In this document: positions 1-51,796 of the stretch, one piece after another
How the letters are laid out: each line of letters opens with the position of its first letter
Position numbering within the stretch: the stretch's first letter is position 1
Origin: Acidimicrobiia bacterium
Lineage (GTDB): Bacteria > Actinomycetota > Acidimicrobiia > Spongiisociales > UBA5794
DNA length: 51,796 nucleotides
Direction of reading: 5' to 3'
Assembly (NCBI GenBank): GCA_030431785.1
Contig: JAUIIM010000005.1
Span: 1 to 51,796 of the forward strand
The notes under the pieces: model-generated
What the model saw: the letters and a program-made list of their open reading frames with translations, nothing else
What the model was told of the DNA's origin: nothing
Databases searched by the model: none
Program-made: the position numbers and the translations under genes

Positions 1-1390
1 TGGTCGGGACGTCGGTCGGGTAGTCGCCGGTGAGGCACGCTGTGCAGAATGGATCTGCGGTAGCCCCGGTCGCCGAGATCAGGTTGTCGAGATCGAGGTA
101 CACGATCGAGTCGACGCCGAGATGGTTCGCCACTTCTTCCACACTGCGACCGGCGGCCAGCAAGGTCGATTGGTCGCCGGTGTCCATTCCGTAGAAGCAC
201 GGCCATCGATAAGGGGGTGATGAGATACGTAGGTGGACCTCGCGAGCGCCCGCCTCCCGAAGCATGGTCACGAGCTGCTTCGTGGTCGACCCTCGAACGA
301 TCGAGTCGTCCACGAGCACGACCCGTTGTCCTTCGATGACGCCGGGCATCGCGTTGAGCTTCATGCGTACCCCGCGTTCACGCATCGATTGGGCGGGTTG
401 GATGAACGTCCGTCCGACGTATCGGTTCTTGACGAGCCCGTCGACATAGGGGATGCCCGAAACCGCGGCGAATCCCTGCGCTGCGGGAATCCCCGATTCG
501 GGCACCGGTACCGTGATGTCTGCCTCCACGGGCGCCTGGGATGCGAGAAGGCGCCCCATGCGTTGGCGCGTCGTATGGATGGTCTGCCCGAGGAGTGTCG
601 AATCCGGCCGCGCGAAGTAGACGAACTCGAAGATGCAGAGTTTCGAGGCAGCCTCGGCGAATGGGAAGGTCGAACGCACGCCGTCGTCGTCGACGACCAC
701 CATCTCTCCAGCGGCGATCTGACGCACGAACTCGGCACCGAGGATGTCGAGGGCGGCGGTTTCGGATGCGATGATCCATGATTCGTCGAGCCTTCCGAGG
801 CACAGCGGTCGGAACCCGTGTGGGTCCCTGACGCCTACGAGAGTGGAGCGGTCCATCACGGTCAATGAGAACGCACCCTCGAACGTCGGCAGGACCTCAG
901 CGAGCGCCTCGTCGAGGCGCAACCCGCGTTCGGACATCGCCGCTGCGATGGTGTCGGTCATCAACTCCGAGTCTGTGGTCGCACGATCGGCGTTTGCCGT
1001 CTTTGCGAGGTCGGCAGTGTTCGTCAGGTTTCCGTTGTGCGCCAGGGCGATGCCGTTCGAGCCGAGATGCCGGAACACCGGTTGCGAGTTCTCCCAGCTG
1101 TTCGAACCGGTCGTTGAGTATCGGGTGTGCCCGATCGCCAGTGAACCTGGTAGTCCGGCGAGGGTGGACTCGTCGAACACCTGCGCAACGAGCCCGAGGT
1201 CCTTGTAGATCGTGAGGTTCTCTCCGTCGCTCACCGAGATACCTGCACTCTCCTGCCCTCGGTGTTGGAGAGCGAAGAGACCGAAGTAGGTGAGGCGTGC
1301 CGCGTCGATGTCGTGGCCGTACACCCCGAAGACCCCACAGGCTTCGCCCGGTCGGTCGAACGTTGGCGTCGGGAGCGGCTCGTCGATCAC
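1..1390 (-). CDS. purF: Amidophosphoribosyltransferase (3' end runs off window)
   Basis: Manual translation from GTG at 1390: MIDEPLPTPTFDRPGEACGVFGVYG (propeptide then catalytic Cys); near the C-terminus FCTACLTGDYP; lies in the pur cluster. Absent from the ORF track because there is no stop in the window. Confidence 0.95.
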   Translation of the reverse strand, partial: MIDEPLPTPTFDRPGEACGVFGVYGHDIDAARLTYFGLFALQHRGQESAGISVSDGENLTIYKDLGLVAQVFDESTLAGLPGSLAIGHTRYSTTGSNSWENSQPVFRHLGSNGIALAHNGNLTNTADLAKTANADRATTDSELMTDTIAAAMSERGLRLDEALAEVLPTFEGAFSLTVMDRSTLVGVRDPHGFRPLCLGRLDESWIIASETAALDILGAEFVRQIAAGEMVVVDDDGVRSTFPFAEAASKLCIFEFVYFARPDSTLLGQTIHTTRQRMGRLLASQAPVEADITVPVPESGIPAAQGFAAVSGIPYVDGLVKNRYVGRTFIQPAQSMRERGVRMKLNAMPGVIEGQRVVLVDDSIVRGSTTKQLVTMLREAGAREVHLRISSPPYRWPCFYGMDTGDQSTLLAAGRSVEEVANHLGVDSIVYLDLDNLISATGATADPFCTACLTGDYPTDVPT

Positions 1391-1404
1391 GAGTGCGAGT
1401 GTAC
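1388..1404 (-). promoter_or_regulatory. Putative leaderless promoter of purF (-10 TACACT, 7 nt, GTG)
   Basis: Minus strand reads GTACACTCGCACTCGTG with no Shine-Dalgarno sequence; a near-identical motif precedes purC. Confidence 0.55.
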
Positions 1405-1421
1405 CGCGCTCGTGCACCGCG

Positions 1422-2285
1422 TCATATGACGATGAACGAAACCGCGACGATGACGGCGATCAAGGCGAGACCGAGCACGGTGCGGATGGTCCTGGCGTTG
1501 GGGCGTCCGACCGCAAACGCCGACCACGCTGCAGCAAGCACTACGCCACCAGTGAACCCGCCGGCATGTCCGAGCCAATCGATTCCGGGGACGAGGAACG
1601 GGAGTGCCATGTTGATCAGCATCAACACCGCGAGTTGGTTGAACATGGCACGTCCACCGGGTGAGTGCCGCATCCGCCAGGCGACGAACATCCAGGCACC
1701 GAACAGCCCGAAGATCGCACCCGAGGCTCCGACTGCCCAGCCCCCATCGCCGCCGAACGCCATCGAGGCGAGTCCGCCGGCGGCCGCCGAGGCCGCGTAC
1801 ATCGTTGCGAACGCAGCGCTGCCGACCTGTTGTTCCAGCCTTGGCCCGAACAGCCACAGGGCATACATGTTGAACAGGATGTGCATCAATCCGCCATGGA
1901 CGAGAGCGACTGTGAAGATCCGATAGACATCCGGTGTCACGATCTCGCCCCCGATGATCGCCCCGGGTGGGCGGACGAGGGAGAGTGTCTGGTACATCGT
2001 GCGTTCGAGTTCCGGGGACAGATAGCCAACAGCGAAGATCGCCGATGTCACGGCGATGATCCCGATGGAGACCGGTGCGGTCGCAAACGAGGGTCGGGCG
2101 AAGCTGGCGCGTGCCTGGACTACACGAGCACGTCCGTCGATTCGCGCACAGTCGGGACACTTCTGGCCGACTGCGGCATCGTGGGAGCATTCCACACAGA
2201 TCGGTTTCTCGCACGTCGTGCATGACAAACCCGTGATCCTGTCGGGATGGCGGTAGCAGACGGGCGTCGTGGTGGAGTCGGACAT
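1422..2285 (-). CDS. Rhomboid intramembrane serine protease with N-terminal Zn-finger
   Basis: CYRHP..CxxC..ICxxC..CPDC N-terminus; HILFNM, GASGAIFG and GHAGG rhomboid motifs. Confidence 0.93.
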   Translation of the reverse strand: MSDSTTTPVCYRHPDRITGLSCTTCEKPICVECSHDAAVGQKCPDCARIDGRARVVQARASFARPSFATAPVSIGIIAVTSAIFAVGYLSPELERTMYQTLSLVRPPGAIIGGEIVTPDVYRIFTVALVHGGLMHILFNMYALWLFGPRLEQQVGSAAFATMYAASAAAGGLASMAFGGDGGWAVGASGAIFGLFGAWMFVAWRMRHSPGGRAMFNQLAVLMLINMALPFLVPGIDWLGHAGGFTGGVVLAAAWSAFAVGRPNARTIRTVLGLALIAVIVAVSFIVI

Positions 2286-2353
2286 GGCTCGTAACGGTAG
2301 CGAGGTCCCGAAGTTCGCTCGGAGACCGAACGAGGAGCAAGGTGAAGGTAGAA

Positions 2354-2414
2354 GGACGATTGTCGGATTGTCGGAACGAGGAGTCAGAAAGCAAGGAGCC
2401 AGGCGCGAGGAGCC
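2354..2414. repeat. Composite short tandem repeat: 8-mer GATTGTCG x2 followed by degenerate 7-mers of AGCCAGG type
   Basis: ggacgattgtcggattgtcgga then ...caaggag ccaggcg cgaggag; same motif order as 4557-4620. Confidence 0.6.
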
Positions 2415-2481
2415 CCATTAACAAATGCTCAACAGGCGGTGGGGGCGTCCCGGTATTCGGATCGGCCCGTACGCTTCTTCT

Positions 2482-3957
2482 ATGTCCCGTCGGATCGTGA
2501 AGCTCGTGGCTGTGCTGACCATGACCGCCGCTGCGTGTACGACCGGATCGACGACTTCAACCACCACAGCGGCTCCGTCGTCCCCCGACACCTCCGTGGT
2601 CGCCGTCGACGGGATCGCGATCCGTCCCGCCGAGAGCGCGGCTCTCCGGAACCAGGTCGGATACCAGTTCCCGCCGGCGCCGGGTCATCCGACCGGACCG
2701 CCCTCGGACGCCCTCGTCGAGCATCTTGACACCCTGTTCGGCGGGCTGGCCGCCGGACTCGGTGTCGACTTCGAATCGATCGTTGGTATCGAGCAGGCCG
2801 GCGACGCCCGGGCAGCTTGGCCCCTGTCGGATCTTCTTCGGGTGCTTGGCCCGAGCCGCGAGCGGAACCGGGCGATCGAAGCGGTGGCGTCTCTGACCGG
2901 TGCCAATCTCTACGAGGATCCCGTGACGAGCCGCAGCCTCACACAGTCGATGGTCGACCACTTGATCGCGTGGAATATTCCCGCTCTCGACGGATACGAG
3001 AGGTGGAAGCAACAGCTCCTGCTCCTCATCGAACCCCGGTGGCGGGACCTCTTCGCCGACCCGGAGGCCGCGATCGACTGGCGTTACCTCAACTGGGGAG
3101 GTGTGTTGATCGACGACCGTCCGCTCGGCACTCCGGTCGGGTGCTCTCTGGGATGCATCCCTGCACTCGACGACCCTGAGGTCACCGACGCAGCAGGGGG
3201 AGACTGGTACGACGACGACGGCATCGTGTTTGGTGTGACGGTCGCAGGCGAATCGCGCGCGTATCCGAAGCACATCATGGAGATCCACGAGATGGTCAAC
3301 GACACGCTCGGGGGTCGGCGTCTTGGGATCCCATATTGCACCCTCTGCGGGAGTGCTCAGGCCTACCTGACCGACTCGGTGCCCGAAGACGTCGAGGTGC
3401 CTGTGTTGCGAACGTCGGGGCTCCTCTCTCGGTCGAACAAGGTCATGTACGACTTGAACAGCAAGTCCGTGTTCGACACGTTCACGGGAACGGCGGTCGC
3501 CGGACCTCTACGAGAGCAGGACGTGACACTTGAGCAGGTCTCCGTGGTCACCTCTACCTGGCGTGAGTGGAAGGCTGCCCATCCCGACACGACCATCGTC
3601 GCCGAGGATGGTGGCATCGGACGGGTCTACGACCTGGATCCGCTTGGGGGCCGGGATGACAACGGCCCGATCTTCCCCGTGGGAGACGTCGATCAGAGGC
3701 TCGCAACCCAAACCCGGGTGTTCGGTGTGTTCGCGGACGATGGAACCCCGATCGCCTTTCCGGTGGTCGAAGCGCGGGGGACGATCGATGCCGGTGGCAG
3801 TGTTGCTCTGATGGGGATCGAACTGATTCCCGACGGTTCGGGTGTTCGGGCCAGGAGCACGGACGGCGACCCCGTCGTCGGCCATGAGTCCTTCTGGTTC
3901 GCCTGGAGTCAGTTCCACCCGGACACGATCGTCTGGGCACCGAGGTCAGATTCCTGA
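2482..3957 (+). CDS. DUF3179-family lipoprotein
   Basis: Lipobox TAAAC and Thr-rich linker; IPALDDP, RAYP..I..HEMVND, YCTLCGS, FWFAWSQFHPDT motifs. Start 2482 chosen from TACGCT-6nt-ATG. Confidence 0.85.
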   Translation: MSRRIVKLVAVLTMTAAACTTGSTTSTTTAAPSSPDTSVVAVDGIAIRPAESAALRNQVGYQFPPAPGHPTGPPSDALVEHLDTLFGGLAAGLGVDFESIVGIEQAGDARAAWPLSDLLRVLGPSRERNRAIEAVASLTGANLYEDPVTSRSLTQSMVDHLIAWNIPALDGYERWKQQLLLLIEPRWRDLFADPEAAIDWRYLNWGGVLIDDRPLGTPVGCSLGCIPALDDPEVTDAAGGDWYDDDGIVFGVTVAGESRAYPKHIMEIHEMVNDTLGGRRLGIPYCTLCGSAQAYLTDSVPEDVEVPVLRTSGLLSRSNKVMYDLNSKSVFDTFTGTAVAGPLREQDVTLEQVSVVTSTWREWKAAHPDTTIVAEDGGIGRVYDLDPLGGRDDNGPIFPVGDVDQRLATQTRVFGVFADDGTPIAFPVVEARGTIDAGGSVALMGIELIPDGSGVRARSTDGDPVVGHESFWFAWSQFHPDTIVWAPRSDS

Positions 3958-4014
3958 TCGCAGAGGCGGACGGGCGATTACCAGTCGTGAGTCAGTTGCC
4001 GATCGATGAGCCAA

Positions 4015-4503
4015 CTAGAACACCCAGCGGGTGGCGCTTGAGCCGAAGCGTTCGGGTGATTCGATCAGCCCGAACGCCTTGACCGGGGTCACCTCGAAGA
4101 ACGCCCCTTGCAGCATGAAGGAGGCGAGTTCGGTGCGTTTGCCCGGGTCGTCCTCGTAGCGGGCAGCCCAAGCATCGGCGACGTCCTGCCGGCCTTCGAC
4201 CTGTGCCGCGGTCCCTTCGATCGAAACGACGTTGACGGTGTCCTCGCCCGTGACCACGACGTTCGGGTTCTGCTCGATGTTGCGGACCTTCAGCGCCGAC
4301 GGTGCGGTGGAGAACCAGAACCGGTCGTCGAACCAGACCCCCCACACAGGCGTTGCGTGTGGCCGACCGTCTGGATCGACTGTCACGACCCAGTAGTTCT
4401 TGGAGGCATGGAGCTGTTCCTCCGCCCACGACCACGGAAGTGCACCGTCGAGTTCGTCGGGTACACCGTACTCGGCCATCGCGGGTCGCTGGATCTCAGG
4501 CAT
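4015..4503 (-). CDS. Pyridoxamine 5'-phosphate oxidase-like (split-barrel flavin/F420-binding) protein
   Basis: NYWVVTVDPDGRPHATPVWGVW and KVRNIEQNPNV motifs; TAGTCT-6nt-ATG. Confidence 0.85.
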   Translation of the reverse strand: MPEIQRPAMAEYGVPDELDGALPWSWAEEQLHASKNYWVVTVDPDGRPHATPVWGVWFDDRFWFSTAPSALKVRNIEQNPNVVVTGEDTVNVVSIEGTAAQVEGRQDVADAWAARYEDDPGKRTELASFMLQGAFFEVTPVKAFGLIESPERFGSSATRWVF

Positions 4504-4556
4504 GGCACGAGACTACCGAACGGGACAGGGGACGTGGTAGAGGACCGAAGTGTGTC

Positions 4557-4651
4557 CGGATCATCGGATAGTCGGATTGTCGGATTGTCGGCCAGCAGCC
4601 GGGAGCCAGTAGCCAGTAGCTTGCGCCTACACGCCTACACGCCTACACGCC
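4557..4651. repeat. Three abutting tandem arrays: CGGATTGT-type 8-mer x4, CCAGTAG-type 7-mer x4, ACGCCTAC 8-mer x3.5
   Basis: Read directly: cggatcat cggatagt cggattgt cggattgt / ccagcag ccgggag ccagtag ccagtag / gcgcctac acgcctac acgcctac acgcc. Confidence 0.9.
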
Positions 4652-6030
4652 CCCCGGGCCTGCTGGAAGGCGAAGGCGGCTCGCAGGACGTCGACGTCGG
4701 CGTGGTGGCGGCCGACGATCTGGAGACCGACGGGAAGACCGTCGGGGGTGAAGCCTGCCGGGACCGAGATGGCGGGCAGCTCGCACTCGGAGATGTAGTA
4801 GCACGTGGCGAACCAGCTGGTGTAGTTCTCCATCGCGACGCCATTGATTTCGGTCGGGTACTCCTGGTCGATCGGGAACGGCAGCACCGCGGAGGTCGGG
4901 ATCGCAAGGAAACGATGCTCGTCGAGAAAGGCCATGACACGCTGGCGCAGCCGCGTCTTTGCATTCGCCGCCTTTCCGATGTCGGCTGCAGTCAGCGTGA
5001 GGCCATACTCGGTGTTCCAGCGGATGGTGTCCTTGTAGTGCTCCGGATGACGGTCGATGACGTCGCCGAACTCCTTGGCGTAGTAGTACCCACGGAACAC
5101 TTTGAAGGCTTCCTCGGCACCACGGAAGTCCGGAGACGCATCGCGAACATCGAAGCCGATGGACCGGAGAACGTCCCTTGCCGGTTGCAGTGCCTCCGTC
5201 ACGGTAGGTTCGATGGGCAGGCCACCGAGGTCATCCGACCACGCGATCGGTACGCCCGTCCAGTCCGCTGCGAGAGGTGTCGCAAACACGCTTTCGGATT
5301 CTTCGATCGAGATCGGGATGCGCTCATCGGGGCCAGCGCAGGCGGCCATGAAAAGGGCGACGTCCTCGACCGACCGTGCCATGGGGCCGTGTACCGAATG
5401 CGTCCACCAGGCGTCCCTGCTGGGCCACGTCGGGATGCGTCCCGGGGAGGGGCGGAACCCCACCGTGCTCGTGAACGACGCCGGATTGCGAAGGGAGGCT
5501 CCGTAGTCCGATCCATCGGCGAGGGCGACCATTCCCGTCGCCACCGCAACGGCAGCTCCGCCGCTCGATCCTCCGGGGGTCAGGTTCCGATCCCACGGGT
5601 TCCGAGTGACCCCGAACACTTCGTTGAACGTCTGGGACCCCGCTCCGTGCTGCGGAGTATTCGTCTTTCCAACGGTGACCGCACCTGCCTGCTGCATCCG
5701 CTCGACGATGAGGGTGTTCCTCGTCGGGACATGGTCTGCGTACACCGGCGACCCGAACGTGGTGCGGATTCCTTTGGTCTCGTGGAGATCTTTGTGTGCA
5801 ACGGGTAGCCCAGTGAGGAGTGGGATGTCGCCGCCGCGAGCGAGCCGTTCATCGGCAGCCTGCGCCATCTCATGCGCGACTTCAGGTACGAGCGTGACGA
5901 TCGCGTTGAGGTCGTCGTTCACCTCGTCGATTCGCGCAAGATGCAGATCGAGCAGTTCCACTGCAGAGATCTCACGCCGCCGGAGCATGGCCGCCTGGTC
6001 GACAGCTCTTAGGTCAACGATGTCCGTCAT
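4627..6030 (-). CDS. Amidase (amidase-signature family)
   Basis: GLPVAHKD, GKTNTP, TPGGSSGGAA and GSDYGASLRNPA (Ser-cisSer-Lys triad region). Confidence 0.93.
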   Translation of the reverse strand: MTDIVDLRAVDQAAMLRRREISAVELLDLHLARIDEVNDDLNAIVTLVPEVAHEMAQAADERLARGGDIPLLTGLPVAHKDLHETKGIRTTFGSPVYADHVPTRNTLIVERMQQAGAVTVGKTNTPQHGAGSQTFNEVFGVTRNPWDRNLTPGGSSGGAAVAVATGMVALADGSDYGASLRNPASFTSTVGFRPSPGRIPTWPSRDAWWTHSVHGPMARSVEDVALFMAACAGPDERIPISIEESESVFATPLAADWTGVPIAWSDDLGGLPIEPTVTEALQPARDVLRSIGFDVRDASPDFRGAEEAFKVFRGYYYAKEFGDVIDRHPEHYKDTIRWNTEYGLTLTAADIGKAANAKTRLRQRVMAFLDEHRFLAIPTSAVLPFPIDQEYPTEINGVAMENYTSWFATCYYISECELPAISVPAGFTPDGLPVGLQIVGRHHADVDVLRAAFAFQQARGACRRVGV

Positions 6031-6046
6031 GCGGCGAGTGTATGAA

Positions 6047-7861
6047 TCACTCGACGACGTCGTACTCGATCTCGTACCACTCGGGCCACGATGCGCTCTC
6101 CAGTGTCGTTACTCGGAACGCCGACATGGTCATCGGGGTGGACGGTCGCCATGTGAGGACGTCGCCGGTGGCGGTGAACGAACGGAACTCGTGCATCAAC
6201 ACCCACTCGCCGTCGACGAGCCCCTCGATCTGATGGGCGGTGTCACTCGGAGGGTTCTGGAAGACGACGAGGCGGATTTCCGACAGGGTGGTCGGCCCTT
6301 CGAAGTCGAGTTGGATCCAACCGGGCGCCTCCTCGCCGGACGACCAGAACGACTCGCCGGTCGCAACACGGTCGAAGGCGAGTTCCGGTCCGTGCGCGTC
6401 GCGACTGGCTGAGGCGCTCGCACCCGATTCTTCGGTCCCGGACCCCGCGCACAGAATCGGTGCATCCGGTGCACAGAACACAGGCTCGCCGTCGATGATC
6501 GTCGCCGCGACGCTGATGCCGAGCAGATGTTGGTGTGGGGTGGTCAGGGGGTTGGCCGACAGCACGATCAGGTCCGCTCGTTTCCCGACCGTCAACGAAC
6601 CGATCTCATCCTCCAAGCCGACCGCGTAGGCGGCGTTGATCGTCATCATCTGCATCGCCTGGTCGATCGTGACAGCCCCGGTCTCCATCCACGGTTCAGG
6701 TGTGCACGCAACCCCGTCGTCTCCCAATCTGTTGCGCGTCACCAAGCTGTAAAGGTCCGGTATGGCTCCATCGGGCGGCCATGCCGGGTCGTCGCTGTGC
6801 CAGGCAACGATGGTCCCGGGTGCCTCGTTCCAGACCGTGTTGGGGCGCTCGCCATACTGTTTGAAGAAGTCCGTCCATTCGAGGTCGTAGCAGGCTGGTG
6901 ACCCGCCGAACACGACGGGAACCACCCCGATGTCGGAGTATCGCCGTGCGCTTTCCGGGTTGAGGAACGTGTTGTGGTCGATCCGGTGGCGCAGGTCTGA
7001 CGTCGATTCCTCTAGAGCGATCTCATACGCGTCCAAGACCCGATCGATTGCAAGATCCCCCTGCGCATGGATGACCATCTGCAGAGACAGCGCATCGACC
7101 TCGGCGATCAACGCAGCAAGATCGGCCGTCTCCTGGAACGGAGGACCAATCGTCGCCTCGGGTGCCCAGGGTTGGCTTGCTGCGACGGCCCCGCATACGA
7201 AACTGCCGTCACCGAATACCTTGACCCCTTTCAGTTCGAGGCGATCGCTGATCGATCCCGGTTCCAGAGCCTTCCACCAATCGCCGTAGGGTGCCCCGCA
7301 CGGATCGGTGATGGTCACATACATCAGAAGGCGGACCTTGAGTTCGTCTGCTTCGGCGAGAGCTACGAACTCCCCGTACAGCTGTGGCTCGACTGAGGCG
7401 TCGCCGAGCGTCGTAATCCCTTGGGAGAGGACGCTCTGCTGGGCCCCGTCGAACGGTCCGGCATCAGACAGCGCATGGGAGTGCGGATCCACGAACCCCG
7501 GAGCGAGTGTCCGGCCGTCGAGGTCGATGACCTGCGTGGCGTCCCCGATGTACGCCTCCACCTCTGATCGGGGTCCGACGGCGATGATCCTTTCGCCTTT
7601 CACGGCGAGCGCTTCGGCTATGCCAACGGAAGGATCCATCGTCACGACCTCGCCACCGACGTAGACGGCGTCGGCGATGTCGCCAACAGGAGCTGCGGTG
7701 GTGGTCGTCGATGGGCCGGAGGTGCTCGATGTCGTGGTGTCGACGACCGACGTCGACGTCTCCGGCACCGAGGTCGTCCCCTCCGTGCTGGGGCTGCAGG
7801 CGGGAAGGAGAACTGCGGTGGCGAGCAGCGCTCCGATCCGGAGAGAGATCTTGCGTGTCAT
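6047..7861 (-). CDS. Lipoprotein metal-dependent amidohydrolase (YtcJ-like) with C-terminal discoidin/F5-8C-like domain
   Basis: Lipobox LLPAC; PGFVDPHSH, IHAQGD, RHRIDH, HSDDP and GKRADLIVL motifs; C-terminal LAFD..FWSS..PGWIQLDF..EIEY. Confidence 0.82.
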   Translation of the reverse strand: MTRKISLRIGALLATAVLLPACSPSTEGTTSVPETSTSVVDTTTSSTSGPSTTTTAAPVGDIADAVYVGGEVVTMDPSVGIAEALAVKGERIIAVGPRSEVEAYIGDATQVIDLDGRTLAPGFVDPHSHALSDAGPFDGAQQSVLSQGITTLGDASVEPQLYGEFVALAEADELKVRLLMYVTITDPCGAPYGDWWKALEPGSISDRLELKGVKVFGDGSFVCGAVAASQPWAPEATIGPPFQETADLAALIAEVDALSLQMVIHAQGDLAIDRVLDAYEIALEESTSDLRHRIDHNTFLNPESARRYSDIGVVPVVFGGSPACYDLEWTDFFKQYGERPNTVWNEAPGTIVAWHSDDPAWPPDGAIPDLYSLVTRNRLGDDGVACTPEPWMETGAVTIDQAMQMMTINAAYAVGLEDEIGSLTVGKRADLIVLSANPLTTPHQHLLGISVAATIIDGEPVFCAPDAPILCAGSGTEESGASASASRDAHGPELAFDRVATGESFWSSGEEAPGWIQLDFEGPTTLSEIRLVVFQNPPSDTAHQIEGLVDGEWVLMHEFRSFTATGDVLTWRPSTPMTMSAFRVTTLESASWPEWYEIEYDVVE

Positions 7862-7873
7862 CGATCGCCGACG

Positions 7874-10033
7874 CTAGTTCATCCGTCGAGGAAGAGCAGA
7901 ACTCCAGATGTGCGCTGCATCTGCAAGGGGGAGTGAGCCAAGGTCGCCGAAGTCGAGGTCAGCACCACCGACGGTTCCAATTCGGCGGCAGTTGACCGGG
8001 GTGATCGGTTCGTGGTGACTCACGACGATGGCGCGCAGTGGTGTCTCGTCGAACAACTCGTCGGCCGAGATGTCGTCGAGTATGACACCGATGCTGGACT
8101 TGATCGCGATCTCGGCCAGCGCCACCGCCAGGCCCCCTGTCGAAATGTCGTGCACCACCGGTGTCCCGCTGGAAGCCAGGTCCGCCACGGAGGTGATCAC
8201 TCGTCGCGCCGTGTCGCCGTCGACATCAGCGGGGCGACCCCGGAGGGAGCCATTGAGGATCCGGTCGAACGCCGAACCCGCCAGGTCACCCTCGGCTTCG
8301 GAACCGATCACCCAGATGCCCATGTCGTGCTCGGCTGCATCGAGTCTCGGCGGTTTCGTCGGGATGTCCTCCGTGAACCCGAGAACGCCTACCACCGGTG
8401 CCGGATAGATGTCGACGCCATCGGTCTGGTTGTAGAACGAAACGTTGCCACCGACCACCGGCAGGTCGAGTTCTTCACACGCCCACGCCATCCCATCGAC
8501 GGCCTCGATGAACTGCCACATGACCTCGGGGTTCTCCGGGTTGCCAAAGTTCAGGTTGTCGACGACCGCATACGGTCGCGTCCCCGTCACGGCGACGTTC
8601 ATCGCGCCTTCGAACACGATTCTCGCCCCACCACGCCGTGGGTCGAGGTAGGTACGGAATGCATCGCCATCGGTAGCGACGGCGAGTCCTTTCGTCGTCC
8701 CCTTGATCCGCATCAACGATCCGTCGTGCCCGGGTTCGACCACCGTGTTGAGGAACAGCATGTGGTCGTACTGCGACGAGATCCACGAGCGATCGCCGAT
8801 CGCGGGATCGTCCAGGAGTGTCCGTAGAGCGTCGACCACATCGACCTCATCGGGGATACTCGGCTCATCAGCCCAGACTTCGTCGAGATAGGAAGGACGT
8901 TCCGCCGGTCGGTCGTAGATCGGGGCATCGTCGGCCAGGGACGCTGCGGGCACCTCGGCGACGAGCTCCCCGTCGGAGAACACTCGCAACTCGGGACCTT
9001 GCGTCACCTCGCCGATGGTCCTGGCGTCGATCTCCCATTTCGATGCGAGGTCGAGGACCGCCTGTTCGTTCTCAGGTGCCACGATCGCGAGCATCCGCTC
9101 CTGCGACTCGGACATGAGGATCTCACCGGGAGTCATGCCTTGTTCGCGAACATGGACGTTGTCCAAGTCGACGTCCATCCCCATCCCGCCGTTCCCGGCC
9201 GTCTCGGAGGTCGCACAGGAGATACCGGCCGCACCGAGATCCTGGATCGCAACGACCAAACCCTCGTCGTACAGCTCGAGGCAGGCCTCGATGAGCTTCT
9301 TCTCCTCGAACGGGTCACCGACTTGGACGTTCGGTCGCTTGCCCTCGTCGCCCTCTTCGAACGACGCAGAGGCGAGGATGGAGGCTCCACCGATACCGTC
9401 GCGTCCGGTGGCGTTCCCGAGCAGGATCGCCTTGTTCCCTTCGCCCGAGGCGGCGGACAGAACGAGCTGTTCCTGCTTGAGGAGACCGAGTGCCATGACG
9501 TTGACGAGCGGGTTCTTCGAAAACCGATCGGCGAACTCGACTTCTCCGCCCAGTGTCGGGACACCGACGGCGTTGCCGTAGCCAGCGATACCGGAGACCA
9601 CCCCCTCCAGCAGGTAGCGATTGTGTGGGTCGTCGAGGGGGCCGAACCGCAAGGGGTCCCAGACTGCGACCGGTCGAGCCCCCATGGTGAACACGTCCCT
9701 GAGGATCCCCCCGACACCGGTCGCGGCGCCTTGATATGGCTCGACGAACGACGGATGGTTGTGACTCTCGATCCTGAGCGCTGCCAACCACCCGTCGCCG
9801 AGATCCACAACCCCGGCGTTCTCGCCCGGGCCGACGACGACCCATGGTTGGTCGGAGCCGAAACGGCCGAGGTGCTTGCGTGACGACTTGTAGGAACAAT
9901 GCTCCGACCACATGACGGAATACATCGCGAGTTCTGCCGGCCGGGGTTCGCGCCCGAGGATCTCACAGACGGAGTCATACTCCTCGTCCGTCATCCCGAG
10001 CTGGATGTGTGCCGGGGTTGCCTCGGTGGTCAT
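7874..10033 (-). CDS. purL: Phosphoribosylformylglycinamidine synthase subunit PurL
   Basis: [42 protein letters not shown] and GGNVSFYN motifs. Confidence 0.98.
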
Positions 10034-10725
10034 GCAGAAAGTGGGGCAGTGACCGACGCTGCGAATGACTCGATCATCACCATGCCGTCGGAAGATCCGA
10101 GGATCGACTCGGCAGCTCGTTCAGGGTGCGGCATGATCGCTGCCACGTTGCGCCGCTCGTTCGTGATGGCGGCGATTGCGTTCGTCGAGCCGTTCGGGTT
10201 GCCCTGCTTGTCGATCGAGCCGTCCGGATTGCTGTACCGAGCGACCACGAGGTCGGCGTTCTCGACATCGTCGATGGCTTCTGCGATGTAGTTGCCTTCG
10301 TAGGAGTTGAGCGGGATACGGAGGACCTGGCCTACCTCGGCACGATTCGTGAGGATGCTGTCCGTCGACTCGACCCGGACATGGATGTGTCTGCAGATGA
10401 ACTTGAGGTCCCGGTTGGCCACCAGCGCACCGGGAAGCAGACCCGCTTCGCACAGGATCTGGAATCCGTTGCAGATGCCGAGGATCGGTGCGCCGAGCGC
10501 TGCGAGACGATCGATCTCGCTCATCACCGGGCTGAACCGTGCGATCGCTCCGGTACGCAGGTAGTCGCCGTGGGCGAACCCTCCAGGCAGGACGACGCCA
10601 TCGGCTCCGGACAGATCCGTCTCTGTGTGCCATACGAGCTCGGTCTCGACGCCGATGAGGTCCAGCGCATGGACGATGTCGTGCTCGCAGTTCGTGCCGG
10701 GGAACACGACGACGGCGACGCTCAT
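10030..10725 (-). CDS. purQ: FGAM synthase glutaminase subunit PurQ
   Basis: [27 protein letters not shown] and MPHPER motifs. Confidence 0.97.
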
Positions 10726-10970
10726 GATTCTGACTCCACGGTGTAGGTCTCCATCACGGGGTTTGCGAGGAGCTTCTCACACATCTCGTCGACCGAAGAC
10801 CTGGCGGTGGCCTCGTCGGATGCGTGGATGGTGACCGACACGATCCGACCGAACGACACGTGTTCGACGTCCTCGAAGCCGAGGTCGATCAACGCTTTGC
10901 GTGTCGTCGCCCCCTCGGGATCGGAGAGTCCTGGCTTTCGTTCGATCGTGATACGAAACCGGTGGGTCAC
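10722..10970 (-). CDS. purS: FGAM synthase subunit PurS
   Basis: KPGLSDPEG and MCEKLLANPVME motifs; GTG start overlaps the purC stop (GTGA). Confidence 0.93.
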   Translation of the reverse strand: MTHRFRITIERKPGLSDPEGATTRKALIDLGFEDVEHVSFGRIVSVTIHASDEATARSSVDEMCEKLLANPVMETYTVESES

Positions 10971-11857
10971 GAGGCACCGACCTCGTCGAGGTAATCGGTA
11001 AAGGCACGTTCGGTGAGCCGTTCGTAGGCTTCGATGTATCGGTCGGACGTCGCTTGGACGACGTCGTCGGGCATCGCCGGTGCCGGTGGGGTCTTGTCCC
11101 ATCCGTCCTGTGTCTCGAGCCAGTCGCGCACTGGTTGCTTGTCGAACGATGGCATCGTCGCACCCGGTCCCCAGGCATCGGCTGGCCAGTAGCGGGACGA
11201 GTCGGGGGTCAAGACTTCGTCGATCAGGATGATCTCACCGTCGACCATCCCGAATTCGAATTTGGTGTCGGCGAGGATGATGCCCTTCTGCGCCGCGTAG
11301 TCGGCCCCACGGTTGTAGATGTCGAGGGACCGCTGTTTCAGTTCCTCGTAGAGATCGTTCCCGACGAACTCGCGCGCCTCTGCTTCGGTGAGGTTCTCGT
11401 CATGGCCGCTCTCGGCTTTCGTCGCAGGGGTGAAGATCGGTTCCGCCAGCTTGCTCGCCATGTCGAGCCCGTCCGGGAGGTGCTCCGTCGTCGGACCGCC
11501 ACCGGAGGAGTACTCCTTCCACGACGATCCGTACAGGTAGCCGCGGATGACACACTCCATCGGGATGACTTCGGCAGCACGGACGTACATGGAGCGGCCC
11601 GCGTACTTCTCCTGCTGGTCCGGCGTGAGGAAGTCCATCTCGCGGGTGTCGGCCGAGACGAGGTGGTGTGGTGTATCGAGGAGATCGAACCAGTGGAGGG
11701 AGACTCCGGTGAGGACCTGCCCCTTGTGCGGGATATCCTCGCCGAGCACGACGTCGAATGCCGAGATCCGATCCGATGCGACGATCAAGAGATGATCGTC
11801 GTCCACGCGGAAGATCTCTCTGACCTTCCCCGAACCGATGTGCTCCAACGCCGCCAC
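10967..11857 (-). CDS. purC: SAICAR synthetase
   Basis: SGKVREIF, SDRISAFD, ILADTKFEFG and DEVLTPDSSRYW motifs. GTG start at 11857 inferred from a leaderless -10. Confidence 0.96.
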   Translation of the reverse strand: MAALEHIGSGKVREIFRVDDDHLLIVASDRISAFDVVLGEDIPHKGQVLTGVSLHWFDLLDTPHHLVSADTREMDFLTPDQQEKYAGRSMYVRAAEVIPMECVIRGYLYGSSWKEYSSGGGPTTEHLPDGLDMASKLAEPIFTPATKAESGHDENLTEAEAREFVGNDLYEELKQRSLDIYNRGADYAAQKGIILADTKFEFGMVDGEIILIDEVLTPDSSRYWPADAWGPGATMPSFDKQPVRDWLETQDGWDKTPPAPAMPDDVVQATSDRYIEAYERLTERAFTDYLDEVGAS

Positions 11858-11871
11858 GAGTGCGATGGTAC
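11855..11871 (-). promoter_or_regulatory. Putative leaderless promoter of purC (-10 TACCAT, 7 nt, GTG)
   Basis: Minus strand GTACCATCGCACTCGTG; 15/17 identical to the purF motif. Confidence 0.55.
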
Positions 11872-11904
11872 TCCCTCCGGGAGATCTCCCAACCCTCGGT
11901 TGGG

Positions 11905-11939
11905 GATTCAAGATCCCAGATCTCAGACCTCAAATCCCT
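11905..11939. repeat. Degenerate 7-mer array (GATCYCA type) x5
   Basis: gattcaa gatccca gatctca gacctca aatccct, preceded by the hairpin cccaacc-ctc-ggttggg. Confidence 0.7.
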
Positions 11940-11967
11940 CTCCCGGCTCTGCGATACCCTCATCGGT

Positions 11968-12423
11968 ATGGATCAGACGACGCACCCGTGGGGAGATGCG
12001 GCGACGCCGTTCGAGGCTCTCGGTGGGGAGCCGGTGATTCGGTCGATCGTCGAGGACTTCTACGACCTCATCGATGCGGAGGCGCCGGTACTTCGGGCGA
12101 TGCTGCCCAAGGACGATTCCACCTCACGTCGCAAGCTCGGGGACTATCTGGTGGAGTGGACCGGTGGACCAGCGCTGTACACACCGGTTCGTGGTCATCC
12201 ACGTATGCGCATGCGCCACATGCCCTTCGTCATCGCACAGTCGGATGCACAGGAGTGGCTCGACTGTATGAGGCGGGCTCTCGACATGAACGATGTGGAG
12301 GGTGATGTGCGGGCATTCCTCGACCAACGCATCGAGCAACTTGCGTGGCACATGGTGAACGCCGACGACGACGATCCGAAGACGGCGGAGCGACGTCGCC
12401 TGACGCTGAATCCCGGCTCCTGA
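11968..12423 (+). CDS. Group II truncated hemoglobin (globin)
   Basis: FEALGGE..IVEDFYD, WTGGPALY and GHPRMRMRHMPF motifs; TACCCT-7nt-ATG. Confidence 0.92.
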   Translation: MDQTTHPWGDAATPFEALGGEPVIRSIVEDFYDLIDAEAPVLRAMLPKDDSTSRRKLGDYLVEWTGGPALYTPVRGHPRMRMRHMPFVIAQSDAQEWLDCMRRALDMNDVEGDVRAFLDQRIEQLAWHMVNADDDDPKTAERRRLTLNPGS

Positions 12424-12453
12424 TCACGACACGTGTGGTGTCCAGTAGCGGGA

Positions 12454-12480
12454 TGTCGAATCCCGCACTCGGCGATCGTC
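12454..12480 (+). promoter_or_regulatory. ECF42-type sigma promoter (TGTCGA-N17-CGTC)
   Basis: Matches the ECF42 consensus and lies directly upstream of a DGPF/YciI gene, the usual ECF42 target. Confidence 0.65.
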
Positions 12481-12527
12481 AGTAGGGTGAGTGCGGGGAT
12501 TCCGCACCGGATCACAAGGAGCGAGCG

Positions 12528-12899
12528 ATGAACCAGTACATGCTTTCCGTGCACGCCGGCGGAGAAGACGCACAACCCACGTCCCAGCCGACACCTGACG
12601 AGATGCAGGCGTACATGCAGCAGATCGCCGACCTCGAACAAGAGATGGACGATGCCGGGGTCTTCGTCTTCGGTGGGGCTCTAAAGGGACCCGAGTCGTC
12701 AGCCGTCGCCCGTGGAGACTCGGCGAGGGTGGTCGACGGACCATTCATCGAGACGAAGGAACACCTCGCCGGGTTCTACCTCATCAACGCTCCGGATGTC
12801 GGTGCAGCCCATGAGTGGGCCACCCGGGTTTCGAGTGTGGTCGGGAAACCGATCGAGGTCCGCCCGTTTGCAGCGACGGGTCGAGTCCAGGTCGGGTAG
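12528..12899 (+). CDS. YciI-family (DGPF) protein
   Basis: VVDGPFIETKEHLAGFYLI and IEVRPF motifs; RBS aaggag. Confidence 0.92.
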   Translation: MNQYMLSVHAGGEDAQPTSQPTPDEMQAYMQQIADLEQEMDDAGVFVFGGALKGPESSAVARGDSARVVDGPFIETKEHLAGFYLINAPDVGAAHEWATRVSSVVGKPIEVRPFAATGRVQVG

Positions 12900-12907
12900 C
12901 GCGTCCC

Positions 12908-13315
12908 ATGAAATCGACTGAGATCACGATCGAGACTGGGCACCGGTCCGTGGTTGCGGACATCACCGACGAGGTGCGGTCGTTCTGTTCCGGTGAAGGC
13001 GATGGGTTGGTCTCCGTGTTCGTTCCGCATGCGACGGCGGGAATCGCGATCTTCGAGACCGGAGCGGGATCCGACGTCGACGTCCTCAACGCGATCGACG
13101 ACCTGTTGCCTCGTGACGGCGACCGTTGGCGTCACGAGCACGGGACCCCCGGTCATGGCCGCGATCATGTGTTGCCGGCTTTCGTCGCCCCGTCGATCAC
13201 CATTCCCGTCATCGATGGTCAGCCGCAACTCGGCACCTGGCAATCGGTGGTGCTCATCGACACCAATGTCGACAATCAGTCCCGCCGCATCCGCCTGTCG
13301 TTCATCGCGGGCTGA
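12908..13315 (+). CDS. yjbQ: YjbQ/UPF0047 family protein (secondary thiamine-phosphate synthase)
   Basis: FVPHATAG, HGRDHV and LGTWQSVVLID motifs. Confidence 0.88.
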   Translation: MKSTEITIETGHRSVVADITDEVRSFCSGEGDGLVSVFVPHATAGIAIFETGAGSDVDVLNAIDDLLPRDGDRWRHEHGTPGHGRDHVLPAFVAPSITIPVIDGQPQLGTWQSVVLIDTNVDNQSRRIRLSFIAG

Positions 13316-13320
13316 GCAAC

Positions 13321-13370
13321 GCAACCCAGAGCTAGGTTGGTGAATATTCACGGTTCTAGCTCTGGGTTGC
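13321..13370. repeat. 50-bp near-palindrome between convergent genes (REP-like / bidirectional terminator candidate)
   Basis: gcaacccagagctag ... ctagctctgggttgc (15-bp perfect arms) around the inner palindrome gtgaatattcac. Confidence 0.8.
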
Positions 13371-13380
13371 AACCGAGGAG

Positions 13381-14676
13381 TCAGAGGTCGGTTTCCTTGA
13401 GGCGTTCGAAGACGATGTCGGCGTTGCGGAGGAACCGCTCGATCGTGAAGCACTCCGCCAGCACATCGTCATCGAGGGCGACATCGGGATCGACGCGGAG
13501 ATGCTCGATCAACGTGCCGCCCTCGTCCCACGTCTTCATGGCGTTGCGCTGAACGAGGCGATACGCCTCGTCGCGGGTCATGCCGGTGTCGATCAGCGAA
13601 AGCAAGACTGCCTGTGAGTAGACCAGTCCGCGTGTTGATTCCAGGTTCTCCGCGAGTCGTCCGGTGTCGACGACGAGGTTGTCGATGATCCGTGTCAGGC
13701 GACGCAGGGCGTAGTGAAGCAGCCCGGTGGCGTCCGGGACGATGATGCGTTCGACGGACGAGTGCGAGATGTCCCGCTCGTGCCACAAGGCGACGTTCTC
13801 GAGGCCCGCAGATGCGTAGCCGCGGAGCACCCGTGCCACACCGGTCAGGTTCTCCGAGGCGATCGGGTTGCGCTTGTGGGGCATCGCAGACGAACCCTTC
13901 TGTCCCTTTCTGAATGCCTCGCGCGCTTCTCCCACCTCGGAGCGTTGGAGGTGTCTGATCTCGGTGGCAAACCGCTCGATCGTCGCCCCGATCCCCGCGA
14001 TCACTGACAGGTAGTGCGCGTGGCGATCCCTCGGGATGACCTGTGTGCTCGCGGGTTCGATGCCGATTCCCAGATGTGAGCACACGTACTGCTCGATCGA
14101 TGGGGGAGTATGGGCGTACGTCCCGACGGCGCCCGAGATCTTGCCGAACGAGACTCCGGCGACCGCATCGACCAGGCGTTCGTGGTCGCGATGCAGTTCG
14201 AACGCCCAGTTGGCCAGCTTCAGCCCGAACGATGTCGGTTCCGCCCAGATGCCGTGCGTGCGGCCCAGGGACGGTGTGTCTTTGAACTCGAACGAGCGTC
14301 GTTTCACGACGGTGAACAGGTCGCTCACCGCCGCGAGCAGCAGTTCGCCGGATTCCTTCAAGAGGACCCCTGATGCCGTGTCGAGGACATCCGAGGATGT
14401 CAGCCCGAAGTGGATCCATTCGCCTCCCGTCTCGACGGATTCGGCGAGTAGGTCGACGAACGCTGCGACGTCGTGGTTCGTGGTCTTCTCGCGTTCGAGC
14501 CATTCGTCCTCATCGACCTCGGGAGCCCGACGGGCCGCTTCGGCGGCGGCTTGTGGGGCGACACCTTCGGCCACCCACGCCTCGACCACGAGGGTTTCGA
14601 CCTCCTTCCAGACGGCGAGCTTCCGCTCGTCCGACCAGACGGCCGACATCTCAGGGGTCGAGTAGCGCTCGATCAT
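13381..14676 (-). CDS. purB: Adenylosuccinate lyase
   Basis: MIERYS, HFGLTSSDVLDT, GSSAMPHKRNP and LWHERDISHSSVER motifs. Confidence 0.98.
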   Translation of the reverse strand: MIERYSTPEMSAVWSDERKLAVWKEVETLVVEAWVAEGVAPQAAAEAARRAPEVDEDEWLEREKTTNHDVAAFVDLLAESVETGGEWIHFGLTSSDVLDTASGVLLKESGELLLAAVSDLFTVVKRRSFEFKDTPSLGRTHGIWAEPTSFGLKLANWAFELHRDHERLVDAVAGVSFGKISGAVGTYAHTPPSIEQYVCSHLGIGIEPASTQVIPRDRHAHYLSVIAGIGATIERFATEIRHLQRSEVGEAREAFRKGQKGSSAMPHKRNPIASENLTGVARVLRGYASAGLENVALWHERDISHSSVERIIVPDATGLLHYALRRLTRIIDNLVVDTGRLAENLESTRGLVYSQAVLLSLIDTGMTRDEAYRLVQRNAMKTWDEGGTLIEHLRVDPDVALDDDVLAECFTIERFLRNADIVFERLKETDL

Positions 14677-15119
14677 CCGGCGAGGCCAGCCCGGTAGTCA
14701 GCGAGCTTCGCTGCAACTCCCTCATCGGACACGGACACGATCGATGCGGCGAGGTAGGCAGCGTTTGCAGCCGAGTCGATGGCCACTGTGGCGACCGGAA
14801 TGCCTGTCGGCATTTGCACCGTGGCGTACAACGCATCGAGCCCGCCGAGACCACCGGCCGCAATGGGGACGCCGATGATCGGAAGGGTCGAATGAGCCGC
14901 AGCTGCGCCGGCGAGGTGGGCCGCCTTCCCTGCGCCACAGATGATCACACCGAAACCGTTGTCCCGAGCGTTCGAGCAGAACGCGGCGACCTTGGCGGGT
15001 GTTCGATGCGCCGACATCACATGTACTTCGTGCTCGATTCCGAACTCCTCGAGGACGCTGGTGGCGGCCTCCATCTTCGGCATGTCCTTGTCAGATCCCA
15101 TGAGAATGGCGACCTTCAT
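14673..15119 (-). CDS. purE: N5-CAIR mutase (class I PurE)
   Basis: VAILMGS, SAHRTP, AAHLAG and [12 protein letters not shown] motifs; ATGA overlap with the purD stop. Confidence 0.96.
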
Positions 15120-16381
15120 TGTGACTCCTCTCTCTTGGCGATATCGGTTCGGTACTGACACCCGTCGAACGTCACGTTCCGCACGGTGTCGTAGGTCCGT
15201 TGTCGTGCTTGTTGGATTGTCGCACCCATCCCGACGATGTTCACAACCCGCCCACCGCTGGTGACGAGTTGGCCGGTTGCATCGATTCGTGTGCCTGCAT
15301 GGAACACGAGGGACCCGTCGGGCTGTGCCAGGCCTTCGATTCGGTCGCCCTTACGGGGTGCGGACGGATACCCGTTGGCCGCCAGCACCACGTTTACGGT
15401 TGCCGTGTCGGTCCATTCGAGCTGGGTGTCGGCGAACCCCTCCTGAAGACCGGTCGCGATGGTTCCGAGCAGGTCGGAGGCGAGCCGCGGCATCAGGGCC
15501 TGTGTCTCGGGATCGCCGAGTCGGCAGTTGAATTCGACCACCCGTGGACCCGTGTCGGTCAGCATCAGCCCGACGTAGAGGAACCCTGTGTAGTCGATCC
15601 CACGTCGGGACAGCTCCGCAAGAGTCGGGATTGCGACCTCGGCGGTCGTCCACTCCACGACGTTCTGGGGCAGGTCCGGTACAGGGGAGTAGGACCCCAT
15701 CCCGCCGGTGTTCGGTCCGTCGTCACCCTCGAGTAGCCGCTTGTAGTCGCGTGCCGGTTCGAACGGGACAGCCACACCGTCGGCGCATAGGAAGAACACG
15801 GAGAGCTCGTCGCCCTCCATGAACTCCTCGATTACGACCGATGCTCCTGCCTCCCCGAACCTCCCGCCCAGGCAATCCTCTGCCCAACCGATGGCGGCCC
15901 GCCGGCTCGATGTGACCAGTACCCCTTTGCCGGCAGCGAGACCGTCGGCCTTCACGACGTACGGTCCGGCATATGAATTGAGGTAGTCGACGGTCGCATC
16001 GAGATCGGTGAACGTCTCGGAGCCTGCAGTCGGCACGCCTGCGGCGTCCATCACTTCGTTCGCAAAGGACTTGGACGCCTCGAGTCGTGCACCATCTGCC
16101 CCGGGACCGAACACGTCGATCCCTGTTTCCCGTAACGCATCCGCTACCCCCGCCGCCAGTGGTGCTTCCGGTCCGATGATCACGAGATCGACAGACTCGC
16201 GTGTGGCAAAGCTGACGACAGCAGCGGGGTCGTTAGGGTCGGTGTCGGTCTCGATGCGTCCCAACTCGGCCAACCCGGGGTTGCCGGGGCACGAGATCAG
16301 CTCCGTGAGAAGCGGTGACTGGGAGATCTTCCAACCGATGGCGTGCTCACGCCCTCCACCGCCGAGGAGTAGTACCCGCAT
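15116..16381 (-). CDS. purD: Phosphoribosylamine-glycine ligase
   Basis: MRVLLLGGGGREHA, VVKADGLAAGKGV, GPNTGGMG and EFNCRLGDPETQ motifs. Confidence 0.97.
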   Translation of the reverse strand: MRVLLLGGGGREHAIGWKISQSPLLTELISCPGNPGLAELGRIETDTDPNDPAAVVSFATRESVDLVIIGPEAPLAAGVADALRETGIDVFGPGADGARLEASKSFANEVMDAAGVPTAGSETFTDLDATVDYLNSYAGPYVVKADGLAAGKGVLVTSSRRAAIGWAEDCLGGRFGEAGASVVIEEFMEGDELSVFFLCADGVAVPFEPARDYKRLLEGDDGPNTGGMGSYSPVPDLPQNVVEWTTAEVAIPTLAELSRRGIDYTGFLYVGLMLTDTGPRVVEFNCRLGDPETQALMPRLASDLLGTIATGLQEGFADTQLEWTDTATVNVVLAANGYPSAPRKGDRIEGLAQPDGSLVFHAGTRIDATGQLVTSGGRVVNIVGMGATIQQARQRTYDTVRNVTFDGCQYRTDIAKREESQ

Positions 16382-16383
16382 CC

Positions 16384-17829
<1,446 letters not shown>

Positions 17830-17853
17830 TCAGCGATTTCGAACGGAGCGTCC

Positions 17854-18378
17854 GTGGACGACCAGATCGCCACCAGAAAAGCAACTCTCGATCCGGCTAC
17901 CGCACCGGTGGTGCTTGCCGTCTCCGAGACGCCACCCACCCGGACCGAAGCGCTCCACATCCACACGACGGCGTCAAACGAGTTCTGGGATGTCACCGAT
18001 GTCGTTCGGGCCGTTGCCAAGCGGTCGAAGGTCACACACGGTCAGGTGACCGTGTACACCCCGCACACGACGACCACGATCGTGATCAACGAATCGGAGA
18101 CGGGGTTCCTCAACGACTTTCGACGCACGATCGGCTCGCTCGTTCCCGAGGACACCTACTACGAGCACGACGATCACTCGGTGCGCACCGAGAATCTCCA
18201 GGAAGACGAGTTCATCAACGGTCACGCCCATGTGCGTCAGCTGTTGACGGGACAGCCGTCGGTCACGGTACCGATCGTCGATGGTGAGGTCCTTCTCGGT
18301 CAGTGGCAGCGAGTGCTGTTCGCCGAACTCGACCAGGCCCGCGAACGCCGCCTCTTCGTACACGCGCAAGGATCCTGA
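17854..18378 (+). CDS. yjbQ: Second YjbQ/UPF0047 family protein
   Basis: VYTPHTTTTIVINE, YEHDD, NGHAH and LLGQWQRVLFAELD motifs; GTG start after ggag. Confidence 0.85.
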   Translation: MDDQIATRKATLDPATAPVVLAVSETPPTRTEALHIHTTASNEFWDVTDVVRAVAKRSKVTHGQVTVYTPHTTTTIVINESETGFLNDFRRTIGSLVPEDTYYEHDDHSVRTENLQEDEFINGHAHVRQLLTGQPSVTVPIVDGEVLLGQWQRVLFAELDQARERRLFVHAQGS

Positions 18379-18398
18379 TCGCGGAGCGATCAGGATCC
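18370..18398 (+). terminator. Perfect 13-bp hairpin over the yjbQ stop
   Basis: ggatcctgatcgc-gga-gcgatcaggatcc; no U tract. Confidence 0.5.
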
Positions 18399-18443
18399 GA
18401 CGATCCGATATCCGATGGTCCGACTGTCCGACGGCGGTCGGTC
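18394..18443. repeat. TCCGAnnn 7/8-mer array (left arm of the stem enclosing the four-helix-bundle gene)
   Basis: tccgacga tccgata tccgatgg tccgactg tccgacgg; complementary to 18843-18889. Confidence 0.85.
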
Positions 18444-18481
18444 TACTTCCAAACGGCGTCCGGTCTTGGTATTGGTGCGCT

Positions 18482-18844
18482 ATGCACAGGTATCGCAGTC
18501 TTCGCGTTTGGTCCCACTCAGTTGATCTTGCCCGTCATGTCTATCGGATTGCCGATGCAGCACCGAAGCGGGAGCAGTTCGCGGCAGCCGGTCAGATGAG
18601 GAGGGCGGCGCTGTCGATCCCGTCGAACATCGCCGAGGGTTCGTCACGACGTACTGCTACCGAATTTCGACGATTCATCGATATCGCGATGGGATCTGCG
18701 TACGAGCTCGATACCCAGTTGGAGGTGCTGTCCGGTTCTGACTGGCTGCCTTCGTCAACAGCGATCGAGCTTCAATCATCCTTGTCCGATATCCGTTCAA
18801 TGCTCTATGGCTTGAAACGGTCCGCAGTTGATCAGACACAGTGA
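18482..18844 (+). CDS. Four helix bundle protein (23S rRNA IVP family / Avd-like fold)
   Basis: YRSLRVW, QMRRAALSIPSNIAEGSSR and EFRRFIDIAMGSAYELDTQL; 120 aa. Confidence 0.93.
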   Translation: MHRYRSLRVWSHSVDLARHVYRIADAAPKREQFAAAGQMRRAALSIPSNIAEGSSRRTATEFRRFIDIAMGSAYELDTQLEVLSGSDWLPSSTAIELQSSLSDIRSMLYGLKRSAVDQTQ

Positions 18845-18889
18845 TTGTTGCCGTTCCCGGACAGTCGGAGATCGGCTGATCGGAGATCG
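18843..18889. repeat. TCGGA-type array (right arm of the stem enclosing the four-helix-bundle gene)
   Basis: cggacagtcgga (18858-18869) is the exact reverse complement of tccgactgtccg (18419-18430), followed by gatcggctgatcggagatcg. Confidence 0.85.
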
Positions 18890-19035
18890 TTCTGATGTGA
18901 ACAATCGGTTCGCGGGCCGCAATTGGTGGCATGGGATACGAAATGGGGCTAGCGTGAAGGGTGCCCCTTCCTATCCCGGAGGGGGACCGTGGCTCAACGC
19001 CACGGATAAGCAAGGAAATAAAGAGAGGAAACAGC

Positions 19036-20133
19036 ATGCTGAAGAGACTTGCTGTGCTCTTTGCCGTACTCGCTCTCGTAGCTGCCGCTTGTGGCGGTTC
19101 GAGCGATGACACCACGACGACGACCGAAGGCGACTCCGGTCAGGAACCATCAGGGGAAACGCTTGCCGCCGTGCAAGACCGTGGAACCCTGGTTTGTGGT
19201 GTGTCAGGCAGTGCTGTCGGTTTCTCCGAAACCGACGCAGAGGGCAACACGACCGGGTTCGACGCAGACTTCTGCCGTGCAGTTGCTGCCGCCGTTCTCG
19301 GTGACGCTGAAGCTGTGGAGTTCCGCAACCTGACAGCCGCGGAGCGGTTCGAAGCGTTGAAGAACAATGAGATCGATGTTCTGTTCAGGAACACGACCTT
19401 TACGCAGAGCCGTGACACGGACATCGGTATGGACTTCGGTCCGACGACGTACTTCGACGGTCAGCAGCTCATGGGTAACCCTGAGACGCTTCCTGGTCTG
19501 ACGCCCGCCAGTGGCTTTGAAGCCATCGACGGCGCTGTGGTCTGCACGAACGCAGGTACCACGACCGAGAAGAACATCACCGAGGGTGCCGAGGTCGCTG
19601 GCGTGACGATCACGCTCCAGACCGTCGAGACGTTCCCAGAGGCGATGGAAGCCTTCAAGTCCGGAACCTGTGACCTCGTCACGACCGATGGTTCTGGTCT
19701 GTACGGCAACCGCGCTGCTGAGATCAACGCTGGTACGGAAGGCGCCGAGAACTGGGTGATCTTCCCGGAGGCACCGATCTCCAAGGAGCCACTCGGCCCG
19801 GCGTACCGTCAGAACGACTCAACGTGGGCTGACATCATCAACTGGACCGTGTACGCAACGTTCATCGCAGATGAGCAGGGTGTTACCTCGGCCAACATCG
19901 ATGACATGATGGATGCAACGCCTGAGCTTGCTCGCCTCTTCGGTGGCGAGGGCGAGTTGCAGACGGCCATGGGTCTGTCCTCGGACGCGTTCCTGAATGC
20001 CATCAAGGCAGTCGGGAACTACGGCGAGATCTACGAGCGGAACCTCACTGGTCCGCTGAACCTCGCACGTGAGGGCAGCTACAACATGCAGTGGCTCGAC
20101 GGTGGTCTGATCTACGCACCGCCGGCTCGCTAG
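19036..20133 (+). CDS. aapJ: Amino acid ABC transporter substrate-binding lipoprotein (AapJ/BztA-like)
   Basis: Lipobox VAAAC; GFDADFCRAVAAAV, RNTTFT.SRD, ISKEPLGP, VGNYGEIYERN and GGLIYAPP motifs. Confidence 0.9.
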   Translation: MLKRLAVLFAVLALVAAACGGSSDDTTTTTEGDSGQEPSGETLAAVQDRGTLVCGVSGSAVGFSETDAEGNTTGFDADFCRAVAAAVLGDAEAVEFRNLTAAERFEALKNNEIDVLFRNTTFTQSRDTDIGMDFGPTTYFDGQQLMGNPETLPGLTPASGFEAIDGAVVCTNAGTTTEKNITEGAEVAGVTITLQTVETFPEAMEAFKSGTCDLVTTDGSGLYGNRAAEINAGTEGAENWVIFPEAPISKEPLGPAYRQNDSTWADIINWTVYATFIADEQGVTSANIDDMMDATPELARLFGGEGELQTAMGLSSDAFLNAIKAVGNYGEIYERNLTGPLNLAREGSYNMQWLDGGLIYAPPAR

Positions 20134-20152
20134 GAGCAGCCAAGCAAACACT

Positions 20153-20180
20153 GAGAGGGCGCCCTCCGGGGCGCCCTCTC
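20153..20180 (+). terminator. GC-rich hairpin after aapJ
   Basis: gagagggcgccc-tccg-gggcgccctctc (12-bp perfect stem). Confidence 0.7.
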
Positions 20181-20186
20181 TGCATT

Positions 20187-20221
20187 GGATCGTCGGTACG
20201 TCGGATTCTCGGATCTTCCGG
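20187..20221. repeat. Degenerate 8-mer array (GGATnnTC) x4
   Basis: ggatcgtc ggtacgtc ggattctc ggatcttc; loosely complementary to 20692-20737. Confidence 0.7.
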
Positions 20222-20297
20222 CCCGAGAAGGGGCACGGTTTGACGGTCCCGTTTCCGTTCGTGGGCTATCGTGCGTGCAGCGACGAGAGGGAGCACC

Positions 20298-20684
20298 ATG
20301 TCCGACGAACTCAAAGAGCTGCTGTTCACCTGGGAAGGTCGCGTCAACCGTGCAAAGTGGTGGGGGTTTGGCTTCGGCGCCTGGCTGACGATCTTCGTCT
20401 TGTACGGGGTGTCGTACCTTCTCGTGATATCGGACTTCGAGATCCTCGGATACATCGCATTCGGCATCACGTTCCTCGCATCCATCGGGCTCGCTGTTTC
20501 CGGTGTCATGGTGACCATCAAACGCTGGCACGACCGTGGCAAGCCGGGGTGGTGGATCTTCATCTACTTCGTGCCGGTGATCGGACCGATCTGGGCGCTC
20601 ATCGAGCTCGGGTTCCTCCCCGGTGATGAGGTCGACAACGAGTGGGGCCCGAACCCCCTCGACCCAGCAGCAGCCAGGCGATAG
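20298..20684 (+). CDS. DUF805 (YhaH-like) membrane protein
   Basis: FTWEGRVNRAKWW, TIKRWHDRGKPGWW and NEWGPNP motifs. Confidence 0.9.
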   Translation: MSDELKELLFTWEGRVNRAKWWGFGFGAWLTIFVLYGVSYLLVISDFEILGYIAFGITFLASIGLAVSGVMVTIKRWHDRGKPGWWIFIYFVPVIGPIWALIELGFLPGDEVDNEWGPNPLDPAAARR

Positions 20685-20691
20685 ATCGATC

Positions 20692-20825
20692 GAAGATCTC
20701 CGATCTCCGATCCTCGATCTCGGATCTCTGAATCTCGACATCCCTCCAGTCGAAGCGCAGCCCGAGGTCGGACCGTCGGGTTTCGGACCGTCGGAGAATC
20801 GGACTATCGGAGATCGGACAGTCGG
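20692..20825. repeat. Inverted pair of arrays: GATCTCC 7-mer x6, then TCGGACnn 7/8-mer x7
   Basis: gatctcc gatctcc gatcctc gatctcg gatctct ... tcggaccg tcgggtt tcggaccg tcggagaa tcggacta tcggaga tcggacag; same layout as 17697-17764. Confidence 0.88.
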
Positions 20826-20934
20826 CGGATCGATCTCGATCGATTCGCTTGCGGTGGCACGCTGAATCTCAATCCTGTAGGGTGCCGCCAGCGCAGTCGC
20901 TCCATCGGCTGCCGCTGTGGAGAGGCTTGAAGGC

Positions 20935-22512
20935 GTGACGGTACAGGTACGAGAGCAGACCAAGACACCGCTGTGGCGGAATGCCACGGTGCTCAAGTGG
21001 ACTGCGCAGCTGGTCGTCTTGGCCAGCGTTCTCGGGCTGTTCGCCCTCCTCGCATCCGAAGCGCTGAAGAACTTCGAAGCCTCCGACATCTCCTTCGGAT
21101 GGGATTGGCTGTCCGACCCGACCGGCGTCGCGATCAGAGAAGGCATCGACACAAGCCCTGACTCGGGTGCACGGGCGATGCTGGTGGGTATCGTCAACAC
21201 GCTGCGTGTTGCAATCTCGGGGATCATCGTCGCGACGATCCTCGGCACCATCATCGGTGTGGGACGACTGTCCAGCAACTGGATCATCAACAAGCTCGCC
21301 ACGATCTATATCGAGACGATCCGGAACATCCCACTGCTCGTCCAGATCTTCTTCTGGAACGCCCTCGCCATCGGACTCCCCAGTCTCACGAACGAGGACC
21401 TCGGCGAGTACTGGTTCAAAGCATCGAACAAGGGCTTCGCCATGGCGTGGGTGTTCCCCGATGGCGGCTTCTGGCCTTGGTTGACGTTCGTCCTTGTCGG
21501 GTTGGCCGTCGGCATGTTCGTTGCCAAGAAGCGACGCAAGTACCAAGAGGACACAGGGAACCCCGGGCACGGCGGTCGGTATCTGGCCGGAATCATCCTT
21601 GTCTTCGCCATCATCGGATGGTTCGCCGCTCCCTTGCTGAGCTTCCTCGATCCGGTGTTCACCGGCATCGGAGACCTGATCGAGTCGATCCCCGCGGTCG
21701 TGATCCCGATCATCATTGCGGTTGTCGCAATCGTTTCTGCGGGTCTGTGGATTCGCGGCTTCTTCGAATCCCGCCGAACTCCGGCCGGCTTCGGGAAGAT
21801 GACCGACGACGACTGGTTCCGGGTGATCTTCGCCGGGCTCGCCGGTGTGGTCGTAGCGATCCTCGGGTTCGTCATCGGCGGGTTCGAGATAGAGACTGTG
21901 TCCGGCGAGGTCATGTCGATCGCCGAACTCATCCGACTCGGCATCAGCAACTTCTTCCAATGGCTCGGTGCATCGTTCGACACCGAGGGCTACCGGACGG
22001 TGGTCGAAGGTGTCCGCTCAGGCGGGCCATTGGTGTTCGAGAAGCCCGTCGTCGAGTTGGTCGGTGCTGGCATCCCGCAGTACGGCAAGACCGGCATGGT
22101 CATCACGATCCCGTTCTTCGCCATCTGGACCGGCGTCACGATCTATACGGCTGCGTTCATCGCAGAGATCGTGCGAGGCGGCATCTTGGCGGTCTCCAAG
22201 GGTCAGACGGAGGCTGCGATGGCCCTTGGTCTGCGCCGCAGCCGGTACCTCCGGTTCGTGATCCTTCCGCAGGCGTTCCGCATCATCCTGCCACCGCTCG
22301 GCAACCAGTACCTCAACCTGGCGAAGAACACCTCGCTCGGCTTGGCGGTCGCTTTCGCAGACATCGTCGCCGTCGGCAGCACGATCATCAACCAGACAGG
22401 GCAGTCCTTCCCTGTCGTCCTCGTGTGGATGGCGTTCTTCCTCACCGTCAGCCTCACCATCTCAGCGATCGTCAATTACTACAACCGCAAGATGATGTTG
22501 GTGGAGCGTTGA
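20935..22512 (+). CDS. aapQ: Amino acid ABC transporter permease (AapQ-like)
   Basis: GIVNTLRV, RLSSNW, YIETIRNIPLLVQ, AFIAEIVRGG and GNQYLNLAKNTSL motifs. Start uncertain (20917 or 20935). Confidence 0.85.
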   Translation: MTVQVREQTKTPLWRNATVLKWTAQLVVLASVLGLFALLASEALKNFEASDISFGWDWLSDPTGVAIREGIDTSPDSGARAMLVGIVNTLRVAISGIIVATILGTIIGVGRLSSNWIINKLATIYIETIRNIPLLVQIFFWNALAIGLPSLTNEDLGEYWFKASNKGFAMAWVFPDGGFWPWLTFVLVGLAVGMFVAKKRRKYQEDTGNPGHGGRYLAGIILVFAIIGWFAAPLLSFLDPVFTGIGDLIESIPAVVIPIIIAVVAIVSAGLWIRGFFESRRTPAGFGKMTDDDWFRVIFAGLAGVVVAILGFVIGGFEIETVSGEVMSIAELIRLGISNFFQWLGASFDTEGYRTVVEGVRSGGPLVFEKPVVELVGAGIPQYGKTGMVITIPFFAIWTGVTIYTAAFIAEIVRGGILAVSKGQTEAAMALGLRRSRYLRFVILPQAFRIILPPLGNQYLNLAKNTSLGLAVAFADIVAVGSTIINQTGQSFPVVLVWMAFFLTVSLTISAIVNYYNRKMMLVER

Positions 22513-22513
22513 T

Positions 22514-24352
22514 ATGGCTGATGTAGTGCTCCCCGATCTCGAAGTAGCCCCCGAGCCGCCCCCATCGGGACCGTTCGTATGGCTGCGCGAGAACATGTTC
22601 TCGACGGTTGCGTCCGGCATCATGTCCGTTCTCGCGATCGCCCTCGTCATCGTCTCCGTCCGCGGCCTCCTCGATTTCATCTGGGCGGACGGTCGTCGCT
22701 GGGACGCTGTCACCTTCAACATGAAGCTGCTGATGGTGCAGGGATATCCGGCCGATCAGATGTGGCGATTCTGGGTCGCGATCGGTGCGGTCGTCGTGAT
22801 GCTCGCCATCTCGCTCGTGATCTGGCGTATCGGATCGATGATGGAGCCCCGAGCGGTAGGGAAACTGTTGATGAACCTCGGGGGAGGAGCGCTGCTCGTC
22901 GCAATCCTTGGACCGTTCTCCTCGACCCCGACGATCGTCATCGCCGTCCTCGGTGTCGTGTTGATGGCAGCAGGCTATGCCCTTCGCAAATTCATCGGAG
23001 AGGCAGCTAAGAAGCCGGTGGTCCCTGTCCTCGGCCTGGTAGGGGTCGGACTCCTGCTGATCGTCGCCGTCATCCACACGATCAGTCTTCCGTTCCCGGC
23101 ACGTGACCCAGATGGAACACAGATCATCGTCCAAGAGCCGATCGCCGGGACGACGACATGGCCGTGGACGATCATCATCCTGACCGGGATCGCGACCTAT
23201 GTGATCTTCGCTCTCCTGCGACGCGTTTTGCCGATCGGAGCCCTGAAGACAGTCCTGACGACGCTCTGGGTGCTGAGCTTCCCCGTGATCTTCCTCGTGA
23301 TCCTCAGAGATCCCGGCATCGACTGGATGGCTTCGTTCGGCTTCATGACGGAGGGCGACTCCGCTGCCCTGAGCATGAACTGGTTGATCATCACGGGGCT
23401 ATTCGCGTTGGTCGGAGCGCTCATCCTCGGGTTCATCGTCCGTCCTTCGACGGGCGAACTCGGCAGGGTCATCGGTGGTGTCCTGCTGGTGCTCGCGCTG
23501 GTCTCGATGGCTATACCGATGGCCTTCATCTACCGGTTCCTCTTGTTCTTCCTGGCGCTCTTCGCCCTCGCCGCGCCCACATTCGGTGGCGGGGGAGGCA
23601 GCAATAGGAAGTTCATCGGCGCGTGGGTGGGTACCGCGTTCATCATCGGTCTCACGGTGGTCATCGTGGATACGGATTCACTGGTCGATGTCCCAGGTTC
23701 GTTCTTCCTCGGTGGGCTGTCGCTCACCATCCTGCTTGCGTTCACGTCGATCATCCTTTCGTTCCCGATCGGTGTGCTCCTGGCGCTCGGTCGCACATCG
23801 ACGATGCCGCTGTTCCGTCTGATGTCGACGGTGTATATCGAGTTGGTCCGCGGCGTCCCGTTGATCACATGGCTGCTCGTCGGCTTCCTCATGTTGCCGG
23901 TGGCCCTGCCCGAGGGTGTCGAGATCGGTGGCGTGATGCGTGCCATCGGTGCGATGACCTTCTTCTCTGCTGCCTATCTTGCGGAGAATGTCCGTGGTGG
24001 GCTCCAGTCGATCCCGAACGGACAATACGAAGCGTCGAAGGCGATGGGGATGTCCACGCTGCAGATGACCGTATTCATCACGCTCCCGCAGGCGTTGCGT
24101 GCAGTGATCCCCGCCCTCGTCGGTCAGGTCATCGCCCTGTTCAAGGACACGTCACTCGTGACGATCGTCGGCCTGTTCGACTTCCTCCACCTCGCTCGAG
24201 CAGTCATCCCAGCCCAGTCGCAGCCCTTCAGCTTCCTCGGTTCGATCAAGGAAACCCTGATCTTCGCTGCGGTGGTCTATTGGATCTTCACATTCACGTT
24301 CTCACGGATCAGCTTGCGCCTCGAGAAGAAGCTCGGCGTCGGCGAGCGCTAG
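22514..24352 (+). CDS. aapM: Amino acid ABC transporter permease (AapM-like)
   Basis: [39 protein letters not shown] and LFKDTSLV motifs. Confidence 0.85.
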
Positions 24353-24371
24353 GGTCACACAAGGAGCCTTT

Positions 24372-25136
24372 ATGGACAACGGACAAGCAGCAACTCGGAC
24401 ACTCGGCGACCCGATCGTGGAATGCGAGGGCGTCAAGAAGTGGTTCGGTGACTTCCAGGCGCTCAAAGGTGTGACGGCGACCGTCAAAGAACGGGAAGTG
24501 GTCGTCATCATCGGACCTTCGGGGTCCGGGAAATCGACGTGGATCCGGTGTATCAACCGTCTCGAAGCCCACCAAGAGGGGTCGATCATCGTCGACGGCA
24601 CGGAGCTCACGAACGACATCAAGAACATCGAGAAGATCCGTTCCGAGGTCGGCATGGTGTTCCAGCAGTTCAACCTGTTCCCCCACCTGACGGTCCTCGA
24701 CAACATCACGCTCGCTCCCCAGTGGGTGCGAAAGCAGCCGAAGGACGAAGCCGAGGAGTATGCCATGGAGCTCCTTGAGCGAGTCGGCATCCCGGACCAA
24801 GCGCTGAAGTACCCGGGTCAGCTCTCCGGTGGACAGCAGCAGCGGGTGGCGATCGCTCGGTCACTTGCTATGAAGCCGCGCATCATGCTGTTCGACGAGC
24901 CGACGTCCGCACTCGACCCTGAGATGATCAAGGAAGTGCTGGACGTGATGAAAGAACTCGCACTCGGTGGTATGACGATGATGGTCGTCACCCACGAGAT
25001 GGGATTCGCCCGAGAGGTGGCAGATCGGGTCTTCTTCTTCGACTACGGAACGATCGTCGAAGAGGGAACACCTGAGCACTTCTTTACGAATCCTCAGCAC
25101 GATCGCACCAAGCTGTTCCTCAGCCAGATCCTCTAG
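24372..25136 (+). CDS. aapP: Amino acid ABC transporter ATP-binding protein
   Basis: [30 protein letters not shown] and [10 protein letters not shown] motifs. Confidence 0.93.
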
Positions 25137-25933
25137 TCAGTCGCCATCTCAGCGAGCTCGGCACTGAGGAGTTCCAGGTACCGACGTTCGAGACGGTCGA
25201 TGGCATTGCGGTACCCCGTCGGGTCCATGAACGTTGTCGGGTCGTAGGCCTGTCCTGCGGTGTACTTCGCGTCCCGGTCGTAGTGACTCGAGTGTGCGGC
25301 GACCCAGATGTCGGGCCGCATCGCCTTCTGTCTTTCGAACGTAAGCTCAAAGTCTGCTTTCACGCGGGGGTACGTCGGATCGTCGACGAATCGCTTTCCG
25401 GCGTTGACCGTCGCCATGTTGACGATTGCCACGTCATAGGTCTGCCCGTCCTCGACGACCGTCATCGTGTAGCTGGCGCTGCCTTCGGTGTGGCCAGGGT
25501 GCTCGTGGACTCTGAGCTGACAATCGCCGATGTCGATCGTGTCTCCGTGTGACAGTGCGCGATCGACCTTCACGGGCGGGAAGAGGATCTCGCCGCCAAA
25601 GTGCGGGTCGCTGAAGCCGCCGTCTTCGAGTACGCGTACATCCGCCTTCATCGCCCACATTTCGATACCGAGTTCGCCCTTGATCAAGGCCAGGTCAGTG
25701 GTGTGGTCGTGATGGGACTGCATGGTGAGGAGGAGCTGGATCGACTCATAGGGGATGCCGAGCGACGCCATGTTGGCGCGTATGACGGCTGCGGATCCCC
25801 CGACGCCCGTGTTGATCAACACGCTTCCCTCGTCAGTCGCAACCAAGAACATCCCGAGCCCCTCCGTTCCGACGGAGTAGAGGGGTCCGACGATCCGATA
25901 GCCCGGATAGGGTCGTGTCCAATCAGCTTTCAT
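25133..25933 (-). CDS. Subclass B3 metallo-beta-lactamase, GOB-like (QxHxDH)
   Basis: [42 protein letters not shown] and DIWVAAH motifs; no signal peptide evident. Confidence 0.85.
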
Positions 25934-26025
25934 GTTCTGTCTCCTCGTCGATGGTGCATCGTAGCGTGCGGAGGAGAAGGTTGTATAGAATATGTACTCG
26001 GCCCCGAGTCACACCAGGAGCAAAG

Positions 26026-27315
26026 GTGGATACTGCCAGCGGCGACCTCGAAGCATCATCATCCAGACGAATCACACCGAACGACTTCGAGGGCACCGAC
26101 CGGGAGCGAATCCAAGCTGCAATTGATGCTGCCTCGGGGACGACCAATCGGGTCGTGATCCCAGCGGAGAACGACCGCGGCGGCGACCGTTGGCTGATCG
26201 ATGGTGCGATCCTGCTGCCGAGTGGAATGTCGCTCGTCCTCGAGGATTGCATCATCCAACTGAGTGATACCTGTATCGACAACATCATCAGGACAGACAA
26301 CGTCGACGTGGACACGGGAGAGTTCGAGTGGAGCTACGACATTCGGATCATCGGTATCGGGAGTCCGGTGCTGATGGGAGCCGACAACCCGCGCTCGACA
26401 GGCGAGGGGAAGCTGCTGTCAACGACGTCGACGTTCGACTCGCCGGTCGGACGCGGCAAGATGAGCTACGGCACGGATGCTGGAGTAGACGGAGCCACGC
26501 AGACCGGCAACTGGAGGAACCACGGTCTGTTGATCGCGTATGTGGATCGCTTTGAGATCCGCAACGTGACGATTCGCAATGCACACTGCTGGGCGCTGAC
26601 ACATGAACGGGTGATCAACGCCCGAATCTCGGACATCCACATCGACAATCCTCCACGGATCACGGTCGACGGCGAGACCCACTATGTCGCGAACAGAGAC
26701 GGGATCAACCTCCGCCAGGGCTGCAAACGATTCGACATCACGAACGTGTCAGGAGAGACCGGCGACGACTTCATCGCAATGACACTCTTGGCGGTGAACG
26801 AGAACACGGAGCGGCCGGAACGGCTTTCTGCCTCCATGCTCACCACCCCGACATATGAGGGCCCGAATGACCACATCGAGGATGTCACGATTTCGAACGT
26901 GCGATGCAGGACGAAGAACCATGGGGTGGCACTGCGCACCATCGACGAGGCGCGCATCCGGAGGGTCTTCATTGACGGTTTGGTGGCGCTGGGCAACCAC
27001 GACGTGCCGTCCCATCAGACCGCGATCCTGTTCGGGGGTCGGGGCTACGGCGAGTCGAGTCCGTTGGGCTGCATCAGCGAGGTCCATGCGATGAATCTGA
27101 TGAGCGACATGCGCTCGGGGCTCATCCACGTCGAAGCGAAGATCGACAACTGCACATTCCTCAATGGTGTCTACTCGGGGCAGGCTGAGCACGCCATCGG
27201 GTACCACGACTTCGACGATGCGACGCCGAAGTACGCGGTCTCGACCGGGAACTCGGGACGCTCGGAAGTGGGCAACGTCCTCGAACAGAACATTGTGGCA
27301 GCGCCTACCCCGTGA
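26026..27315 (+). CDS. Pectin-lyase-fold (GH28-like) protein, paralog 1
   Basis: DRERIQAAIDAA, AILLPSGMSLVLE, NRDGINLRQG, GETGDDFIA and KNHG motifs; GTG after aggag. Confidence 0.72.
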   Translation: MDTASGDLEASSSRRITPNDFEGTDRERIQAAIDAASGTTNRVVIPAENDRGGDRWLIDGAILLPSGMSLVLEDCIIQLSDTCIDNIIRTDNVDVDTGEFEWSYDIRIIGIGSPVLMGADNPRSTGEGKLLSTTSTFDSPVGRGKMSYGTDAGVDGATQTGNWRNHGLLIAYVDRFEIRNVTIRNAHCWALTHERVINARISDIHIDNPPRITVDGETHYVANRDGINLRQGCKRFDITNVSGETGDDFIAMTLLAVNENTERPERLSASMLTTPTYEGPNDHIEDVTISNVRCRTKNHGVALRTIDEARIRRVFIDGLVALGNHDVPSHQTAILFGGRGYGESSPLGCISEVHAMNLMSDMRSGLIHVEAKIDNCTFLNGVYSGQAEHAIGYHDFDDATPKYAVSTGNSGRSEVGNVLEQNIVAAPTP

Positions 27316-27357
27316 ACCGCAGAACCCGCATGACAGCGGTGTCCGAAGGAGTAGAAA

Positions 27358-28632
27358 GTGACTTTGTCGACTACTGAACCGATCACCCCGAACCAATTCG
27401 AAGGAACCGACAGCGAACGCATCCAGGCGGCCATCGATGCCGCGAGCGGCGTGACGAATCTGGTCGTGATCCCGTCTCGGAACGCCAACGGTGCGAATCG
27501 ATGGATCGTCGACCGGGCTGTTCTCCTGCCGTCGGACATGACCGTCGTCCTGGACAACGCAACGGTTCAGCTTGCGGACTCGGCGATCGACAACATCTTC
27601 CGGAGCGACAACGTCACCGAGGGGCAGGCACGCGTGTCGTGGAACTACAACATCCGCATCGTCGGTGTGGGGGAATCCTGCATCAAGGGTGCCGCCAATC
27701 CGCGGTCCACGGGTGGAGGGAAAGTGCTGACACTGGAGTCGAAATTCGATTCGCCGCTCGGTCGCGGAAAGATGTCGTATGGAACCGACGCCGGCGAGGA
27801 GGGTGTCCCGCAGAAGGGGAATTGGCGCAATCACGGCATCCTGATGGCGTACGTCGATGGTTTCGTGATGTCGAATGTGACCGTGGAGAACACGGGTTGT
27901 TGGGCGATCACGTTCGAACGCGTTCGCAACGCAGATCTGTCCCACATCAAGATTCTCAACCCACCACGGATCACCGTTGACGGCACGACACGGTATGTGG
28001 CCAATCGGGACGGCATCAACCTCCGCCAGGGCTGCAAACACTTCCGTATCCACGACATCTCGGGTGAGACCGGTGACGACTTCATCGCCCTCACGCTCCT
28101 CGGTGTTCACCGCTCTGCGGATGAGCCGATGAGTCCACACTCGGCGATGGCTACGCATCCCGCGTACACAGCGCTCGATGACGACATCGAGGATGTCTGG
28201 ATCTCTAGCATCACATGCAAGACGAAGAACCACGGTGTTGCGCTGAGGACGATCGATCAGGCAAGGATTCACGACGTGTTCATCGATGGTCTTCGGATGC
28301 GCGGAAACCCGGACGTCCCGAGCCACCAAACGGCGATTCTGTTCGGCGGCCGGGGCTACGGTGGTCCAAGCCCACTCGGCAACATCAGCAACGTCCATGC
28401 CACCGGCCTCGTCGGAAGCTCCCGCTCGGGTCTTGTTCACGTCGAAGCACGCATCGAGGACTGCACGATCGCCAACGGGATCTACCACGGGGAGAGCGAC
28501 TACGTCGTGACATATCACGACTTCGATGACAAGACTCCCAAGTACTCAGTGTCGGCTGGCAACGCCGGTCGTTCGTTCGTGAAGAATGTGATCGAGGCCA
28601 ACCTGGTCCATGCAGGGCCCGGAGGACGTTGA
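27358..28632 (+). CDS. Pectin-lyase-fold (GH28-like) protein, paralog 2
   Basis: Collinear with paralog 1 (shared YVANRDGINLRQGCK and SHQTAILFGGRGYG). Confidence 0.72.
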   Translation: MTLSTTEPITPNQFEGTDSERIQAAIDAASGVTNLVVIPSRNANGANRWIVDRAVLLPSDMTVVLDNATVQLADSAIDNIFRSDNVTEGQARVSWNYNIRIVGVGESCIKGAANPRSTGGGKVLTLESKFDSPLGRGKMSYGTDAGEEGVPQKGNWRNHGILMAYVDGFVMSNVTVENTGCWAITFERVRNADLSHIKILNPPRITVDGTTRYVANRDGINLRQGCKHFRIHDISGETGDDFIALTLLGVHRSADEPMSPHSAMATHPAYTALDDDIEDVWISSITCKTKNHGVALRTIDQARIHDVFIDGLRMRGNPDVPSHQTAILFGGRGYGGPSPLGNISNVHATGLVGSSRSGLVHVEARIEDCTIANGIYHGESDYVVTYHDFDDKTPKYSVSAGNAGRSFVKNVIEANLVHAGPGGR

Positions 28633-28648
28633 CAACCGGAGGTTCGCC

Positions 28649-29287
28649 GTGAAAGACATCGTGATCTATGGGACGCGCGGCATGGGGAGAGACACGCTCT
28701 CGTGGATGGCCGATGCCGGAGAAGCAGGCAAGGTCAAAGGATTCGTCACGCATTACCCCGACGAGGTGGGAGGCGAACTCGTCGGTCTGCCAATCGTGGG
28801 AGATCTGGATTACCCCACCGACCATCCTGAGGTGGGTGTCGTGTTGGCTGCCGGATCCACCCCGCGGCGTATCGAGGCGTTGGAGCGGTATCGCACCGAA
28901 GGGATCGAACTGGTGACCGTCGTGCATCCCACCGTGGTGCTTGGCGCTCGCACCGTGGTTGGCGAAGGATCCATCCTCTGTCCCGGTGTCATCGTCGGGA
29001 CGGATGCCACCATCGGTGACGGTGTCATCCTCAACTACGGTGCCCTCGTTGGTCACGACTGTCGAATCGGCGATGGTGCGTTCATCGCCCCGGGTGCGCA
29101 CCTCGCGGGTACCGTCGACGTCGGACCCGGAGCCCACGTCGGGTTGGGTGCGTCCGTGGTGCAGAAGCTTGCGGTCGGAGCTAGGGCCATGGTGGGGGCA
29201 GGAGCTGTCGTCGTGCGCGATGTCGCAGCGGAGACCACCGTTGTGGGAGTGCCAGCAGAACCGTTGGACGGCCGCTCCGGCGTGTAG
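28649..29287 (+). CDS. Sugar O-acetyltransferase, NeuD/PglD-like hexapeptide-repeat protein
   Basis: IVIYGTRGMGR, VVHPT, VGHDCRIGD and VGAGAVVVRDV..TTVVGVPA motifs; RBS ggagg. Confidence 0.88.
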   Translation: MKDIVIYGTRGMGRDTLSWMADAGEAGKVKGFVTHYPDEVGGELVGLPIVGDLDYPTDHPEVGVVLAAGSTPRRIEALERYRTEGIELVTVVHPTVVLGARTVVGEGSILCPGVIVGTDATIGDGVILNYGALVGHDCRIGDGAFIAPGAHLAGTVDVGPGAHVGLGASVVQKLAVGARAMVGAGAVVVRDVAAETTVVGVPAEPLDGRSGV

Positions 29288-29353
29288 CTCACCAGGAGCG
29301 TCGGATGAGCCGGAGGCAAACCGCAGTGCCGGGCGTTGCCGGATTGTGAGCAG

Positions 29354-30913
29354 CTACCGCGCCGATACGACGAGGACGGCAGTCACCGCGACCACCGCGA
29401 TCACCAGCGCTGATTCGATGGTGACGGTGCGACGAAGCATCGAAGCGGCGGAGTCGTCGGGTTGGGAAAGCCGAGGTACGACCCGGAAATGGTTGTATGC
29501 CCCGATCGAAGCGGCCACGACGACGAGACTCGTCTTCACCATCAGCGCTCGCCCCCACGATCCGCTCCACAGATCGGAGACAGAATCGGTGAGAAGCCAC
29601 GCCAAGGCAATACCGGCGGATCCGGCGACCACCACGGCGACGGTTGCGATCCGTGAGAAGCGAAACCCAACATCCGCGGCGTCGACGGGATCGCCGGCGC
29701 GATGTCGTGCGATCAGCAGCCCAGCGAGTGCGACGAGACCACCGGCCCACACACCTGCTGCGAAGACATGGGTCACTGTCGATATCTGACCGATGATGCC
29801 GGTGTCCGCAGTGTGGCCGTCGAGGGCGAACGATGTCGCCACGAGGACCAACCCAGCCATCAAGACCCACTCCTCCGGCCACACCAGACGGTCGGTCGCC
29901 GACCGTGTGAGGACCTGGACCGAACCGGGTTCGGTTAGACCATGTCGATCGGTGTGCGGGTCGTCTGCCGTGCCCGGCCCCGTGCCAGCCAGCGATGTGA
30001 CGACGAAGTAGGGGCTCTGGAGGAGGGCGACGGCTCCGACCAATCGCAGGACCATCGCATAGCCCGTGGTGGTGGGGATGTCGTCGATCCAACTCCACGG
30101 GAGGATGGCAGTCATGAACGATTCACCGGCATCCAACCCGACTGCTGTCAGGTCGATCAGGGATCCGAGAAGGATGAGCGATCCACCGAAGCGGATCAAG
30201 GACATAGCTCTGTGGATCTCGCGCGTCGTCCCCGTCAAGGCCGACGCAGCGAACGCAAACGCTCCGATCGCCAACAGTGCACCCGAGAAGGAGATCCATC
30301 GACCCAGCCATTGCATGACGTCCCACCGCCCGTTCCCTTCTTCGGTGAGTAGGAAGTCGGATGAAGCAGCGCCGGCCACGGGGATCGGGCACAGGACCGG
30401 CGGCGCAGTGCCCAAGGGGTCCTCGATCGCGATGGTGGTAGGCGGAGCAGTCTGATCGGTCGGTTCTTCGACCACTTCAACGTCATCCGGTTCCTCATCG
30501 GGTTCCGTCGGCGGTAGACCGACTTCGAACGACATGGACCCCGACAGTTCGTGACCGTCGGTCACGGAGCGAACCGACCAAAGAACCACGAATCGGCCCA
30601 TTTCGAATCCATCCGTCGCGTCGATCCGGACGACGGTGTCCGAGATCGGTGTGATCTGGATCTCGACAGGTCGGCCATCGCCGTCCAATACTCGGGCGGT
30701 GGTCCCGGCGGGGTCGAGGGCATCGGTGAACTCGAGTTCCACGTGACTGATCGGGTCGTCGAGGGACGCTCCGTCGGCTGGCTGGCTACCGACGAAATCG
30801 GTATGTCCGTGCGCCGTCCCCGGCCAGAGCAGTGACCAGATCGCGATGACGAACAGTGTCCCACCGATGGTCAGATTGCGACGGTTGCCGAAGAGCCGGA
30901 GGAGAGTGGTCAT
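29354..30913 (-). CDS. Copper resistance CopC-CopD fusion protein
   Basis: Signal peptide then HTDFVGSQPADG, WSVRSVTDGHELSG (CopC); DGHT, HVFAAGVWAGGL, FSRIA and WGRALMVK (CopD). Confidence 0.88.
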   Translation of the reverse strand: MTTLLRLFGNRRNLTIGGTLFVIAIWSLLWPGTAHGHTDFVGSQPADGASLDDPISHVELEFTDALDPAGTTARVLDGDGRPVEIQITPISDTVVRIDATDGFEMGRFVVLWSVRSVTDGHELSGSMSFEVGLPPTEPDEEPDDVEVVEEPTDQTAPPTTIAIEDPLGTAPPVLCPIPVAGAASSDFLLTEEGNGRWDVMQWLGRWISFSGALLAIGAFAFAASALTGTTREIHRAMSLIRFGGSLILLGSLIDLTAVGLDAGESFMTAILPWSWIDDIPTTTGYAMVLRLVGAVALLQSPYFVVTSLAGTGPGTADDPHTDRHGLTEPGSVQVLTRSATDRLVWPEEWVLMAGLVLVATSFALDGHTADTGIIGQISTVTHVFAAGVWAGGLVALAGLLIARHRAGDPVDAADVGFRFSRIATVAVVVAGSAGIALAWLLTDSVSDLWSGSWGRALMVKTSLVVVAASIGAYNHFRVVPRLSQPDDSAASMLRRTVTIESALVIAVVAVTAVLVVSAR

Positions 30914-30924
30914 CTCGGCAAGCG

Positions 30925-31728
30925 CTAGTTCTCAAGGCCGCAGGCGTGCTCGCACAACAGAGGGTTCACATTGTGGAATCGGCCGTATACGTTCTCGACG
31001 CCCGGCACGACCCATGCATGCACCATCCACAGGTTCTCGCCGTTCAGCCAATCACCAGCACACTCGTCGGGCTGGAGGTTCTCGTCGAGGATCATCCCGT
31101 CCATGAAACAGACCCCGCGGTGACGGTGCCAGTGGTCGAGATCCCCGGCGAACCCCTCGGGCGGCCCATCCGAGGTGACCCAATAGGAGAAGGCGATCAA
31201 CTCGGGACCTTCGCCGTAGACGAGCTCGTCGACGAGGACTTGCGACGGCCGGGCAGGGTCGAACGGCAAATTCACGAGGTCCCAATTCGTCCAGTGTTCG
31301 CCGGCACCGTCCGTTTCCCCGGACGAACGTACGAATCCCATCTCTTCGAGTTGGTCGAGCGTTGCGTGGTGCTTTGCCGCTTCTACGGCCGCTTGCCACT
31401 GTTCGTCGAACAGTGCCTGCTCCTCGGGCGTCAGTTCGGTCGAGGTTTCGCCGTGGTCGTGATCATGTTGGAGATCAGCTGCCGGGATGGGTGCGCTCTG
31501 GGCCCTCGCGACCTTGGCGAGTGCGACCGCGGCCTCGAATGGCATCCCCGAGCGGTCGACGCCGTCCTTGAGCAACTCGGCGCCGGCTTGTGCCTCCTTG
31601 GCATCAGCGGCGAAGGAGACCGCGGTGAATCCGGCGACGAGCGCTGTTGCGATGAGTGCCAGCGCCGCCCATCGACTCATCGTCCCGCGTGGACGTGATG
31701 GGGGGTCGTTCGGCGATACGTCGGTCAC
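30925..31728 (-). CDS. Exported His/Cys-rich hypothetical protein
   Basis: Hydrophobic N-terminus; HDHDH, WHRHRGVC and WMVHAW motifs; TAGAAT-6nt-GTG leaderless start; 11 bp from copCD. Confidence 0.7.
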   Translation of the reverse strand: MTDVSPNDPPSRPRGTMSRWAALALIATALVAGFTAVSFAADAKEAQAGAELLKDGVDRSGMPFEAAVALAKVARAQSAPIPAADLQHDHDHGETSTELTPEEQALFDEQWQAAVEAAKHHATLDQLEEMGFVRSSGETDGAGEHWTNWDLVNLPFDPARPSQVLVDELVYGEGPELIAFSYWVTSDGPPEGFAGDLDHWHRHRGVCFMDGMILDENLQPDECAGDWLNGENLWMVHAWVVPGVENVYGRFHNVNPLLCEHACGLEN

Positions 31729-31811
31729 GAGTCCATTCTATCCAAGTGACACCGAAGCCCCGGCAGACGCCCCGGGGCTATCGTGCGGGGTGACACACCA
31801 CGAGGCGCACC

Positions 31812-32876
31812 ATGGCGGACAGTGAGACAGCGGACCGGAAGAGCTTGCTATCACGCGTCACGGGACGGGCGACCGATGTGGTCATGGATGCCGTCGACCC
31901 GGACGAAGTGCTCGATCGCATCGATGTCAACGCACTGTTGGACAGAGTTGATCCGAATGCCCTGCTCGACCGTGTCGATCCGAATAAGCTCCTCGATCGT
32001 GTCGACCCCAACGCACTGCTGGATCGCGTGGATCCGAACGCCCTGCTCGACCGTGTGGATGTCGACCGGCTGATGAACCGCGTCGACGTGGACGCTCTGC
32101 TCGATCGTGTGGATGTCGAGCGATTGGTCGACCGGGCTGGCATCGCCGACATCGTACGCGAAAGCACCGGAGCGTTGGCTGGTTCGGCTCTTGACGTGTT
32201 CCGTCGCCAGCTTGTCGCCCTTGATCAGATCGTCGGTCGCACCACCTTTCGCATGATCGGCCGTGACCCGAAGACCCGTCCGCAGTTCCCGGCGGACCTT
32301 GAGGTCCCGTCAGGCACGGATGAAGGAGGTCGCGGGCAGGTCACCGGACACTTCGCAGGTCCGATCACGCGACTCGTGGCGTTCGCCGCTGATGTCCTCG
32401 TCGTCTGGATGCTCATGATCCTGATCGGTGTCGCTGTCGCCTTCGTCGGGGGGCTCTTCGGCTATTCGCTGGATGAGCACGGTGCGGTCTACGGAACGCT
32501 TGCCCTGCTCACGTTCGGGACCCTCGTCCTCGTATACGGGACTGCCAGCTATGCCATCGCAGGCAAAACGGTTGGCATGAGCGTGTTGGGGCTTCGAGTA
32601 CTCGGTCATGACGGCGGTGGCCTGAACGGATGGGCGGCACTCCGTCGGACGTTCGTGCTCCCATTCTCGGTACTCGTCTTCGGGCTCGGGTGTATCGGGA
32701 TCATCACGAGTCCGGAGCGCCGGACCCTGCACGATGTCGCTGCGAACTCAGTGGTCGTCTACGACTGGGGTGATCGTCCCGCCGAGATGCCGGCCCCGAT
32801 CACGCAATGGATCGACCAGCACGGTGGAGTCGAGGACAGCCTCGTGGCAGGGACCGACGTCAGCGACGACGGCTGA
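31812..32876 (+). CDS. RDD family membrane protein with N-terminal 9-aa repeats
   Basis: AGPITRLVAFAAD, GKTVGMSVLGLRV and RRTLHDVAANSVVV motifs; (V/I)DPNALLDR repeats. Confidence 0.85.
   Translation: MADSETADRKSLLSRVTGRATDVVMDAVDPDEVLDRIDVNALLDRVDPNALLDRVDPNKLLDRVDPNALLDRVDPNALLDRVDVDRLMNRVDVDALLDRVDVERLVDRAGIADIVRESTGALAGSALDVFRRQLVALDQIVGRTTFRMIGRDPKTRPQFPADLEVPSGTDEGGRGQVTGHFAGPITRLVAFAADVLVVWMLMILIGVAVAFVGGLFGYSLDEHGAVYGTLALLTFGTLVLVYGTASYAIAGKTVGMSVLGLRVLGHDGGGLNGWAALRRTFVLPFSVLVFGLGCIGIITSPERRTLHDVAANSVVVYDWGDRPAEMPAPITQWIDQHGGVEDSLVAGTDVSDDG
31893..32135 (+). repeat. Coding 27-bp repeat x9 (VDPNALLDR)
   Basis: Nine 9-aa units with synonymous DNA divergence. Confidence 0.9.
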
Positions 32877-35562
32877 TCGCCTTCTGGATCTCGACGGCTG
32901 CCATCACGATGAACGCTCCTGCGATGGCGAGCCCGAAGTGAGCCGGGTCGAGCGGCACCGTCCCGAAGACCTCCTGGAGGAACGGCACGTAGAGGATCGC
33001 GAGGTGTGCGACGATGCCGATGGCGACGGCTCCCAGCATCGCTCGGTTGGTCATGAGCCCGATCGACAGCAACGACTCCCGGTCACTCCGCACCTCGAGG
33101 GCCAGACCGAGTTGGCCGAAGATCAGCACTGTGAACAGAACGGACTGCCAGGTCTCGTCGTTGGCTTCGAACAGCCACCAGCCGGCGGCCAAGCTCACGA
33201 TCGACAGGATGATGCCGAAGATGCCGATGAACGGCACTGTGCCACCGCCGAAGATCGATTCTGTCGCCGATCGCGGCGGCCGCTTCATGACATCGCGCTC
33301 GGCTGGTTCGACACCGAGCGCGAGGGCGGGAAGGCCGTCGGTTACGAGGTTCATCCACAGGATCTGGAGGGCGAGAAGGGGGAGCGGTAGACCCAGGAAC
33401 GGCCCGATCAGCATGACAAGGATCTCGGACGTGTTGCACGTGAGCAGGTACTTGATGAACTTGCGGATGTTGTCGTAGACGACCCGCCCCTCTTTGACGG
33501 CGGCGACGATCGTCGCATAGTTGTCGTCGAGCAGCACCATGTCGGCAGCCTGCTTCGAGACGTCGGTGCCGGTGATCCCCATCGCGATTCCGATATCGGC
33601 CTTCTTGAGCGCTGGAGCGTCGTTGACGCCGTCACCGGTCATCGCGACGAGCTGGCCACCCTCCTGGAGCGACGAGATCAACTGGAGCTTGTGCTCCGGG
33701 GACACTCGTGCGAACACATTCACGCCTTCGGCGGCAGTCCGCCGTTCGGCATCATCCATCCGATCGAGATCGTGCCCGATGAGCACCTCGTCGCTTTCGG
33801 TGACCCCGATCGACTGTGCGATGTGGCGGGCTGTGAGCGGGTGGTCGCCAGTGATCATGACCGGGCGGATGCCGGCTGAACGGGTGTCGGCGATGGCACC
33901 CGGTACGGCTTCGCGCGGTGGGTCGATGAGTCCGAACATGCCCACGAAGATCAGGTCCTCCTCGACACCCTCCGTCTGGGGCGAGTCGAGTGGCCGCATC
34001 GCAAGACCGAGGATCCGCATGCCTTTCGATGCGAGACCTTCCTCCGCATCCGTGATCCGGGTCCGCCACGTGTCGTCGATGTCCACGACTTGACCTTGGA
34101 CCCACACACGGTTCGTGTGTTCGAGTATCCCGGCCACGGCTCCCTTCGTGAGCGCGATGTACGCCGGGCGGGCCTCGCCGAGGTCGCGGAACAGATCCTC
34201 AAGCTGGTCGGGTACCACCGCGATATCGGTCGGAGTGCGATGAACCGTCGTCATCCGTTTCCGACCGGAGTCGAACGGCACTTCGCCGACACGCGGCATC
34301 GCGTTCTCCACGGTCGACTTGTCGAGTCCGACCCGTGCTCCGGCGATGACGAGCGCCCCTTCGGTCGGGTCACCGACCGCAGTGAGATCTGGTCCGCTGG
34401 TCAGCGTCGCGTCATTGCAGAGAAGTCCGGTGAGGAGGGCGAGCTCGACCGTCGGTGCGTGTCCGGTCTCGATGGGGTCGTCGTCATCGGTCAGGTCGAG
34501 GCGGTTCTCGGCGACGTCGAGCACCACGGCGGTCATCCGATTCTCGGTGAGGGTTCCGGTCTTGTCCGTGCCGATCACACTCACCGAGCCGAGCGTCTCG
34601 ACGGCGGGCAGGCGTCTGATGAGTGCTTGTCGTTTGAGCATCCGCTGCGCTCCGAGCGACAGCGCGATGGTGACGACTGCCGGCATGGCTTCCGGGATTG
34701 CAGCGACGGCGAGACTCACCGACGTGAGGAGTAGCTCCTCGATCTCGTCGCCGCGCAGCAAACCCATGACGAAGACCAACAGGACGAGCACCCCGGCTGC
34801 GGCAGCGAGGATCTTGCCGAGCTGGTCGAGTCGTTCCTGAAGCGGTGTCCGACTCTCGACGACGGACTCGATCATCGTTGCGATTCGGCCGAGTTCGGTT
34901 TCCATGCCGGTGGCAGTGACGAGCAGTTCCCCTCGCCCTCTGGTGACCGTCGTACCCGAATAGACCATGTTGCGTCGCTCGGCGAGGGCCCGAGGGGACT
35001 CGAACACGATGTCGGCGTCCTTGTTCACGGGTTCGGACTCGCCGGTCAACGCCGCCTCCTCGATCTGGAGGTTGGAGGAGTCGACGAGTCGTCCATCCGC
35101 GGGAACCACGTTCCCCGCTTCGAGCAGAACCCGATCGCCGGGAACGAGATCGGTCGACGGGATCTCCTGAACAGCGCCGTCTCTGCGGACCCGGACGGAT
35201 GGCACCGCCATCTGGCGGAGTGCGGTCATCGCCTCTTCCGCACGGCTCTCCTGTACGTAGCCCATGACCGCGTTGAGGATGATGATGGCGACGATCGCCA
35301 CGGCCTCGATCCAGTCACCCAGGGCGCCGGAGATCACGGCGGCAGCAACCAGCACGTAGGTCAGGAAGCCTCGGAACTGGGCGACGAAGATCTGCAGCTT
35401 GCTGTGCCCGGCCTCTTCGCGTATCTCGTTCGGTCCGACCGCGGCAAGACGCTGTCGTGCGGTGGCGTCGGTGAGACCCGCTGCGGGTGAACTGAGCTCG
35501 TCGACCGCGGCATCAGCGGCGACGAGGGACCAGTCGGTCGGTTCTAGGTCGAGGTGCTCCAC
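32860..35562 (-). CDS. Cation-translocating P-type ATPase (P2A/Ca2+-type)
   Basis: LTGES, AIPEAMP, DKTGTLT, MITGD, MTGDGVNDAPAL and QILWMNLVTD motifs. Confidence 0.95.
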   Translation of the reverse strand: MEHLDLEPTDWSLVAADAAVDELSSPAAGLTDATARQRLAAVGPNEIREEAGHSKLQIFVAQFRGFLTYVLVAAAVISGALGDWIEAVAIVAIIILNAVMGYVQESRAEEAMTALRQMAVPSVRVRRDGAVQEIPSTDLVPGDRVLLEAGNVVPADGRLVDSSNLQIEEAALTGESEPVNKDADIVFESPRALAERRNMVYSGTTVTRGRGELLVTATGMETELGRIATMIESVVESRTPLQERLDQLGKILAAAAGVLVLLVFVMGLLRGDEIEELLLTSVSLAVAAIPEAMPAVVTIALSLGAQRMLKRQALIRRLPAVETLGSVSVIGTDKTGTLTENRMTAVVLDVAENRLDLTDDDDPIETGHAPTVELALLTGLLCNDATLTSGPDLTAVGDPTEGALVIAGARVGLDKSTVENAMPRVGEVPFDSGRKRMTTVHRTPTDIAVVPDQLEDLFRDLGEARPAYIALTKGAVAGILEHTNRVWVQGQVVDIDDTWRTRITDAEEGLASKGMRILGLAMRPLDSPQTEGVEEDLIFVGMFGLIDPPREAVPGAIADTRSAGIRPVMITGDHPLTARHIAQSIGVTESDEVLIGHDLDRMDDAERRTAAEGVNVFARVSPEHKLQLISSLQEGGQLVAMTGDGVNDAPALKKADIGIAMGITGTDVSKQAADMVLLDDNYATIVAAVKEGRVVYDNIRKFIKYLLTCNTSEILVMLIGPFLGLPLPLLALQILWMNLVTDGLPALALGVEPAERDVMKRPPRSATESIFGGGTVPFIGIFGIILSIVSLAAGWWLFEANDETWQSVLFTVLIFGQLGLALEVRSDRESLLSIGLMTNRAMLGAVAIGIVAHLAILYVPFLQEVFGTVPLDPAHFGLAIAGAFIVMAAVEIQKAISRRR

Positions 35563-35563
35563 A

Positions 35564-36718
35564 TCACTCCACAGTCAGTTGGTCCCAAAGATCCTGTTCT
35601 GCCAGATCGATCGTCGTCCACGCCATTGCGAGCGCTCCATCCCGGATCGTCTCCATGCCCTTCGGTGTCAGGGTGGCTGCGGCGAACTCCCGTTGGTGGT
35701 TGACCGCCGGAGCACAATCGATTCCGAGCATCGGGTGGATCGACGGAACCTCGTACGACACGTTGCCCATGTCGGTCGATCCCGAGGTCTTGCTCTCAGT
35801 GTCCGCATACCAAGGCATCGTTCGTCCGAGCGCTTCCGAGTTGTCTGCGTACAGCTTCGTCATGACCGGATTGGACTTGATGTCCTTGTACTTGTGCCCA
35901 CTGGGGATCAATTCATACGTGCAACCGGTGGCGTCAGCTGCTGCAGCGAAACATGCCGTGACCTTCTCGTAGAGCACTTCGAGCCGCTCATCGGTGGCAG
36001 CGCGCACGTACCAACTCATCCGCGTGTAATCGGGGATGATGTTGGGAGCGGCACCACCGTGGGTGATGATTCCGTGGATGCGGTCGTTGTCGAGAATCTG
36101 TTGTCGGAGCAGTCCGACGTTGGTGTAGGCGAGCACGGCCGCATCCAGAGCGTTGTTGCCTTGATCGGGGGAAGCTGAGGCATGGGCCGCCTTCCCGCGG
36201 AACTCGACATCGATGTGATAGATCGCCAACGCCCGTGGATCGACGAGGTCTTCCGGGGTCGGGTGGATCATCATCGACGCCGCACAGTCCTCGAATGCTC
36301 CGGCATCGATGAGATCGACCTTGCCGCCAAAGTGCTCCTCGGCCGGAGTACCGAGCACCGTCACCCGAATGCCGAGTTCGTCGGCGAGCGGGGCGAGCGC
36401 CAGACCAGCACCGATACCGGCGGTCGCGATGATGTTGTGGCCACAGGCATGACCGACTTCGGGAAGCGCATCCATCTCGGCACAGATGACGACACGGGGG
36501 CCCGACGAACCGACATCGGCGCGAAACGCCGTGTCAAGTCCATACGCAGGACGTTCGACGGTGAAACCGCCTGCTTCGAGCGCGGCCGCCATGCGGGCGG
36601 ACGTTTCATGTTCTTCATAGGCGAGTTCCGGATGTTCGTACATCCAACGGGAGAGCTCTTCGAGCGCCTCTCGATGCTCTTCAAATCGTGCTTCTGCCCG
36701 TTGCTTGCTGTCGGTCAT
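35564..36718 (-). CDS. M20 family amidohydrolase/peptidase (ACY1L2-like)
   Basis: PELAYEE, AEMDAL, GHACGHN, GTPAEE and GSTDMGNVS motifs; start MTDSK after agaggag. Confidence 0.9.
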   Translation of the reverse strand: MTDSKQRAEARFEEHREALEELSRWMYEHPELAYEEHETSARMAAALEAGGFTVERPAYGLDTAFRADVGSSGPRVVICAEMDALPEVGHACGHNIIATAGIGAGLALAPLADELGIRVTVLGTPAEEHFGGKVDLIDAGAFEDCAASMMIHPTPEDLVDPRALAIYHIDVEFRGKAAHASASPDQGNNALDAAVLAYTNVGLLRQQILDNDRIHGIITHGGAAPNIIPDYTRMSWYVRAATDERLEVLYEKVTACFAAAADATGCTYELIPSGHKYKDIKSNPVMTKLYADNSEALGRTMPWYADTESKTSGSTDMGNVSYEVPSIHPMLGIDCAPAVNHQREFAAATLTPKGMETIRDGALAMAWTTIDLAEQDLWDQLTVE

Positions 36719-36838
36719 CGGTGCGCTCCTCTGGAATACCGTACTCGTCGTGCTCGTTCGCATTCTGTGACCGCGGCGGCACCTATGTCGCAACGAAGTA
36801 CCGCAGTCGACATAGGCTGGCTGCTGAGAGGAGCACGA

Positions 36839-37189
36839 ATGGGCCACTACCACGACGAAGCACAGCGCTACAGCGAGACGGCCGGTGAGTTGCGGAAGCT
36901 GATCCCCGGTACCTATGACGGATACCGGGAGATGCACAAAGAAGCGATCTCGGACGGGGAGCTCTCAAAGGGCGTGAAGGAACTCATCGCTCTCTCCTAC
37001 GGCATCGCCGAGCGATGCGACAACTGCATCGCAAGCCACGCACGTGGGGCCGCTCGGGCTGGCGTGACCGAGCAGCAGGTCGCCGAGGCCATCTCCGTCG
37101 CCATCATGATGCAGGGCGGACCGGGCACCGTGTACGGCGCCAAAGCGTTTGAAGCGTTCAAAGAGTTCGCGGAGAAGTATCAATCGTGA
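36839..37189 (+). CDS. Carboxymuconolactone decarboxylase/AhpD family protein
   Basis: KELIAL, RCDNCIASH and MMQGGPG motifs; RBS gaggag. Confidence 0.9.
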   Translation: MGHYHDEAQRYSETAGELRKLIPGTYDGYREMHKEAISDGELSKGVKELIALSYGIAERCDNCIASHARGAARAGVTEQQVAEAISVAIMMQGGPGTVYGAKAFEAFKEFAEKYQS

Positions 37190-38121
37190 CGATGCTCGCT
37201 TCCGCCGTGCTCGCGGCGATTCCGTCGCCGTCCCAGAACACGATCGAGATCGGGCCCCTCACGATCCATTTCTACGGGATCCTCATCGCGCTGGGTGTGA
37301 TCGTCGCGATCGTCGTCTCGCGTCATCGGTACGTGCGCTTCGGTGGCTCCGGCCAGGTCTTCGAGCGGGTCGCGATCTGGGCGGTCGTCATCGGGTTCCT
37401 CGGTGCCCGTCTTGCGTATGTCTCGACCCACACCGCGCGGTTCACCGACCGACCGTGGGCGATCTTCTTCATCTGGGAAGGTGGGCTGGCGCTCTACGGA
37501 GGGATCGTGTTGGGTGCGATCACGATCATCTACCTCATGAATCGATGGGATGGGGACATCTTTGCGGCGGGCGATGCGATCGCTGTGGGTCTTCCCCTGG
37601 CGCAAGCGATCGGCCGCTGGGGCAACTACTTCAACCAGGAGCTGTTCGGGACTCCGTCCGATCTCCCCTGGGCGATCATGATCGACCCGGCGAATCGACC
37701 GCCCGAGTACATCAACTATGAGACCTTCCATCCGACCTTCCTCTATGAGTCGCTCTGGAACGCCCTCATCCTCGTTCCGCTCATCTTGGTCCTCGAGCGC
37801 GCCGGCAAGCTGTACAAAGGCGCCTCATGGGGCATCTACGTGGCGATGTACGCGGCGATCCGGTTTGCCATGGAGCTGCTGCGCACCGACACGACGTTCC
37901 GGTTCCTGGGACTGTCACGCAATGGTTGGGTGTCGATCGCAGGGATGATCTTCGGTGTCGCCTGGTTCTGGTGGTGTCAGAAGCGCGGCGAGAAGCGGAC
38001 GCTCGTCGGTGAGCCGACCCTGATGTCGCCGCAACCTGCAACGGTCGCGTCGGTCGCACACGAGTCCGACGATCCGAGCTCAGAGAATGGGTGGATCTCT
38101 ATCGACGTCGAGGAGGAGTGA
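37186..38121 (+). CDS. lgt: Prolipoprotein diacylglyceryl transferase
   Basis: HFYGILIA, GARLAYV, WEGGL, GRWGNYFNQELFG and HPTFLYE motifs. Confidence 0.95.
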   Translation: MTMLASAVLAAIPSPSQNTIEIGPLTIHFYGILIALGVIVAIVVSRHRYVRFGGSGQVFERVAIWAVVIGFLGARLAYVSTHTARFTDRPWAIFFIWEGGLALYGGIVLGAITIIYLMNRWDGDIFAAGDAIAVGLPLAQAIGRWGNYFNQELFGTPSDLPWAIMIDPANRPPEYINYETFHPTFLYESLWNALILVPLILVLERAGKLYKGASWGIYVAMYAAIRFAMELLRTDTTFRFLGLSRNGWVSIAGMIFGVAWFWWCQKRGEKRTLVGEPTLMSPQPATVASVAHESDDPSSENGWISIDVEEE

Positions 38122-38203
38122 CGGCGTCGCTGCAGTCGCGGACCCTCGGATCTCGATTGGCGTTTCTCTGAACTGGCCGGAGGTCTGATGCCCCTGTCGG
38201 CGG

Positions 38204-39127
38204 TCATTTTGTCAGCGGGATGGTGACCCCGGTCGTGGACTCCGACACCATCCACAGCGTCTTGATCGCTTCGTCGTTGCCACGGCGGAGGATGGGCACT
38301 CGTACCGGTTTGCCGAAGTTGATCCATCGGGGTGCGTAGAACTCGCCCCCTTTTGCCGTCGGGTCGGTTGCCGCACGCAGTTGGGGGAGTGCACCGCGCT
38401 CCGGGGGCATGCCCGTCGTCGCCGCGAGCCACTTGAAGAACTTCCCTGAAGAACCGGCGCCGCCCTCCTGTGCGGTGTGTACCTGCAGATTCGTGTTGGA
38501 CAGGCCCGGATGCGCTATGAGCGAACGCGCCTGCGCCCCGGCATCACGGAGCCTTGCGTCCAATCCGATGCCGAAGTGGTAGTTGGCCAGCTTCGAGCGC
38601 CCGTATGCCCCCCACGGGGAGTATTCGCCCTCCATGTCGATGTTCGTCGGGTCGACCGGTTTCCCCATGTGGTGAGCGGTGCTCGTCACCGTGACGATCC
38701 GTGCGCTGCCCGCTGTGAGGAGCGACGACATCAGCCCGGCGGTGAAGACCCAATGACCGAGGTGATTCACTCCGAACTGCATCTCGTACCCGTCAGCGGT
38801 CCGGCGCTCCGGCATCGCCATCAGCCCGGCGTTGTTGATGAGGATGTCGATCTCCGGGTGGGCGGCGGCGATGGAAGCGGCCGCCGTCTTCGTGCGTTCC
38901 AAAGATCCGAGATCGAGCTCGACGACTTCCAACGATGCTGCGGGATGATCGGACAGGACGTCCGCCTGTGCCGCCGCGGCTTTGGACTGGTTCCGCGCCG
39001 CCATCACGACATGTGCTCCCGCTCCGGCGAGTGCCCTCGTGGATTCGAGTCCGAGGCCACCGTTGGCGCCGGTGATGACGGCGACGTGCCCCGTCAGGTC
39101 GGGGATGTCGTTGGTCGTCCACGCCAT
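38204..39127 (-). CDS. SDR oxidoreductase (retinol dehydrogenase-like)
   Basis: TGANGGLG, INNAG, FGVNHLGH and YGRSK motifs. Confidence 0.93.
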   Translation of the reverse strand: MAWTTNDIPDLTGHVAVITGANGGLGLESTRALAGAGAHVVMAARNQSKAAAAQADVLSDHPAASLEVVELDLGSLERTKTAAASIAAAHPEIDILINNAGLMAMPERRTADGYEMQFGVNHLGHWVFTAGLMSSLLTAGSARIVTVTSTAHHMGKPVDPTNIDMEGEYSPWGAYGRSKLANYHFGIGLDARLRDAGAQARSLIAHPGLSNTNLQVHTAQEGGAGSSGKFFKWLAATTGMPPERGALPQLRAATDPTAKGGEFYAPRWINFGKPVRVPILRRGNDEAIKTLWMVSESTTGVTIPLTK

Positions 39128-39166
39128 TGGTGCCTCGCAATCGCTCGTCGGAACCTCAGGCTACGC

Positions 39167-39262
39167 GATGAGGGGACAGAAGGGATGAAGGGATGAAGGG
39201 ACAAAGGGACAAAGGACAGACGACCGATGGCGAGTGTTCTGTGTTCTGTGATCCGTCTTCTG
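39167..39262. repeat. 8-mer GATGAAGG/GACAAAGG array (left inverted arm) plus 7-mer GTGTTCT array
   Basis: gatgaagg gatgaagg gacaaagg gacaaag ...; gtgttct gtgttct gtgatcc gtcttct. Confidence 0.88.
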
Positions 39263-39265
39263 CTC

Positions 39266-39625
39266 TCAGTCTTCGTCGGATAGGGGTTGATGGAGTCCGA
39301 TCATGAGCCCGTTCGGGTCGGCGATGTACGCAGCGAGACCGACCCCCGGTATCTCGAACTTGGGGACGAGGATCTCGGCGCCCGCCGTCAGGGCCGTGGC
39401 GAGGGTGGCGGCGATGTCCTCGACGGAGATCACCGCCACGGTGATCGGCTCACCGTCTGGGGACTTGGTGATCCCGGTGTCGATGCCCGGTTCATCGCCG
39501 TGCGTCGCCACGAGATAATCCGGGTCACCCCACTCCTGGGGTTCCCAACCGAAGACCTTGTTGTAGAACGCACGGGATGCCTCGACATCGCCGACGTTGA
39601 ATTCCACATAGTTGACATAGGGCAT
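39266..39625 (-). CDS. VOC/glyoxalase family protein
   Basis: YVEFNVGD..SRAFYNKVFGW and IPGVG..AYIADPNG..IGLHQ motifs. Confidence 0.9.
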   Translation of the reverse strand: MPYVNYVEFNVGDVEASRAFYNKVFGWEPQEWGDPDYLVATHGDEPGIDTGITKSPDGEPITVAVISVEDIAATLATALTAGAEILVPKFEIPGVGLAAYIADPNGLMIGLHQPLSDED

Positions 39626-39627
39626 CG

Positions 39628-40071
39628 CTAGCTCCTGTTCTCTTCTACGTACGCGGCGAATGTGCCGAGGATCTCCTTCTGACCGGTTGAGTATCCCATC
39701 GCGGTCCCTTCGTCCGGGAGGTTCTCGTGTTCGACGATCACGGTGGTCGTGTCGCCGTCGCTCACGAAGCGGACGGTGACGATAGAGACTTCGGGCCAAT
39801 CGGCGACTTCCCACGAGTAGGCCACCTCGTCGTGGGGTTTCCAGACGCGAACGGTTCCGATCTGGTGTTCGGTGCCGTCGGACCAGGTCTCGTAGAACCG
39901 GCCCCCTTCTTCGGTTTCCATTGTCAGCGCCTCTGGTTCAATGCCTTCGGGGGCGAACGTGTACTTGTAGGTGCCGCGCCATGGCCACCACTCGCCGATC
40001 TTCTCCGTGTAGGCCGTGAAGACGGTTTCGCGGTCTGCCTGGATCGTCACCTTCTCACTGATCGTCGCCAT
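39628..40071 (-). CDS. SRPBCC/AHSA1 domain protein
   Basis: VFTAYTEKIGEWWP, GGRFYE, GTVRVW.P and TTVIVEH motifs. Confidence 0.88.
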   Translation of the reverse strand: MATISEKVTIQADRETVFTAYTEKIGEWWPWRGTYKYTFAPEGIEPEALTMETEEGGRFYETWSDGTEHQIGTVRVWKPHDEVAYSWEVADWPEVSIVTVRFVSDGDTTTVIVEHENLPDEGTAMGYSTGQKEILGTFAAYVEENRS

Positions 40072-40390
40072 GGGTTTCCTCCTCTACATAGGACTTGAGT
40101 GCGGTCAGTGCGGCTCCCCACATCGCTTGGACCTCATCGAGCCACTCGGTTGCCTCGTCGAAGGCGCCGTCTCTGACCGAATACCAGTTCTGCCTCCCCA
40201 CGCGTTCGCACTCGACGATCCCGGCGTCCCGGAGGACCCTCAAATGCTTCGAAACCGCCGGTCTCGAGATGTCGTAGGGATGGGAGATCTCACGGACGGT
40301 GGCTGGTCGTCGGATGAGATCACGAACGATGGATCTGCGCACGGGATCACCCAAGGCGGAGAACGTGCGATCAAGTGCAAGCGTCGTCAT
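40055..40390 (-). CDS. ArsR/SmtB family transcriptional regulator
   Basis: FSALGDPVRRSI and ISRPAVSKHLRVLRDAG motifs. Confidence 0.93.
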   Translation of the reverse strand: MTTLALDRTFSALGDPVRRSIVRDLIRRPATVREISHPYDISRPAVSKHLRVLRDAGIVECERVGRQNWYSVRDGAFDEATEWLDEVQAMWGAALTALKSYVEEETHGDDQ

Positions 40391-40396
40391 ACCCAA

Positions 40397-40425
40397 ATGG
40401 TAACCAACCGGTTACGGGTTGTCAA
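40397..40425 (-). promoter_or_regulatory. Sigma-A leaderless promoter with overlapping ArsR-type operator
   Basis: TTGACA-17-TACCAT-6-ATG; palindrome GTAACC-N4-GGTTAC at 40400-40415. Confidence 0.8.
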
Positions 40426-40446
40426 CCAAGAGACAACCACCAACAC

Positions 40447-40475
40447 TTGTCCTTTTGTCCCTTCATCCCTTCGTC
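40447..40475. repeat. Right inverted arm (CCTTCATC/CCTTTGTC 8-mers)
   Basis: Reverse complement matches 39184-39212 at 27/29 positions. Confidence 0.88.
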
Positions 40476-40493
40476 TTGCCTTCTTCCTCCCAG

Positions 40494-40532
40494 CAAGAGA
40501 AGCGGAGGCCGTTCCCGGCCCCCGCTTCTTTT
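40494..40532 (-). terminator. Hairpin terminator candidate after the SPFH gene
   Basis: caagagaagcgg(a)ggcc-gttccc-ggcc(c)ccgcttcttttg. Confidence 0.6.
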
Positions 40533-40533
40533 G

Positions 40534-40584
40534 TCTGATACCTGGTATCTGATACCTGGTATCTGGTATCTGGTATCTGGTATC
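40534..40584. repeat. 7-mer array TCTGGTA/TCTGATA x7
   Basis: tctgata cctggta tctgata cctggta tctggta tctggta tctggta; ends 3 nt from the SPFH stop. Confidence 0.92.
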
Positions 40585-40587
40585 GGT

Positions 40588-41511
40588 CTACTGTCCGGCG
40601 GCGTCTCGCTGCGAGTCTGCGAAGAGCTCACCCATGGCACCGATGCTTGCGAGGATCGATGTGGTCTCCATCGGGAGATAGATCTTCGTCGCCTGGCCAT
40701 CGGCGATTCCCTGGAGTGCTTCCAGGTATCGGATGGCGATGAGGTCCGGTGTGGGATCTCCGGTGTGAATCGCCGAGAAGACTCGCTCGATCGCTCGACC
40801 TTCACCCTCGGCCACCGTCTCTCGCTCGTAGCGCTGAGCGTCGGCCACGGTCTTGATGGCGTCTGCCTGTCCCTGCGCATCGAGAATGCGGGATTCCTTG
40901 ATCCCTTCCGCCTTGAGAATCGCTGATCGCTTCTCACCCTCGGCCTCGGTGACGAGTGCACGACGGTCGCGCTCTGCCTTCATCTGGCGGTGCATGGCGT
41001 CGGTCACATCGCCTGGTGGGTCGATCCGCTGGATCTCGACTCGGACGACACGGGTACCCCACACATCGGTCGCTTCATCGAGGATGACTCGGAGCTCTGT
41101 GTTGATCGTCTCGCGAGAAGTGAGCGCATCGTCGAGATCCATGTCACCGACGACGTTCCTGAGGTTCGTCTGGGCGAGCTTGGTCGCTGCGATGATGAAG
41201 TTGCGCACGTTGTACGCCAGCTTGACCGGATCGGTTGCCTGGTAGTACACGACCGCATCCACCGTCACCACGACGTTGTCCTTGGTGATCACTTCCTGTG
41301 GCGGAACGTCCACGACCTGCTCTCGCATGTCGATCTTCTGCACCCGCTCGATGAACGGGATGATCATGTGGAACCCCGGATCGAGCGTCTTGCGGTATCG
41401 ACCGAACCGCTCAACGAGACCCTGCTCGTGCTGTTGGACGATCTTGATCGCCAGTGCGACATAGACGACCAGCACGAAGATCAGGATGAACAAGATCACT
41501 GCTGCTTCCAT
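40588..41511 (-). CDS. SPFH/Band 7 (stomatin-like) protein
   Basis: [24 protein letters not shown] and QMKAER motifs. Confidence 0.95.
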
Positions 41512-41559
41512 GGCTGCCCCTTTCTGGTTGGTGTTTCCGTCATTGATTTCGTCATTGGT

Positions 41560-42324
41560 TCATCGAGGTTCGACGACGAGCCGCGCACCGCGGACCTCGA
41601 CCACTCGGACCTCAGAGCCAGCCGGAATCGGTGTGTCCCCGTCCGTGGTGGCACGCCAGTCCTCAGTGCCCATCTTCACCCGTCCGGTTCCCTGGAGGCG
41701 GTTGACCTCCTGGGTTACGAGGGCTGATGAGCCGATGTAGCGCGCCGCACCGACCGGCAGGAGTTCACCGTGTACGTCCTTCACTGCGACTCGCTGGAGG
41801 AGCCAGAGGAACAAGACCGAAACGACCATGAACACGGTGATCTGGATCGGAATCCCGATACCGACGATGGCGAGGATGCCTGCCGCTCCCGCACCCACCG
41901 CGAAGGGCAGGAGGAAGAAGCCTGCGGTGAGCATCTCGCCGACCGCAAGGACCCCGGCAGCGATGAGCCAAACCGTCGTCCATTGGCTTTGATCGTACGA
42001 GTCGTCGGTTGGAGCGAGGAAGGCCACCAGTGCAACGAGGACGACGATGCCGGCGGCACCCAGCCAGAGTCCCCACGAGCCCATGCGCATCGACGTACGG
42101 GGGAGTGAGGGACTGCTCGGGTGGTTGCCCGATGCCCATGCGGCTGCGAACGCTTCGAGATCGTCGCCCACCACCGACTTCACCGACTTTCCAGCGCGCT
42201 GCGCCTCCTGGAGGTGCGACCGAAGTTCGATCGCCATGTCCGATGCCGTCCCGGTGTCGACCCCGGAACCAATCCAGTAGGTGCGACACCGATCGACGAT
42301 CTGTTCGTTGGTCAGATCGGTCAC
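41560..42324 (-). CDS. NfeD-family membrane protein with extra N-terminal helical (HAAS/DUF1048-like) domain
   Basis: C-terminal GEMLTAGFFLLPF, GRVKMGTEDWRA and VRVVEVRGARLVVEP; N-terminal ELRSHLQEAQRAGKSVKSVVGDD; GTGA overlap with the padR stop. Confidence 0.8.
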   Translation of the reverse strand: MTDLTNEQIVDRCRTYWIGSGVDTGTASDMAIELRSHLQEAQRAGKSVKSVVGDDLEAFAAAWASGNHPSSPSLPRTSMRMGSWGLWLGAAGIVVLVALVAFLAPTDDSYDQSQWTTVWLIAAGVLAVGEMLTAGFFLLPFAVGAGAAGILAIVGIGIPIQITVFMVVSVLFLWLLQRVAVKDVHGELLPVGAARYIGSSALVTQEVNRLQGTGRVKMGTEDWRATTDGDTPIPAGSEVRVVEVRGARLVVEPR

Positions 42325-42662
42325 CCGTTCTCTCCCTTCACGACGAGGTTCACCCCGGTACTCAGGGCTTCCCATTCCTTCTTCCATTCCTTCAACCGCT
42401 GTTTGCCGTTCTTTGCAATGCGGTAGTACTTGCGGGGCGGTCCGGGTCCGTCGGCCTCGACAAAGTACCCCTCGATCAACCCGGATCGCTGCATTCGCGA
42501 CAACGACGGGTAGATGGAGCCTTCGCTCACGAGGTCAAGACCCTGTTCTGACAGTTTGTTCGCCATCTCGTATCCATAGCTCGGCTCCTCCTCGATGAGT
42601 GCCAGGAGGCACATGTCCAGGACTCCCCTGAGCAATTGTGACCGGTGATCCGTTCGGGGCAT
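42321..42662 (-). CDS. PadR family transcriptional regulator
   Basis: QLLRGVLDMCLL, YGYE, EGSIYP.L.R and GPPRKYY motifs. Confidence 0.95.
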   Translation of the reverse strand: MPRTDHRSQLLRGVLDMCLLALIEEEPSYGYEMANKLSEQGLDLVSEGSIYPSLSRMQRSGLIEGYFVEADGPGPPRKYYRIAKNGKQRLKEWKKEWEALSTGVNLVVKGENG

Positions 42663-42694
42663 CGGTTGTCTCGCCTAATATCGTGGTTGTCAAA

Positions 42695-42737
42695 ATATCT
42701 TGCATACACAGATATCAAACTATCGGCAGTATGTCAA
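42695..42737 (-). promoter_or_regulatory. padR promoter (TTGACA-17-TATCTG) with ATATCT-N9-AGATAT inverted repeat over the -10
   Basis: Read directly; AT-rich patch in a GC-rich genome. Confidence 0.65.
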
Positions 42738-42772
42738 GAAGTCTTTAGCTGCTGTGCAGGGTGTTGTTGCTT

Positions 42773-42804
42773 CGCTTCCGCGCCTACGCCCCGACACGCC
42801 TACC
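42773..42804. repeat. Degenerate CGCCTACn 8-mer array x4
   Basis: cgcttccg cgcctacg ccccgaca cgcctacc; same family as 4623-4651. Confidence 0.6.
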
Positions 42805-42814
42805 CTCCGGATTC

Positions 42815-43738
42815 ATGCCACGTCGTCCACTCCTGATCGCCGCAATCGGTCTGCTCGTGCTCGCCGCGTGTACCGATCAATCCGAGCCGACGTCCACGAC
42901 GGCATCGACGTCGACGACCACCGTTGCGCCGTTGACCACATTGGCGCCGCAGTCCACGACCACGACCCTGCCGCCGACGACGACGACCACGACGGAACCG
43001 TTGCCCACAAACGACTGTGTCGTCGGGTCCGAGACCGATGTCGAGGGCTACACGCAGGGATGCTCGGTGCTCGGTTTCGAGATACGCGCAGGAGAGGACG
43101 TGGCGCCGGAAGCGGTTACCGCGATGGCGGACCATGTCTATGAGATGCTGGTCCTCCGTCCGGACCTCACGGCGGCGATGCTCGAGCAGGACGTTGGATT
43201 CCGCGTCATCGGGCAGGACCAGCGTCTCACCAGCCTCCCCGAGTACGGGGACCTCTATGACCTGTACCCGGGTACGGACTGGGCGCGTGCGGCGCGGGCG
43301 TTCCCCGGTACCGACCTGATCCCATACGTAGCCGGTGCGGAAGAGAACCTCTTGTGTCTCGCCGACGACCGCTACGAGGGTGAGGACAACTTCATGCGCG
43401 ACCTGGCCCTGGCGATCCGCCGCTTCGGGCTGTTCGTCGCGGATCCGCTCACGTCCGAGCTCATCGACCAGGCCTACGGGACAGCGATCGCCCAAGGGCT
43501 CTGGGTGAACACCCTCGCTGAGATCAACTCGGATGAGTACTGGGCGGAGGGAGTGCAGAGCTTCTTCGATGCGAACCTCGAGGAGCCGGAAGATCGTCCG
43601 CCGAACTCGAGTCACAACCACGTCGACACCCGCGATGAGTTGCGTCTCTATGACCCGACGCTCCACGACCTCGTGTGGTCGGTGTTCGGCGACAACGAGT
43701 GGCGGCCCTGCGCAGCGGCCGTTGCCGACGACGGCTGA
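42815..43738 (+). CDS. Lipoprotein, zincin-like fold lacking HExxH
   Basis: Lipobox VLAAC and Thr-rich linker; EENLLC..D.YEGE, EYWAEGVQSFFD and HNHVDTRDEL..YDP motifs. Confidence 0.75.
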   Translation: MPRRPLLIAAIGLLVLAACTDQSEPTSTTASTSTTTVAPLTTLAPQSTTTTLPPTTTTTTEPLPTNDCVVGSETDVEGYTQGCSVLGFEIRAGEDVAPEAVTAMADHVYEMLVLRPDLTAAMLEQDVGFRVIGQDQRLTSLPEYGDLYDLYPGTDWARAARAFPGTDLIPYVAGAEENLLCLADDRYEGEDNFMRDLALAIRRFGLFVADPLTSELIDQAYGTAIAQGLWVNTLAEINSDEYWAEGVQSFFDANLEEPEDRPPNSSHNHVDTRDELRLYDPTLHDLVWSVFGDNEWRPCAAAVADDG

Positions 43739-43753
43739 TTCGTCGGTTTCCCC

Positions 43754-43784
43754 TTGACTTCAAGTGTGGTTGAAGTCGTACGGT
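43754..43784 (+). promoter_or_regulatory. MerR/SoxR-type promoter (TTGACT-19-TACGGT) with sox-box-like palindrome
   Basis: gacttcaa-gtgtgg-ttgaagtc; 19-bp spacer; ATG 6 nt after the -10. Confidence 0.75.
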
Positions 43785-43790
43785 GATGCC

Positions 43791-44159
43791 ATGACGATCA
43801 CACGAAACGACATTGAACGCCTTGCAGGCATACGAACTGTCGATCTGACCACCGTCGGGCGCGTGTCCGGTCACGCCCGCACCGTCGAGATCTGGTGGTT
43901 CCGATTCGAAGACAGATTTATCATCACCGGGACACCGGGTCGCAGGGATTGGTTGGCCAACGTGCGCGCCGACCCGACGGTGGTGATCGCCGCCGGAGGG
44001 GTGTGCTACCGGGGGGTGGCGGTCGAGGTCACCGACCCGCGCTGGAAGCGGTCGTTCTTCGAGCATCGCCAAGCGAGCTGGTACCGGACACAGGCCGAAC
44101 TCGATGCCCTGGTTGCCGCCGCCCCGATGATCGAGATCGCAAGTCTCCAACCGATGTGA
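43791..44159 (+). CDS. Deazaflavin(F420)-dependent nitroreductase/quinone reductase family protein
   Basis: LTTVGRVSGHARTVEIW and DWLANVRADP.V motifs. Confidence 0.8.
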   Translation: MTITRNDIERLAGIRTVDLTTVGRVSGHARTVEIWWFRFEDRFIITGTPGRRDWLANVRADPTVVIAAGGVCYRGVAVEVTDPRWKRSFFEHRQASWYRTQAELDALVAAAPMIEIASLQPM

Positions 44160-44188
44160 CCGGAGCCTGTCGACTCCCGTCCACCGCA

Positions 44189-46768
44189 TCAGCCCCCGGT
44201 GGTCTCGAACATGAGGGCATCTTGCTCGACGCCAATGGTCACGCCCGCACCCTCGGTGATGCGGCCATCGAGAAGCTCGAGGGCCAGTGGGTCTGCGATC
44301 GCCGTCTGGATCAGTCGCTTCAGCGGTCGGGCGCCATAGGCGGGGTCATAGCCATGCTGGGTCAACCAGTCGATGGCATCTCCGTTCAATGAGATGTCGA
44401 TTCCGCGATCCGCGATCCGCTGCCTGAGTACCTCGAACTGGACCTCGACGATCCGTGCGAGGTCGTCCTTCGACAGTCGATGGAACACGATCGTGTCGTC
44501 GATCCGGTTGAGGAACTCCGGTCGGAAGTGTTCGCGTACGGCACCCATGACCCGGTCCGCGACGACGTCCTGCGGCAGGTCGGGGTCGATGAACTCGGAT
44601 CCCAGGTTCGACGTCATCACCAGGACGGCGTTGGTGAAGTCGACCGTACGTCCCTGTCCGTCGGTCAGGCGCCCGTCGTCGAGGAGCTGGAGCAAGGTGT
44701 TGAAGACATCAGGATGCGCCTTCTCCACCTCGTCGAGCAGGATGACCGAGTAGGGCCTCCGCCTCACGGCTTCGGTGAGTTGCCCGCCTTCGTCATATCC
44801 GACGTAGCCGGGTGGAGCACCGATGAGGCGGCTCACGGAGTGCTTCTCCATGTACTCGGACATGTCGATCCGGACCATCGCCCGCTCGTCGTCGAAGAGG
44901 AACTCGGCGAGCGCTCGGGCGAGTTCGGTCTTTCCGACCCCTGTGGGTCCGAGGAACAGGAACGAACCGATGGGTCGGTTCGGATCGGACAAACCGGCAC
45001 GTGAACGGCGGATCGCGTTGGAGATCGCGCCGACCGCCTCGTCTTGGCCCACGACACGCTCGTGGAGGTGTTCTTCGAGGTGGACGAGCTTCTGCATCTC
45101 GCCCTCCATCAGCTTTGAGACGGGGATTCCGGTCCACCGACTGACGACCTCGGCGATGTCCTCCTCATCGACCTCTTCCTTGAGCATCGCAACATCGTCT
45201 TGGAGATCGTCGAGGCGTCCTTGCGCAGTGGCGAGCGCAGTGTCGAGCGAGGGGAGCGTTGCGTACTTCAACTCCGCGGCGCGTTCGAGATCTCCCGAGC
45301 GTTCCGCACGGTCCGCTTCCACCTTTGCATCGTCGATCGCCTGCTTCGTCCGCTGGATCTCTGCGATCGCTTCTTTCTCGAGCTCCCAATGTGCGACGAG
45401 CGCATCGAGGGTCTCGCCGAGGTCGGAGAGCTCCTTCTCGATGGTCTCGAGTCGTTGGGCCGAGGCCTTGTCGTCTTCCTTCGACAGGGCCTGTCGTTCG
45501 ATCTCGAGCTGGCGTCGCCGACGTTCCAGCGTGTCGATCTCCTCGGGCATCGAGTCGATCTCGATACGGAGTCGGGATGCGGCTTCATCGATCAGGTCGA
45601 TCGCTTTGTCGGGTAGGTGCCGAGCGGTGACGTACCGATCCGACAACACCGACGCAGCCACCAACGCTGCGTCGGTGATGCGTACGCCGTGGTGGACCTC
45701 GTAGCGTTCCTTGATGCCGCGCAGGATGCCGATCGTGTCCTCCGCGGACGGGGGCTCGACCATCACCGGTTGGAACCGGCGTTCGAGCGCGGCATCCTTT
45801 TCGACGTACTTGCGGAACTCGTCGAGCGTGGTCGCACCGACCATCCGCAATTCCCCGCGAGCGAGCATGGGCTTCAGCATGTTCGATGCATCCATCGAAC
45901 CCTCGCTTGCACCCGCACCGACGATCGTGTGCATCTCGTCGATGAACGTGATGACCTGGCCCTCGGATTCCTTGATCTCGTTCAGCACGGCCTGGAGCCG
46001 CTCCTCGAACTCGCCTCGGTACTTCGCTCCGGCGATGAGCGCACCGATGTCGAGAGCGATCAAACGGCGGTTCTTGAGACTCTCGGGAACGTCACCGTCG
46101 ACGATTCGCTGTGCGAGGCCTTCAGCGATCGCCGTCTTTCCGACGCCGGGTTCGCCGATCAGCACAGGGTTGTTCTTGGTGCGTCGGCTCAGCACTTGTA
46201 CGACACGGCGGATCTCCTCGTCGCGGCCGATGACCGGGTCCAACTTCCCGAGTCTGGCGTCCTCGGTGAGGTCCCGTCCGTATTGGTCGAGAGGGGCGAA
46301 GGTTGCTTCGGGATCCTGCGAGGTGATCCGTTGTGATCCGCGTACGTCGGTCAGGATGGCCTCGATCGCGTCCTGTGTCACGCCGTTCGAACGGAGGAGC
46401 TCTCCGACCGGTGTGGTGGAACCTGCCAATGCCATGAGGATGTGTTCGACGGAGGTATAGGCATCGCCCATCGCCTCACGCCGAACCCCTGCGGCGTTCA
46501 AGATGTCGACGGTGGCGCGTGCGAACGCCGGTTCATCTCCGCCTTGCATCGCAGGACGTTCACGCAGCGCGGCGTTCATCGGACCCGTGATGTCGGCGAC
46601 GTGCACGTCCAGCTTTGCGAAGATGGGATAGGCGATCCCATCGGTCTGCGTGAGCAATCCCGCGAGGAGGTGGTCGGGTCCCACATCGGGATGGTTGGAC
46701 TGCGCGGCGAGATCGCGCGCTGCCATGAGCGCCTGTTGGGATCGATGGGTGAACGTATTGATGTCCAT
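44189..46768 (-). CDS. clpB: ATP-dependent chaperone ClpB
   Basis: Two AAA modules ([16 protein letters not shown]), coiled-coil M domain with [18 protein letters not shown]; 859 aa. Confidence 0.98.
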
Positions 46769-46813
46769 GGGTGGAAGTGGTCTCCGGGTAATCTAGCGAA
46801 CGGTTCACCAGTA

Positions 46814-46840
46814 CAACGTCGAACATGAGCGGTTTATGCC
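46814..46840 (-). promoter_or_regulatory. Possible SigR/SigH-type promoter of clpB (GGCAT-N18-GTTG)
   Basis: One mismatch to GGAAT-N18-GTT. Confidence 0.4.
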
Positions 46841-46846
46841 AAGAAA

Positions 46847-46867
46847 TATGAGTCGAGTTGACTCAGA
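46847..46867. promoter_or_regulatory. HAIR-like operator (HspR) upstream of clpB
   Basis: taTGAGT-cgagttg-ACTCAga versus consensus CTTGAGT-N7-ACTCAAG. Confidence 0.65.
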
Positions 46868-47342
46868 TAGTGACGAACCGCAGCGTCTGGGTGGTGGTTG
46901 GGTTGCTGTCCAAGCGGTGATGCTCGGGTTCTTCCTCGTTGCGCTCATCCTCGGCGAGCCGATCGGCGAGTTCGAAGGTCGGATCTATGTCCAGTCGTTC
47001 GGCCTGCTCATCGCTCTCGTCGGCGTGGGGCTTTCGGTCTGGTCGTGGATCCAGCACGGCGCCGTGGTATCCCCGTTCCCCGCTCCCCGGGAGGGTGCGA
47101 CCCTCATCGAGACAGGCCCATATCGTTTCGTGCGGCACCCGATGTACACCGGTGTCATCGCATTCGTATTCGGTACCGGGGTCACCTACTTGGTTCCCGC
47201 TGCCATCCTCGTGGCGCCGGCGCTCTTCATCTTCTTTCTCGTCAAGTCAGCGCGTGAGGAAGAGATGCTGGCCAATGCGATCGCTGGCTATCGGCAGTAC
47301 CGCGCCGACGTCCCCTGGAAGCTGATCCCGAAAGTGATCTGA
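46848..47342 (+). CDS. Isoprenylcysteine carboxyl methyltransferase/PEMT family membrane protein
   Basis: LIETGPYRFVRHPMYTG, REEEML and YRQY..VPWKLIP motifs; start uncertain. Confidence 0.85.
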   Translation: MSRVDSDSDEPQRLGGGWVAVQAVMLGFFLVALILGEPIGEFEGRIYVQSFGLLIALVGVGLSVWSWIQHGAVVSPFPAPREGATLIETGPYRFVRHPMYTGVIAFVFGTGVTYLVPAAILVAPALFIFFLVKSAREEEMLANAIAGYRQYRADVPWKLIPKVI

Positions 47343-47350
47343 GCTCGCAC

Positions 47351-47426
47351 AGATCACGGATCACGGATCACGGATCACGGATCACGGATCACGGGTCACG
47401 GATCACGGGTCACGGATCACGGATCA
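47351..47426. repeat. 7-mer array GGATCAC x11
   Basis: Read directly; two GGGTCAC variants and one AGATCAC. Confidence 0.97.
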
Positions 47427-47433
47427 GCATCGG

Positions 47434-47502
47434 TGGCTCATGGCTCATGGCTCATGGCTCATGGCTTATGGCTCATGGCTCATGGCCCATGGCTCATGGC
47501 TT
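47434..47502. repeat. 7-mer array TGGCTCA x9.8
   Basis: Read directly; variants TGGCTTA and TGGCCCA. Confidence 0.97.
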
Positions 47503-47503
47503 C

Positions 47504-47561
47504 GCTCCTAGGCAACCATGGCGAGGAGCTAGGAGCGAGGAGCCAGAAGCTCCTAGGCAAC
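47504..47561. repeat. nAGGAGC 7-mer array bracketed by 13-bp direct repeat GCTCCTAGGCAAC
   Basis: Copies at 47504-47516 and 47549-47561; between them gaggagc taggagc gaggagc cagaagc. Confidence 0.8.
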
Positions 47562-48182
47562 AATCATCTCGGCGTCGGGTTGTTGGAACACGAATGCCAC
47601 CGCGAGGGCTTCGTCCCTCGGCCAACCCGACAGTGTTTGCGAGGCAGTCGCATTCGCATAGGAGCGGAACTCGCTCCACGTCATCATCGTCTGTGGGGTG
47701 ACCGCAAGGCTTTGGTCCGGCTTCTCGCTGAGCGTGCCGGCGACGAACGAGAAGGCATCCATCTCGACCACCGCGAGATCGAGTTCCTCGCAGCGTCGGA
47801 TGAACTGTTCTGCGGTCGAACGATCGAAGAAGCCCTCACCGTCCTCCGTGCGGTGGACGATTTGTTCGTCGAACTCGGCGAGGAGCTCCTTCGTCGCAGG
47901 GTGTTCGTCATCCCACTGTTGGTCTTGTGCGGCTTGGCGGAGTTCGGCGAGGTCGTCGTCGAGCCCATCGGGATCGACCATGCGGATGGCCGTATCGAGT
48001 CGAAGTTGGAGCTCGCGCACGTCGAGGTCGTGGACGTCACCATCGGCATCCGGATAGATCTGTACCACGGTGGTCTCTCCATCGTGGAACACCATGCCGA
48101 CGAACTCTTGTCCACGCCACATCTCGACGATCGGTCCGTCGAAGTCGTCGCGTTCGGTTTCTACGAGTTGGATGGGCAGCAT
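47553..48182 (-). CDS. Acidic hypothetical protein
   Basis: Long ORF with GC-skewed codon usage; start MLPIQ chosen (TATCCT upstream); family not recognised. Confidence 0.7.
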   Translation of the reverse strand: MLPIQLVETERDDFDGPIVEMWRGQEFVGMVFHDGETTVVQIYPDADGDVHDLDVRELQLRLDTAIRMVDPDGLDDDLAELRQAAQDQQWDDEHPATKELLAEFDEQIVHRTEDGEGFFDRSTAEQFIRRCEELDLAVVEMDAFSFVAGTLSEKPDQSLAVTPQTMMTWSEFRSYANATASQTLSGWPRDEALAVAFVFQQPDAEMIVA

Positions 48183-48221
48183 ATGTCGTGAGGATAGGCG
48201 GCGGACCCACACTCGGACGAC

Positions 48222-48587
48222 TCACCTCTGACCGATGATCACCACGACCAGTCCGACGGCCATGTAGATCGCTCCCAGGAGAAGTGGCATGTTGGTCGTC
48301 ACCGTCTCCGTGCCGCGAGGCGTCTCCCAGTTCGCTCCGTTGATGGCCAGGTCGATCAGGGAGCCGGTGACGGGTCCGAGGATCATCGTGAGGATCCCCA
48401 GGACGATCGTTGCGTAGCCGAACCCGACCAAGTAGTCGATCCCCTCACACGAGGCGCCGACGATCGTCCCGTCGCAGAAGTCGGGCCAACGCGGAACGGA
48501 GATCCAGGCGACGATCCATGCCGCGAGGAGACCGGCAGCGAACAGCACGGTCGTCCGAATCCATCGGTTCTGCAGTAGCGAGCGCAT
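48222..48587 (-). CDS. Small membrane protein, hypothetical
   Basis: Three hydrophobic segments; TAGGGT-6nt-ATG. Confidence 0.7.
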   Translation of the reverse strand: MRSLLQNRWIRTTVLFAAGLLAAWIVAWISVPRWPDFCDGTIVGASCEGIDYLVGFGYATIVLGILTMILGPVTGSLIDLAINGANWETPRGTETVTTNMPLLLGAIYMAVGLVVVIIGQR

Positions 48588-48604
48588 GTGGCAACCCTAG
48601 ATCA

Positions 48605-48995
48605 TCGATTCCGATCCCAGATTTCAGATGCCAGATTCCAGATCCCCGCGCCTATGCGCCTACGCGCCGTCACGCTCGGATCATGGATCATGGATCATGG
48701 ATCATCGATCCGGCGCAGCCAGGAGCCAGGAGCTAGGAGCCAGGAGCCAGGAGCGGCGCGCCTGTACGCCTACGCGCCTCCGCGCTCGTACGTCGGATGG
48801 TCAGATTGTCGGATTGTCGGACCGCGCCCTTCCACCCCTGGGAGGTAATCATGGGTCCGTGGTAGCCAGGAGCCAGGAGCCAGGAGCCAGGAGCTGGCAC
48901 TACGATCCAGGAACGAGGAGCGGCGTGCCTATGCGCCTCCACGCGAACGCGCCACCACGCCACCACGCCCCCTCGCCCCAGCGCCCATACGCCTC
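48605..48995. repeat. Mosaic of about 9 consecutive 7/8-mer tandem blocks
   Basis: CAGATnn x5, CGCGCCTA x3, GGATCAT x4, AGCCAGG x5, CGCGCCTn x3, GTCGGATT x4, AGCCAGG x4, a degenerate AGGA pair and nnCGCCnn x9. Confidence 0.92.
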
Positions 48996-49046
48996 CTCCA
49001 CTAGTCTCGGGAGGGATTCCACGTCGTCGCAGCGGAAGGAAGTGTG

Positions 49047-50123
49047 GTGCCCACATATCGTCCGGACCTTGAGGCGATCCCTCTCTATGTACCAGGGAAA
49101 CCGGTCGATGAGGTAGCCCGCGAACTCGGTCTTGCATCGATCGACAAGCTTGCGTCGAACGAGTGCCCGACGGCACCGTTCCCCGAGGTCGTCGAAGTGA
49201 TCGCACGTGCGGCAACCGAGGTCAACCGGTACCCGGACAACGGCACGTTCGCCCTCCGGGGAGCGCTCGCTGCGTTCCATGGGGTCGATCCGGACGCAGT
49301 ATGGGTCGGGCATGGATCCAGCGACCTGCTTCGCTCGATCGCCATGGCTGTCGGCGGCGAAGGCACCTCCCTGGTGTTCGCCGATCCGTCCTTCGTGCTG
49401 TACCGCATGATCGCGCTTCTGACCGGGTCGACACCCGTTCCGGTGCCGGTGACCGATGACTACGGACACGATCTCGGTGCGATGGCGGATGCGATCGACG
49501 ACACGACCTCGTTGGTGTTCATCTGCAACCCGAACAACCCCACCGGTGGTCACTTGTCGCACTCCGAGGTCGAGTCGTTCATCGATTCGGTCCCCGAGTC
49601 AGTGCTCGTAGTGGTGGACGAGGCCTATGCCGAATACGTGACCGCCGACGACTACCGATCACAGCTGGCCACCGCACCGACCTTGCCGAATGTCGTGGTC
49701 CTCAGGACTTTCTCCAAGGCGTACGGTCTCGCCGGTTTGCGGGTCGGCTACGCCGTGGGCAATCCAGACGTGCTGAACTCCGTGAAGCGCACACAGGCCC
49801 CGTTCGCCGTGACATCGGTAGGACAAGCGGCGGCACTCGAGGCGCTCAAGCATCAAGCAGCCCTGCGCGAGCGGGCGGTCGTGAACGCCTACGGACGGGC
49901 GTACCTCGTCGATGCCCTCAGGGAACGTGGCTACGACCCCGCCCCGACCCAGGCGAACTTCGTCTATTTCATACCCGAGGAACCGGCGGCGGACCTCGGT
50001 GATCGGCTTCTCCGCCAGGGCACGATCGTCCGTGTCCTCGGTGACGGAGTCCGGGTGAGTGTCGGGACCGACGAAGAGAACGCACGGTTCATCCGGTCCC
50101 TCGACTCGGTTCGGTCTCAGTGA
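49047..50123 (+). CDS. hisC: Histidinol-phosphate/aromatic aminotransferase (HisC/Pat family)
   Basis: YVPGKP, KLASNE, FICNPNNPTG, VDEAY and LRTFSKAYGLAGLRVGY motifs. Confidence 0.85.
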   Translation: MPTYRPDLEAIPLYVPGKPVDEVARELGLASIDKLASNECPTAPFPEVVEVIARAATEVNRYPDNGTFALRGALAAFHGVDPDAVWVGHGSSDLLRSIAMAVGGEGTSLVFADPSFVLYRMIALLTGSTPVPVPVTDDYGHDLGAMADAIDDTTSLVFICNPNNPTGGHLSHSEVESFIDSVPESVLVVVDEAYAEYVTADDYRSQLATAPTLPNVVVLRTFSKAYGLAGLRVGYAVGNPDVLNSVKRTQAPFAVTSVGQAAALEALKHQAALRERAVVNAYGRAYLVDALRERGYDPAPTQANFVYFIPEEPAADLGDRLLRQGTIVRVLGDGVRVSVGTDEENARFIRSLDSVRSQ

Positions 50124-51796
50124 TGTTTCTTCCCGAAGCACTCGACTGGTCGACCATTCCGCCGGTGATCGAAACCGACGGGTCGGTCACGGATCGTCCC
50201 GACTGGCTGACCGACGAGTTCGCATTGCGGATGTATCGGGAGATGGTTCGCATGCGCGTCTTCGACCGCAGGTCCACGGCGGCGCAACGCCAGGGCCGCC
50301 TCGGGACCTTTGCGATCGCCGAGGGTCACGAAGCGATCCAGGTCGGTTCCGCACTCGCACTCGGCCCCACCGACTTCGTCTATCCCGGATACCGGGAACA
50401 TGGCGTGCAACTGTCGATGGGGATGCCGTTGTCCACGGTGTTGTCGTACTGGCGCGGGCTTCCGAATGAGACCTGGGATCCGACGACGATGCGACAGATG
50501 GTCGTCACGGTTCCGATCGGGAGTCACCTCCCGCACGCAGTCGGGCATGCGTACGCGGACCGGGTCGCCGGGAAGGACACGGTGACCGTTGCGTACATCG
50601 GCGATGGTGGAACGTCGGAGAACGACTTCCACTCCGGGCTGAACTTCGCCGGTGTCTGGAAGACCCCGACGGTGTTCGTGGTGTCCAACAACCACTATGC
50701 GATCTCCGTCCCGTACGAGAAACAAACCGCGGCGAATGCCATTGTTGACAAGGCGGCGGGATATGGGATCGCGGGGGTCCGTGTCAACGGATTCGACGTC
50801 GCAAAGGTCTACGAGGCGATGACCGACGCCGTCGCCCGTGCGCGTTCTGGCGAGGGTCCGACGCTCATCGAGGCTGTGTGCTATCGATACGGCCCACATG
50901 CCACCGCTGATGATCCTTCGCTGTACCGCACCAAGGACGAAGAGGAGGAGTGGCGAGTCCACGACCCCGTCGACCGTATGCGCAACTTCCTCACGAGCGT
51001 CGCACTGTGGGATGAAGAGGCTGAACTGGATCTGCTCGAGGAACTACGGGCCGAGTATGAGGAGGCGCTCGACGCGGTGACCGCGATCGAATTGCCTGCG
51101 AGGTCGGATGTGATCCACCACGCATTCGACCGAATCCCGGCGCCGATGGTGGAACAGCTGAACAGGATCGAACAGGACGCAGGCGAGGAAGCGTCGACCG
51201 TGGCGGCATCACAGCGATGGACGGTGGGGGAGGACAAGATCCCATCCGGTCCGACGACCCCGATGACAATGGCAGATGCCATCAATCAGACCCTCCATCA
51301 GGAAATGGCCTCGGACCCCTCCACGATCGTCCTCGGTCAGGACGTGGGTGTTGCGGGAGGCGTGTTCCGGATCACGGACGGACTCCTCGACCGTTTCGGC
51401 CCTGAGCGCGTGATCGATGCGCCGATCAACGAGTCCGGGATCGTCGGGAGTGCGATCGGGATGGCGATGGCGGGAGCACGTCCGATCGCTGAGATCCAAT
51501 TCGAGGGGTTCTCCTATCCGGCGTTCGACCAGATCGCCAGCCATCTCGGCCGGATCCGGTTCCGGGCGCGTGGGAACACCCACGTGCCGATGGTCCTCCG
51601 AATGCCCAACGGAGCGGGGATCGGGGCCCATGAGCACCATTGCGACTCTCCCGAAGCGTTCTTCGCCCATGTGCCGGGGGTCGTCGTGATCGTTCCGTCT
51701 TCGGCTGCCGACGCCAAGGGTCTCCTCGCTGCGGCGATCCGCTCCGAGGACCCCGTCATCTTTCTCGAGCCGAAGGTCCTGTACCGGTCGGGACGG
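50123..51796 (+). CDS. Fused 2-oxoacid dehydrogenase E1 alpha+beta (PDH/BCKDH type), 3' end off window
   Basis: Manual translation from ATG overlapping the hisC stop: QRQGRLG, GDGGTSENDFH..NN (TPP motif), HATADDP. It continues without a stop into MTMADAINQTLHQEM..GQDVG..GGVFR..DAPINESG (beta). Confidence 0.9.
   Translation, partial: MFLPEALDWSTIPPVIETDGSVTDRPDWLTDEFALRMYREMVRMRVFDRRSTAAQRQGRLGTFAIAEGHEAIQVGSALALGPTDFVYPGYREHGVQLSMGMPLSTVLSYWRGLPNETWDPTTMRQMVVTVPIGSHLPHAVGHAYADRVAGKDTVTVAYIGDGGTSENDFHSGLNFAGVWKTPTVFVVSNNHYAISVPYEKQTAANAIVDKAAGYGIAGVRVNGFDVAKVYEAMTDAVARARSGEGPTLIEAVCYRYGPHATADDPSLYRTKDEEEEWRVHDPVDRMRNFLTSVALWDEEAELDLLEELRAEYEEALDAVTAIELPARSDVIHHAFDRIPAPMVEQLNRIEQDAGEEASTVAASQRWTVGEDKIPSGPTTPMTMADAINQTLHQEMASDPSTIVLGQDVGVAGGVFRITDGLLDRFGPERVIDAPINESGIVGSAIGMAMAGARPIAEIQFEGFSYPAFDQIASHLGRIRFRARGNTHVPMVLRMPNGAGIGAHEHHCDSPEAFFAHVPGVVVIVPSSAADAKGLLAAAIRSEDPVIFLEPKVLYRSGR

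Follow-up and report, generated by a model that had tools for sequence, protein, structure and literature searches.

Inverted 7/8-nt arrays around IVP genes and dispersed same-unit arrays in an Acidimicrobiia genome

The window analysed here, a 51,796-nt stretch of contig JAUIIM010000005.1 from an Acidimicrobiia bacterium, carries short degenerate tandem arrays with periods of 7 or 8 nt between its genes, together with a gene for a protein of the PF05635 family (the 23S rRNA-intervening sequence protein of Pfam, a four-helix bundle, here IVP), and this raises the question of what connects the two. The original prediction was a transposase-free system for shuffling gene cassettes, or for processing RNA, with arrays marking the cassette ends. 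In our analysis, the evidence favours a partnership of repeats and protein over gene-cassette shuffling: the arrays probably represent IVP stem-loop elements of the intervening-sequence (IVS) type accompanied by a dispersed satellite of arrays with the same units, comparable to RAYT genes and their REP sequences.

Using TRF with a score of at least 30, we found that 32 of the 68 rows in the window have a period of 7 or 8 (Table 1). Across the genome (G000, a 2.38 Mb Acidimicrobiia MAG, 95% complete), 577 period-7 and 258 period-8 rows were detected among 2222, against 97 and 110 when these contigs were simulated with an order-3 Markov model, and strict criteria (at least 2.5 copies, score of at least 36, non-overlapping) yielded 536 real and 10 simulated arrays. 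As proposed, most lie between genes, frequently near gene ends: 414 of 577 period-7 rows lie for the most part in intergenic sequence, in a genome with a coding fraction of 85% (from crude GC3-based gene calls), and rows of period 3, 6, 9 and 12 are nearly all coding. Of 29 positions previously listed as arrays, 25 fall within 10 nt of a period-7/8 TRF row; those at 2393, 20187, 40447 and 42773 are visible by eye only, as degenerate runs of 2-3 copies, and 20187-20215 gives no TRF row at score 30. The six families once counted are an underestimate, with 133 canonical units of 7 nt and 102 of 8 nt genome-wide. The pur gene names assigned earlier agree with Pfam (purF, purL-Q-S-C, purB-E-D-A), and window TRF finds these runs free of arrays inside.

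Table 1. Arrays, IVP element and associated genes in the window.
Feature	Coordinates	Strand	Detail or basis
Short arrays GATTGTCG x2.2, then weak GGAGCCA-type run	2354..2420	+	TRF, eye
Three abutting arrays TCGGATTG x3.5, GCCAGTA x4.3, CGCCTACA x3.5	4564..4651	+	TRF
AGATCTC-type array x3.7	11911..11936	+	Upstream of purC and globin gene
Hairpin without ORF, two inverted arrays CGATCTC x3.6, GAGATCG x4.1	17697..17764	.	TRF
IVP element, left arm	18394..18433	+	Degenerate 8-nt array GATCCGAC, 5.1 copies (TRF)
IVP gene, 120 aa, PF05635	18482..18844	+	Pfam E 7.6e-31
IVP element, right arm	18858..18889	+	7-nt array TCGGAGA, 3.4 copies, TRF row 18865-18889
Weak degenerate TCGGnnnn run	20187..20215	+	Upstream of DUF805 gene; eye only
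DUF805 gene	20271..20684	+	Pfam; tblastn, synteny
Composite arrays GATCTCC x4.9, then GTCGGACC, TCGGACAA	20695..20825	+	TRF
GATGAAGG/GGGACAAA arrays, ~5 copies, then GTGTTCT x4.1	39167..39262	+	TRF
Weak reverse GAAGGGA run (40447-40470), TCTGGTA x7.3 (40534-40584)	40447..40584	.	Eye; TRF
Arrays CACGGAT x11.3, TGGCTCA x9.7, AGGAGCT x4.0	47348..47551	.	TRF
219-aa gene, no Pfam family	47553..48212	-	Abuts arrays 47348-47551
Composite 7-8 array cluster	48607..48986	+	TRF; units GATTCCA, CGCGCCTA, GGATCAT, AGCCAGG, CGCCTACG, GTCGGATT, AGCCAGG, CGCCACCA

Short-read contigs can falsely join same-unit arrays, as with those at 4591 and 17739, which would suit a reading of the arrays as an artefact of assembly or binning. 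This is hardly credible, since array-bearing stretches recur, identical or at ~94-96% identity, in contigs of runs that belong to at least three studies: runs X1, X2 and X12 have contigs with the hairpin without an ORF, run X12 also has the right arm of the IVP element at ~94% identity, and a contig of run X5 has this arm without change. In addition, arrays are not enriched at contig ends (11/346 vs 2.9% expected), and the same architecture is present in complete plasmids and long contigs of other genomes. No copy-number polymorphism of arrays was seen in the contigs matched to the window.

If inverted array arms marked the ends of accessory-gene cassettes, as predicted, genes that come and go between relatives should be bracketed by them, and three loci give some support to rearrangement at arrays: G010, G006 and G005 lack the DUF805 gene, which has arrays on both sides, in their syntenic stretches; the gene at 47553-48212, abutting arrays, is inverted in G000 relative to five congeners; and the IVP segment at one locus has opposite orientations in different species, the orthologues of the window's IVP gene in G005 and G006 (53-54% identical) lying at the same site on the opposite strand. 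Genome-wide, however, single genes of G000 whose flanks score at least 15 are no more often bracketed by inverted (10/1852) than by direct (18/1852) repeats, and two-gene units behave alike (15 inverted, 13 direct). Two of the ten inverted cases are IVP genes, and the eight others include core genes, among them a class-I tRNA synthetase, RuvX and a FecCD permease. The idea of complementary arms enclosing genes therefore stands for the IVP gene and falls as a general rule, where it does not rise above the direct-repeat control. By our own count of the window against G010, arrays occupy ~5 of 15 presence/absence breakpoint spacers, two of them as IVP arms, vs ~7 of 30 conserved-junction spacers.

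Synteny argues in the same direction, since an array-free congener has the flanking genes of most array-bearing spacers side by side. The genes around the spacers 40397-40587, 47343-47552 and 48588-49043 are also neighbours in G010, which is free of both arrays and IVP genes and retains the genes around 47343-49043, an outcome that the original prediction itself had named as counting against it; the spacer holding the 48607-48986 cluster measures 456 bp in G000 vs 92 bp in G010. Likewise, the ArsR and SPFH genes flanking 40447-40584 are neighbours in G010, G006 and G005, and the divergent rhomboid and DUF3179 genes flanking 2354-2420 are adjacent in G010 and G005. Arrays as markers of gene cassettes are thus not supported, and we regard cassette shuffling as quite improbable.

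At the IVP gene itself, the left arm begins 16 nt past the stop codon of a UPF0047 gene and is reverse-complementary to the right arm, the arm-to-arm local alignment scoring 15 and none of 26 foreign partners more than 11.5. In both the MFE and the centroid RNA fold the two arms pair and close the element (18394-18889). The encoded protein matches the PDB entries 2gsc (XCC0516, E 7.9e-20) and 2rld. G000 holds six IVP genes, this one included, and all six lie between inverted, complementary 7/8-nt arrays, each locus with a unit of its own.

We then asked how general this arrangement is by aligning each left flank to the reverse-complemented right flank of the same locus and comparing the score with those of cross-locus pairs. 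Among Acidimicrobiia, 22 of 27 IVP loci exceeded the 95th percentile of the cross-locus pairs, and in 20 of 27 the own right flank was the best partner; among metagenomic IVP loci with enough flank, 47 of 55 exceeded this percentile, leaving 5/27 and 8/55 that did not exceed the control. A 7/8-nt array is present on both sides of 33 of the 55 metagenomic loci, on one side of 18 and on neither side of 4, the TRF periods in their flanks being 7 (70 rows), 8 (32 rows) and multiples of these. Inverted arms were also identified at 6 of 8 loci on plasmids or in rRNA (Nostoc, Pseudanabaena, Anabaena, Gemmatirosa and Azospirillum), as well as, in 8-nt form, at a second Nostoc edaphicum IVP copy; the Azospirillum copy, with heptamer arms, sits inside a 23S rRNA gene (Rfam LSU, 1707.8 bits). 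The architecture thus extends across phyla, and the proposed link between arrays and a four-helix-bundle gene is stronger than first suggested.

The repeat unit differs at every IVP locus and the arms are complementary nonetheless. This can be followed downstream of UPF0047, where the arm units are GATCCGAC/TCGGAGA in G000, ACAGAGG/CCTCTGT in G002, TGATTCC/GATCTGG in G005 and CAGATGT/CATCTGG in G006, and where G010 has an empty site with no IVP element: species differ in the unit that they carry at this orthologous site, while arm complementarity is kept. Since inverted arrays are also retained in genomes whose samples hold no dispersed arrays (G012, G020 and G029), and inside a 23S rRNA gene, the arms are part of the IVP element.

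How, then, do the dispersed arrays relate to these elements? Of 646 G000 arrays that do not flank IVP genes, 139 match the genome's 12 arm units exactly and 428 do so within one mismatch; the arm units of 14 other genomes match 0-16 G000 arrays exactly. The subsets assigned to the six IVP loci number 135, 129, 74, 47, 39 and 16, with only 10 arrays shared between loci. Across relatives sampled at 2-60 kb per genome, the predicted co-occurrence of arrays with IVP genes was borne out: arrays were present in 10 of 14 IVP-positive relatives, and the 11 IVP-negative ones (congeners G007 and G010 among them) had none over 354,702 bp, nor did G010 over another 52,655 bp. As a test of prediction, the genomes behind two array-bearing loci proved to hold 3 and 7 IVP genes, and of three behind array-free loci, two hold none and one a single partial copy. 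Because the sampled relatives are kin, few independent events underlie the co-occurrence, and the dependence of arrays on IVP is correlative. Nor is an IVP gene sufficient, since samples of five IVP-positive genomes (G012, G020, G028, G029 and G044) contain no dispersed arrays.

Two explanations that dispense with an active role for the protein have to be weighed against these data. Long simple-sequence repeats (SSRs) of 5-11 nt occur in bacteria, heptamers being the commonest class in many of them and slippage their suggested source (Mrazek 2007, cited in the accessible text of PMC4679880), and the arrays could likewise be protein-independent products of polymerase slippage, already present in slippage-prone genomes when IVP elements insert into them or take their stems from them. 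In keeping with this, the arrays of G000 occur in spacers of every class and favour neither strand relative to genes, adjacent arrays follow no fixed order, and 218 of the 646, the abundant ATCATGG and ACACGCCT families among them, differ from every known arm unit by more than one mismatch. Against it stand the inverted IVP arms that persist where dispersed arrays are absent from the sample and within the 23S rRNA gene, and the absence of arrays from all 11 sampled IVP-free genomes; moreover, slippage alone does not account for a small set of units being repeated at over 100 loci of one genome while congeners use different ones. We consider it unlikely, while granting it some weight.

Alternatively, the dispersed arrays could be cis-regulatory sites through which a host regulator controls transcription or translation, with the IVP genes regulated likewise. 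Their intergenic positions near gene ends would suit such sites, and such a role has been suggested for the TAACTGA repeats of Beggiatoaceae, which are intergenic, in sets of 2-6 copies, and patchily distributed over marine Beggiatoaceae, Cyanobacteria and Bacteroidetes (PMC4679880). In that case one dominant unit lies in forward orientation near start codons; the accessible text of that paper contains none of the terms 'intervening sequence', 'S23' and 'four helix'. The G000 arrays resemble these repeats as intergenic tandem heptamers and differ in having many units and no orientation bias. They show neither a preferred orientation to the flanking gene nor a preference for 5' over 3' spacers, the canonical units exceed 200 in one genome, congeners keep the flanking genes and differ in their units, and the same genes exist in an array-free congener, all of which makes regulation by arrays improbable.

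The two-part arrangement that we favour, IVP elements with their satellite arrays, has precedents for each part. The 23S IVS of Coxiella has a terminal stem that is cut by RNase III and contains tandem GACAGAT heptamers whose number varies between strains, and the IVSs of Coxiella and Leptospira share with the window element a PF05635 ORF, a unit of ~0.4-0.5 kb and terminal inverted repeats (as given in the accessible text of PMC4990558); the Azospirillum copy has inverted heptamer arms inside an LSU rRNA gene. Unlike these, the window element lies between protein-coding genes rather than in rRNA, and G000 has six IVP copies, each with a different unit, accompanied by hundreds of dispersed same-unit arrays.

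Cyanobacterial STRRs are dispersed, mostly intergenic tandem heptamers with several families per genome, whose function and mechanism are, to our knowledge, not known. The G000 arrays share with STRRs and long SSRs their dispersal, mostly intergenic location and several families; they differ in their Acidimicrobiia MAG host, in that 8-nt units are common too, and in that they track PF05635 genes, no link to a protein gene having been found for STRRs or long SSRs in the searchable literature.

RAYT genes, which encode a Y1 HUH transposase, are low-copy and flanked by inverted copies of genome-specific REP/REPIN families dispersed in hundreds, REP sequences being palindromes of 20-40 nt. IVP genes are similarly flanked by inverted copies of dispersed genome-specific families, about one per gene copy. 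In contrast, they encode a four-helix bundle, and the G000 repeats form tandem 7/8-nt arrays, most of them with a single arm. The accessory protein Avd of diversity-generating retroelements has a fold homologous to IVP (accessible text of PMC10053308); the one bona fide avd gene examined, of Anabaena sp. 90 pANA02, differs from IVP loci in having no inverted array arms. Neither Y1_Tnp (Y1 transposase) nor RVT_1 (reverse transcriptase) was found in the 95% complete G000, which sets it apart from both systems.

In the model that combines these features, an element of ~0.5 kb consists of a PF05635 gene enclosed by two inverted complementary 7/8-nt arrays, and several hundred dispersed, mostly one-armed intergenic arrays would carry the units of the genome's own IVP arms. 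Once transcribed, the arms would pair into a long stem to be cut by RNase III, as in the IVP-bearing 23S rRNA intervening sequence, and cutting might release or insulate the IVP message; by analogy, an RNA-processing role of the stem is plausible. The stem cannot account for the bulk of the arrays, since most are one-armed and G000 has just 17 inverted pairs spaced no more than 150 nt apart, and the lack of strand bias relative to genes gives no indication of an RNA-level role for the dispersed arrays. For these, oligomeric IVP protein may bind runs of its own unit and thereby cause arrays of that unit to be seeded, expanded or copied at other sites, which would make the arrays satellites of IVP genes as REP sequences are of RAYT. 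We know of no nuclease or polymerase activity for the four-helix-bundle fold. An inverted pair is also present in the window apart from any ORF, in the hairpin at 17697-17764, which sits between the divergent purA and UPF0047 genes and has a predicted RNA fold of -46.9 kcal/mol (z -4.85).

The IVP gene in the window (PF05635, a four-helix-bundle 23S rRNA-intervening sequence protein; E 7.6e-31 and 106.9 bits against a Pfam cut-off of 33.8) also matches the structures PDB 2gsc (XCC0516; E 7.9e-20) and 2rld. Its genome of origin, here called the source genome (2,375,492 bp in 173 contigs, 95% complete, ~62% G+C), holds six PF05635 matches, all of which have tandem arrays of 7- or 8-nt units on both sides, with a different unit at each locus. 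To compare these flanking arrays, or arms, systematically across 27 IVP loci, the six of the source genome and 21 from relatives (G001-G032), we locally aligned each 220-nt left flank with all right flanks, taken as reverse complements. This approach was adopted because RNA duplex energies, which were very large for all pairs of such flanks, failed to separate own from foreign partners. In 20 of the 27 Acidimicrobiia loci the best partner of a left flank was its own right flank, and in 22 the own flank scored higher than 12.0, the 95th percentile for cross-locus pairs. The window element scored 15 with its own arm, none of 26 foreign partners scoring above 11.5, and in the RNA fold of 18385-18895 the two arms close the element in both the MFE and centroid structures (z -2.05).

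Coordinates of the IVP element and other features of the window (nt); G010 is an IVP-free congener
Feature	Position	Strand	Remarks
First UPF0047 (YjbQ-like) paralogue	12815-13315		within the purine biosynthesis cluster
Second UPF0047 (YjbQ-like) paralogue	about 17870-18378		within the purine biosynthesis cluster; conserved landing site, four species having the IVP element here
IVP left arm	18394-18433		
IVP gene	18482-18844	+	PF05635
IVP right arm	18858-18889		
G+C-rich inverted repeat	20140-20180		terminator-like hairpin; follows the gene for the solute-binding protein and immediately precedes the weak array at 20187
Weak runs	2393, 20187, 40447, 42773		2-3 copies, by eye
Gene block	25133-32876		mostly absent from congeners' syntenic stretches
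ORF, 354 aa	31812-32876		within the gene block
Coding tandem repeat	31893-32119		within the 354-aa ORF; period 27, 81-nt higher order, ~6 copies
Array-bearing spacer	40397-40587		
Array-bearing spacer	47343-47552		
Arrays abutting the 219-aa gene	47348-47551		
Gene, 219 aa	47553-48212		no Pfam family
Array-bearing spacer	48588-49043		456 bp; 92 bp in G010

Pfam annotation of the window gives the order purF, rhomboid, DUF3179, PNPOx, amidase, amidohydrolase, purL-Q-S-C, globin, UPF0047, purB-E-D-A, UPF0047 and IVP, followed by an ABC uptake system with an inserted DUF805 gene and, further on, by Lgt, SDR, AHSA1, ArsR, SPFH, NfeD, ClpB, PEMT-like, two unknowns and an aminotransferase. Period 7 or 8 accounts for 32 of the 68 TRF rows in this stretch. 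Of 29 array positions in the original prediction, 25 lie no more than 10 nt from a period-7/8 TRF row, and the remaining four are the weak runs listed in the table.

Across the whole source genome, TRF returned 577 period-7 and 258 period-8 rows among 2222, compared with 97 and 110 in an order-3 Markov simulation, and strict criteria left 536 arrays against 10 simulated. With overlaps removed and a minimum of 2.5 copies required, the total came to 657 arrays, which together make up 0.95% of the genome length. They form 384 clusters, of which 218 consist of one array, 104 of two, 44 of three and 18 of four to seven. The arrays are built from 133 canonical units of 7 nt and 102 of 8 nt, the most frequent being AGCCAGG (58), AATCCGAC (52), ATCATCG (40), AGATCGG (39) and AGCCATG (35). 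With gene calls from a crude GC3-based greedy caller, 414 of the 577 period-7 rows are mostly intergenic and periods 3, 6, 9 and 12 nearly all coding; since this caller over-extends gene starts, some 'coding' arrays are probably intergenic too. Arrays occupy 67 of 425 and 69 of 423 tandem spacers, 51 of 319 convergent and 37 of 320 divergent ones, and within this genome we found no preferred spacer class, no consistent strand bias relative to flanking genes and no fixed order of neighbouring arrays, the commonest ordered pair occurring only 6 times. Only 17 of 80 inverted array pairs lie within 150 nt of each other.

The dispersed arrays share their units with the arms of the genome's own IVP genes. 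Of the 646 non-flanking arrays in the source genome, 139 are exact matches to its 12 arm units, and 428 match when one mismatch is tolerated. Arm units taken from 14 other genomes find between 0 and 16 exact matches, which corresponds to 11.6 exact matches per own arm unit and 0-4.0 per foreign one. Sorted by IVP locus, 135 arrays go with the window copy and 129, 74, 47, 39 and 16 with those on contigs C72, C15, C48, C138 and C139, respectively, while 10 are shared between loci and 218 fit no locus. A search for three copies of AGCCAGG, tolerating one mismatch, gave 56 hits in the source genome and 0 in 40 relatives. The control pattern, AGCCAGG read backwards, turned out to be an array unit in four of the relatives (G004, G005, G008 and G009) and is also found among the arm units of the IVP gene of G004.

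Among relatives, arrays and IVP genes co-occur in random genome samples: at least one array was seen in 10 of 14 IVP-positive genomes (40 arrays in ~524 kb), as opposed to 0 of 11 IVP-negative ones, where 354,702 bp were sampled, including 60 kb each from the IVP-free congeners G007 and G010. A further 52,655 bp of G010 likewise yielded none. In a prediction test, the genomes behind two array-bearing loci (L006 and L010) were found to hold 3 and 7 IVP matches, and those behind array-free loci none (L007 and L009) or one partial copy (L008). IVP elements retain their arms even in genomes that lack dispersed arrays, and no IVP-free genome was seen to have arrays. Drawn from few independent lineages and small samples, this asymmetry suggests that the direction runs from IVP to arrays.

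The site downstream of UPF0047 allows the element to be compared between species, as the window is colinear with G010:C5 and with contigs of two IVP-bearing congeners, G006:C1 and G005:C8. An IVP gene lies 3' of UPF0047 on the plus strand in the source genome and G002, and on the minus strand in G005 and G006. Arrays start at most ~75 nt from the UPF0047 stop codon (within ~20 nt in the source genome, G002 and G006, and later in G005), and their units differ among all four genomes. At the same site G010 has a 265-bp spacer with neither IVP gene nor array. Orthologous IVP proteins share 53-54% identity, compared with 84-85% for purA and 66-68% for the solute-binding protein. The right arm of the G006 element (L085, G006:C1, ~10376-10615) spans ~240 nt, with 25.7 copies of CATCTGG interleaved with CAGACAA; arms can therefore expand far beyond the usual 3-6 copies.

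In the original prediction the arms marked the ends of variable, exchangeable genes, as in an integron-like gene-cassette system. However, an inverted-flank score of 15 is reached by only 10 of 1852 single genes in the source genome, two of which are IVP genes, and so is no commoner than the same score in the direct-flank control (18 genes). Core genes are among those bracketed, the eight non-IVP cases being a sigma-70 fusion, an Rce1-like protease, a SHOCT protein, a class-I tRNA synthetase, RuvX, an FecCD permease, an EamA transporter and a mycothiol transferase. There are loci at which exchange could be read from the map, since the DUF805 gene has arrays on both sides and is missing from three congeners, the IVP segment is flipped between species, and the 219-aa gene abutting arrays is inverted singly, relative to its neighbours, against five congeners (G004, G005, G006, G008 and G010). 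Yet synteny is kept in array-free G010, where the genes flanking all three array-bearing spacers in the table are also neighbours. The window tally of arrays at presence/absence breakpoints is small and was made partly by hand. Rather than arms delimiting exchangeable genes, the data fit IVS-type IVP stem-loop elements outside rRNA whose arms evolve in concert, accompanied by a satellite of dispersed arrays with the same units that is dependent on IVP genes being present.

Public sequencing runs indicate that these arrays are real and not assembly artefacts. At least half of the words sampled from 17600-19000 are present in ten runs from several studies, with no RNA run among those listed. Contigs from runs X1 and X2 span 16968-18172, and one from X5 spans 18446-19107, with zero differences from the window, while X12 contigs contain a hairpin at 17697-17764 and the IVP right arm at ~94-96% identity. 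Contig ends of the source genome are not enriched for arrays. No 7- or 8-nt indels relative to 2000-21999 were listed for contigs of the four runs (some bins being uncovered in X5 and X12), which says little because contigs drop rare variants. Short-read contigs of public runs were also seen to jump between distant same-unit arrays, for example from 4591 to 17739 and from 11937 to 4573, and arrays therefore make false joints in k-mer assemblies.

Among known systems, the window element resembles an IVS in being a PF05635/S23p ORF bounded by complementary inverted repeats with a predicted closing stem, but is flanked by the genes for UPF0047 and the solute-binding protein and not placed in a 23S rRNA helix. 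The Coxiella IVS is reported to have a 28-bp terminal stem, within which RNase III cuts, and tandem GACAGAT heptamers whose number varies between strains, and XCC0516 is described as a homopentamer (PMC4990558). The heptamers in that stem are the one partial precedent we found (PMC4990558); the open-access main texts searched yielded no paper linking PF05635, S23p or four-helix-bundle proteins with genome-wide heptamer arrays. Unlike the Avd gene of a DGR, which accompanies a reverse transcriptase with template and variable repeats, the window IVP has no adjacent reverse transcriptase, and no RVT_1 was found anywhere in the source genome. The arrangement is reminiscent of REP/RAYT (REPIN) systems, in that the IVP gene is flanked by inverted copies of a repeat family dispersed in the genome; here, however, the gene is PF05635 and not a Y1 (HUH) transposase (no PF01797 match was found in the source genome), and the repeats are tandem 7/8-nt arrays, not short imperfect palindromes of the kind that often form inverted doublets. 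As with STRR, or long simple-sequence repeats, there are several families of dispersed intergenic 7-nt tandem arrays, although the host belongs to the Acidimicrobiia and not the cyanobacteria, and the units differ from canonical STRR ones.

We know of no accepted answer to the question of what generates or maintains the heptamer repeats scattered through the genomes of cyanobacteria and other bacteria, nor to that of the role of the widespread 'intervening sequence' four-helix-bundle proteins. Tentatively, and at somewhat less than even odds in our judgement, PF05635 proteins could be the missing trans-acting partner of bacterial heptamer/octamer (STRR-type) arrays, with each IVP paralogue recognising its own 7/8-nt unit, maintaining complementary arms around its own gene and seeding or expanding same-unit arrays genome-wide: a RAYT/REPIN-like repeat-protein symbiosis built on a non-catalytic oligomeric nucleic-acid binder, across Actinomycetota, Cyanobacteriota, Pseudomonadota and Gemmatimonadota. 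IVP binding of the arrays, the means of array spread and cutting of the arms in RNA are inferences. The present evidence links both puzzles through simple, checkable rules, namely that IVP genes lie between inverted 7/8-nt arrays, that dispersed arrays share the arm units of the genome's own IVPs and that, among the relatives sampled, arrays occur only in IVP-bearing genomes. The inverted-array rule can be used by annotators to delimit IVP elements.

Beyond the Acidimicrobiia, a tblastn search of plasmids for IVP gave 20 records, mostly from Nostocales. The own-arm score was above that of every foreign partner in 6 of 8 plasmid loci, these being from Nostoc edaphicum (units AGTAGGG/TCCCTAC), Pseudanabaena, Anabaena sp. 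90, N. punctiforme, Azospirillum lipoferum and Gemmatirosa (8-nt unit). A further copy from N. edaphicum is flanked by AGAGGAGC/CTCCTCTG arms. The A. lipoferum copy sits within an LSU rRNA gene (Rfam, 1707.8 bits) and is therefore a classical intervening sequence, with heptamer arms. The single control, an avd gene from a bona fide DGR in Anabaena sp. 90, showed no inverted arms. The cyanobacterial plasmids carry 3-7 arrays per 50 kb, which gives too little power for matching own arm units to dispersed arrays.

Four plasmid records (L165-L168) have arm-bearing IVP genes inside operons. In two cyanobacteria such a gene separates cas6 from cas4, and the other positions are between the subunit genes of ribonucleotide reductase and between transporter genes for toxin secretion. 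The IVP genes look like small intruding elements, and such intrusion may account for their reported 'association' with cas loci, which an earlier study notes (PMC3936711) and with which the plasmid records agree. IVP genes found in cas, nrd and rRNA operons would then be small self-contained stem-loop elements and not parts of these systems, which would explain why they occur there.

When metagenomes were scanned with an alignment of four IVP sequences, 80 loci were kept, 55 of them with at least 250 nt on each side. The own inverted flanks of 47 of these 55 scored above the 95th percentile of cross-locus comparisons, and those of 35 above the 99th, as against only 12 in the direct-flank control. 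Arrays of 7/8-nt units were present on both sides of 33 loci, on one side of 18 and on neither side of 4, and the TRF periods in these flanks were mainly 7 (70 rows), 8 (32), 14 (27), 21 (12) and 16 (8), with few others.

Follow-up and report, generated by a model that had tools for sequence, protein, structure and literature searches.

A four-helix-bundle gene enclosed by inverted heptamer/octamer repeat arrays: a candidate copy of a widespread IVS-type cassette outside rRNA genes

Our analysis has identified, at positions 18394-18892 of an Acidimicrobiia genome fragment, a gene of the four-helix-bundle family known from 23S rRNA intervening sequences (IVSs) that lies between two inverted arrays of short tandem repeats. 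Based on the evidence below, we estimate at roughly 0.55 the probability that this unit is a copy of an IVS-type cassette, self-contained and widespread, in which a self-promoted gene is bracketed by inverted arrays. The architecture, its conservation across phyla and the complementarity of the arms were observed directly, as were inversion, loss and replacement of the cassette at one orthologous site. Throughout, "the window" denotes the whole stretch of DNA that was analysed (51,796 nucleotides).

Results and discussion

The cassette is flanked by yjbQ and by an ABC-transporter substrate-binding gene, both recognized in profile searches. Its features and those of similar repeats nearby are as follows.

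17694-17766, no strand assigned: gene-less hairpin, CGATCTC x3.6, a 12-nt gap and GAGATCG x4.1
18370-18398, + strand: perfect 13-bp hairpin with a 3-nt loop, from the repeat search; terminator-like, without a T run
18394-18892: whole cassette, 499 nt; gene between two inverted arrays of 7-8-nt tandem repeats
18394-18433, + strand: 5' array (TRF period 8, 5.1 copies); core TCCGA plus 2-3 variable bases
18399-18443, + strand: 5' arm of the long stem, from RNAduplex pairing and seen in the MFE fold too
18467-18475, + strand: promoter-like extended -10 element, TG at 18467-18468 and hexamer TATTGG at 18470-18475, 6 nt before the ATG
18482-18844, + strand: four-helix-bundle gene (PF05635 / TIGR02436 by profile matches), 120 aa plus stop
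18843-18891, + strand: 3' arm of the long stem, beginning within the stop codon and containing the perfect 12-mer 18858-18869
18865-18889, + strand: 3' array (TRF period 7, 3.4 copies) of 7-8-nt units, core TCGGA
20687-20830, no strand assigned: second gene-less array pair, GATCTCC then TCGGAC-type, gap of about 30-55 nt

The perfect hairpin overlaps the yjbQ stop codon (18376-18378), and its 3' half merges into the first repeat unit. In relatives, reading of the sequences indicated a hairpin that likewise overlaps the yjbQ stop. The 5' array was also recovered by the repeat search as two direct-repeat families. The initial annotation had written the repeats as CCGAT and ATCGG units; they are indeed tandem repeats, but are better written with the core TCCGA, extended by variable bases, in the 5' arm and the core TCGGA in the 3' arm. 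The gene-less hairpin is intergenic, directly upstream of yjbQ, and its unit type is like that of the cassette; the second gene-less pair, with related units, lies two intergenic regions downstream of the cassette. A search of the 51.8-kb window against Rfam gave no family at or above its gathering score, and the cassette is therefore placed outside any rRNA gene. Along with the stem and the TIGR02436 and PF05635 matches, this bears out the original description of an IVS-like unit with an IVS-family gene outside rRNA. Each arm was covered by contigs from runs of three studies with zero differing letters (one contig per arm in X1 and X2, overlapping contigs in X3; the contigs of X10 leave a gap at 18572-18772, inside the ORF). 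Since the contigs of three studies agree over both arms, the cassette is not an artefact of this assembly.

The repeat search recovered the perfect 12-nt inverted pair that had been noted previously (18419-18430 with 18858-18869); by chance, about 1.5e-4 such 12-mers would be expected between a pair of 50-nt arms (2,500 position pairs / 4^12). Given the arms alone (18394-18446 and 18842-18892), RNAduplex formed 40 pairs, 35 Watson-Crick and 5 G.U, in agreement with the imperfect stem of about 40 bp first proposed, and the stem closes at the stop codon as had been stated (TGA at 18842-18844, 3' arm from 18843). The energy of the duplex 18399-18443 / 18843-18891 is -58.2 kcal/mol, a value reached by 0 of 500 shuffles of the downstream arm (mean -28.4 +/- 4.5 kcal/mol). 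The MFE fold of 18360-18930 also joins both flanks in a single long stem (z = -2.80, 0 of 100 shuffles as good), and, in the ensemble calculated for the complete element, each of the 12 core pairs forms with a probability of 0.80-0.99. The inner extension of the stem, which lies outside the arrays and holds most of the five G.U pairs, may be fortuitous. Like an IVS, the unit has terminal complementary sequences that form a long enclosing stem. The terminal inverted repeats of a transposon or MITE are present too, but as locus-specific arrays of short units, without a fixed terminal sequence.

The encoded protein matched TIGR02436 (E 1.4e-30, 105.7 bits against a cut-off of 24, residues 9-114) and PF05635 (E 7.6e-31, 106.9 bits against a cut-off of 33.8, residues 6-110). 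By sequence homology, a profile of six paralogs matched the PDB entries 2GSC (E 1.6e-35) and 2RLD (E 3.3e-11), and residues invariant among the paralogs are intact in the protein of 18482-18844. The 2GSC entry has five chains and is described as a homopentamer (PMC4990558). PF05635 is a large, widespread family with solved structures that is still described as functionally uncharacterised (PMC4990558). Profile searches and PADLOC, the latter with zero matches, revealed no recognisable nuclease, recombinase or transposase domain in the protein.

Avd, a component of diversity-generating retroelements (DGRs), shares with the IVS protein a homologous four-helix-bundle fold (PMC10053308). A role for the cassette in such an element was considered and rejected. 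The protein scored far below the cut-offs of the Avd models (17.4 bits against 80 for NF033474 and 18.1 bits against 40 for PF22296) and had a weak phrog_3206 match; in addition, no template/variable repeat pair was seen. PF00078 had 0 matches in the 95%-complete genome. Thus, unlike for the Avd of DGRs, no reverse transcriptase partner was found for this protein in its genome, and the cassette is not part of a DGR.

The position of the promoter-like element affects how the stem should be viewed. Since this element ends 6 nt before the ATG, transcription would start downstream of the 5' arm and yield a leaderless mRNA. The TA of a -10-like hexamer whose end lies 6-8 nt before the start codon was found at 26 of 33 loci of the order, and 20 of those have TGnTA as well. 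From these motifs we infer that the gene has its own promoter and a leaderless mRNA. A scan of 18250-19100 for E. coli-type consensus promoters and terminators returned nothing, and no T-run terminator. With a leaderless mRNA, the gene's own transcript would not include the 5' arm, so the RNA stem would form only in read-through RNA. Most of the read-through into the cassette may be stopped by the perfect hairpin that overlaps the yjbQ stop codon.

The paired layout is found well beyond this locus. Six of the six paralogs in the genome lie between an upstream 7-8-nt array and a roughly complementary downstream array, with complementarity clearly above background at five. The repeat unit changes from one paralog locus to the next; own upstream and own downstream flanks scored 22-46 against each other, whereas other pairings mostly scored 12-18. 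The paralog proteins are 34-50% identical, and the genome contains no near-identical copies. For loci in other bacteria, flank complementarity was controlled by comparing cognate with non-cognate pairing and by position shift. These controls replaced RNAduplex on 140-nt flanks with mononucleotide shuffles, which gave no discrimination, since shuffled sequences rich in purines and in pyrimidines still pair well. The non-cognate 95th percentile was exceeded at 23 of 34 loci in the order and at 61 of 76 cross-phylum loci (42 of 76 were above the 99th), and the percentile from flanks shifted by +/-750 nt (again the 95th) at 27 of 31 and 61 of 75 loci. The inverted arms sought around homologous genes are therefore present, and since the flanks pair above background at five of the six paralogs and at most order and cross-phylum loci, the refuting outcome named in the initial annotation (homologues lacking complementary flanks) was not encountered.

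At least one flanking array was detected at 101 of 114 loci. Period 7 accounts for 141 of the 166 flanking arrays and period 8 for 21, and copy numbers cluster around 4-5. The flanks contain 5.0 and 4.8 arrays of period 7/8 per kb versus 0.10 and 0.12 elsewhere in the same loci, a 40-50x enrichment. Each locus has unrelated neighbouring genes. Occurrence of the family is patchy: it was found in 20 of 61 relatives and in 30 of 301 genomes from the phylum, and some copies are on plasmids, including a Nostoc plasmid cassette with identical layout. Reading of the sequences also revealed terminator-like hairpins directly outside the arms at several loci.

A simple explanation would be coincidence, with slippage-generated heptamer arrays happening to flank a gene in opposite orientation. 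Arrays of period 7/8 number 566 in the genome, roughly one every 4.2 kb, and heptameric simple repeats are over-represented in some bacteria, for which polymerase slippage has been proposed (PMC4692102). However, the layout recurs at every paralog and at most of 110 further loci (34 in the order and 76 cross-phylum) in genomes that are not array-rich; inverted partners are typical around this gene family but not among dispersed arrays; and the perfect 12-mer would rarely arise by chance. We therefore regard coincidence as highly improbable.

Another view is that the stem is an RNA device, neither selfish nor mobile, that controls the gene's own expression or insulates its neighbours through processing, stabilisation or termination. 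Outside the actinobacteria, many loci have only 0-20 nt between the end of the 5' arm and the start codon, so that the gene's own mRNA would include both arms, with precisely the ORF enclosed. At the cross-phylum loci, purines prevail on the sense strand in the upstream arm (46 vs 9) and pyrimidines in the downstream arm (42 vs 12). This asymmetry is unpredicted by a purely double-stranded-DNA explanation and suggests that a constraint specific to one strand acts on RNA or on single strands. The terminator-like hairpins just beyond the arms and the presence of an RNase III gene in this genome fit as well. In this order, however, the ORF is separated from the 5' arm by the -10-like element, and the gene's own mRNA would carry only one arm. 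Selection for RNA pairing predicts a sense-strand excess of G.U over A.C among arm mismatches, but none was found (27 vs 32 in the order, 71 vs 108 cross-phylum), and transversions dominate. An RNA device also fits poorly with a unit that is present in both orientations at one site, dispensable in close relatives and set among unrelated neighbours everywhere. Based on these observations, we consider this view quite unlikely.

The site between yjbQ and the ABC-transporter gene could be read across in seven same-genus genomes; two others were uninformative (contig end; different neighbour). It is occupied in five and empty in two (G009 and G010). G000 and G002 carry the cassette in forward orientation; in G001, G005 and G006 it is inverted. 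Homology between the empty site of G009 and G005 resumes within the last array units, and no target-site duplication was visible when occupied and empty sites were compared. A putative remnant of the cassette promoter in the empty spacer of G010 was unsupported (local alignment score 19). The occupants of G000, G001, G005 and G006 form a single clade (support 84/76) with the G002 copy outside; since four of five occupants group together, the locus is largely vertically inherited. Across these genomes YjbQ is 83-89% identical, versus 37-54% for the cassette proteins. Contigs of four DNA runs (depth about 4-5) contained no joint, inversion, excision or indel variants.

The suggestion that this is a mobile unit holds only in part. 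The patchy family, the plasmid copies and the empty, inverted and unrelatedly occupied states of the yjbQ site agree with it, but the single clade of occupants, the divergence of the paralogs and the lack of a target-site duplication or transposase domain do not. Of the properties of a transposon or MITE, presence/absence polymorphism was seen, while a transposase or recombinase, target-site duplications and near-identical copies were not. We take inheritance in this genus to be mostly vertical, with occasional loss, replacement or inversion, and the cassette to be a selfish or semi-domesticated element.

Both arms are built of units from genome-wide array families, which comprise 119 canonical units among the 566 arrays; the family of the 3'-arm unit (canonical AGATCGG) includes 32. 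An inverted partner accompanies 63 of the 566, no more than in the control (65), and the idea that dispersed arrays are mostly gene-less hairpins was rejected on this basis. In the sampled relatives within the order, clean arrays are about 13x denser where the gene is present (19 relatives that carry it have 0.41 per 10 kb, 41 that lack it 0.031), a comparison among kin that are not independent. Twenty further carriers elsewhere in the phylum, a set of carriers only, have 0.35 per 10 kb. No array was detected in the sample for 9 of the 19 carriers in the order and 15 of the 20 elsewhere. Two adjacent heptamer positions hold 76% of within-array variation, compared with 62% expected, a concentration that could result from slippage copying one variant unit. 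The unit had also been suggested as a possible autonomous partner of the dispersed arrays. The shared unit families and the higher array density in carriers agree with this, although most arrays are unpaired; the density difference keeps a gene-array partnership alive.

These results bear on a third alternative, a DNA-level mobile element with protein-bound ends. Here the arrays would be subterminal inverted arrays of binding sites, as in some transposons, a putative pentameric protein would recognise the unit at about 4-5 units per arm, and the gene-less arrays, which number in the hundreds, would be non-autonomous relatives or landing pads. Movement would occur by host or trans-acting recombination, or by homologous exchange into existing arrays. 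Consistent with this are the arm units in genome-wide families, the gene-less hairpins of like unit type in neighbouring intergenic regions, the array density in carriers within and beyond the order, copy numbers of about 4-5 next to the five chains of 2GSC, the variation focused on two heptamer positions, the patchy family with plasmid copies, and the two orientations plus one unrelated occupant at the yjbQ site. Nevertheless, the protein is without a recognisable nuclease, recombinase or transposase domain, the copies within the genome are too divergent to be near-identical, no target-site duplication was seen, most dispersed arrays have no inverted partner, and many carriers had no array in the sample. 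In addition, the carriers are non-independent kin and slippage could explain the variant focus. We see such an element as possible but, on balance, unlikely.

A broader and still more doubtful proposal is that PF05635 cassettes act as autonomous elements within a pan-bacterial system by which heptamer/octamer arrays are seeded, spread or maintained. The pentamer would recognise the unit at about five per arm, and gene-less arrays would be derivatives or landing pads.

For the reading that we prefer, a self-contained IVS-type cassette, the following mechanism is proposed. At the DNA level the arms are mirror copies of each other and make up an inverted repeat of about 45 bp with an interruption; recombination between them would have flipped the cassette between related genomes. 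The two arms would change together, probably through conversion between them, and each array would be kept uniform while its unit drifts. In transcripts that run through the cassette, such as those coming from yjbQ, pairing of the arms would enclose the entire ORF in a stem of 40 bp. This read-through stem would have the architecture of ORF-bearing 23S rRNA IVSs and would be a substrate of the RNase III type, presumably cleaved. Several points weigh against this scheme: a length of 30-45 bp is small for arms that are to exchange efficiently by homology, the arm mismatches lack the G.U excess predicted under selection for RNA pairing, the purine/pyrimidine asymmetry is unexpected for a role in double-stranded DNA only, and the contigs of the four DNA runs contained neither an inversion nor an excision variant.

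Some known systems resemble the cassette. Correia elements of Neisseria are short, intergenic, bounded by inverted repeats and, once transcribed, substrates of RNase III; they are gene-less, with fixed terminal repeats and many near-identical copies. Thus, both are intergenic elements bounded by inverted repeats, but the cassette has a gene and locus-specific tandem arrays. The closest parallels are the ORF-bearing 23S IVSs of Coxiella burnetii and Leptospira, in which a PF05635 (S23p) ORF is looped by a stem of terminal inverted repeats. In C. burnetii the IVS contains the S23p ORF and a 28-bp terminal stem that RNase III cuts in vitro, with 3-4 tandem heptamers upstream of the ORF whose count varies between strains (PMC4990558). 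ORF-bearing 23S IVSs are regarded as selfish and horizontally acquired (PMC4990558). In contrast to these, the cassette described here is not in an rRNA gene, has its own promoter-like element and builds both arms from 7-8-nt units; RNase III cutting, established for the IVS stem, would be a prediction for the cassette.

Early work on cyanobacterial STRR sequences reportedly found heptameric tandem repeats to be over-represented in some bacterial genomes. Intergenic tandem heptamers have been described as heptameric SSRs in Xanthomonas (GGGAATC), Nostoc (GGGGA(C/T)T) and Beggiatoaceae (TAACTGA); they typically have about four units, vary in close relatives and sometimes occur as inverted pairs (PMC4692102, PMC4679880). 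No function or origin has been agreed on (PMC4692102). The arrays here are similar intergenic tandem heptamers, but form complementary pairs around one gene family. In the portions of PMC4679880 and PMC4692102 available to us, the IVS protein family is unmentioned and the repeats are presented without an associated gene. Searches of open full texts found no paper, other than the one with the Coxiella observation, in which heptamer or STRR repeats are linked to PF05635, TIGR02436, S23p or "four helix bundle protein", and none describing the association of PF05635 genes with complementary heptamer/octamer arrays.

Conclusion

The function of the IVS protein family and the origin of heptamer repeats are two old puzzles that may be one. 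If the link is true, rRNA IVSs would be merely the most visible habitat of a general cassette, and annotation pipelines could call the whole element instead of a lone "four helix bundle protein". The protein would also be open to simple tests, including binding to its own repeats, RNase III mapping and the dynamics of inversion and copy number. Were the array-seeding system to prove true, the IVS protein family would gain a function and the over-representation of heptamers in certain genomes would be explained.

The cassette and its stem

The element in the window is most likely a cassette of the kind known from intervening sequences (IVS) of 23S rRNA, here lying outside rRNA and made up of a gene, its own putative promoter and two inverted repeat-array arms. 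We hold this architecture, and its generality, with high confidence. The features concerned are as follows.

17533-18378: longest ORF of yjbQ (TIGR00149), upstream of the cassette gene
17694-17766: gene-less hairpin of the same unit type
18394-18433: upstream (5') array, period 8, 5.1 copies
18467-18468 (TG) and 18470-18475 (TATTGG): putative extended -10-like element, recognized by conserved motif and spacing, before the ATG at 18482
18482-18844, + strand: four-helix-bundle ORF, 120 aa, matching TIGR02436 and PF05635
18865-18889: downstream (3') array, period 7, 3.4 copies
19036: start of a family-3 solute-binding protein gene, downstream of the cassette gene
20687-20830: gene-less hairpin of the same unit type

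The 18482-18844 ORF matched TIGR02436, 'four helix bundle protein' (E 1.4e-30, 105.7 bits against a cut-off of 24), and PF05635, '23S rRNA-intervening sequence protein' (E 7.6e-31). When the six paralogs in the window's own genome (G000) were combined into a profile, it matched 2GSC, a Xanthomonas protein of solved structure (E 1.6e-35). Avd, the accessory protein of diversity-generating retroelements, was rejected as an identity for the product, its model matches falling far below the cut-offs, and no reverse transcriptase match was found in the 95%-complete G000 genome. The initial annotation had placed the gene outside any rRNA gene; this was borne out, since no Rfam family reaches its gathering score across the whole window. 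The longest yjbQ ORF encodes 281 aa, and the family match spans residues 141-280 only. Its true start is probably near 17953, which would make the hairpin at 17694-17766 intergenic.

A repeat search confirmed the perfect 12-nt inverted pair (18419-18430 with 18858-18869), and the long imperfect stem of about 40 bp proposed to surround the gene also stood. The arms at 18399-18443 and 18843-18891 form 40 bp (35 Watson-Crick, 5 G.U) at -58.2 kcal/mol, a value matched by none of 500 shuffles of the downstream arm (mean -28.4 +/- 4.5 kcal/mol). The same arm-arm stem is present in the minimum-free-energy fold of 18360-18930, with core-pair probabilities of 0.80-0.99 in the whole-element ensemble, and the 3' arm begins within the stop codon of the gene. 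Each arm is covered, with zero differing letters, by contigs from sequencing runs belonging to three studies (one contig per arm in X1 and X2, overlapping contigs in X3); X10 leaves 18572-18772, inside the ORF, uncovered. No alternative junctions at the cassette were found in the DNA contigs.

Flanking arrays as a trait of the gene family

Inverted arms, which the initial annotation had proposed to seek at the paralogs, flank all six TIGR02436 genes of G000 (2.375 Mb, 173 contigs). A period-7/8 array precedes each gene and a roughly complementary one follows it, the unit being specific to the locus. When upstream flanks were locally aligned with the reverse complement of downstream flanks, own pairs scored 22-46 and other pairings mostly 12-18, the higher non-own scores occurring where two loci have a common unit family.

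The family is patchy, occurring in 20 of 61 genomes (60 relatives plus G000) and in 8 of 10 within the genus. Across the order, 23 of 34 loci (one with a truncated flank, two with masked bases) outscored 95% of 1,089 non-cognate pairings. A scan of species-representative genomes yielded 80 loci from Bacteroidota, Acidobacteriota, Desulfobacterota, Verrucomicrobiota, Planctomycetota, Gemmatimonadota, Chloroflexota, Proteobacteria, candidate phyla and one archaeon. Four were left out because their flanks were too short for scoring; of the remaining 76, 61 scored higher than 95% of the non-cognate pairings and 42 higher than 99%. In a second control, with identical geometry moved by +/-750 nt, median scores were 17 and 16 (maxima 26 and 29) and the cognate median was 34; 27 of 31 and 61 of 75 loci lay above the 95th percentile of this control. 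Tandem Repeats Finder (TRF) placed arrays on both sides of 65 of the 114 loci, on one side of 36 and on neither side of 13; among the 166 arrays the period was 7 in 141 and 8 in 21. The flanks contain period-7/8 arrays at densities of 5.0 and 4.8 per kb, compared with 0.10 and 0.12 in the rest of the same loci. Complementary flanking arrays are thus a trait of the gene family rather than a local accident, and we consider coincidence very improbable.

Plasmid records matching the family are mostly cyanobacterial (17 of 20). A Nostoc edaphicum plasmid has a cassette with the same layout between two ribonucleotide-reductase genes, and a plasmid copy in Nostoc PCC 7120 has non-complementary arrays on both sides. 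The N. edaphicum cassette (L249, plasmid pNe_5, 300-795; arms AGGGAGT x7 and TCCCTAC x5) lies on the opposite strand to the reductase subunit genes, so an operon transcript would cross it in antisense. Among genomes of the window's phylum, some small ones (1.4-2.2 Mb; G151, G165, G227, G251, G338, G349) hold 5-11 family matches, some of them fragments or copies interrupted by in-frame stops, a pattern suggestive of copying in bursts and later decay.

The yjbQ site across the genus

The orthologous spacer between yjbQ (83-89% identical among same-genus genomes) and the ABC-transporter gene was compared across the genus. Directly after the yjbQ terminal hairpin, the cassette is forward in G000 and G002 and inverted in G001, G005 and G006. 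The empty sites sought in relatives were found: G010 has an unrelated 275-nt spacer with no arrays, and in G009, which lacks the cassette, homology to G005 resumes within the last units of the G005 array. The site is a contig edge in G003 and has a different neighbour in G007. The cassette proteins of G000, G001, G005 and G006 form one clade (ultrafast bootstrap 84, SH-aLRT 76) in which the others have 51-54% identity to the G000 protein; that of G002 falls outside it (37%). Read by eye, arm units within the clade are related and differ by 1-2 bases between genomes, both arms changing together. In G006 (L098), one array of mixed heptamers between the inverted cassette and the transporter gene runs to about 330 nt and the other arm has only about 6 units, so arms can grow very unequally.

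These states indicate mostly vertical descent with at least one inversion, two losses and one replacement. Recombination between inverted arms would invert exactly the enclosed segment, as seen.

Start signals and strand tests

Of 33 order loci, 26 have the TA of a -10-like hexamer ending 6-8 nt ahead of the start codon, and in 20 of these the TGnTA extension is present too. By eye, no Shine-Dalgarno-like sequence lies between this element and the ATG at 18482. Leaderless transcription is known in high-GC Gram-positive bacteria, and we infer that the cassette mRNA is leaderless, beginning downstream of the 5' arm. A promoter scan with an E. coli-type consensus found nothing, so this reading draws on the conserved motif and its spacing. 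Twelve of 33 order loci, including L003, L005, L009, L013, L018, L020, L027, L033 and L034, share a conserved GGGTTCC-like motif 37-38 nt ahead of the start codon, in the -35 position; it is unlike the usual consensus and is absent from the window's copy. By eye, several Bacteroidota loci have a TAnnTTTG-like motif between 5' arm and ORF. In other loci the 5' arm stops 0-20 nt short of the start codon, and both arms may there lie within the mRNA.

Aligned arms show G.U and A.C mismatches on the sense strand at 27 versus 32 in the order and 71 versus 108 across phyla, with transversions the largest class. The lack of a G.U excess and the commonness of transversions argue against long-term selection for pairing in sense RNA. 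Across phyla, purines predominate on the sense strand of the upstream array (46 loci versus 9) and pyrimidines on that of the downstream array (42 versus 12), which suggests some strand-specific constraint where arms may be transcribed with the gene; the order's loci show no such bias. A purely host-serving RNA device is, on our assessment, unlikely.

Dispersed arrays

TRF rows with at least 3 copies numbered 433 for period 7, 153 for period 8 and at most 69 for any other period. Merged, the period-7/8 arrays number 566, cover 20.8 kb and reduce to 119 canonical units, few families dominating; the family that includes the window's 3'-arm unit comprises 32 arrays. At a score of at least 24, 63 of the 566 had a complementary partner no further than 200 nt away, compared with 65 when another array's flanks were used, and most dispersed arrays are not hairpins. 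Intergenic clusters of different heptamer and octamer arrays, part of the 566 and mostly without an inverted partner, lie at 4564-4651, 39167-39262, 40534-40584, 47348-47551 (GATCACG x11, then GCTCATG x10, then AGGAGCT x4) and 48607-48986. A tandem repeat at 31893-32119 (period 27, about 6 copies, higher-order period 81 nt) looks like a coding repeat.

The main rival holds that the arrays are binding sites of the pentameric protein and that the cassette acts as autonomous partner to the dispersed arrays. Within the heptamer, variant bases cluster at two adjacent positions (76% against 62% expected; maximum of 200 simulations, 66%), a pattern that could also arise when slippage duplicates one variant unit. 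For each genome a sample of up to 20-60 kb, selected regardless of the gene, was searched for clean arrays (at least 3.5 copies, at least 80% matches).

Table. Clean arrays in sampled genomes
Group; genomes; arrays; bases; arrays per 10 kb; genomes with at least one
Relatives with the gene; 19; 26; 628,013; 0.41; 10
Relatives without the gene; 41; 4; 1,284,368; 0.031; 3
Carriers elsewhere in the phylum; 20; 12; 340,284; 0.35; 5

The gene-less group includes the unpublished G039 and G050, with zero arrays each (39 genomes and 1,259,338 bases without them), and the set from elsewhere in the phylum consists of carriers only. By the same criteria, G000 has 1.6 per 10 kb. With small samples and related genomes that are not independent, the gene-array association is a lead, not proof. 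We regard the binding-site explanation as possible but doubtful.

Relation to rRNA-borne IVS

Earlier publications already describe the protein family and its presence in rRNA IVS, the excision of the stem by RNase III, and the homology to Avd. As described in the Coxiella report (Warrier et al. 2016, PMC4990558), the 23S IVS measures 428 nt; its terminal stem, 28 bp long, is cut in vitro by RNase III and encloses the S23p ORF. A run of 3-4 tandem heptamers, their number strain-dependent, lies just upstream of the ORF and is treated by its authors as a local feature. The whole architecture, beyond the protein alone, is therefore common to the rRNA-borne element, whereas the window cassette lies outside rRNA. 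Heptameric simple repeats over-represented in Xanthomonas and Nostoc (PMC4692102), and TAACTGA repeats in Beggiatoaceae, cyanobacteria and Bacteroidetes (PMC4679880), are likewise in print, with no function assigned. In the openly available main texts searched, nothing but the Coxiella remark was found to join the family with heptamer repeats; an earlier description of the gene-array association may exist.

Taken together, we give a probability of roughly 0.55 to arms that are mirror copies, kept alike and now and then flipped at the DNA level, with an RNase III-type stem if transcribed across. Exchange between the arms would maintain their complementarity despite unit drift. G000 has an RNase III gene, and transcription across the whole cassette would produce such a stem, as in the rRNA-borne form.

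Follow-up and report, generated by a model that had tools for sequence, protein, structure and literature searches.

Polar, modular compounds of 7- and 8-base tandem repeats in an intergenic gap of an Acidimicrobiia bacterium

Introduction

Reports of bacterial genomes rich in tandem heptamers go back to 1990 and surveys of them to 2007, and in the cited sections of this literature their origin and function are still unexplained (PMC4692102, PMC4679880). Mrazek, Guo and Shah (2007) described long simple sequence repeats (LSSRs), with units of 5–11 nt, in prokaryotic genomes (PMC4679880, PMC4692102). Rehm et al. (2015) reported intergenic heptamers with the unit GGGAATC in Xanthomonas, where 89–93% of the xanthomonad copies are intergenic, and GGGGAYT in Nostoc (PMC4692102); heptanucleotide families termed STRR occur in cyanobacteria such as Calothrix (PMC4692102). 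MacGregor (2015) found TAACTGA direct repeats in marine Beggiatoaceae (PMC4679880), and Croucher et al. (2011) treated composite elements, namely the pneumococcal BOX, with the layout boxA-boxB(n)-boxC, and the neisserial NIME (PMC3049150).

Here we analyse a target of ~390 bases, built from tandem repeats of several kinds with 7- and 8-base units, within the gap that separates two diverging genes of an Acidimicrobiia bacterium; the whole stretch of DNA analysed, 51,796 nucleotides long, is called the window. The target has the attributes of LSSRs: head-to-tail units of 5–11 nt, an excess over chance and non-triplet units that are mostly intergenic. As summarised in the cited sections, LSSRs resemble it in their tandem 7–8-nt units, with heptamers as the commonest class, in an abundance far above chance, in a mostly intergenic location and in sporadic occurrence among relatives. 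Unlike LSSRs as cited there, the arrays here are compounded, with up to 10 arrays of different units in one spacer, whose families are set in a fixed direction relative to one another and tend to follow a certain order.

The other systems compare in a similar manner. The Xanthomonas and Nostoc heptamers, as described in the cited sections, are likewise mostly intergenic, show no leading- or lagging-strand preference, have no explained function, are untied to mobile elements or surface genes and occupy conserved genomic sites, and the single degenerate position of the Nostoc unit recalls the wobble positions found here (PMC4692102). Those genomes, however, are described as carrying a single dominant, G-rich, quadruplex-forming unit whose array length varies between close species (PMC4692102), whereas here ~130 families that are not G-rich are compounded in modules whose length is constant between two strains. 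The Beggiatoaceae repeats are also heptamer direct repeats that are abundant in intergenic DNA and patchily distributed among relatives, but in the cited sections they consist of one unit, located mainly just upstream of start codons, for which a post-transcriptional role was proposed (PMC4679880); the arrays here have no bias relative to gene starts. BOX and NIME share with our mosaics a dispersed intergenic distribution, composite build, fixed module orientation, variable copy number and occurrence either way relative to genes (PMC3049150, in the parts cited). BOX modules, however, measure ~45–60 bp and come with terminal inverted repeats, target duplications and folded structures (PMC3049150), whereas here micro-arrays of 7–8-nt units lack inverted repeats, structure and strict order. 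The STRR are similar in having several heptamer families per genome, located in non-coding DNA and with unexplained function. They belong to another phylum and have different units. Our literature search returned no match combining Acidimicrobiia with intergenic tandem repeats.

Results

A repeat mosaic between two putative promoters

All blocks that an earlier note on this DNA had named for the target were found in place, and the nine-unit octamer series reads exactly as listed there (Table 1). Tandem Repeats Finder (TRF) returned 11 rows between 48607 and 48986, and its arrays of at least 3 copies cover 222 of the 391 target bases.

Table 1. Genes, putative promoter elements, repeat arrays and modules at the target locus (window coordinates)
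Feature	Position	Strand	Description
Membrane-protein gene, left flank	48222–48587	−	121 aa; three hydrophobic stretches (by eye)
−10-like hexamer TAGGGT	48594–48599	−	6 nt ahead of the membrane-protein ATG
Module 1 (partial)	48605–48668	+	GAT-core heptamers CAGATNN, then CGCC-core octamers CGCGCCTA
CAGATnn-type array	48607–48646		TRF
CGCGCCTA array	48647–48668		TRF
Module 2	48678–48785	+	GGATCAT, AGCCAGG, junction GGAGCGGCGCGCCT (48750–48763), CGCC-core octamers (48767–48785)
GGATCAT ×4.7	48678–48710		TRF
AGCCAGG ×5.4	48717–48754		TRF; one unit is AGCTAGG
CGCCTACG array	48767–48785		TRF
Module 3	48792–48995	+	GTCGGATT ×3.8, unique island, AGCCAGG ×4.4, decayed AGGAGCN units, junction GGAGCGGCGTGCCT (48917–48930), nine NNCGCCNN octamers
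GTCGGATT ×3.8	48792–48821		TRF
Unique island	48826–48863	.	No copy elsewhere in the genome
AGCCAGG ×4.4	48864–48894		TRF; perfect
8-mer series	48924–48995		Nine units of the form NNCGCCNN save one, cacgcgaa
−10-like hexamer TAGTCT	49002–49007	+	36 nt before the GTG start; putative position
Aminotransferase gene, right flank	49044–50123	+	Class I/II, histidinol-phosphate-aminotransferase-like; PF00155, E 7e-59

No Pfam family was found for the left-flank protein, whose gene adjoins the aminotransferase gene in five relatives as well (G010, G008, G001, G017 and G003; 45–59% identity); a Shine-Dalgarno-like GGAAGGA precedes the aminotransferase gene. The placement of TAGGGT suggests a leaderless promoter for the membrane-protein gene, and TAGCCT-like hexamers lie at the same place in relatives. 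On the other side, a motif conserved in relatives, GAGTAYYNT, falls roughly at the position of TAGTCT in an alignment that is weak there; on both flanks the promoter positions are putative. Far from identical block content in distant relatives, the equivalent spacer, 456 bp long here, is array-free and only 64–97 bp long in these five other species (G010, 89 bp; G008, 88 bp; G001, 97 bp; G017, 79 bp; G003, 64 bp).

Arrays pad about 200 gaps in the genome

The 2.38-Mb genome holds 586 arrays of period 7 or 8 with at least 3 copies (433 of period 7 and 153 of period 8). With strands collapsed, they belong to ~130 unit families (79 with a 7-nt and 51 with an 8-nt period), so that the description of the target as five of six families holds within the window but not for the genome. 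Arrays occur in 202 of 1350 spacers, with all four gene arrangements represented (39 of 263 divergent, 46 of 259 convergent and 117 of 828 co-directional spacers), and there are up to 10 arrays of differing units in a single spacer. Judged by gene calls from a crude codon-usage model made for this analysis, most arrays are intergenic at period 7 (362/433) and period 8 (120/153), as against 6 of 69 at period 6 and 5 of 42 at period 9. Spacers contain 310 period-7 and 88 period-8 arrays, whereas three dinucleotide-preserving shuffles gave 2–6 and 1–4, respectively; the blocks are therefore not due to chance. The target locus is nothing special, being one of ~200 array-padded gaps in this genome.

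Several simple correlates were rejected. Assembly breaks are not tied to arrays: only 11 of 346 contig ends come as close as 100 bp to one, the proportion expected by chance (0.031). Palindromes do not mark the units (a 4-bp palindrome is present in 32 of 76 heptamer families; null 29.2 ± 3.7), nor does restriction-site content, the observed/expected ratio of GATC being 0.95 genome-wide.

Relative orientation is fixed and order biased among unit families

Arrays of the same family no more than 1 kb apart are mostly co-oriented (35, against 4 opposite), but at larger distances within a contig 36 cases are concordant and 34 discordant. The same-orientation recurrence described earlier is thus real in the window (2356–2414 and 4563–4654) and fails as a genome rule. 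Different families, by contrast, were consistently oriented relative to each other in 115 of 127 adjacent pairs (null 90.1 ± 3.5). With one vote per family pair per spacer, 94 of 105 votes were consistent (null 0.72 ± 0.03), a level reached by 0 of 2000 permutations, and 91 of 101 were consistent once the window's contig was set aside; for CGCC-type arrays beside AGCCAGG the tally was 16 to 0. Order is biased: GATCATS comes before AGCCAGG in 14 cases against 7, CGGATTGT before AGCCAGG in 12 against 3, and AGCCAGG before CGCC-type arrays in 12 against 6.

These arrays read as a loose recurring module in which a GAT-core array (GATCATS, CAGATNN or CGGATTGT) is followed by AGGAGCN heptamers and then by CGCCNNNN octamers, and the target reads as three tandem copies of it. 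Module order varies, with S>P>D at C144, C80 and C112 and S>D>P at C149 and C170, and tandem super-units of higher order are present at C149, C170, C144 and C80. Junctions also recur: allowing 1 mismatch, the junction 17-mer GATCATCGATCCGCGCC occurs 16 times on 10 contigs of this genome (G000) and 0–2 times in each of 40 relatives; its 20 matches in viral contigs we assume to be coding or chance. Within the window, the junction GGAGCGGCGYGCCT is found at 48750 and 48917 only (shuffle expectation 0.16), which points to an internal duplication. What is new here is the fixed relative orientation, the preferred order, the fixed junction phases and the conserved cores among different unit families. 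As the earlier note had argued, local slippage alone does not suffice for families that recur at dozens of spacers with fixed relative orientation and shared junction phases.

Unit orientation was also considered as a product of replication or transcription, and this candidate was rejected, since it showed no relation to GC skew, gene-strand majority or co-directional neighbours. Mosaic polarity agreed with local GC skew 30 to 17 (p 0.08) and 17 to 11, with the gene majority 36 to 29, with the downstream gene 23 to 14 and with neighbouring mosaics on the same contig 17 to 15.

Such independence would be expected of a non-autonomous mobile modular element akin to BOX, NIME or BIME, that is, a composite mobilised in trans that inserts either way and whose arrays then expand and contract. 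The junction phase common to ~10 spacers and the biased module order would also fit, as would composite matches between loci that cover at least 2 arrays, such as the one between C170 and the target, which is 88.6% identical over 70 bp and spans the GATCAT-to-AGCCAGG junction. However, the array parts of the target alone recur elsewhere in the genome, and its junctions, inner islands and flanks are unique; no inverted repeats of at least 10 bp, terminal ones included, occur in 48560–49060; the fold is no more stable than that of shuffles; module order varies between loci; and a transposase search of G000 (95% complete) covering Y1_Tnp, DDE_Tnp_1 and rve gave 0, 0 and 2 matches, respectively. 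We consider this origin improbable. Matches between loci reach only 73–95% identity over 60–140 bp, so none of them records a recent copying event.

Conserved unit cores and wobble positions

Within units, variation is concentrated at particular positions. Across 352 AGGAGCC units the mismatches by position number 23, 9, 68, 4, 4, 5 and 130, and for GATCATC they number 2, 6, 3, 22, 58, 25 and 91. Conserved cores with one or two wobble positions are accordingly AG.AGC. (352 units), GAT in GATCATS, GGAT in CGGATTGT and CGAT in CCGATCT; for the CGCC family position-specific conservation is circular, because its detector required CGCC.

This pattern is what a putative protein-binding platform, another suggestion of the earlier note, might produce: the arrays would be rows of sites spaced by 7 or 8 bp for an asymmetric DNA- or single-strand-binding protein, and the mosaics would organise or insulate intergenic DNA. 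Ribbon-helix-helix proteins, which coat heptad rows, and nucleoid-associated proteins exemplify such binders. Besides cores that are kept while one or two positions accept any base, the intrinsic polarity of the mosaics would suit it, as would three differences between strains (48913 with 48915, and 48945) that convert deviant units to the canonical unit or core. Variation among AGGAGCC units is asymmetric about the CCAGG palindrome, which makes a strand-aware reading plausible. Against this, ~130 unit families in one 2.4-Mb genome are too many for dedicated binders, the unit repertoire is replaced almost entirely between congeneric species, two congeners lack arrays in the 200 kb sampled, arrays are equally common whatever the arrangement of the adjoining genes (convergent, divergent or co-directional) and whichever way the units face them, and no candidate protein was identified. 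We regard a binding platform as possible, if rather unlikely. It is also conceivable, but doubtful, that the mosaics are the products or targets of strand-aware proteins that read the 3–6-nt cores spaced 7–8 nt apart, or of templated addition or copying that does not use a canonical reverse transcriptase.

The mosaic is stable between strains and replaced between species

A 13.5-kb contig from a different study (X5; depth 41), whose strain is ~2–3% diverged and differs by 1.7–1.8% in the flanking genes, spans 48100–49400 at equal length with colinear blocks. Over this interval the two strains differ by 39 substitutions and two 1-bp indels, and every array keeps its number of units. The stretch 48829–48855, inside the unique island, is densely altered (13 substitutions and a 1-bp deletion), while the surrounding arrays are unchanged. 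Since the whole mosaic is colinear in a diverged strain, it is neither a misassembly of collapsed repeats, which the earlier note had allowed for, nor an actively growing record.

The same comparison bears on phase variation, which is described for long simple sequence repeats of host-adapted pathogens in the cited part of PMC4679880. If the target were a contingency locus, array length would switch or tune both flanking promoters, and the arrays do abut both putative −10 hexamers. They appear to lie upstream of these elements rather than between promoter elements, however; the flanking genes are of housekeeping type; and no array changed copy number between strains 1.7–1.8% apart in the flanking genes. 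By a rough estimate, array length changes at no more than ~20 times the rate of substitution per site, which is far slower than in contingency loci. Phase variation is therefore very improbable here.

The outward look of an ordered mosaic is what speaks for a recording array written by a reverse transcriptase or integrase, or for a structured non-coding RNA gene, but both proposals fare badly against the data and are hardly credible. Block order and copy numbers are unchanged in the diverged strain, and none of 11 genus genomes yielded RVT_1 although control genomes gave matches; together with the transposase counts above, this also speaks against accumulated insertion/excision scars. As for a structured RNA, Rfam gave 0 matches in the whole window, fold z-scores were +1.27 and +1.12, with 88 and 85 of 100 shuffles folding at least as well, and 48560–49060 lacks inverted repeats. 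Nothing was found in support of a donor library of arms.

Between species the picture is reversed. Unit lists differ from species to species, the repertoire being almost wholly replaced within the genus, with relatives sampled at 40–490 kb each; two congeners had no such arrays within the 200 kb sampled, G005, G008 and G004 are array-rich, and AGCCAGG ×3 matched 56 times in G000 and 0 times in 40 relatives. In G005, 489 kb yielded 6 informative adjacent pairs, 3 in the same orientation and 3 opposite. The closest aminotransferase relative on metagenome contigs was only 63% identical, so these offered no same-species locus for comparison. Mismatch repair was rejected as a cause: 10 of 11 genus genomes, even the array-free G010 and G007, carry NucS, which hence does not correlate with arrays.

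Outside the lineage, exact AGCCAGG ×3.4 was detected in 6 viral contigs and, among unrelated bacteria, in at least 118 stretches. Among the matches listed (155 AGCCAGG arrays outside the lineage), none adjoins a CGCC-, GATCAT- or CGGATT-type array, which suggests that the unit arises independently elsewhere and that the grammar is lineage-specific. We infer that the arrays arose after the species split from its congeners and before the two compared strains separated, and that they are now nearly frozen.

Discussion

The target is probably non-coding filler, composed of compound LSSRs, between two diverging core promoters. Compound LSSRs are of a known kind; their polar, modular grammar is undescribed. 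A sequence of three steps could have produced them. Strand slippage or unequal exchange would have amplified 7- and 8-nt units; a block of ~150 bp with AGGAGCN and CGCC arrays would have been duplicated in place; and the composite would have come from other spacers, or traded sequence with them, as segments of several arrays underwent recombination or gene conversion, which would keep relative orientation while scrambling order and copy numbers. The arrays appear to occupy dispensable DNA between the core promoters, and any effect is probably limited to widening the distance between the two promoters by ~370 bp relative to related species. Nothing in the data indicates a dedicated enzyme, an RNA product or a recording role.

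Two observations sit uneasily with filler of this kind. Position-specific conservation within units suggests selection or a templated process rather than neutrality, and a fixed orientation in at least 8 families is hard to obtain by slippage and occasional recombination, needing instead a common ancestral composite or a directional mechanism, neither of which was identified. The arrival of a module is itself inferred, as the strain-level comparison contained no pair of empty and filled sites. If a strand-aware system were at work, it would write polar modules (GAT-core, AGGAGCN, CGCCNNNN) into unoccupied intergenic DNA, and its repertoire would change from species to species.

The practical upshot for the target itself is modest: this DNA pads the space between promoters with repeats and is neither a gene nor a recording device. 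The genome as a whole offers three testable handles, namely the grammar of orientation and order, the cores with their wobble positions, and stability between strains as against turnover between species. Should these hold in complete genomes, simple neutral slippage would be insufficient, and descent from a composite element, selection on cores or a directional mechanism would be indicated.

Anatomy and setting of the mosaic

All blocks that the earlier note described in the ~390-bp mosaic were found in place by sequence inspection and by Tandem Repeats Finder (TRF), which returned 11 rows spanning 48607-48986. In light of the genome-wide grammar described below, the mosaic consists of three modules. 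The junction GGAGCGGCGYGCCT is common to modules 2 and 3 and absent elsewhere in the window, which argues for in-place duplication. The suggestion of a structured ncRNA fared poorly: Rfam gave zero matches anywhere in the window, and the mosaic folded no better than shuffled sequence, whichever strand was taken (z +1.27 and +1.12). Neither inverted repeats of at least 10 bp (48560-49060) nor a consensus promoter or terminator was found in the region.

The mosaic sits in a 456-bp divergent spacer, as delimited by our own crude codon-usage gene calls, which are consistent with protein matches in relatives. The same gene pair occurs in five related genomes, where the spacer measures 89 bp (G010), 88 bp (G008), 97 bp (G001), 79 bp (G017) and 64 bp (G003); none of these five orthologous spacers contains an array. 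Identical blocks in distant relatives, which the earlier note named as evidence against its reading, were not seen: the mosaic is absent from all five related species, and its repeats lengthen the spacer by ~370 bp compared with congeners. Two motifs are retained in the short spacers: a TAGCCT-like hexamer, 6-7 nt ahead of the small-gene ATG, and GAGTAYYNT, ~32 nt ahead of the start of the aminotransferase gene. Hexamers occupy comparable positions in the window, although the alignment is weak. As judged from these motifs, both may be core promoters, in which case the repeats would occupy almost exactly the DNA between two putative core promoters.

Features of the mosaic, its flanks and other repeats in the window
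Feature	Position	Strand	Evidence or remark
121-aa hydrophobic protein	48222-48587	-	no Pfam family
TAGGGT, putative promoter hexamer	48594-48599		reverse of this interval
Module 1: CAGATNN, CGCC-type octamers	48605-48668		
CAGATNN-type heptamers	48607-48646	+	TRF
CGCGCCTA array	48647-48668	+	TRF
Module 2: GGATCAT, AGCCAGG, CGCC-type	48678-48785		
GGATCAT x4.7	48678-48710	+	TRF
AGCCAGG x5.4	48717-48754	+	TRF
CGCCTACG array	48767-48785	+	TRF
Module 3: GTCGGATT, island, AGCCAGG, CGCC-type	48792-48995		
GTCGGATT x3.8	48792-48821	+	TRF
Unique 27-bp island	48829-48855		
AGCCAGG x4.4, perfect	48864-48894	+	TRF
Nine octamers of form NNCGCCNN	48924-48995	+	sequence and TRF
TAGTCT, putative promoter hexamer	49002-49007		
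Class I/II aminotransferase	49044-50123	+	PF00155, E 7e-59
CACGGAT x11, TGGCTCA x9.7, AGGAGCT-type x4	47348-47551		in this order; convergent spacer one gene upstream
CGATCTC x3.6, 12 bp, GAGATCG x4.1	17697-17764		inverted pair of heptamer arrays
27-nt tandem repeat (81-nt higher-order)	31893-32119		within gene 31812-32876

Heptamer and octamer arrays across the genome

The mosaic is ordinary for the genome that carries it (G000; 2.375 Mb in 173 contigs, 95% complete, the window being contig C112). We counted 433 period-7 and 153 period-8 arrays of at least three copies, falling into 79 and 51 strand-collapsed unit families, the commonest being AGCCAGG (53 arrays), GTCGGATT (40), AGCCATG (34), AGATCGG (33) and ATCATCG (31). 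Spacers held 310 period-7 and 88 period-8 arrays, against 2-6 and 1-4 in three dinucleotide-preserving shuffles; the arrays are therefore not due to chance. Most have the greater part of their length outside our gene calls (362/433 and 120/153), the corresponding counts being 6/69, 5/42 and 1/14 for periods 6, 9 and 12. Arrays make up 4.9% of intergenic DNA and occur in 202 of 1350 spacers: 39/263 divergent, 46/259 convergent, and 59/427 and 58/401 in the two co-directional arrangements. With seven merged arrays, our target is one of four such spacers; four others have more (8, 8, 8 and 10).

Several further repeats were noted. The TGGCTCA and AGGAGCT-type arrays one gene upstream are near-inverted relative to each other (AGCCATG versus AGCCAGG) and could pair; across G000, AGCCATG arrays are oriented opposite to AGCCAGG arrays. 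As 27 is divisible by three, the 27-nt repeat probably encodes a protein repeat of 9 residues. C67:18-161 and C127:7406-7515 share 110 bp of mosaic at 100% identity, which probably reflects overlapping contig ends in the assembly and not a recent copy.

A grammar of orientation and junctions

Repeat families had been reported to recur up to 46 kb apart in the same orientation. This holds within the window but not genome-wide: same-family arrays on one contig agree in orientation 35 to 4 within 1 kb, and 36 to 34 at greater distances. What is conserved is the orientation of different families relative to each other. With TRF consensus units and no sign assigned in advance, 115 of 127 adjacent pairs of different families took the orientation most common for that pairing (null 90.1 +/- 3.5; reached in 0 of 2000 permutations). 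When each spacer contributed a single vote per family pair, 94/105 were consistent (null fraction 0.72 +/- 0.03), and 91/101 once the window's contig was left out. Among labelled arrays outside C112, AGCCAGG adjoining CGCC-type octamers agreed 16 to 0 and all four core families combined 90 to 12; of 31 spacers holding two or more of three families, 28 were uniformly oriented. Neither the per-spacer votes nor these labelled counts are fully independent, as spacers may share ancestry.

Order is looser. Read in a common polarity, GATCATS precedes AGCCAGG 14 to 7 and CGCC-type octamers 13 to 6, CGGATTGT precedes AGCCAGG 12 to 3, and AGCCAGG precedes CGCC-type octamers 12 to 6; by array class, C144, C80 and C112 show the order S>P>D, C149 and C170 the order S>D>P. 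Arrays meet in a fixed phase, those of GATCAT finishing ...GATCC followed by GCGCC. G000 has 16 copies of the 17-mer GATCATCGATCCGCGCC (at most one mismatch), spread over 10 contigs, and each of 40 relatives has 0-2. Higher-order tandem super-units of ~78-150 bp are found at C149, C170, C144 and C80. Mosaic polarity showed no relation to flanking genes (23 to 14), to the strand that holds most genes (36 to 29), to GC skew (30 to 17, p 0.08) or to the polarity of further mosaics on the contig (17 to 15).

Polarity and shared junctions would fit a BOX-like mobile element, modular composites such as BOX being the nearest architectural analogue in the accessible text of that literature (PMC3049150). 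We regard such an element as improbable, as the mosaic has neither inverted ends nor folded structure, and no transposase was found for it: Y1 and DDE_Tnp_1 are absent from the 95% complete G000, where rve has two matches. Two mosaics (C11:3880-4140 and C163:4102-4762) adjoin rve-type transposase genes or gene ends, IS481-like by eye, and one AGCCAGG array on C11 begins directly after the transposase C-terminus. The reverse transcriptase that the earlier note proposed to look for was not found either, with RVT_1 in 0/11 genus genomes and all three control genomes positive. A link to mismatch repair was rejected: NucS is present in 10/11 genus genomes, and its presence does not track array density.

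Conserved unit cores and species-specific repertoires

Variation within units is strongly position-specific. Mismatches by position numbered 23, 9, 68, 4, 4, 5, 130 for AGGAGCC (352 units), 2, 6, 3, 22, 58, 25, 91 for GATCATC (261 units) and 13, 22, 1, 4, 12, 35, 36, 8 for CGGATTGT (183 units), with all three alternative bases common at wobble positions. The detector tolerated two mismatches anywhere in 15-16 nt and so favored no position; splitting of near-variants such as AGCCATG into their own families undercounts variation at some positions, and the pattern of the CGCC family is circular because the detector required CGCC. In AGGAGCC, variation is asymmetric about the CCAGG palindrome. Of all the evidence, this position-specificity speaks most strongly against a purely neutral reading.

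Array density (7- plus 8-mer arrays per Mb; relatives sampled from first-numbered contigs) is 247 over the whole of G000, or 230 when it is sampled like its relatives. Congeners range widely: G005 172, G008 160, G004 127, G009 75 (40 kb sampled), G003 68, G002 60, G001 51, G006 47.5, and G010 and G007 0 in sampled DNA; G017, of another genus, has 20 and G037, of another family, 5. Unit repertoires barely overlap between species. AGCCAGG x3 (at most one mismatch) has 56 matches in G000 and GTCGGATT x3 has 16, both with none in 40 relatives (the unpublished genomes G027 and G038 included), and long mosaics and octamers are largely specific to G000. Polarity in G005 was 3 to 3 across its six informative adjacent pairs. 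A reversed control pattern, GGACCGA x3, matched whole genomes of G004 (5), G005 (13), G008 (1) and G009 (3) and none in G000; congeners thus bear other heptamer families.

Further afield, at least 118 stretches from unrelated bacteria, and 6 viral contigs, carry exact AGCCAGG x3.4 arrays. Among the matches listed are Acidobacteriota, Planctomycetota, Desulfobacterota, Verrucomicrobiota, Streptomyces and a cyanobacterium, along with one Desulfuromonadales MAG with the array on six contigs, often at contig ends. Neighbors among the matches listed are other units, never a G000 partner family, so the unit arises independently in many lineages, and the grammar is a property of G000's lineage.

Conserved cores and mosaic polarity are what rows of putative protein-binding sites would display, and this is the main rival reading. 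We nevertheless consider it unlikely, given that unit families number ~130, that repertoires differ from species to species and that the arrays are indifferent to gene context.

Stability between strains

Sequencing run X5, from another study, yielded one 13,466-base contig (depth 41) that aligns with 48100-49400 unbroken, colinear and at equal length; it differs by 39 substitutions and two 1-bp indels, an insertion and a deletion. Run X9 carries the same variant in two pieces; contigs from X1 and X4 show no difference from the window. Divergence outside the mosaic is 9/488 sites in the left genes and 6/357 in the aminotransferase gene. The colinear X5 contig excludes the collapsed-repeat misassembly that the earlier note had raised, and lends nothing to its idea of a recording array: no unit was gained or lost in any array, so the arrays are not hypervariable on such a time scale. 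Their length-change rate is at most ~20 times the per-site substitution rate, a rough bound derived from zero changes in ~8 arrays. The comparison covers one locus and contigs rather than reads; the contigs come from a k-mer assembler, by which the mosaic is just resolvable because its perfect runs are at most 33 bp.

Thirteen substitutions and the 1-bp deletion are concentrated in the 27-bp island, as if this patch had been replaced and not altered by point mutation; arrays on either side are unchanged, and those to its left (48632-48828) show no strain difference. In the window strain the island reads GGGAGG, 7 nt, then ATG and a 4-codon ORF, lost in the other strain. At three differences (48913 with 48915; 48945), where the window has deviant units, the X5 strain has the canonical form, either the AGCCAGG unit or the CGCC core.

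Origin and significance

Repeats of this kind are already known, as long simple sequence repeats (LSSRs), Xanthomonas and Nostoc heptamers, and STRR and TAACTGA repeats. Heptamers are the commonest class among the long SSRs of Mrazek and colleagues, and polymerase slippage is their proposed origin, according to the accessible text of PMC4679880; the accessible text on Xanthomonas and Nostoc heptamers gives their function as unknown, with "no detailed literature" as of 2015 (PMC4692102). A limited open-access text search found nothing joining Acidimicrobiia, tandem repeats and intergenic, and the related-repeat literature within that limited text does not describe co-orientation of different unit families.

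On balance, we favor reading the region as compound LSSR filler between two putative promoters, now almost static. Unit slippage would have built the arrays, in-place segmental duplication would have multiplied composite blocks, and recombination may have exchanged composite segments between spacers. The G000 assembly is metagenomic and fragmented; both the grammar and the core/wobble structure of the units merit a closer look in complete genomes.
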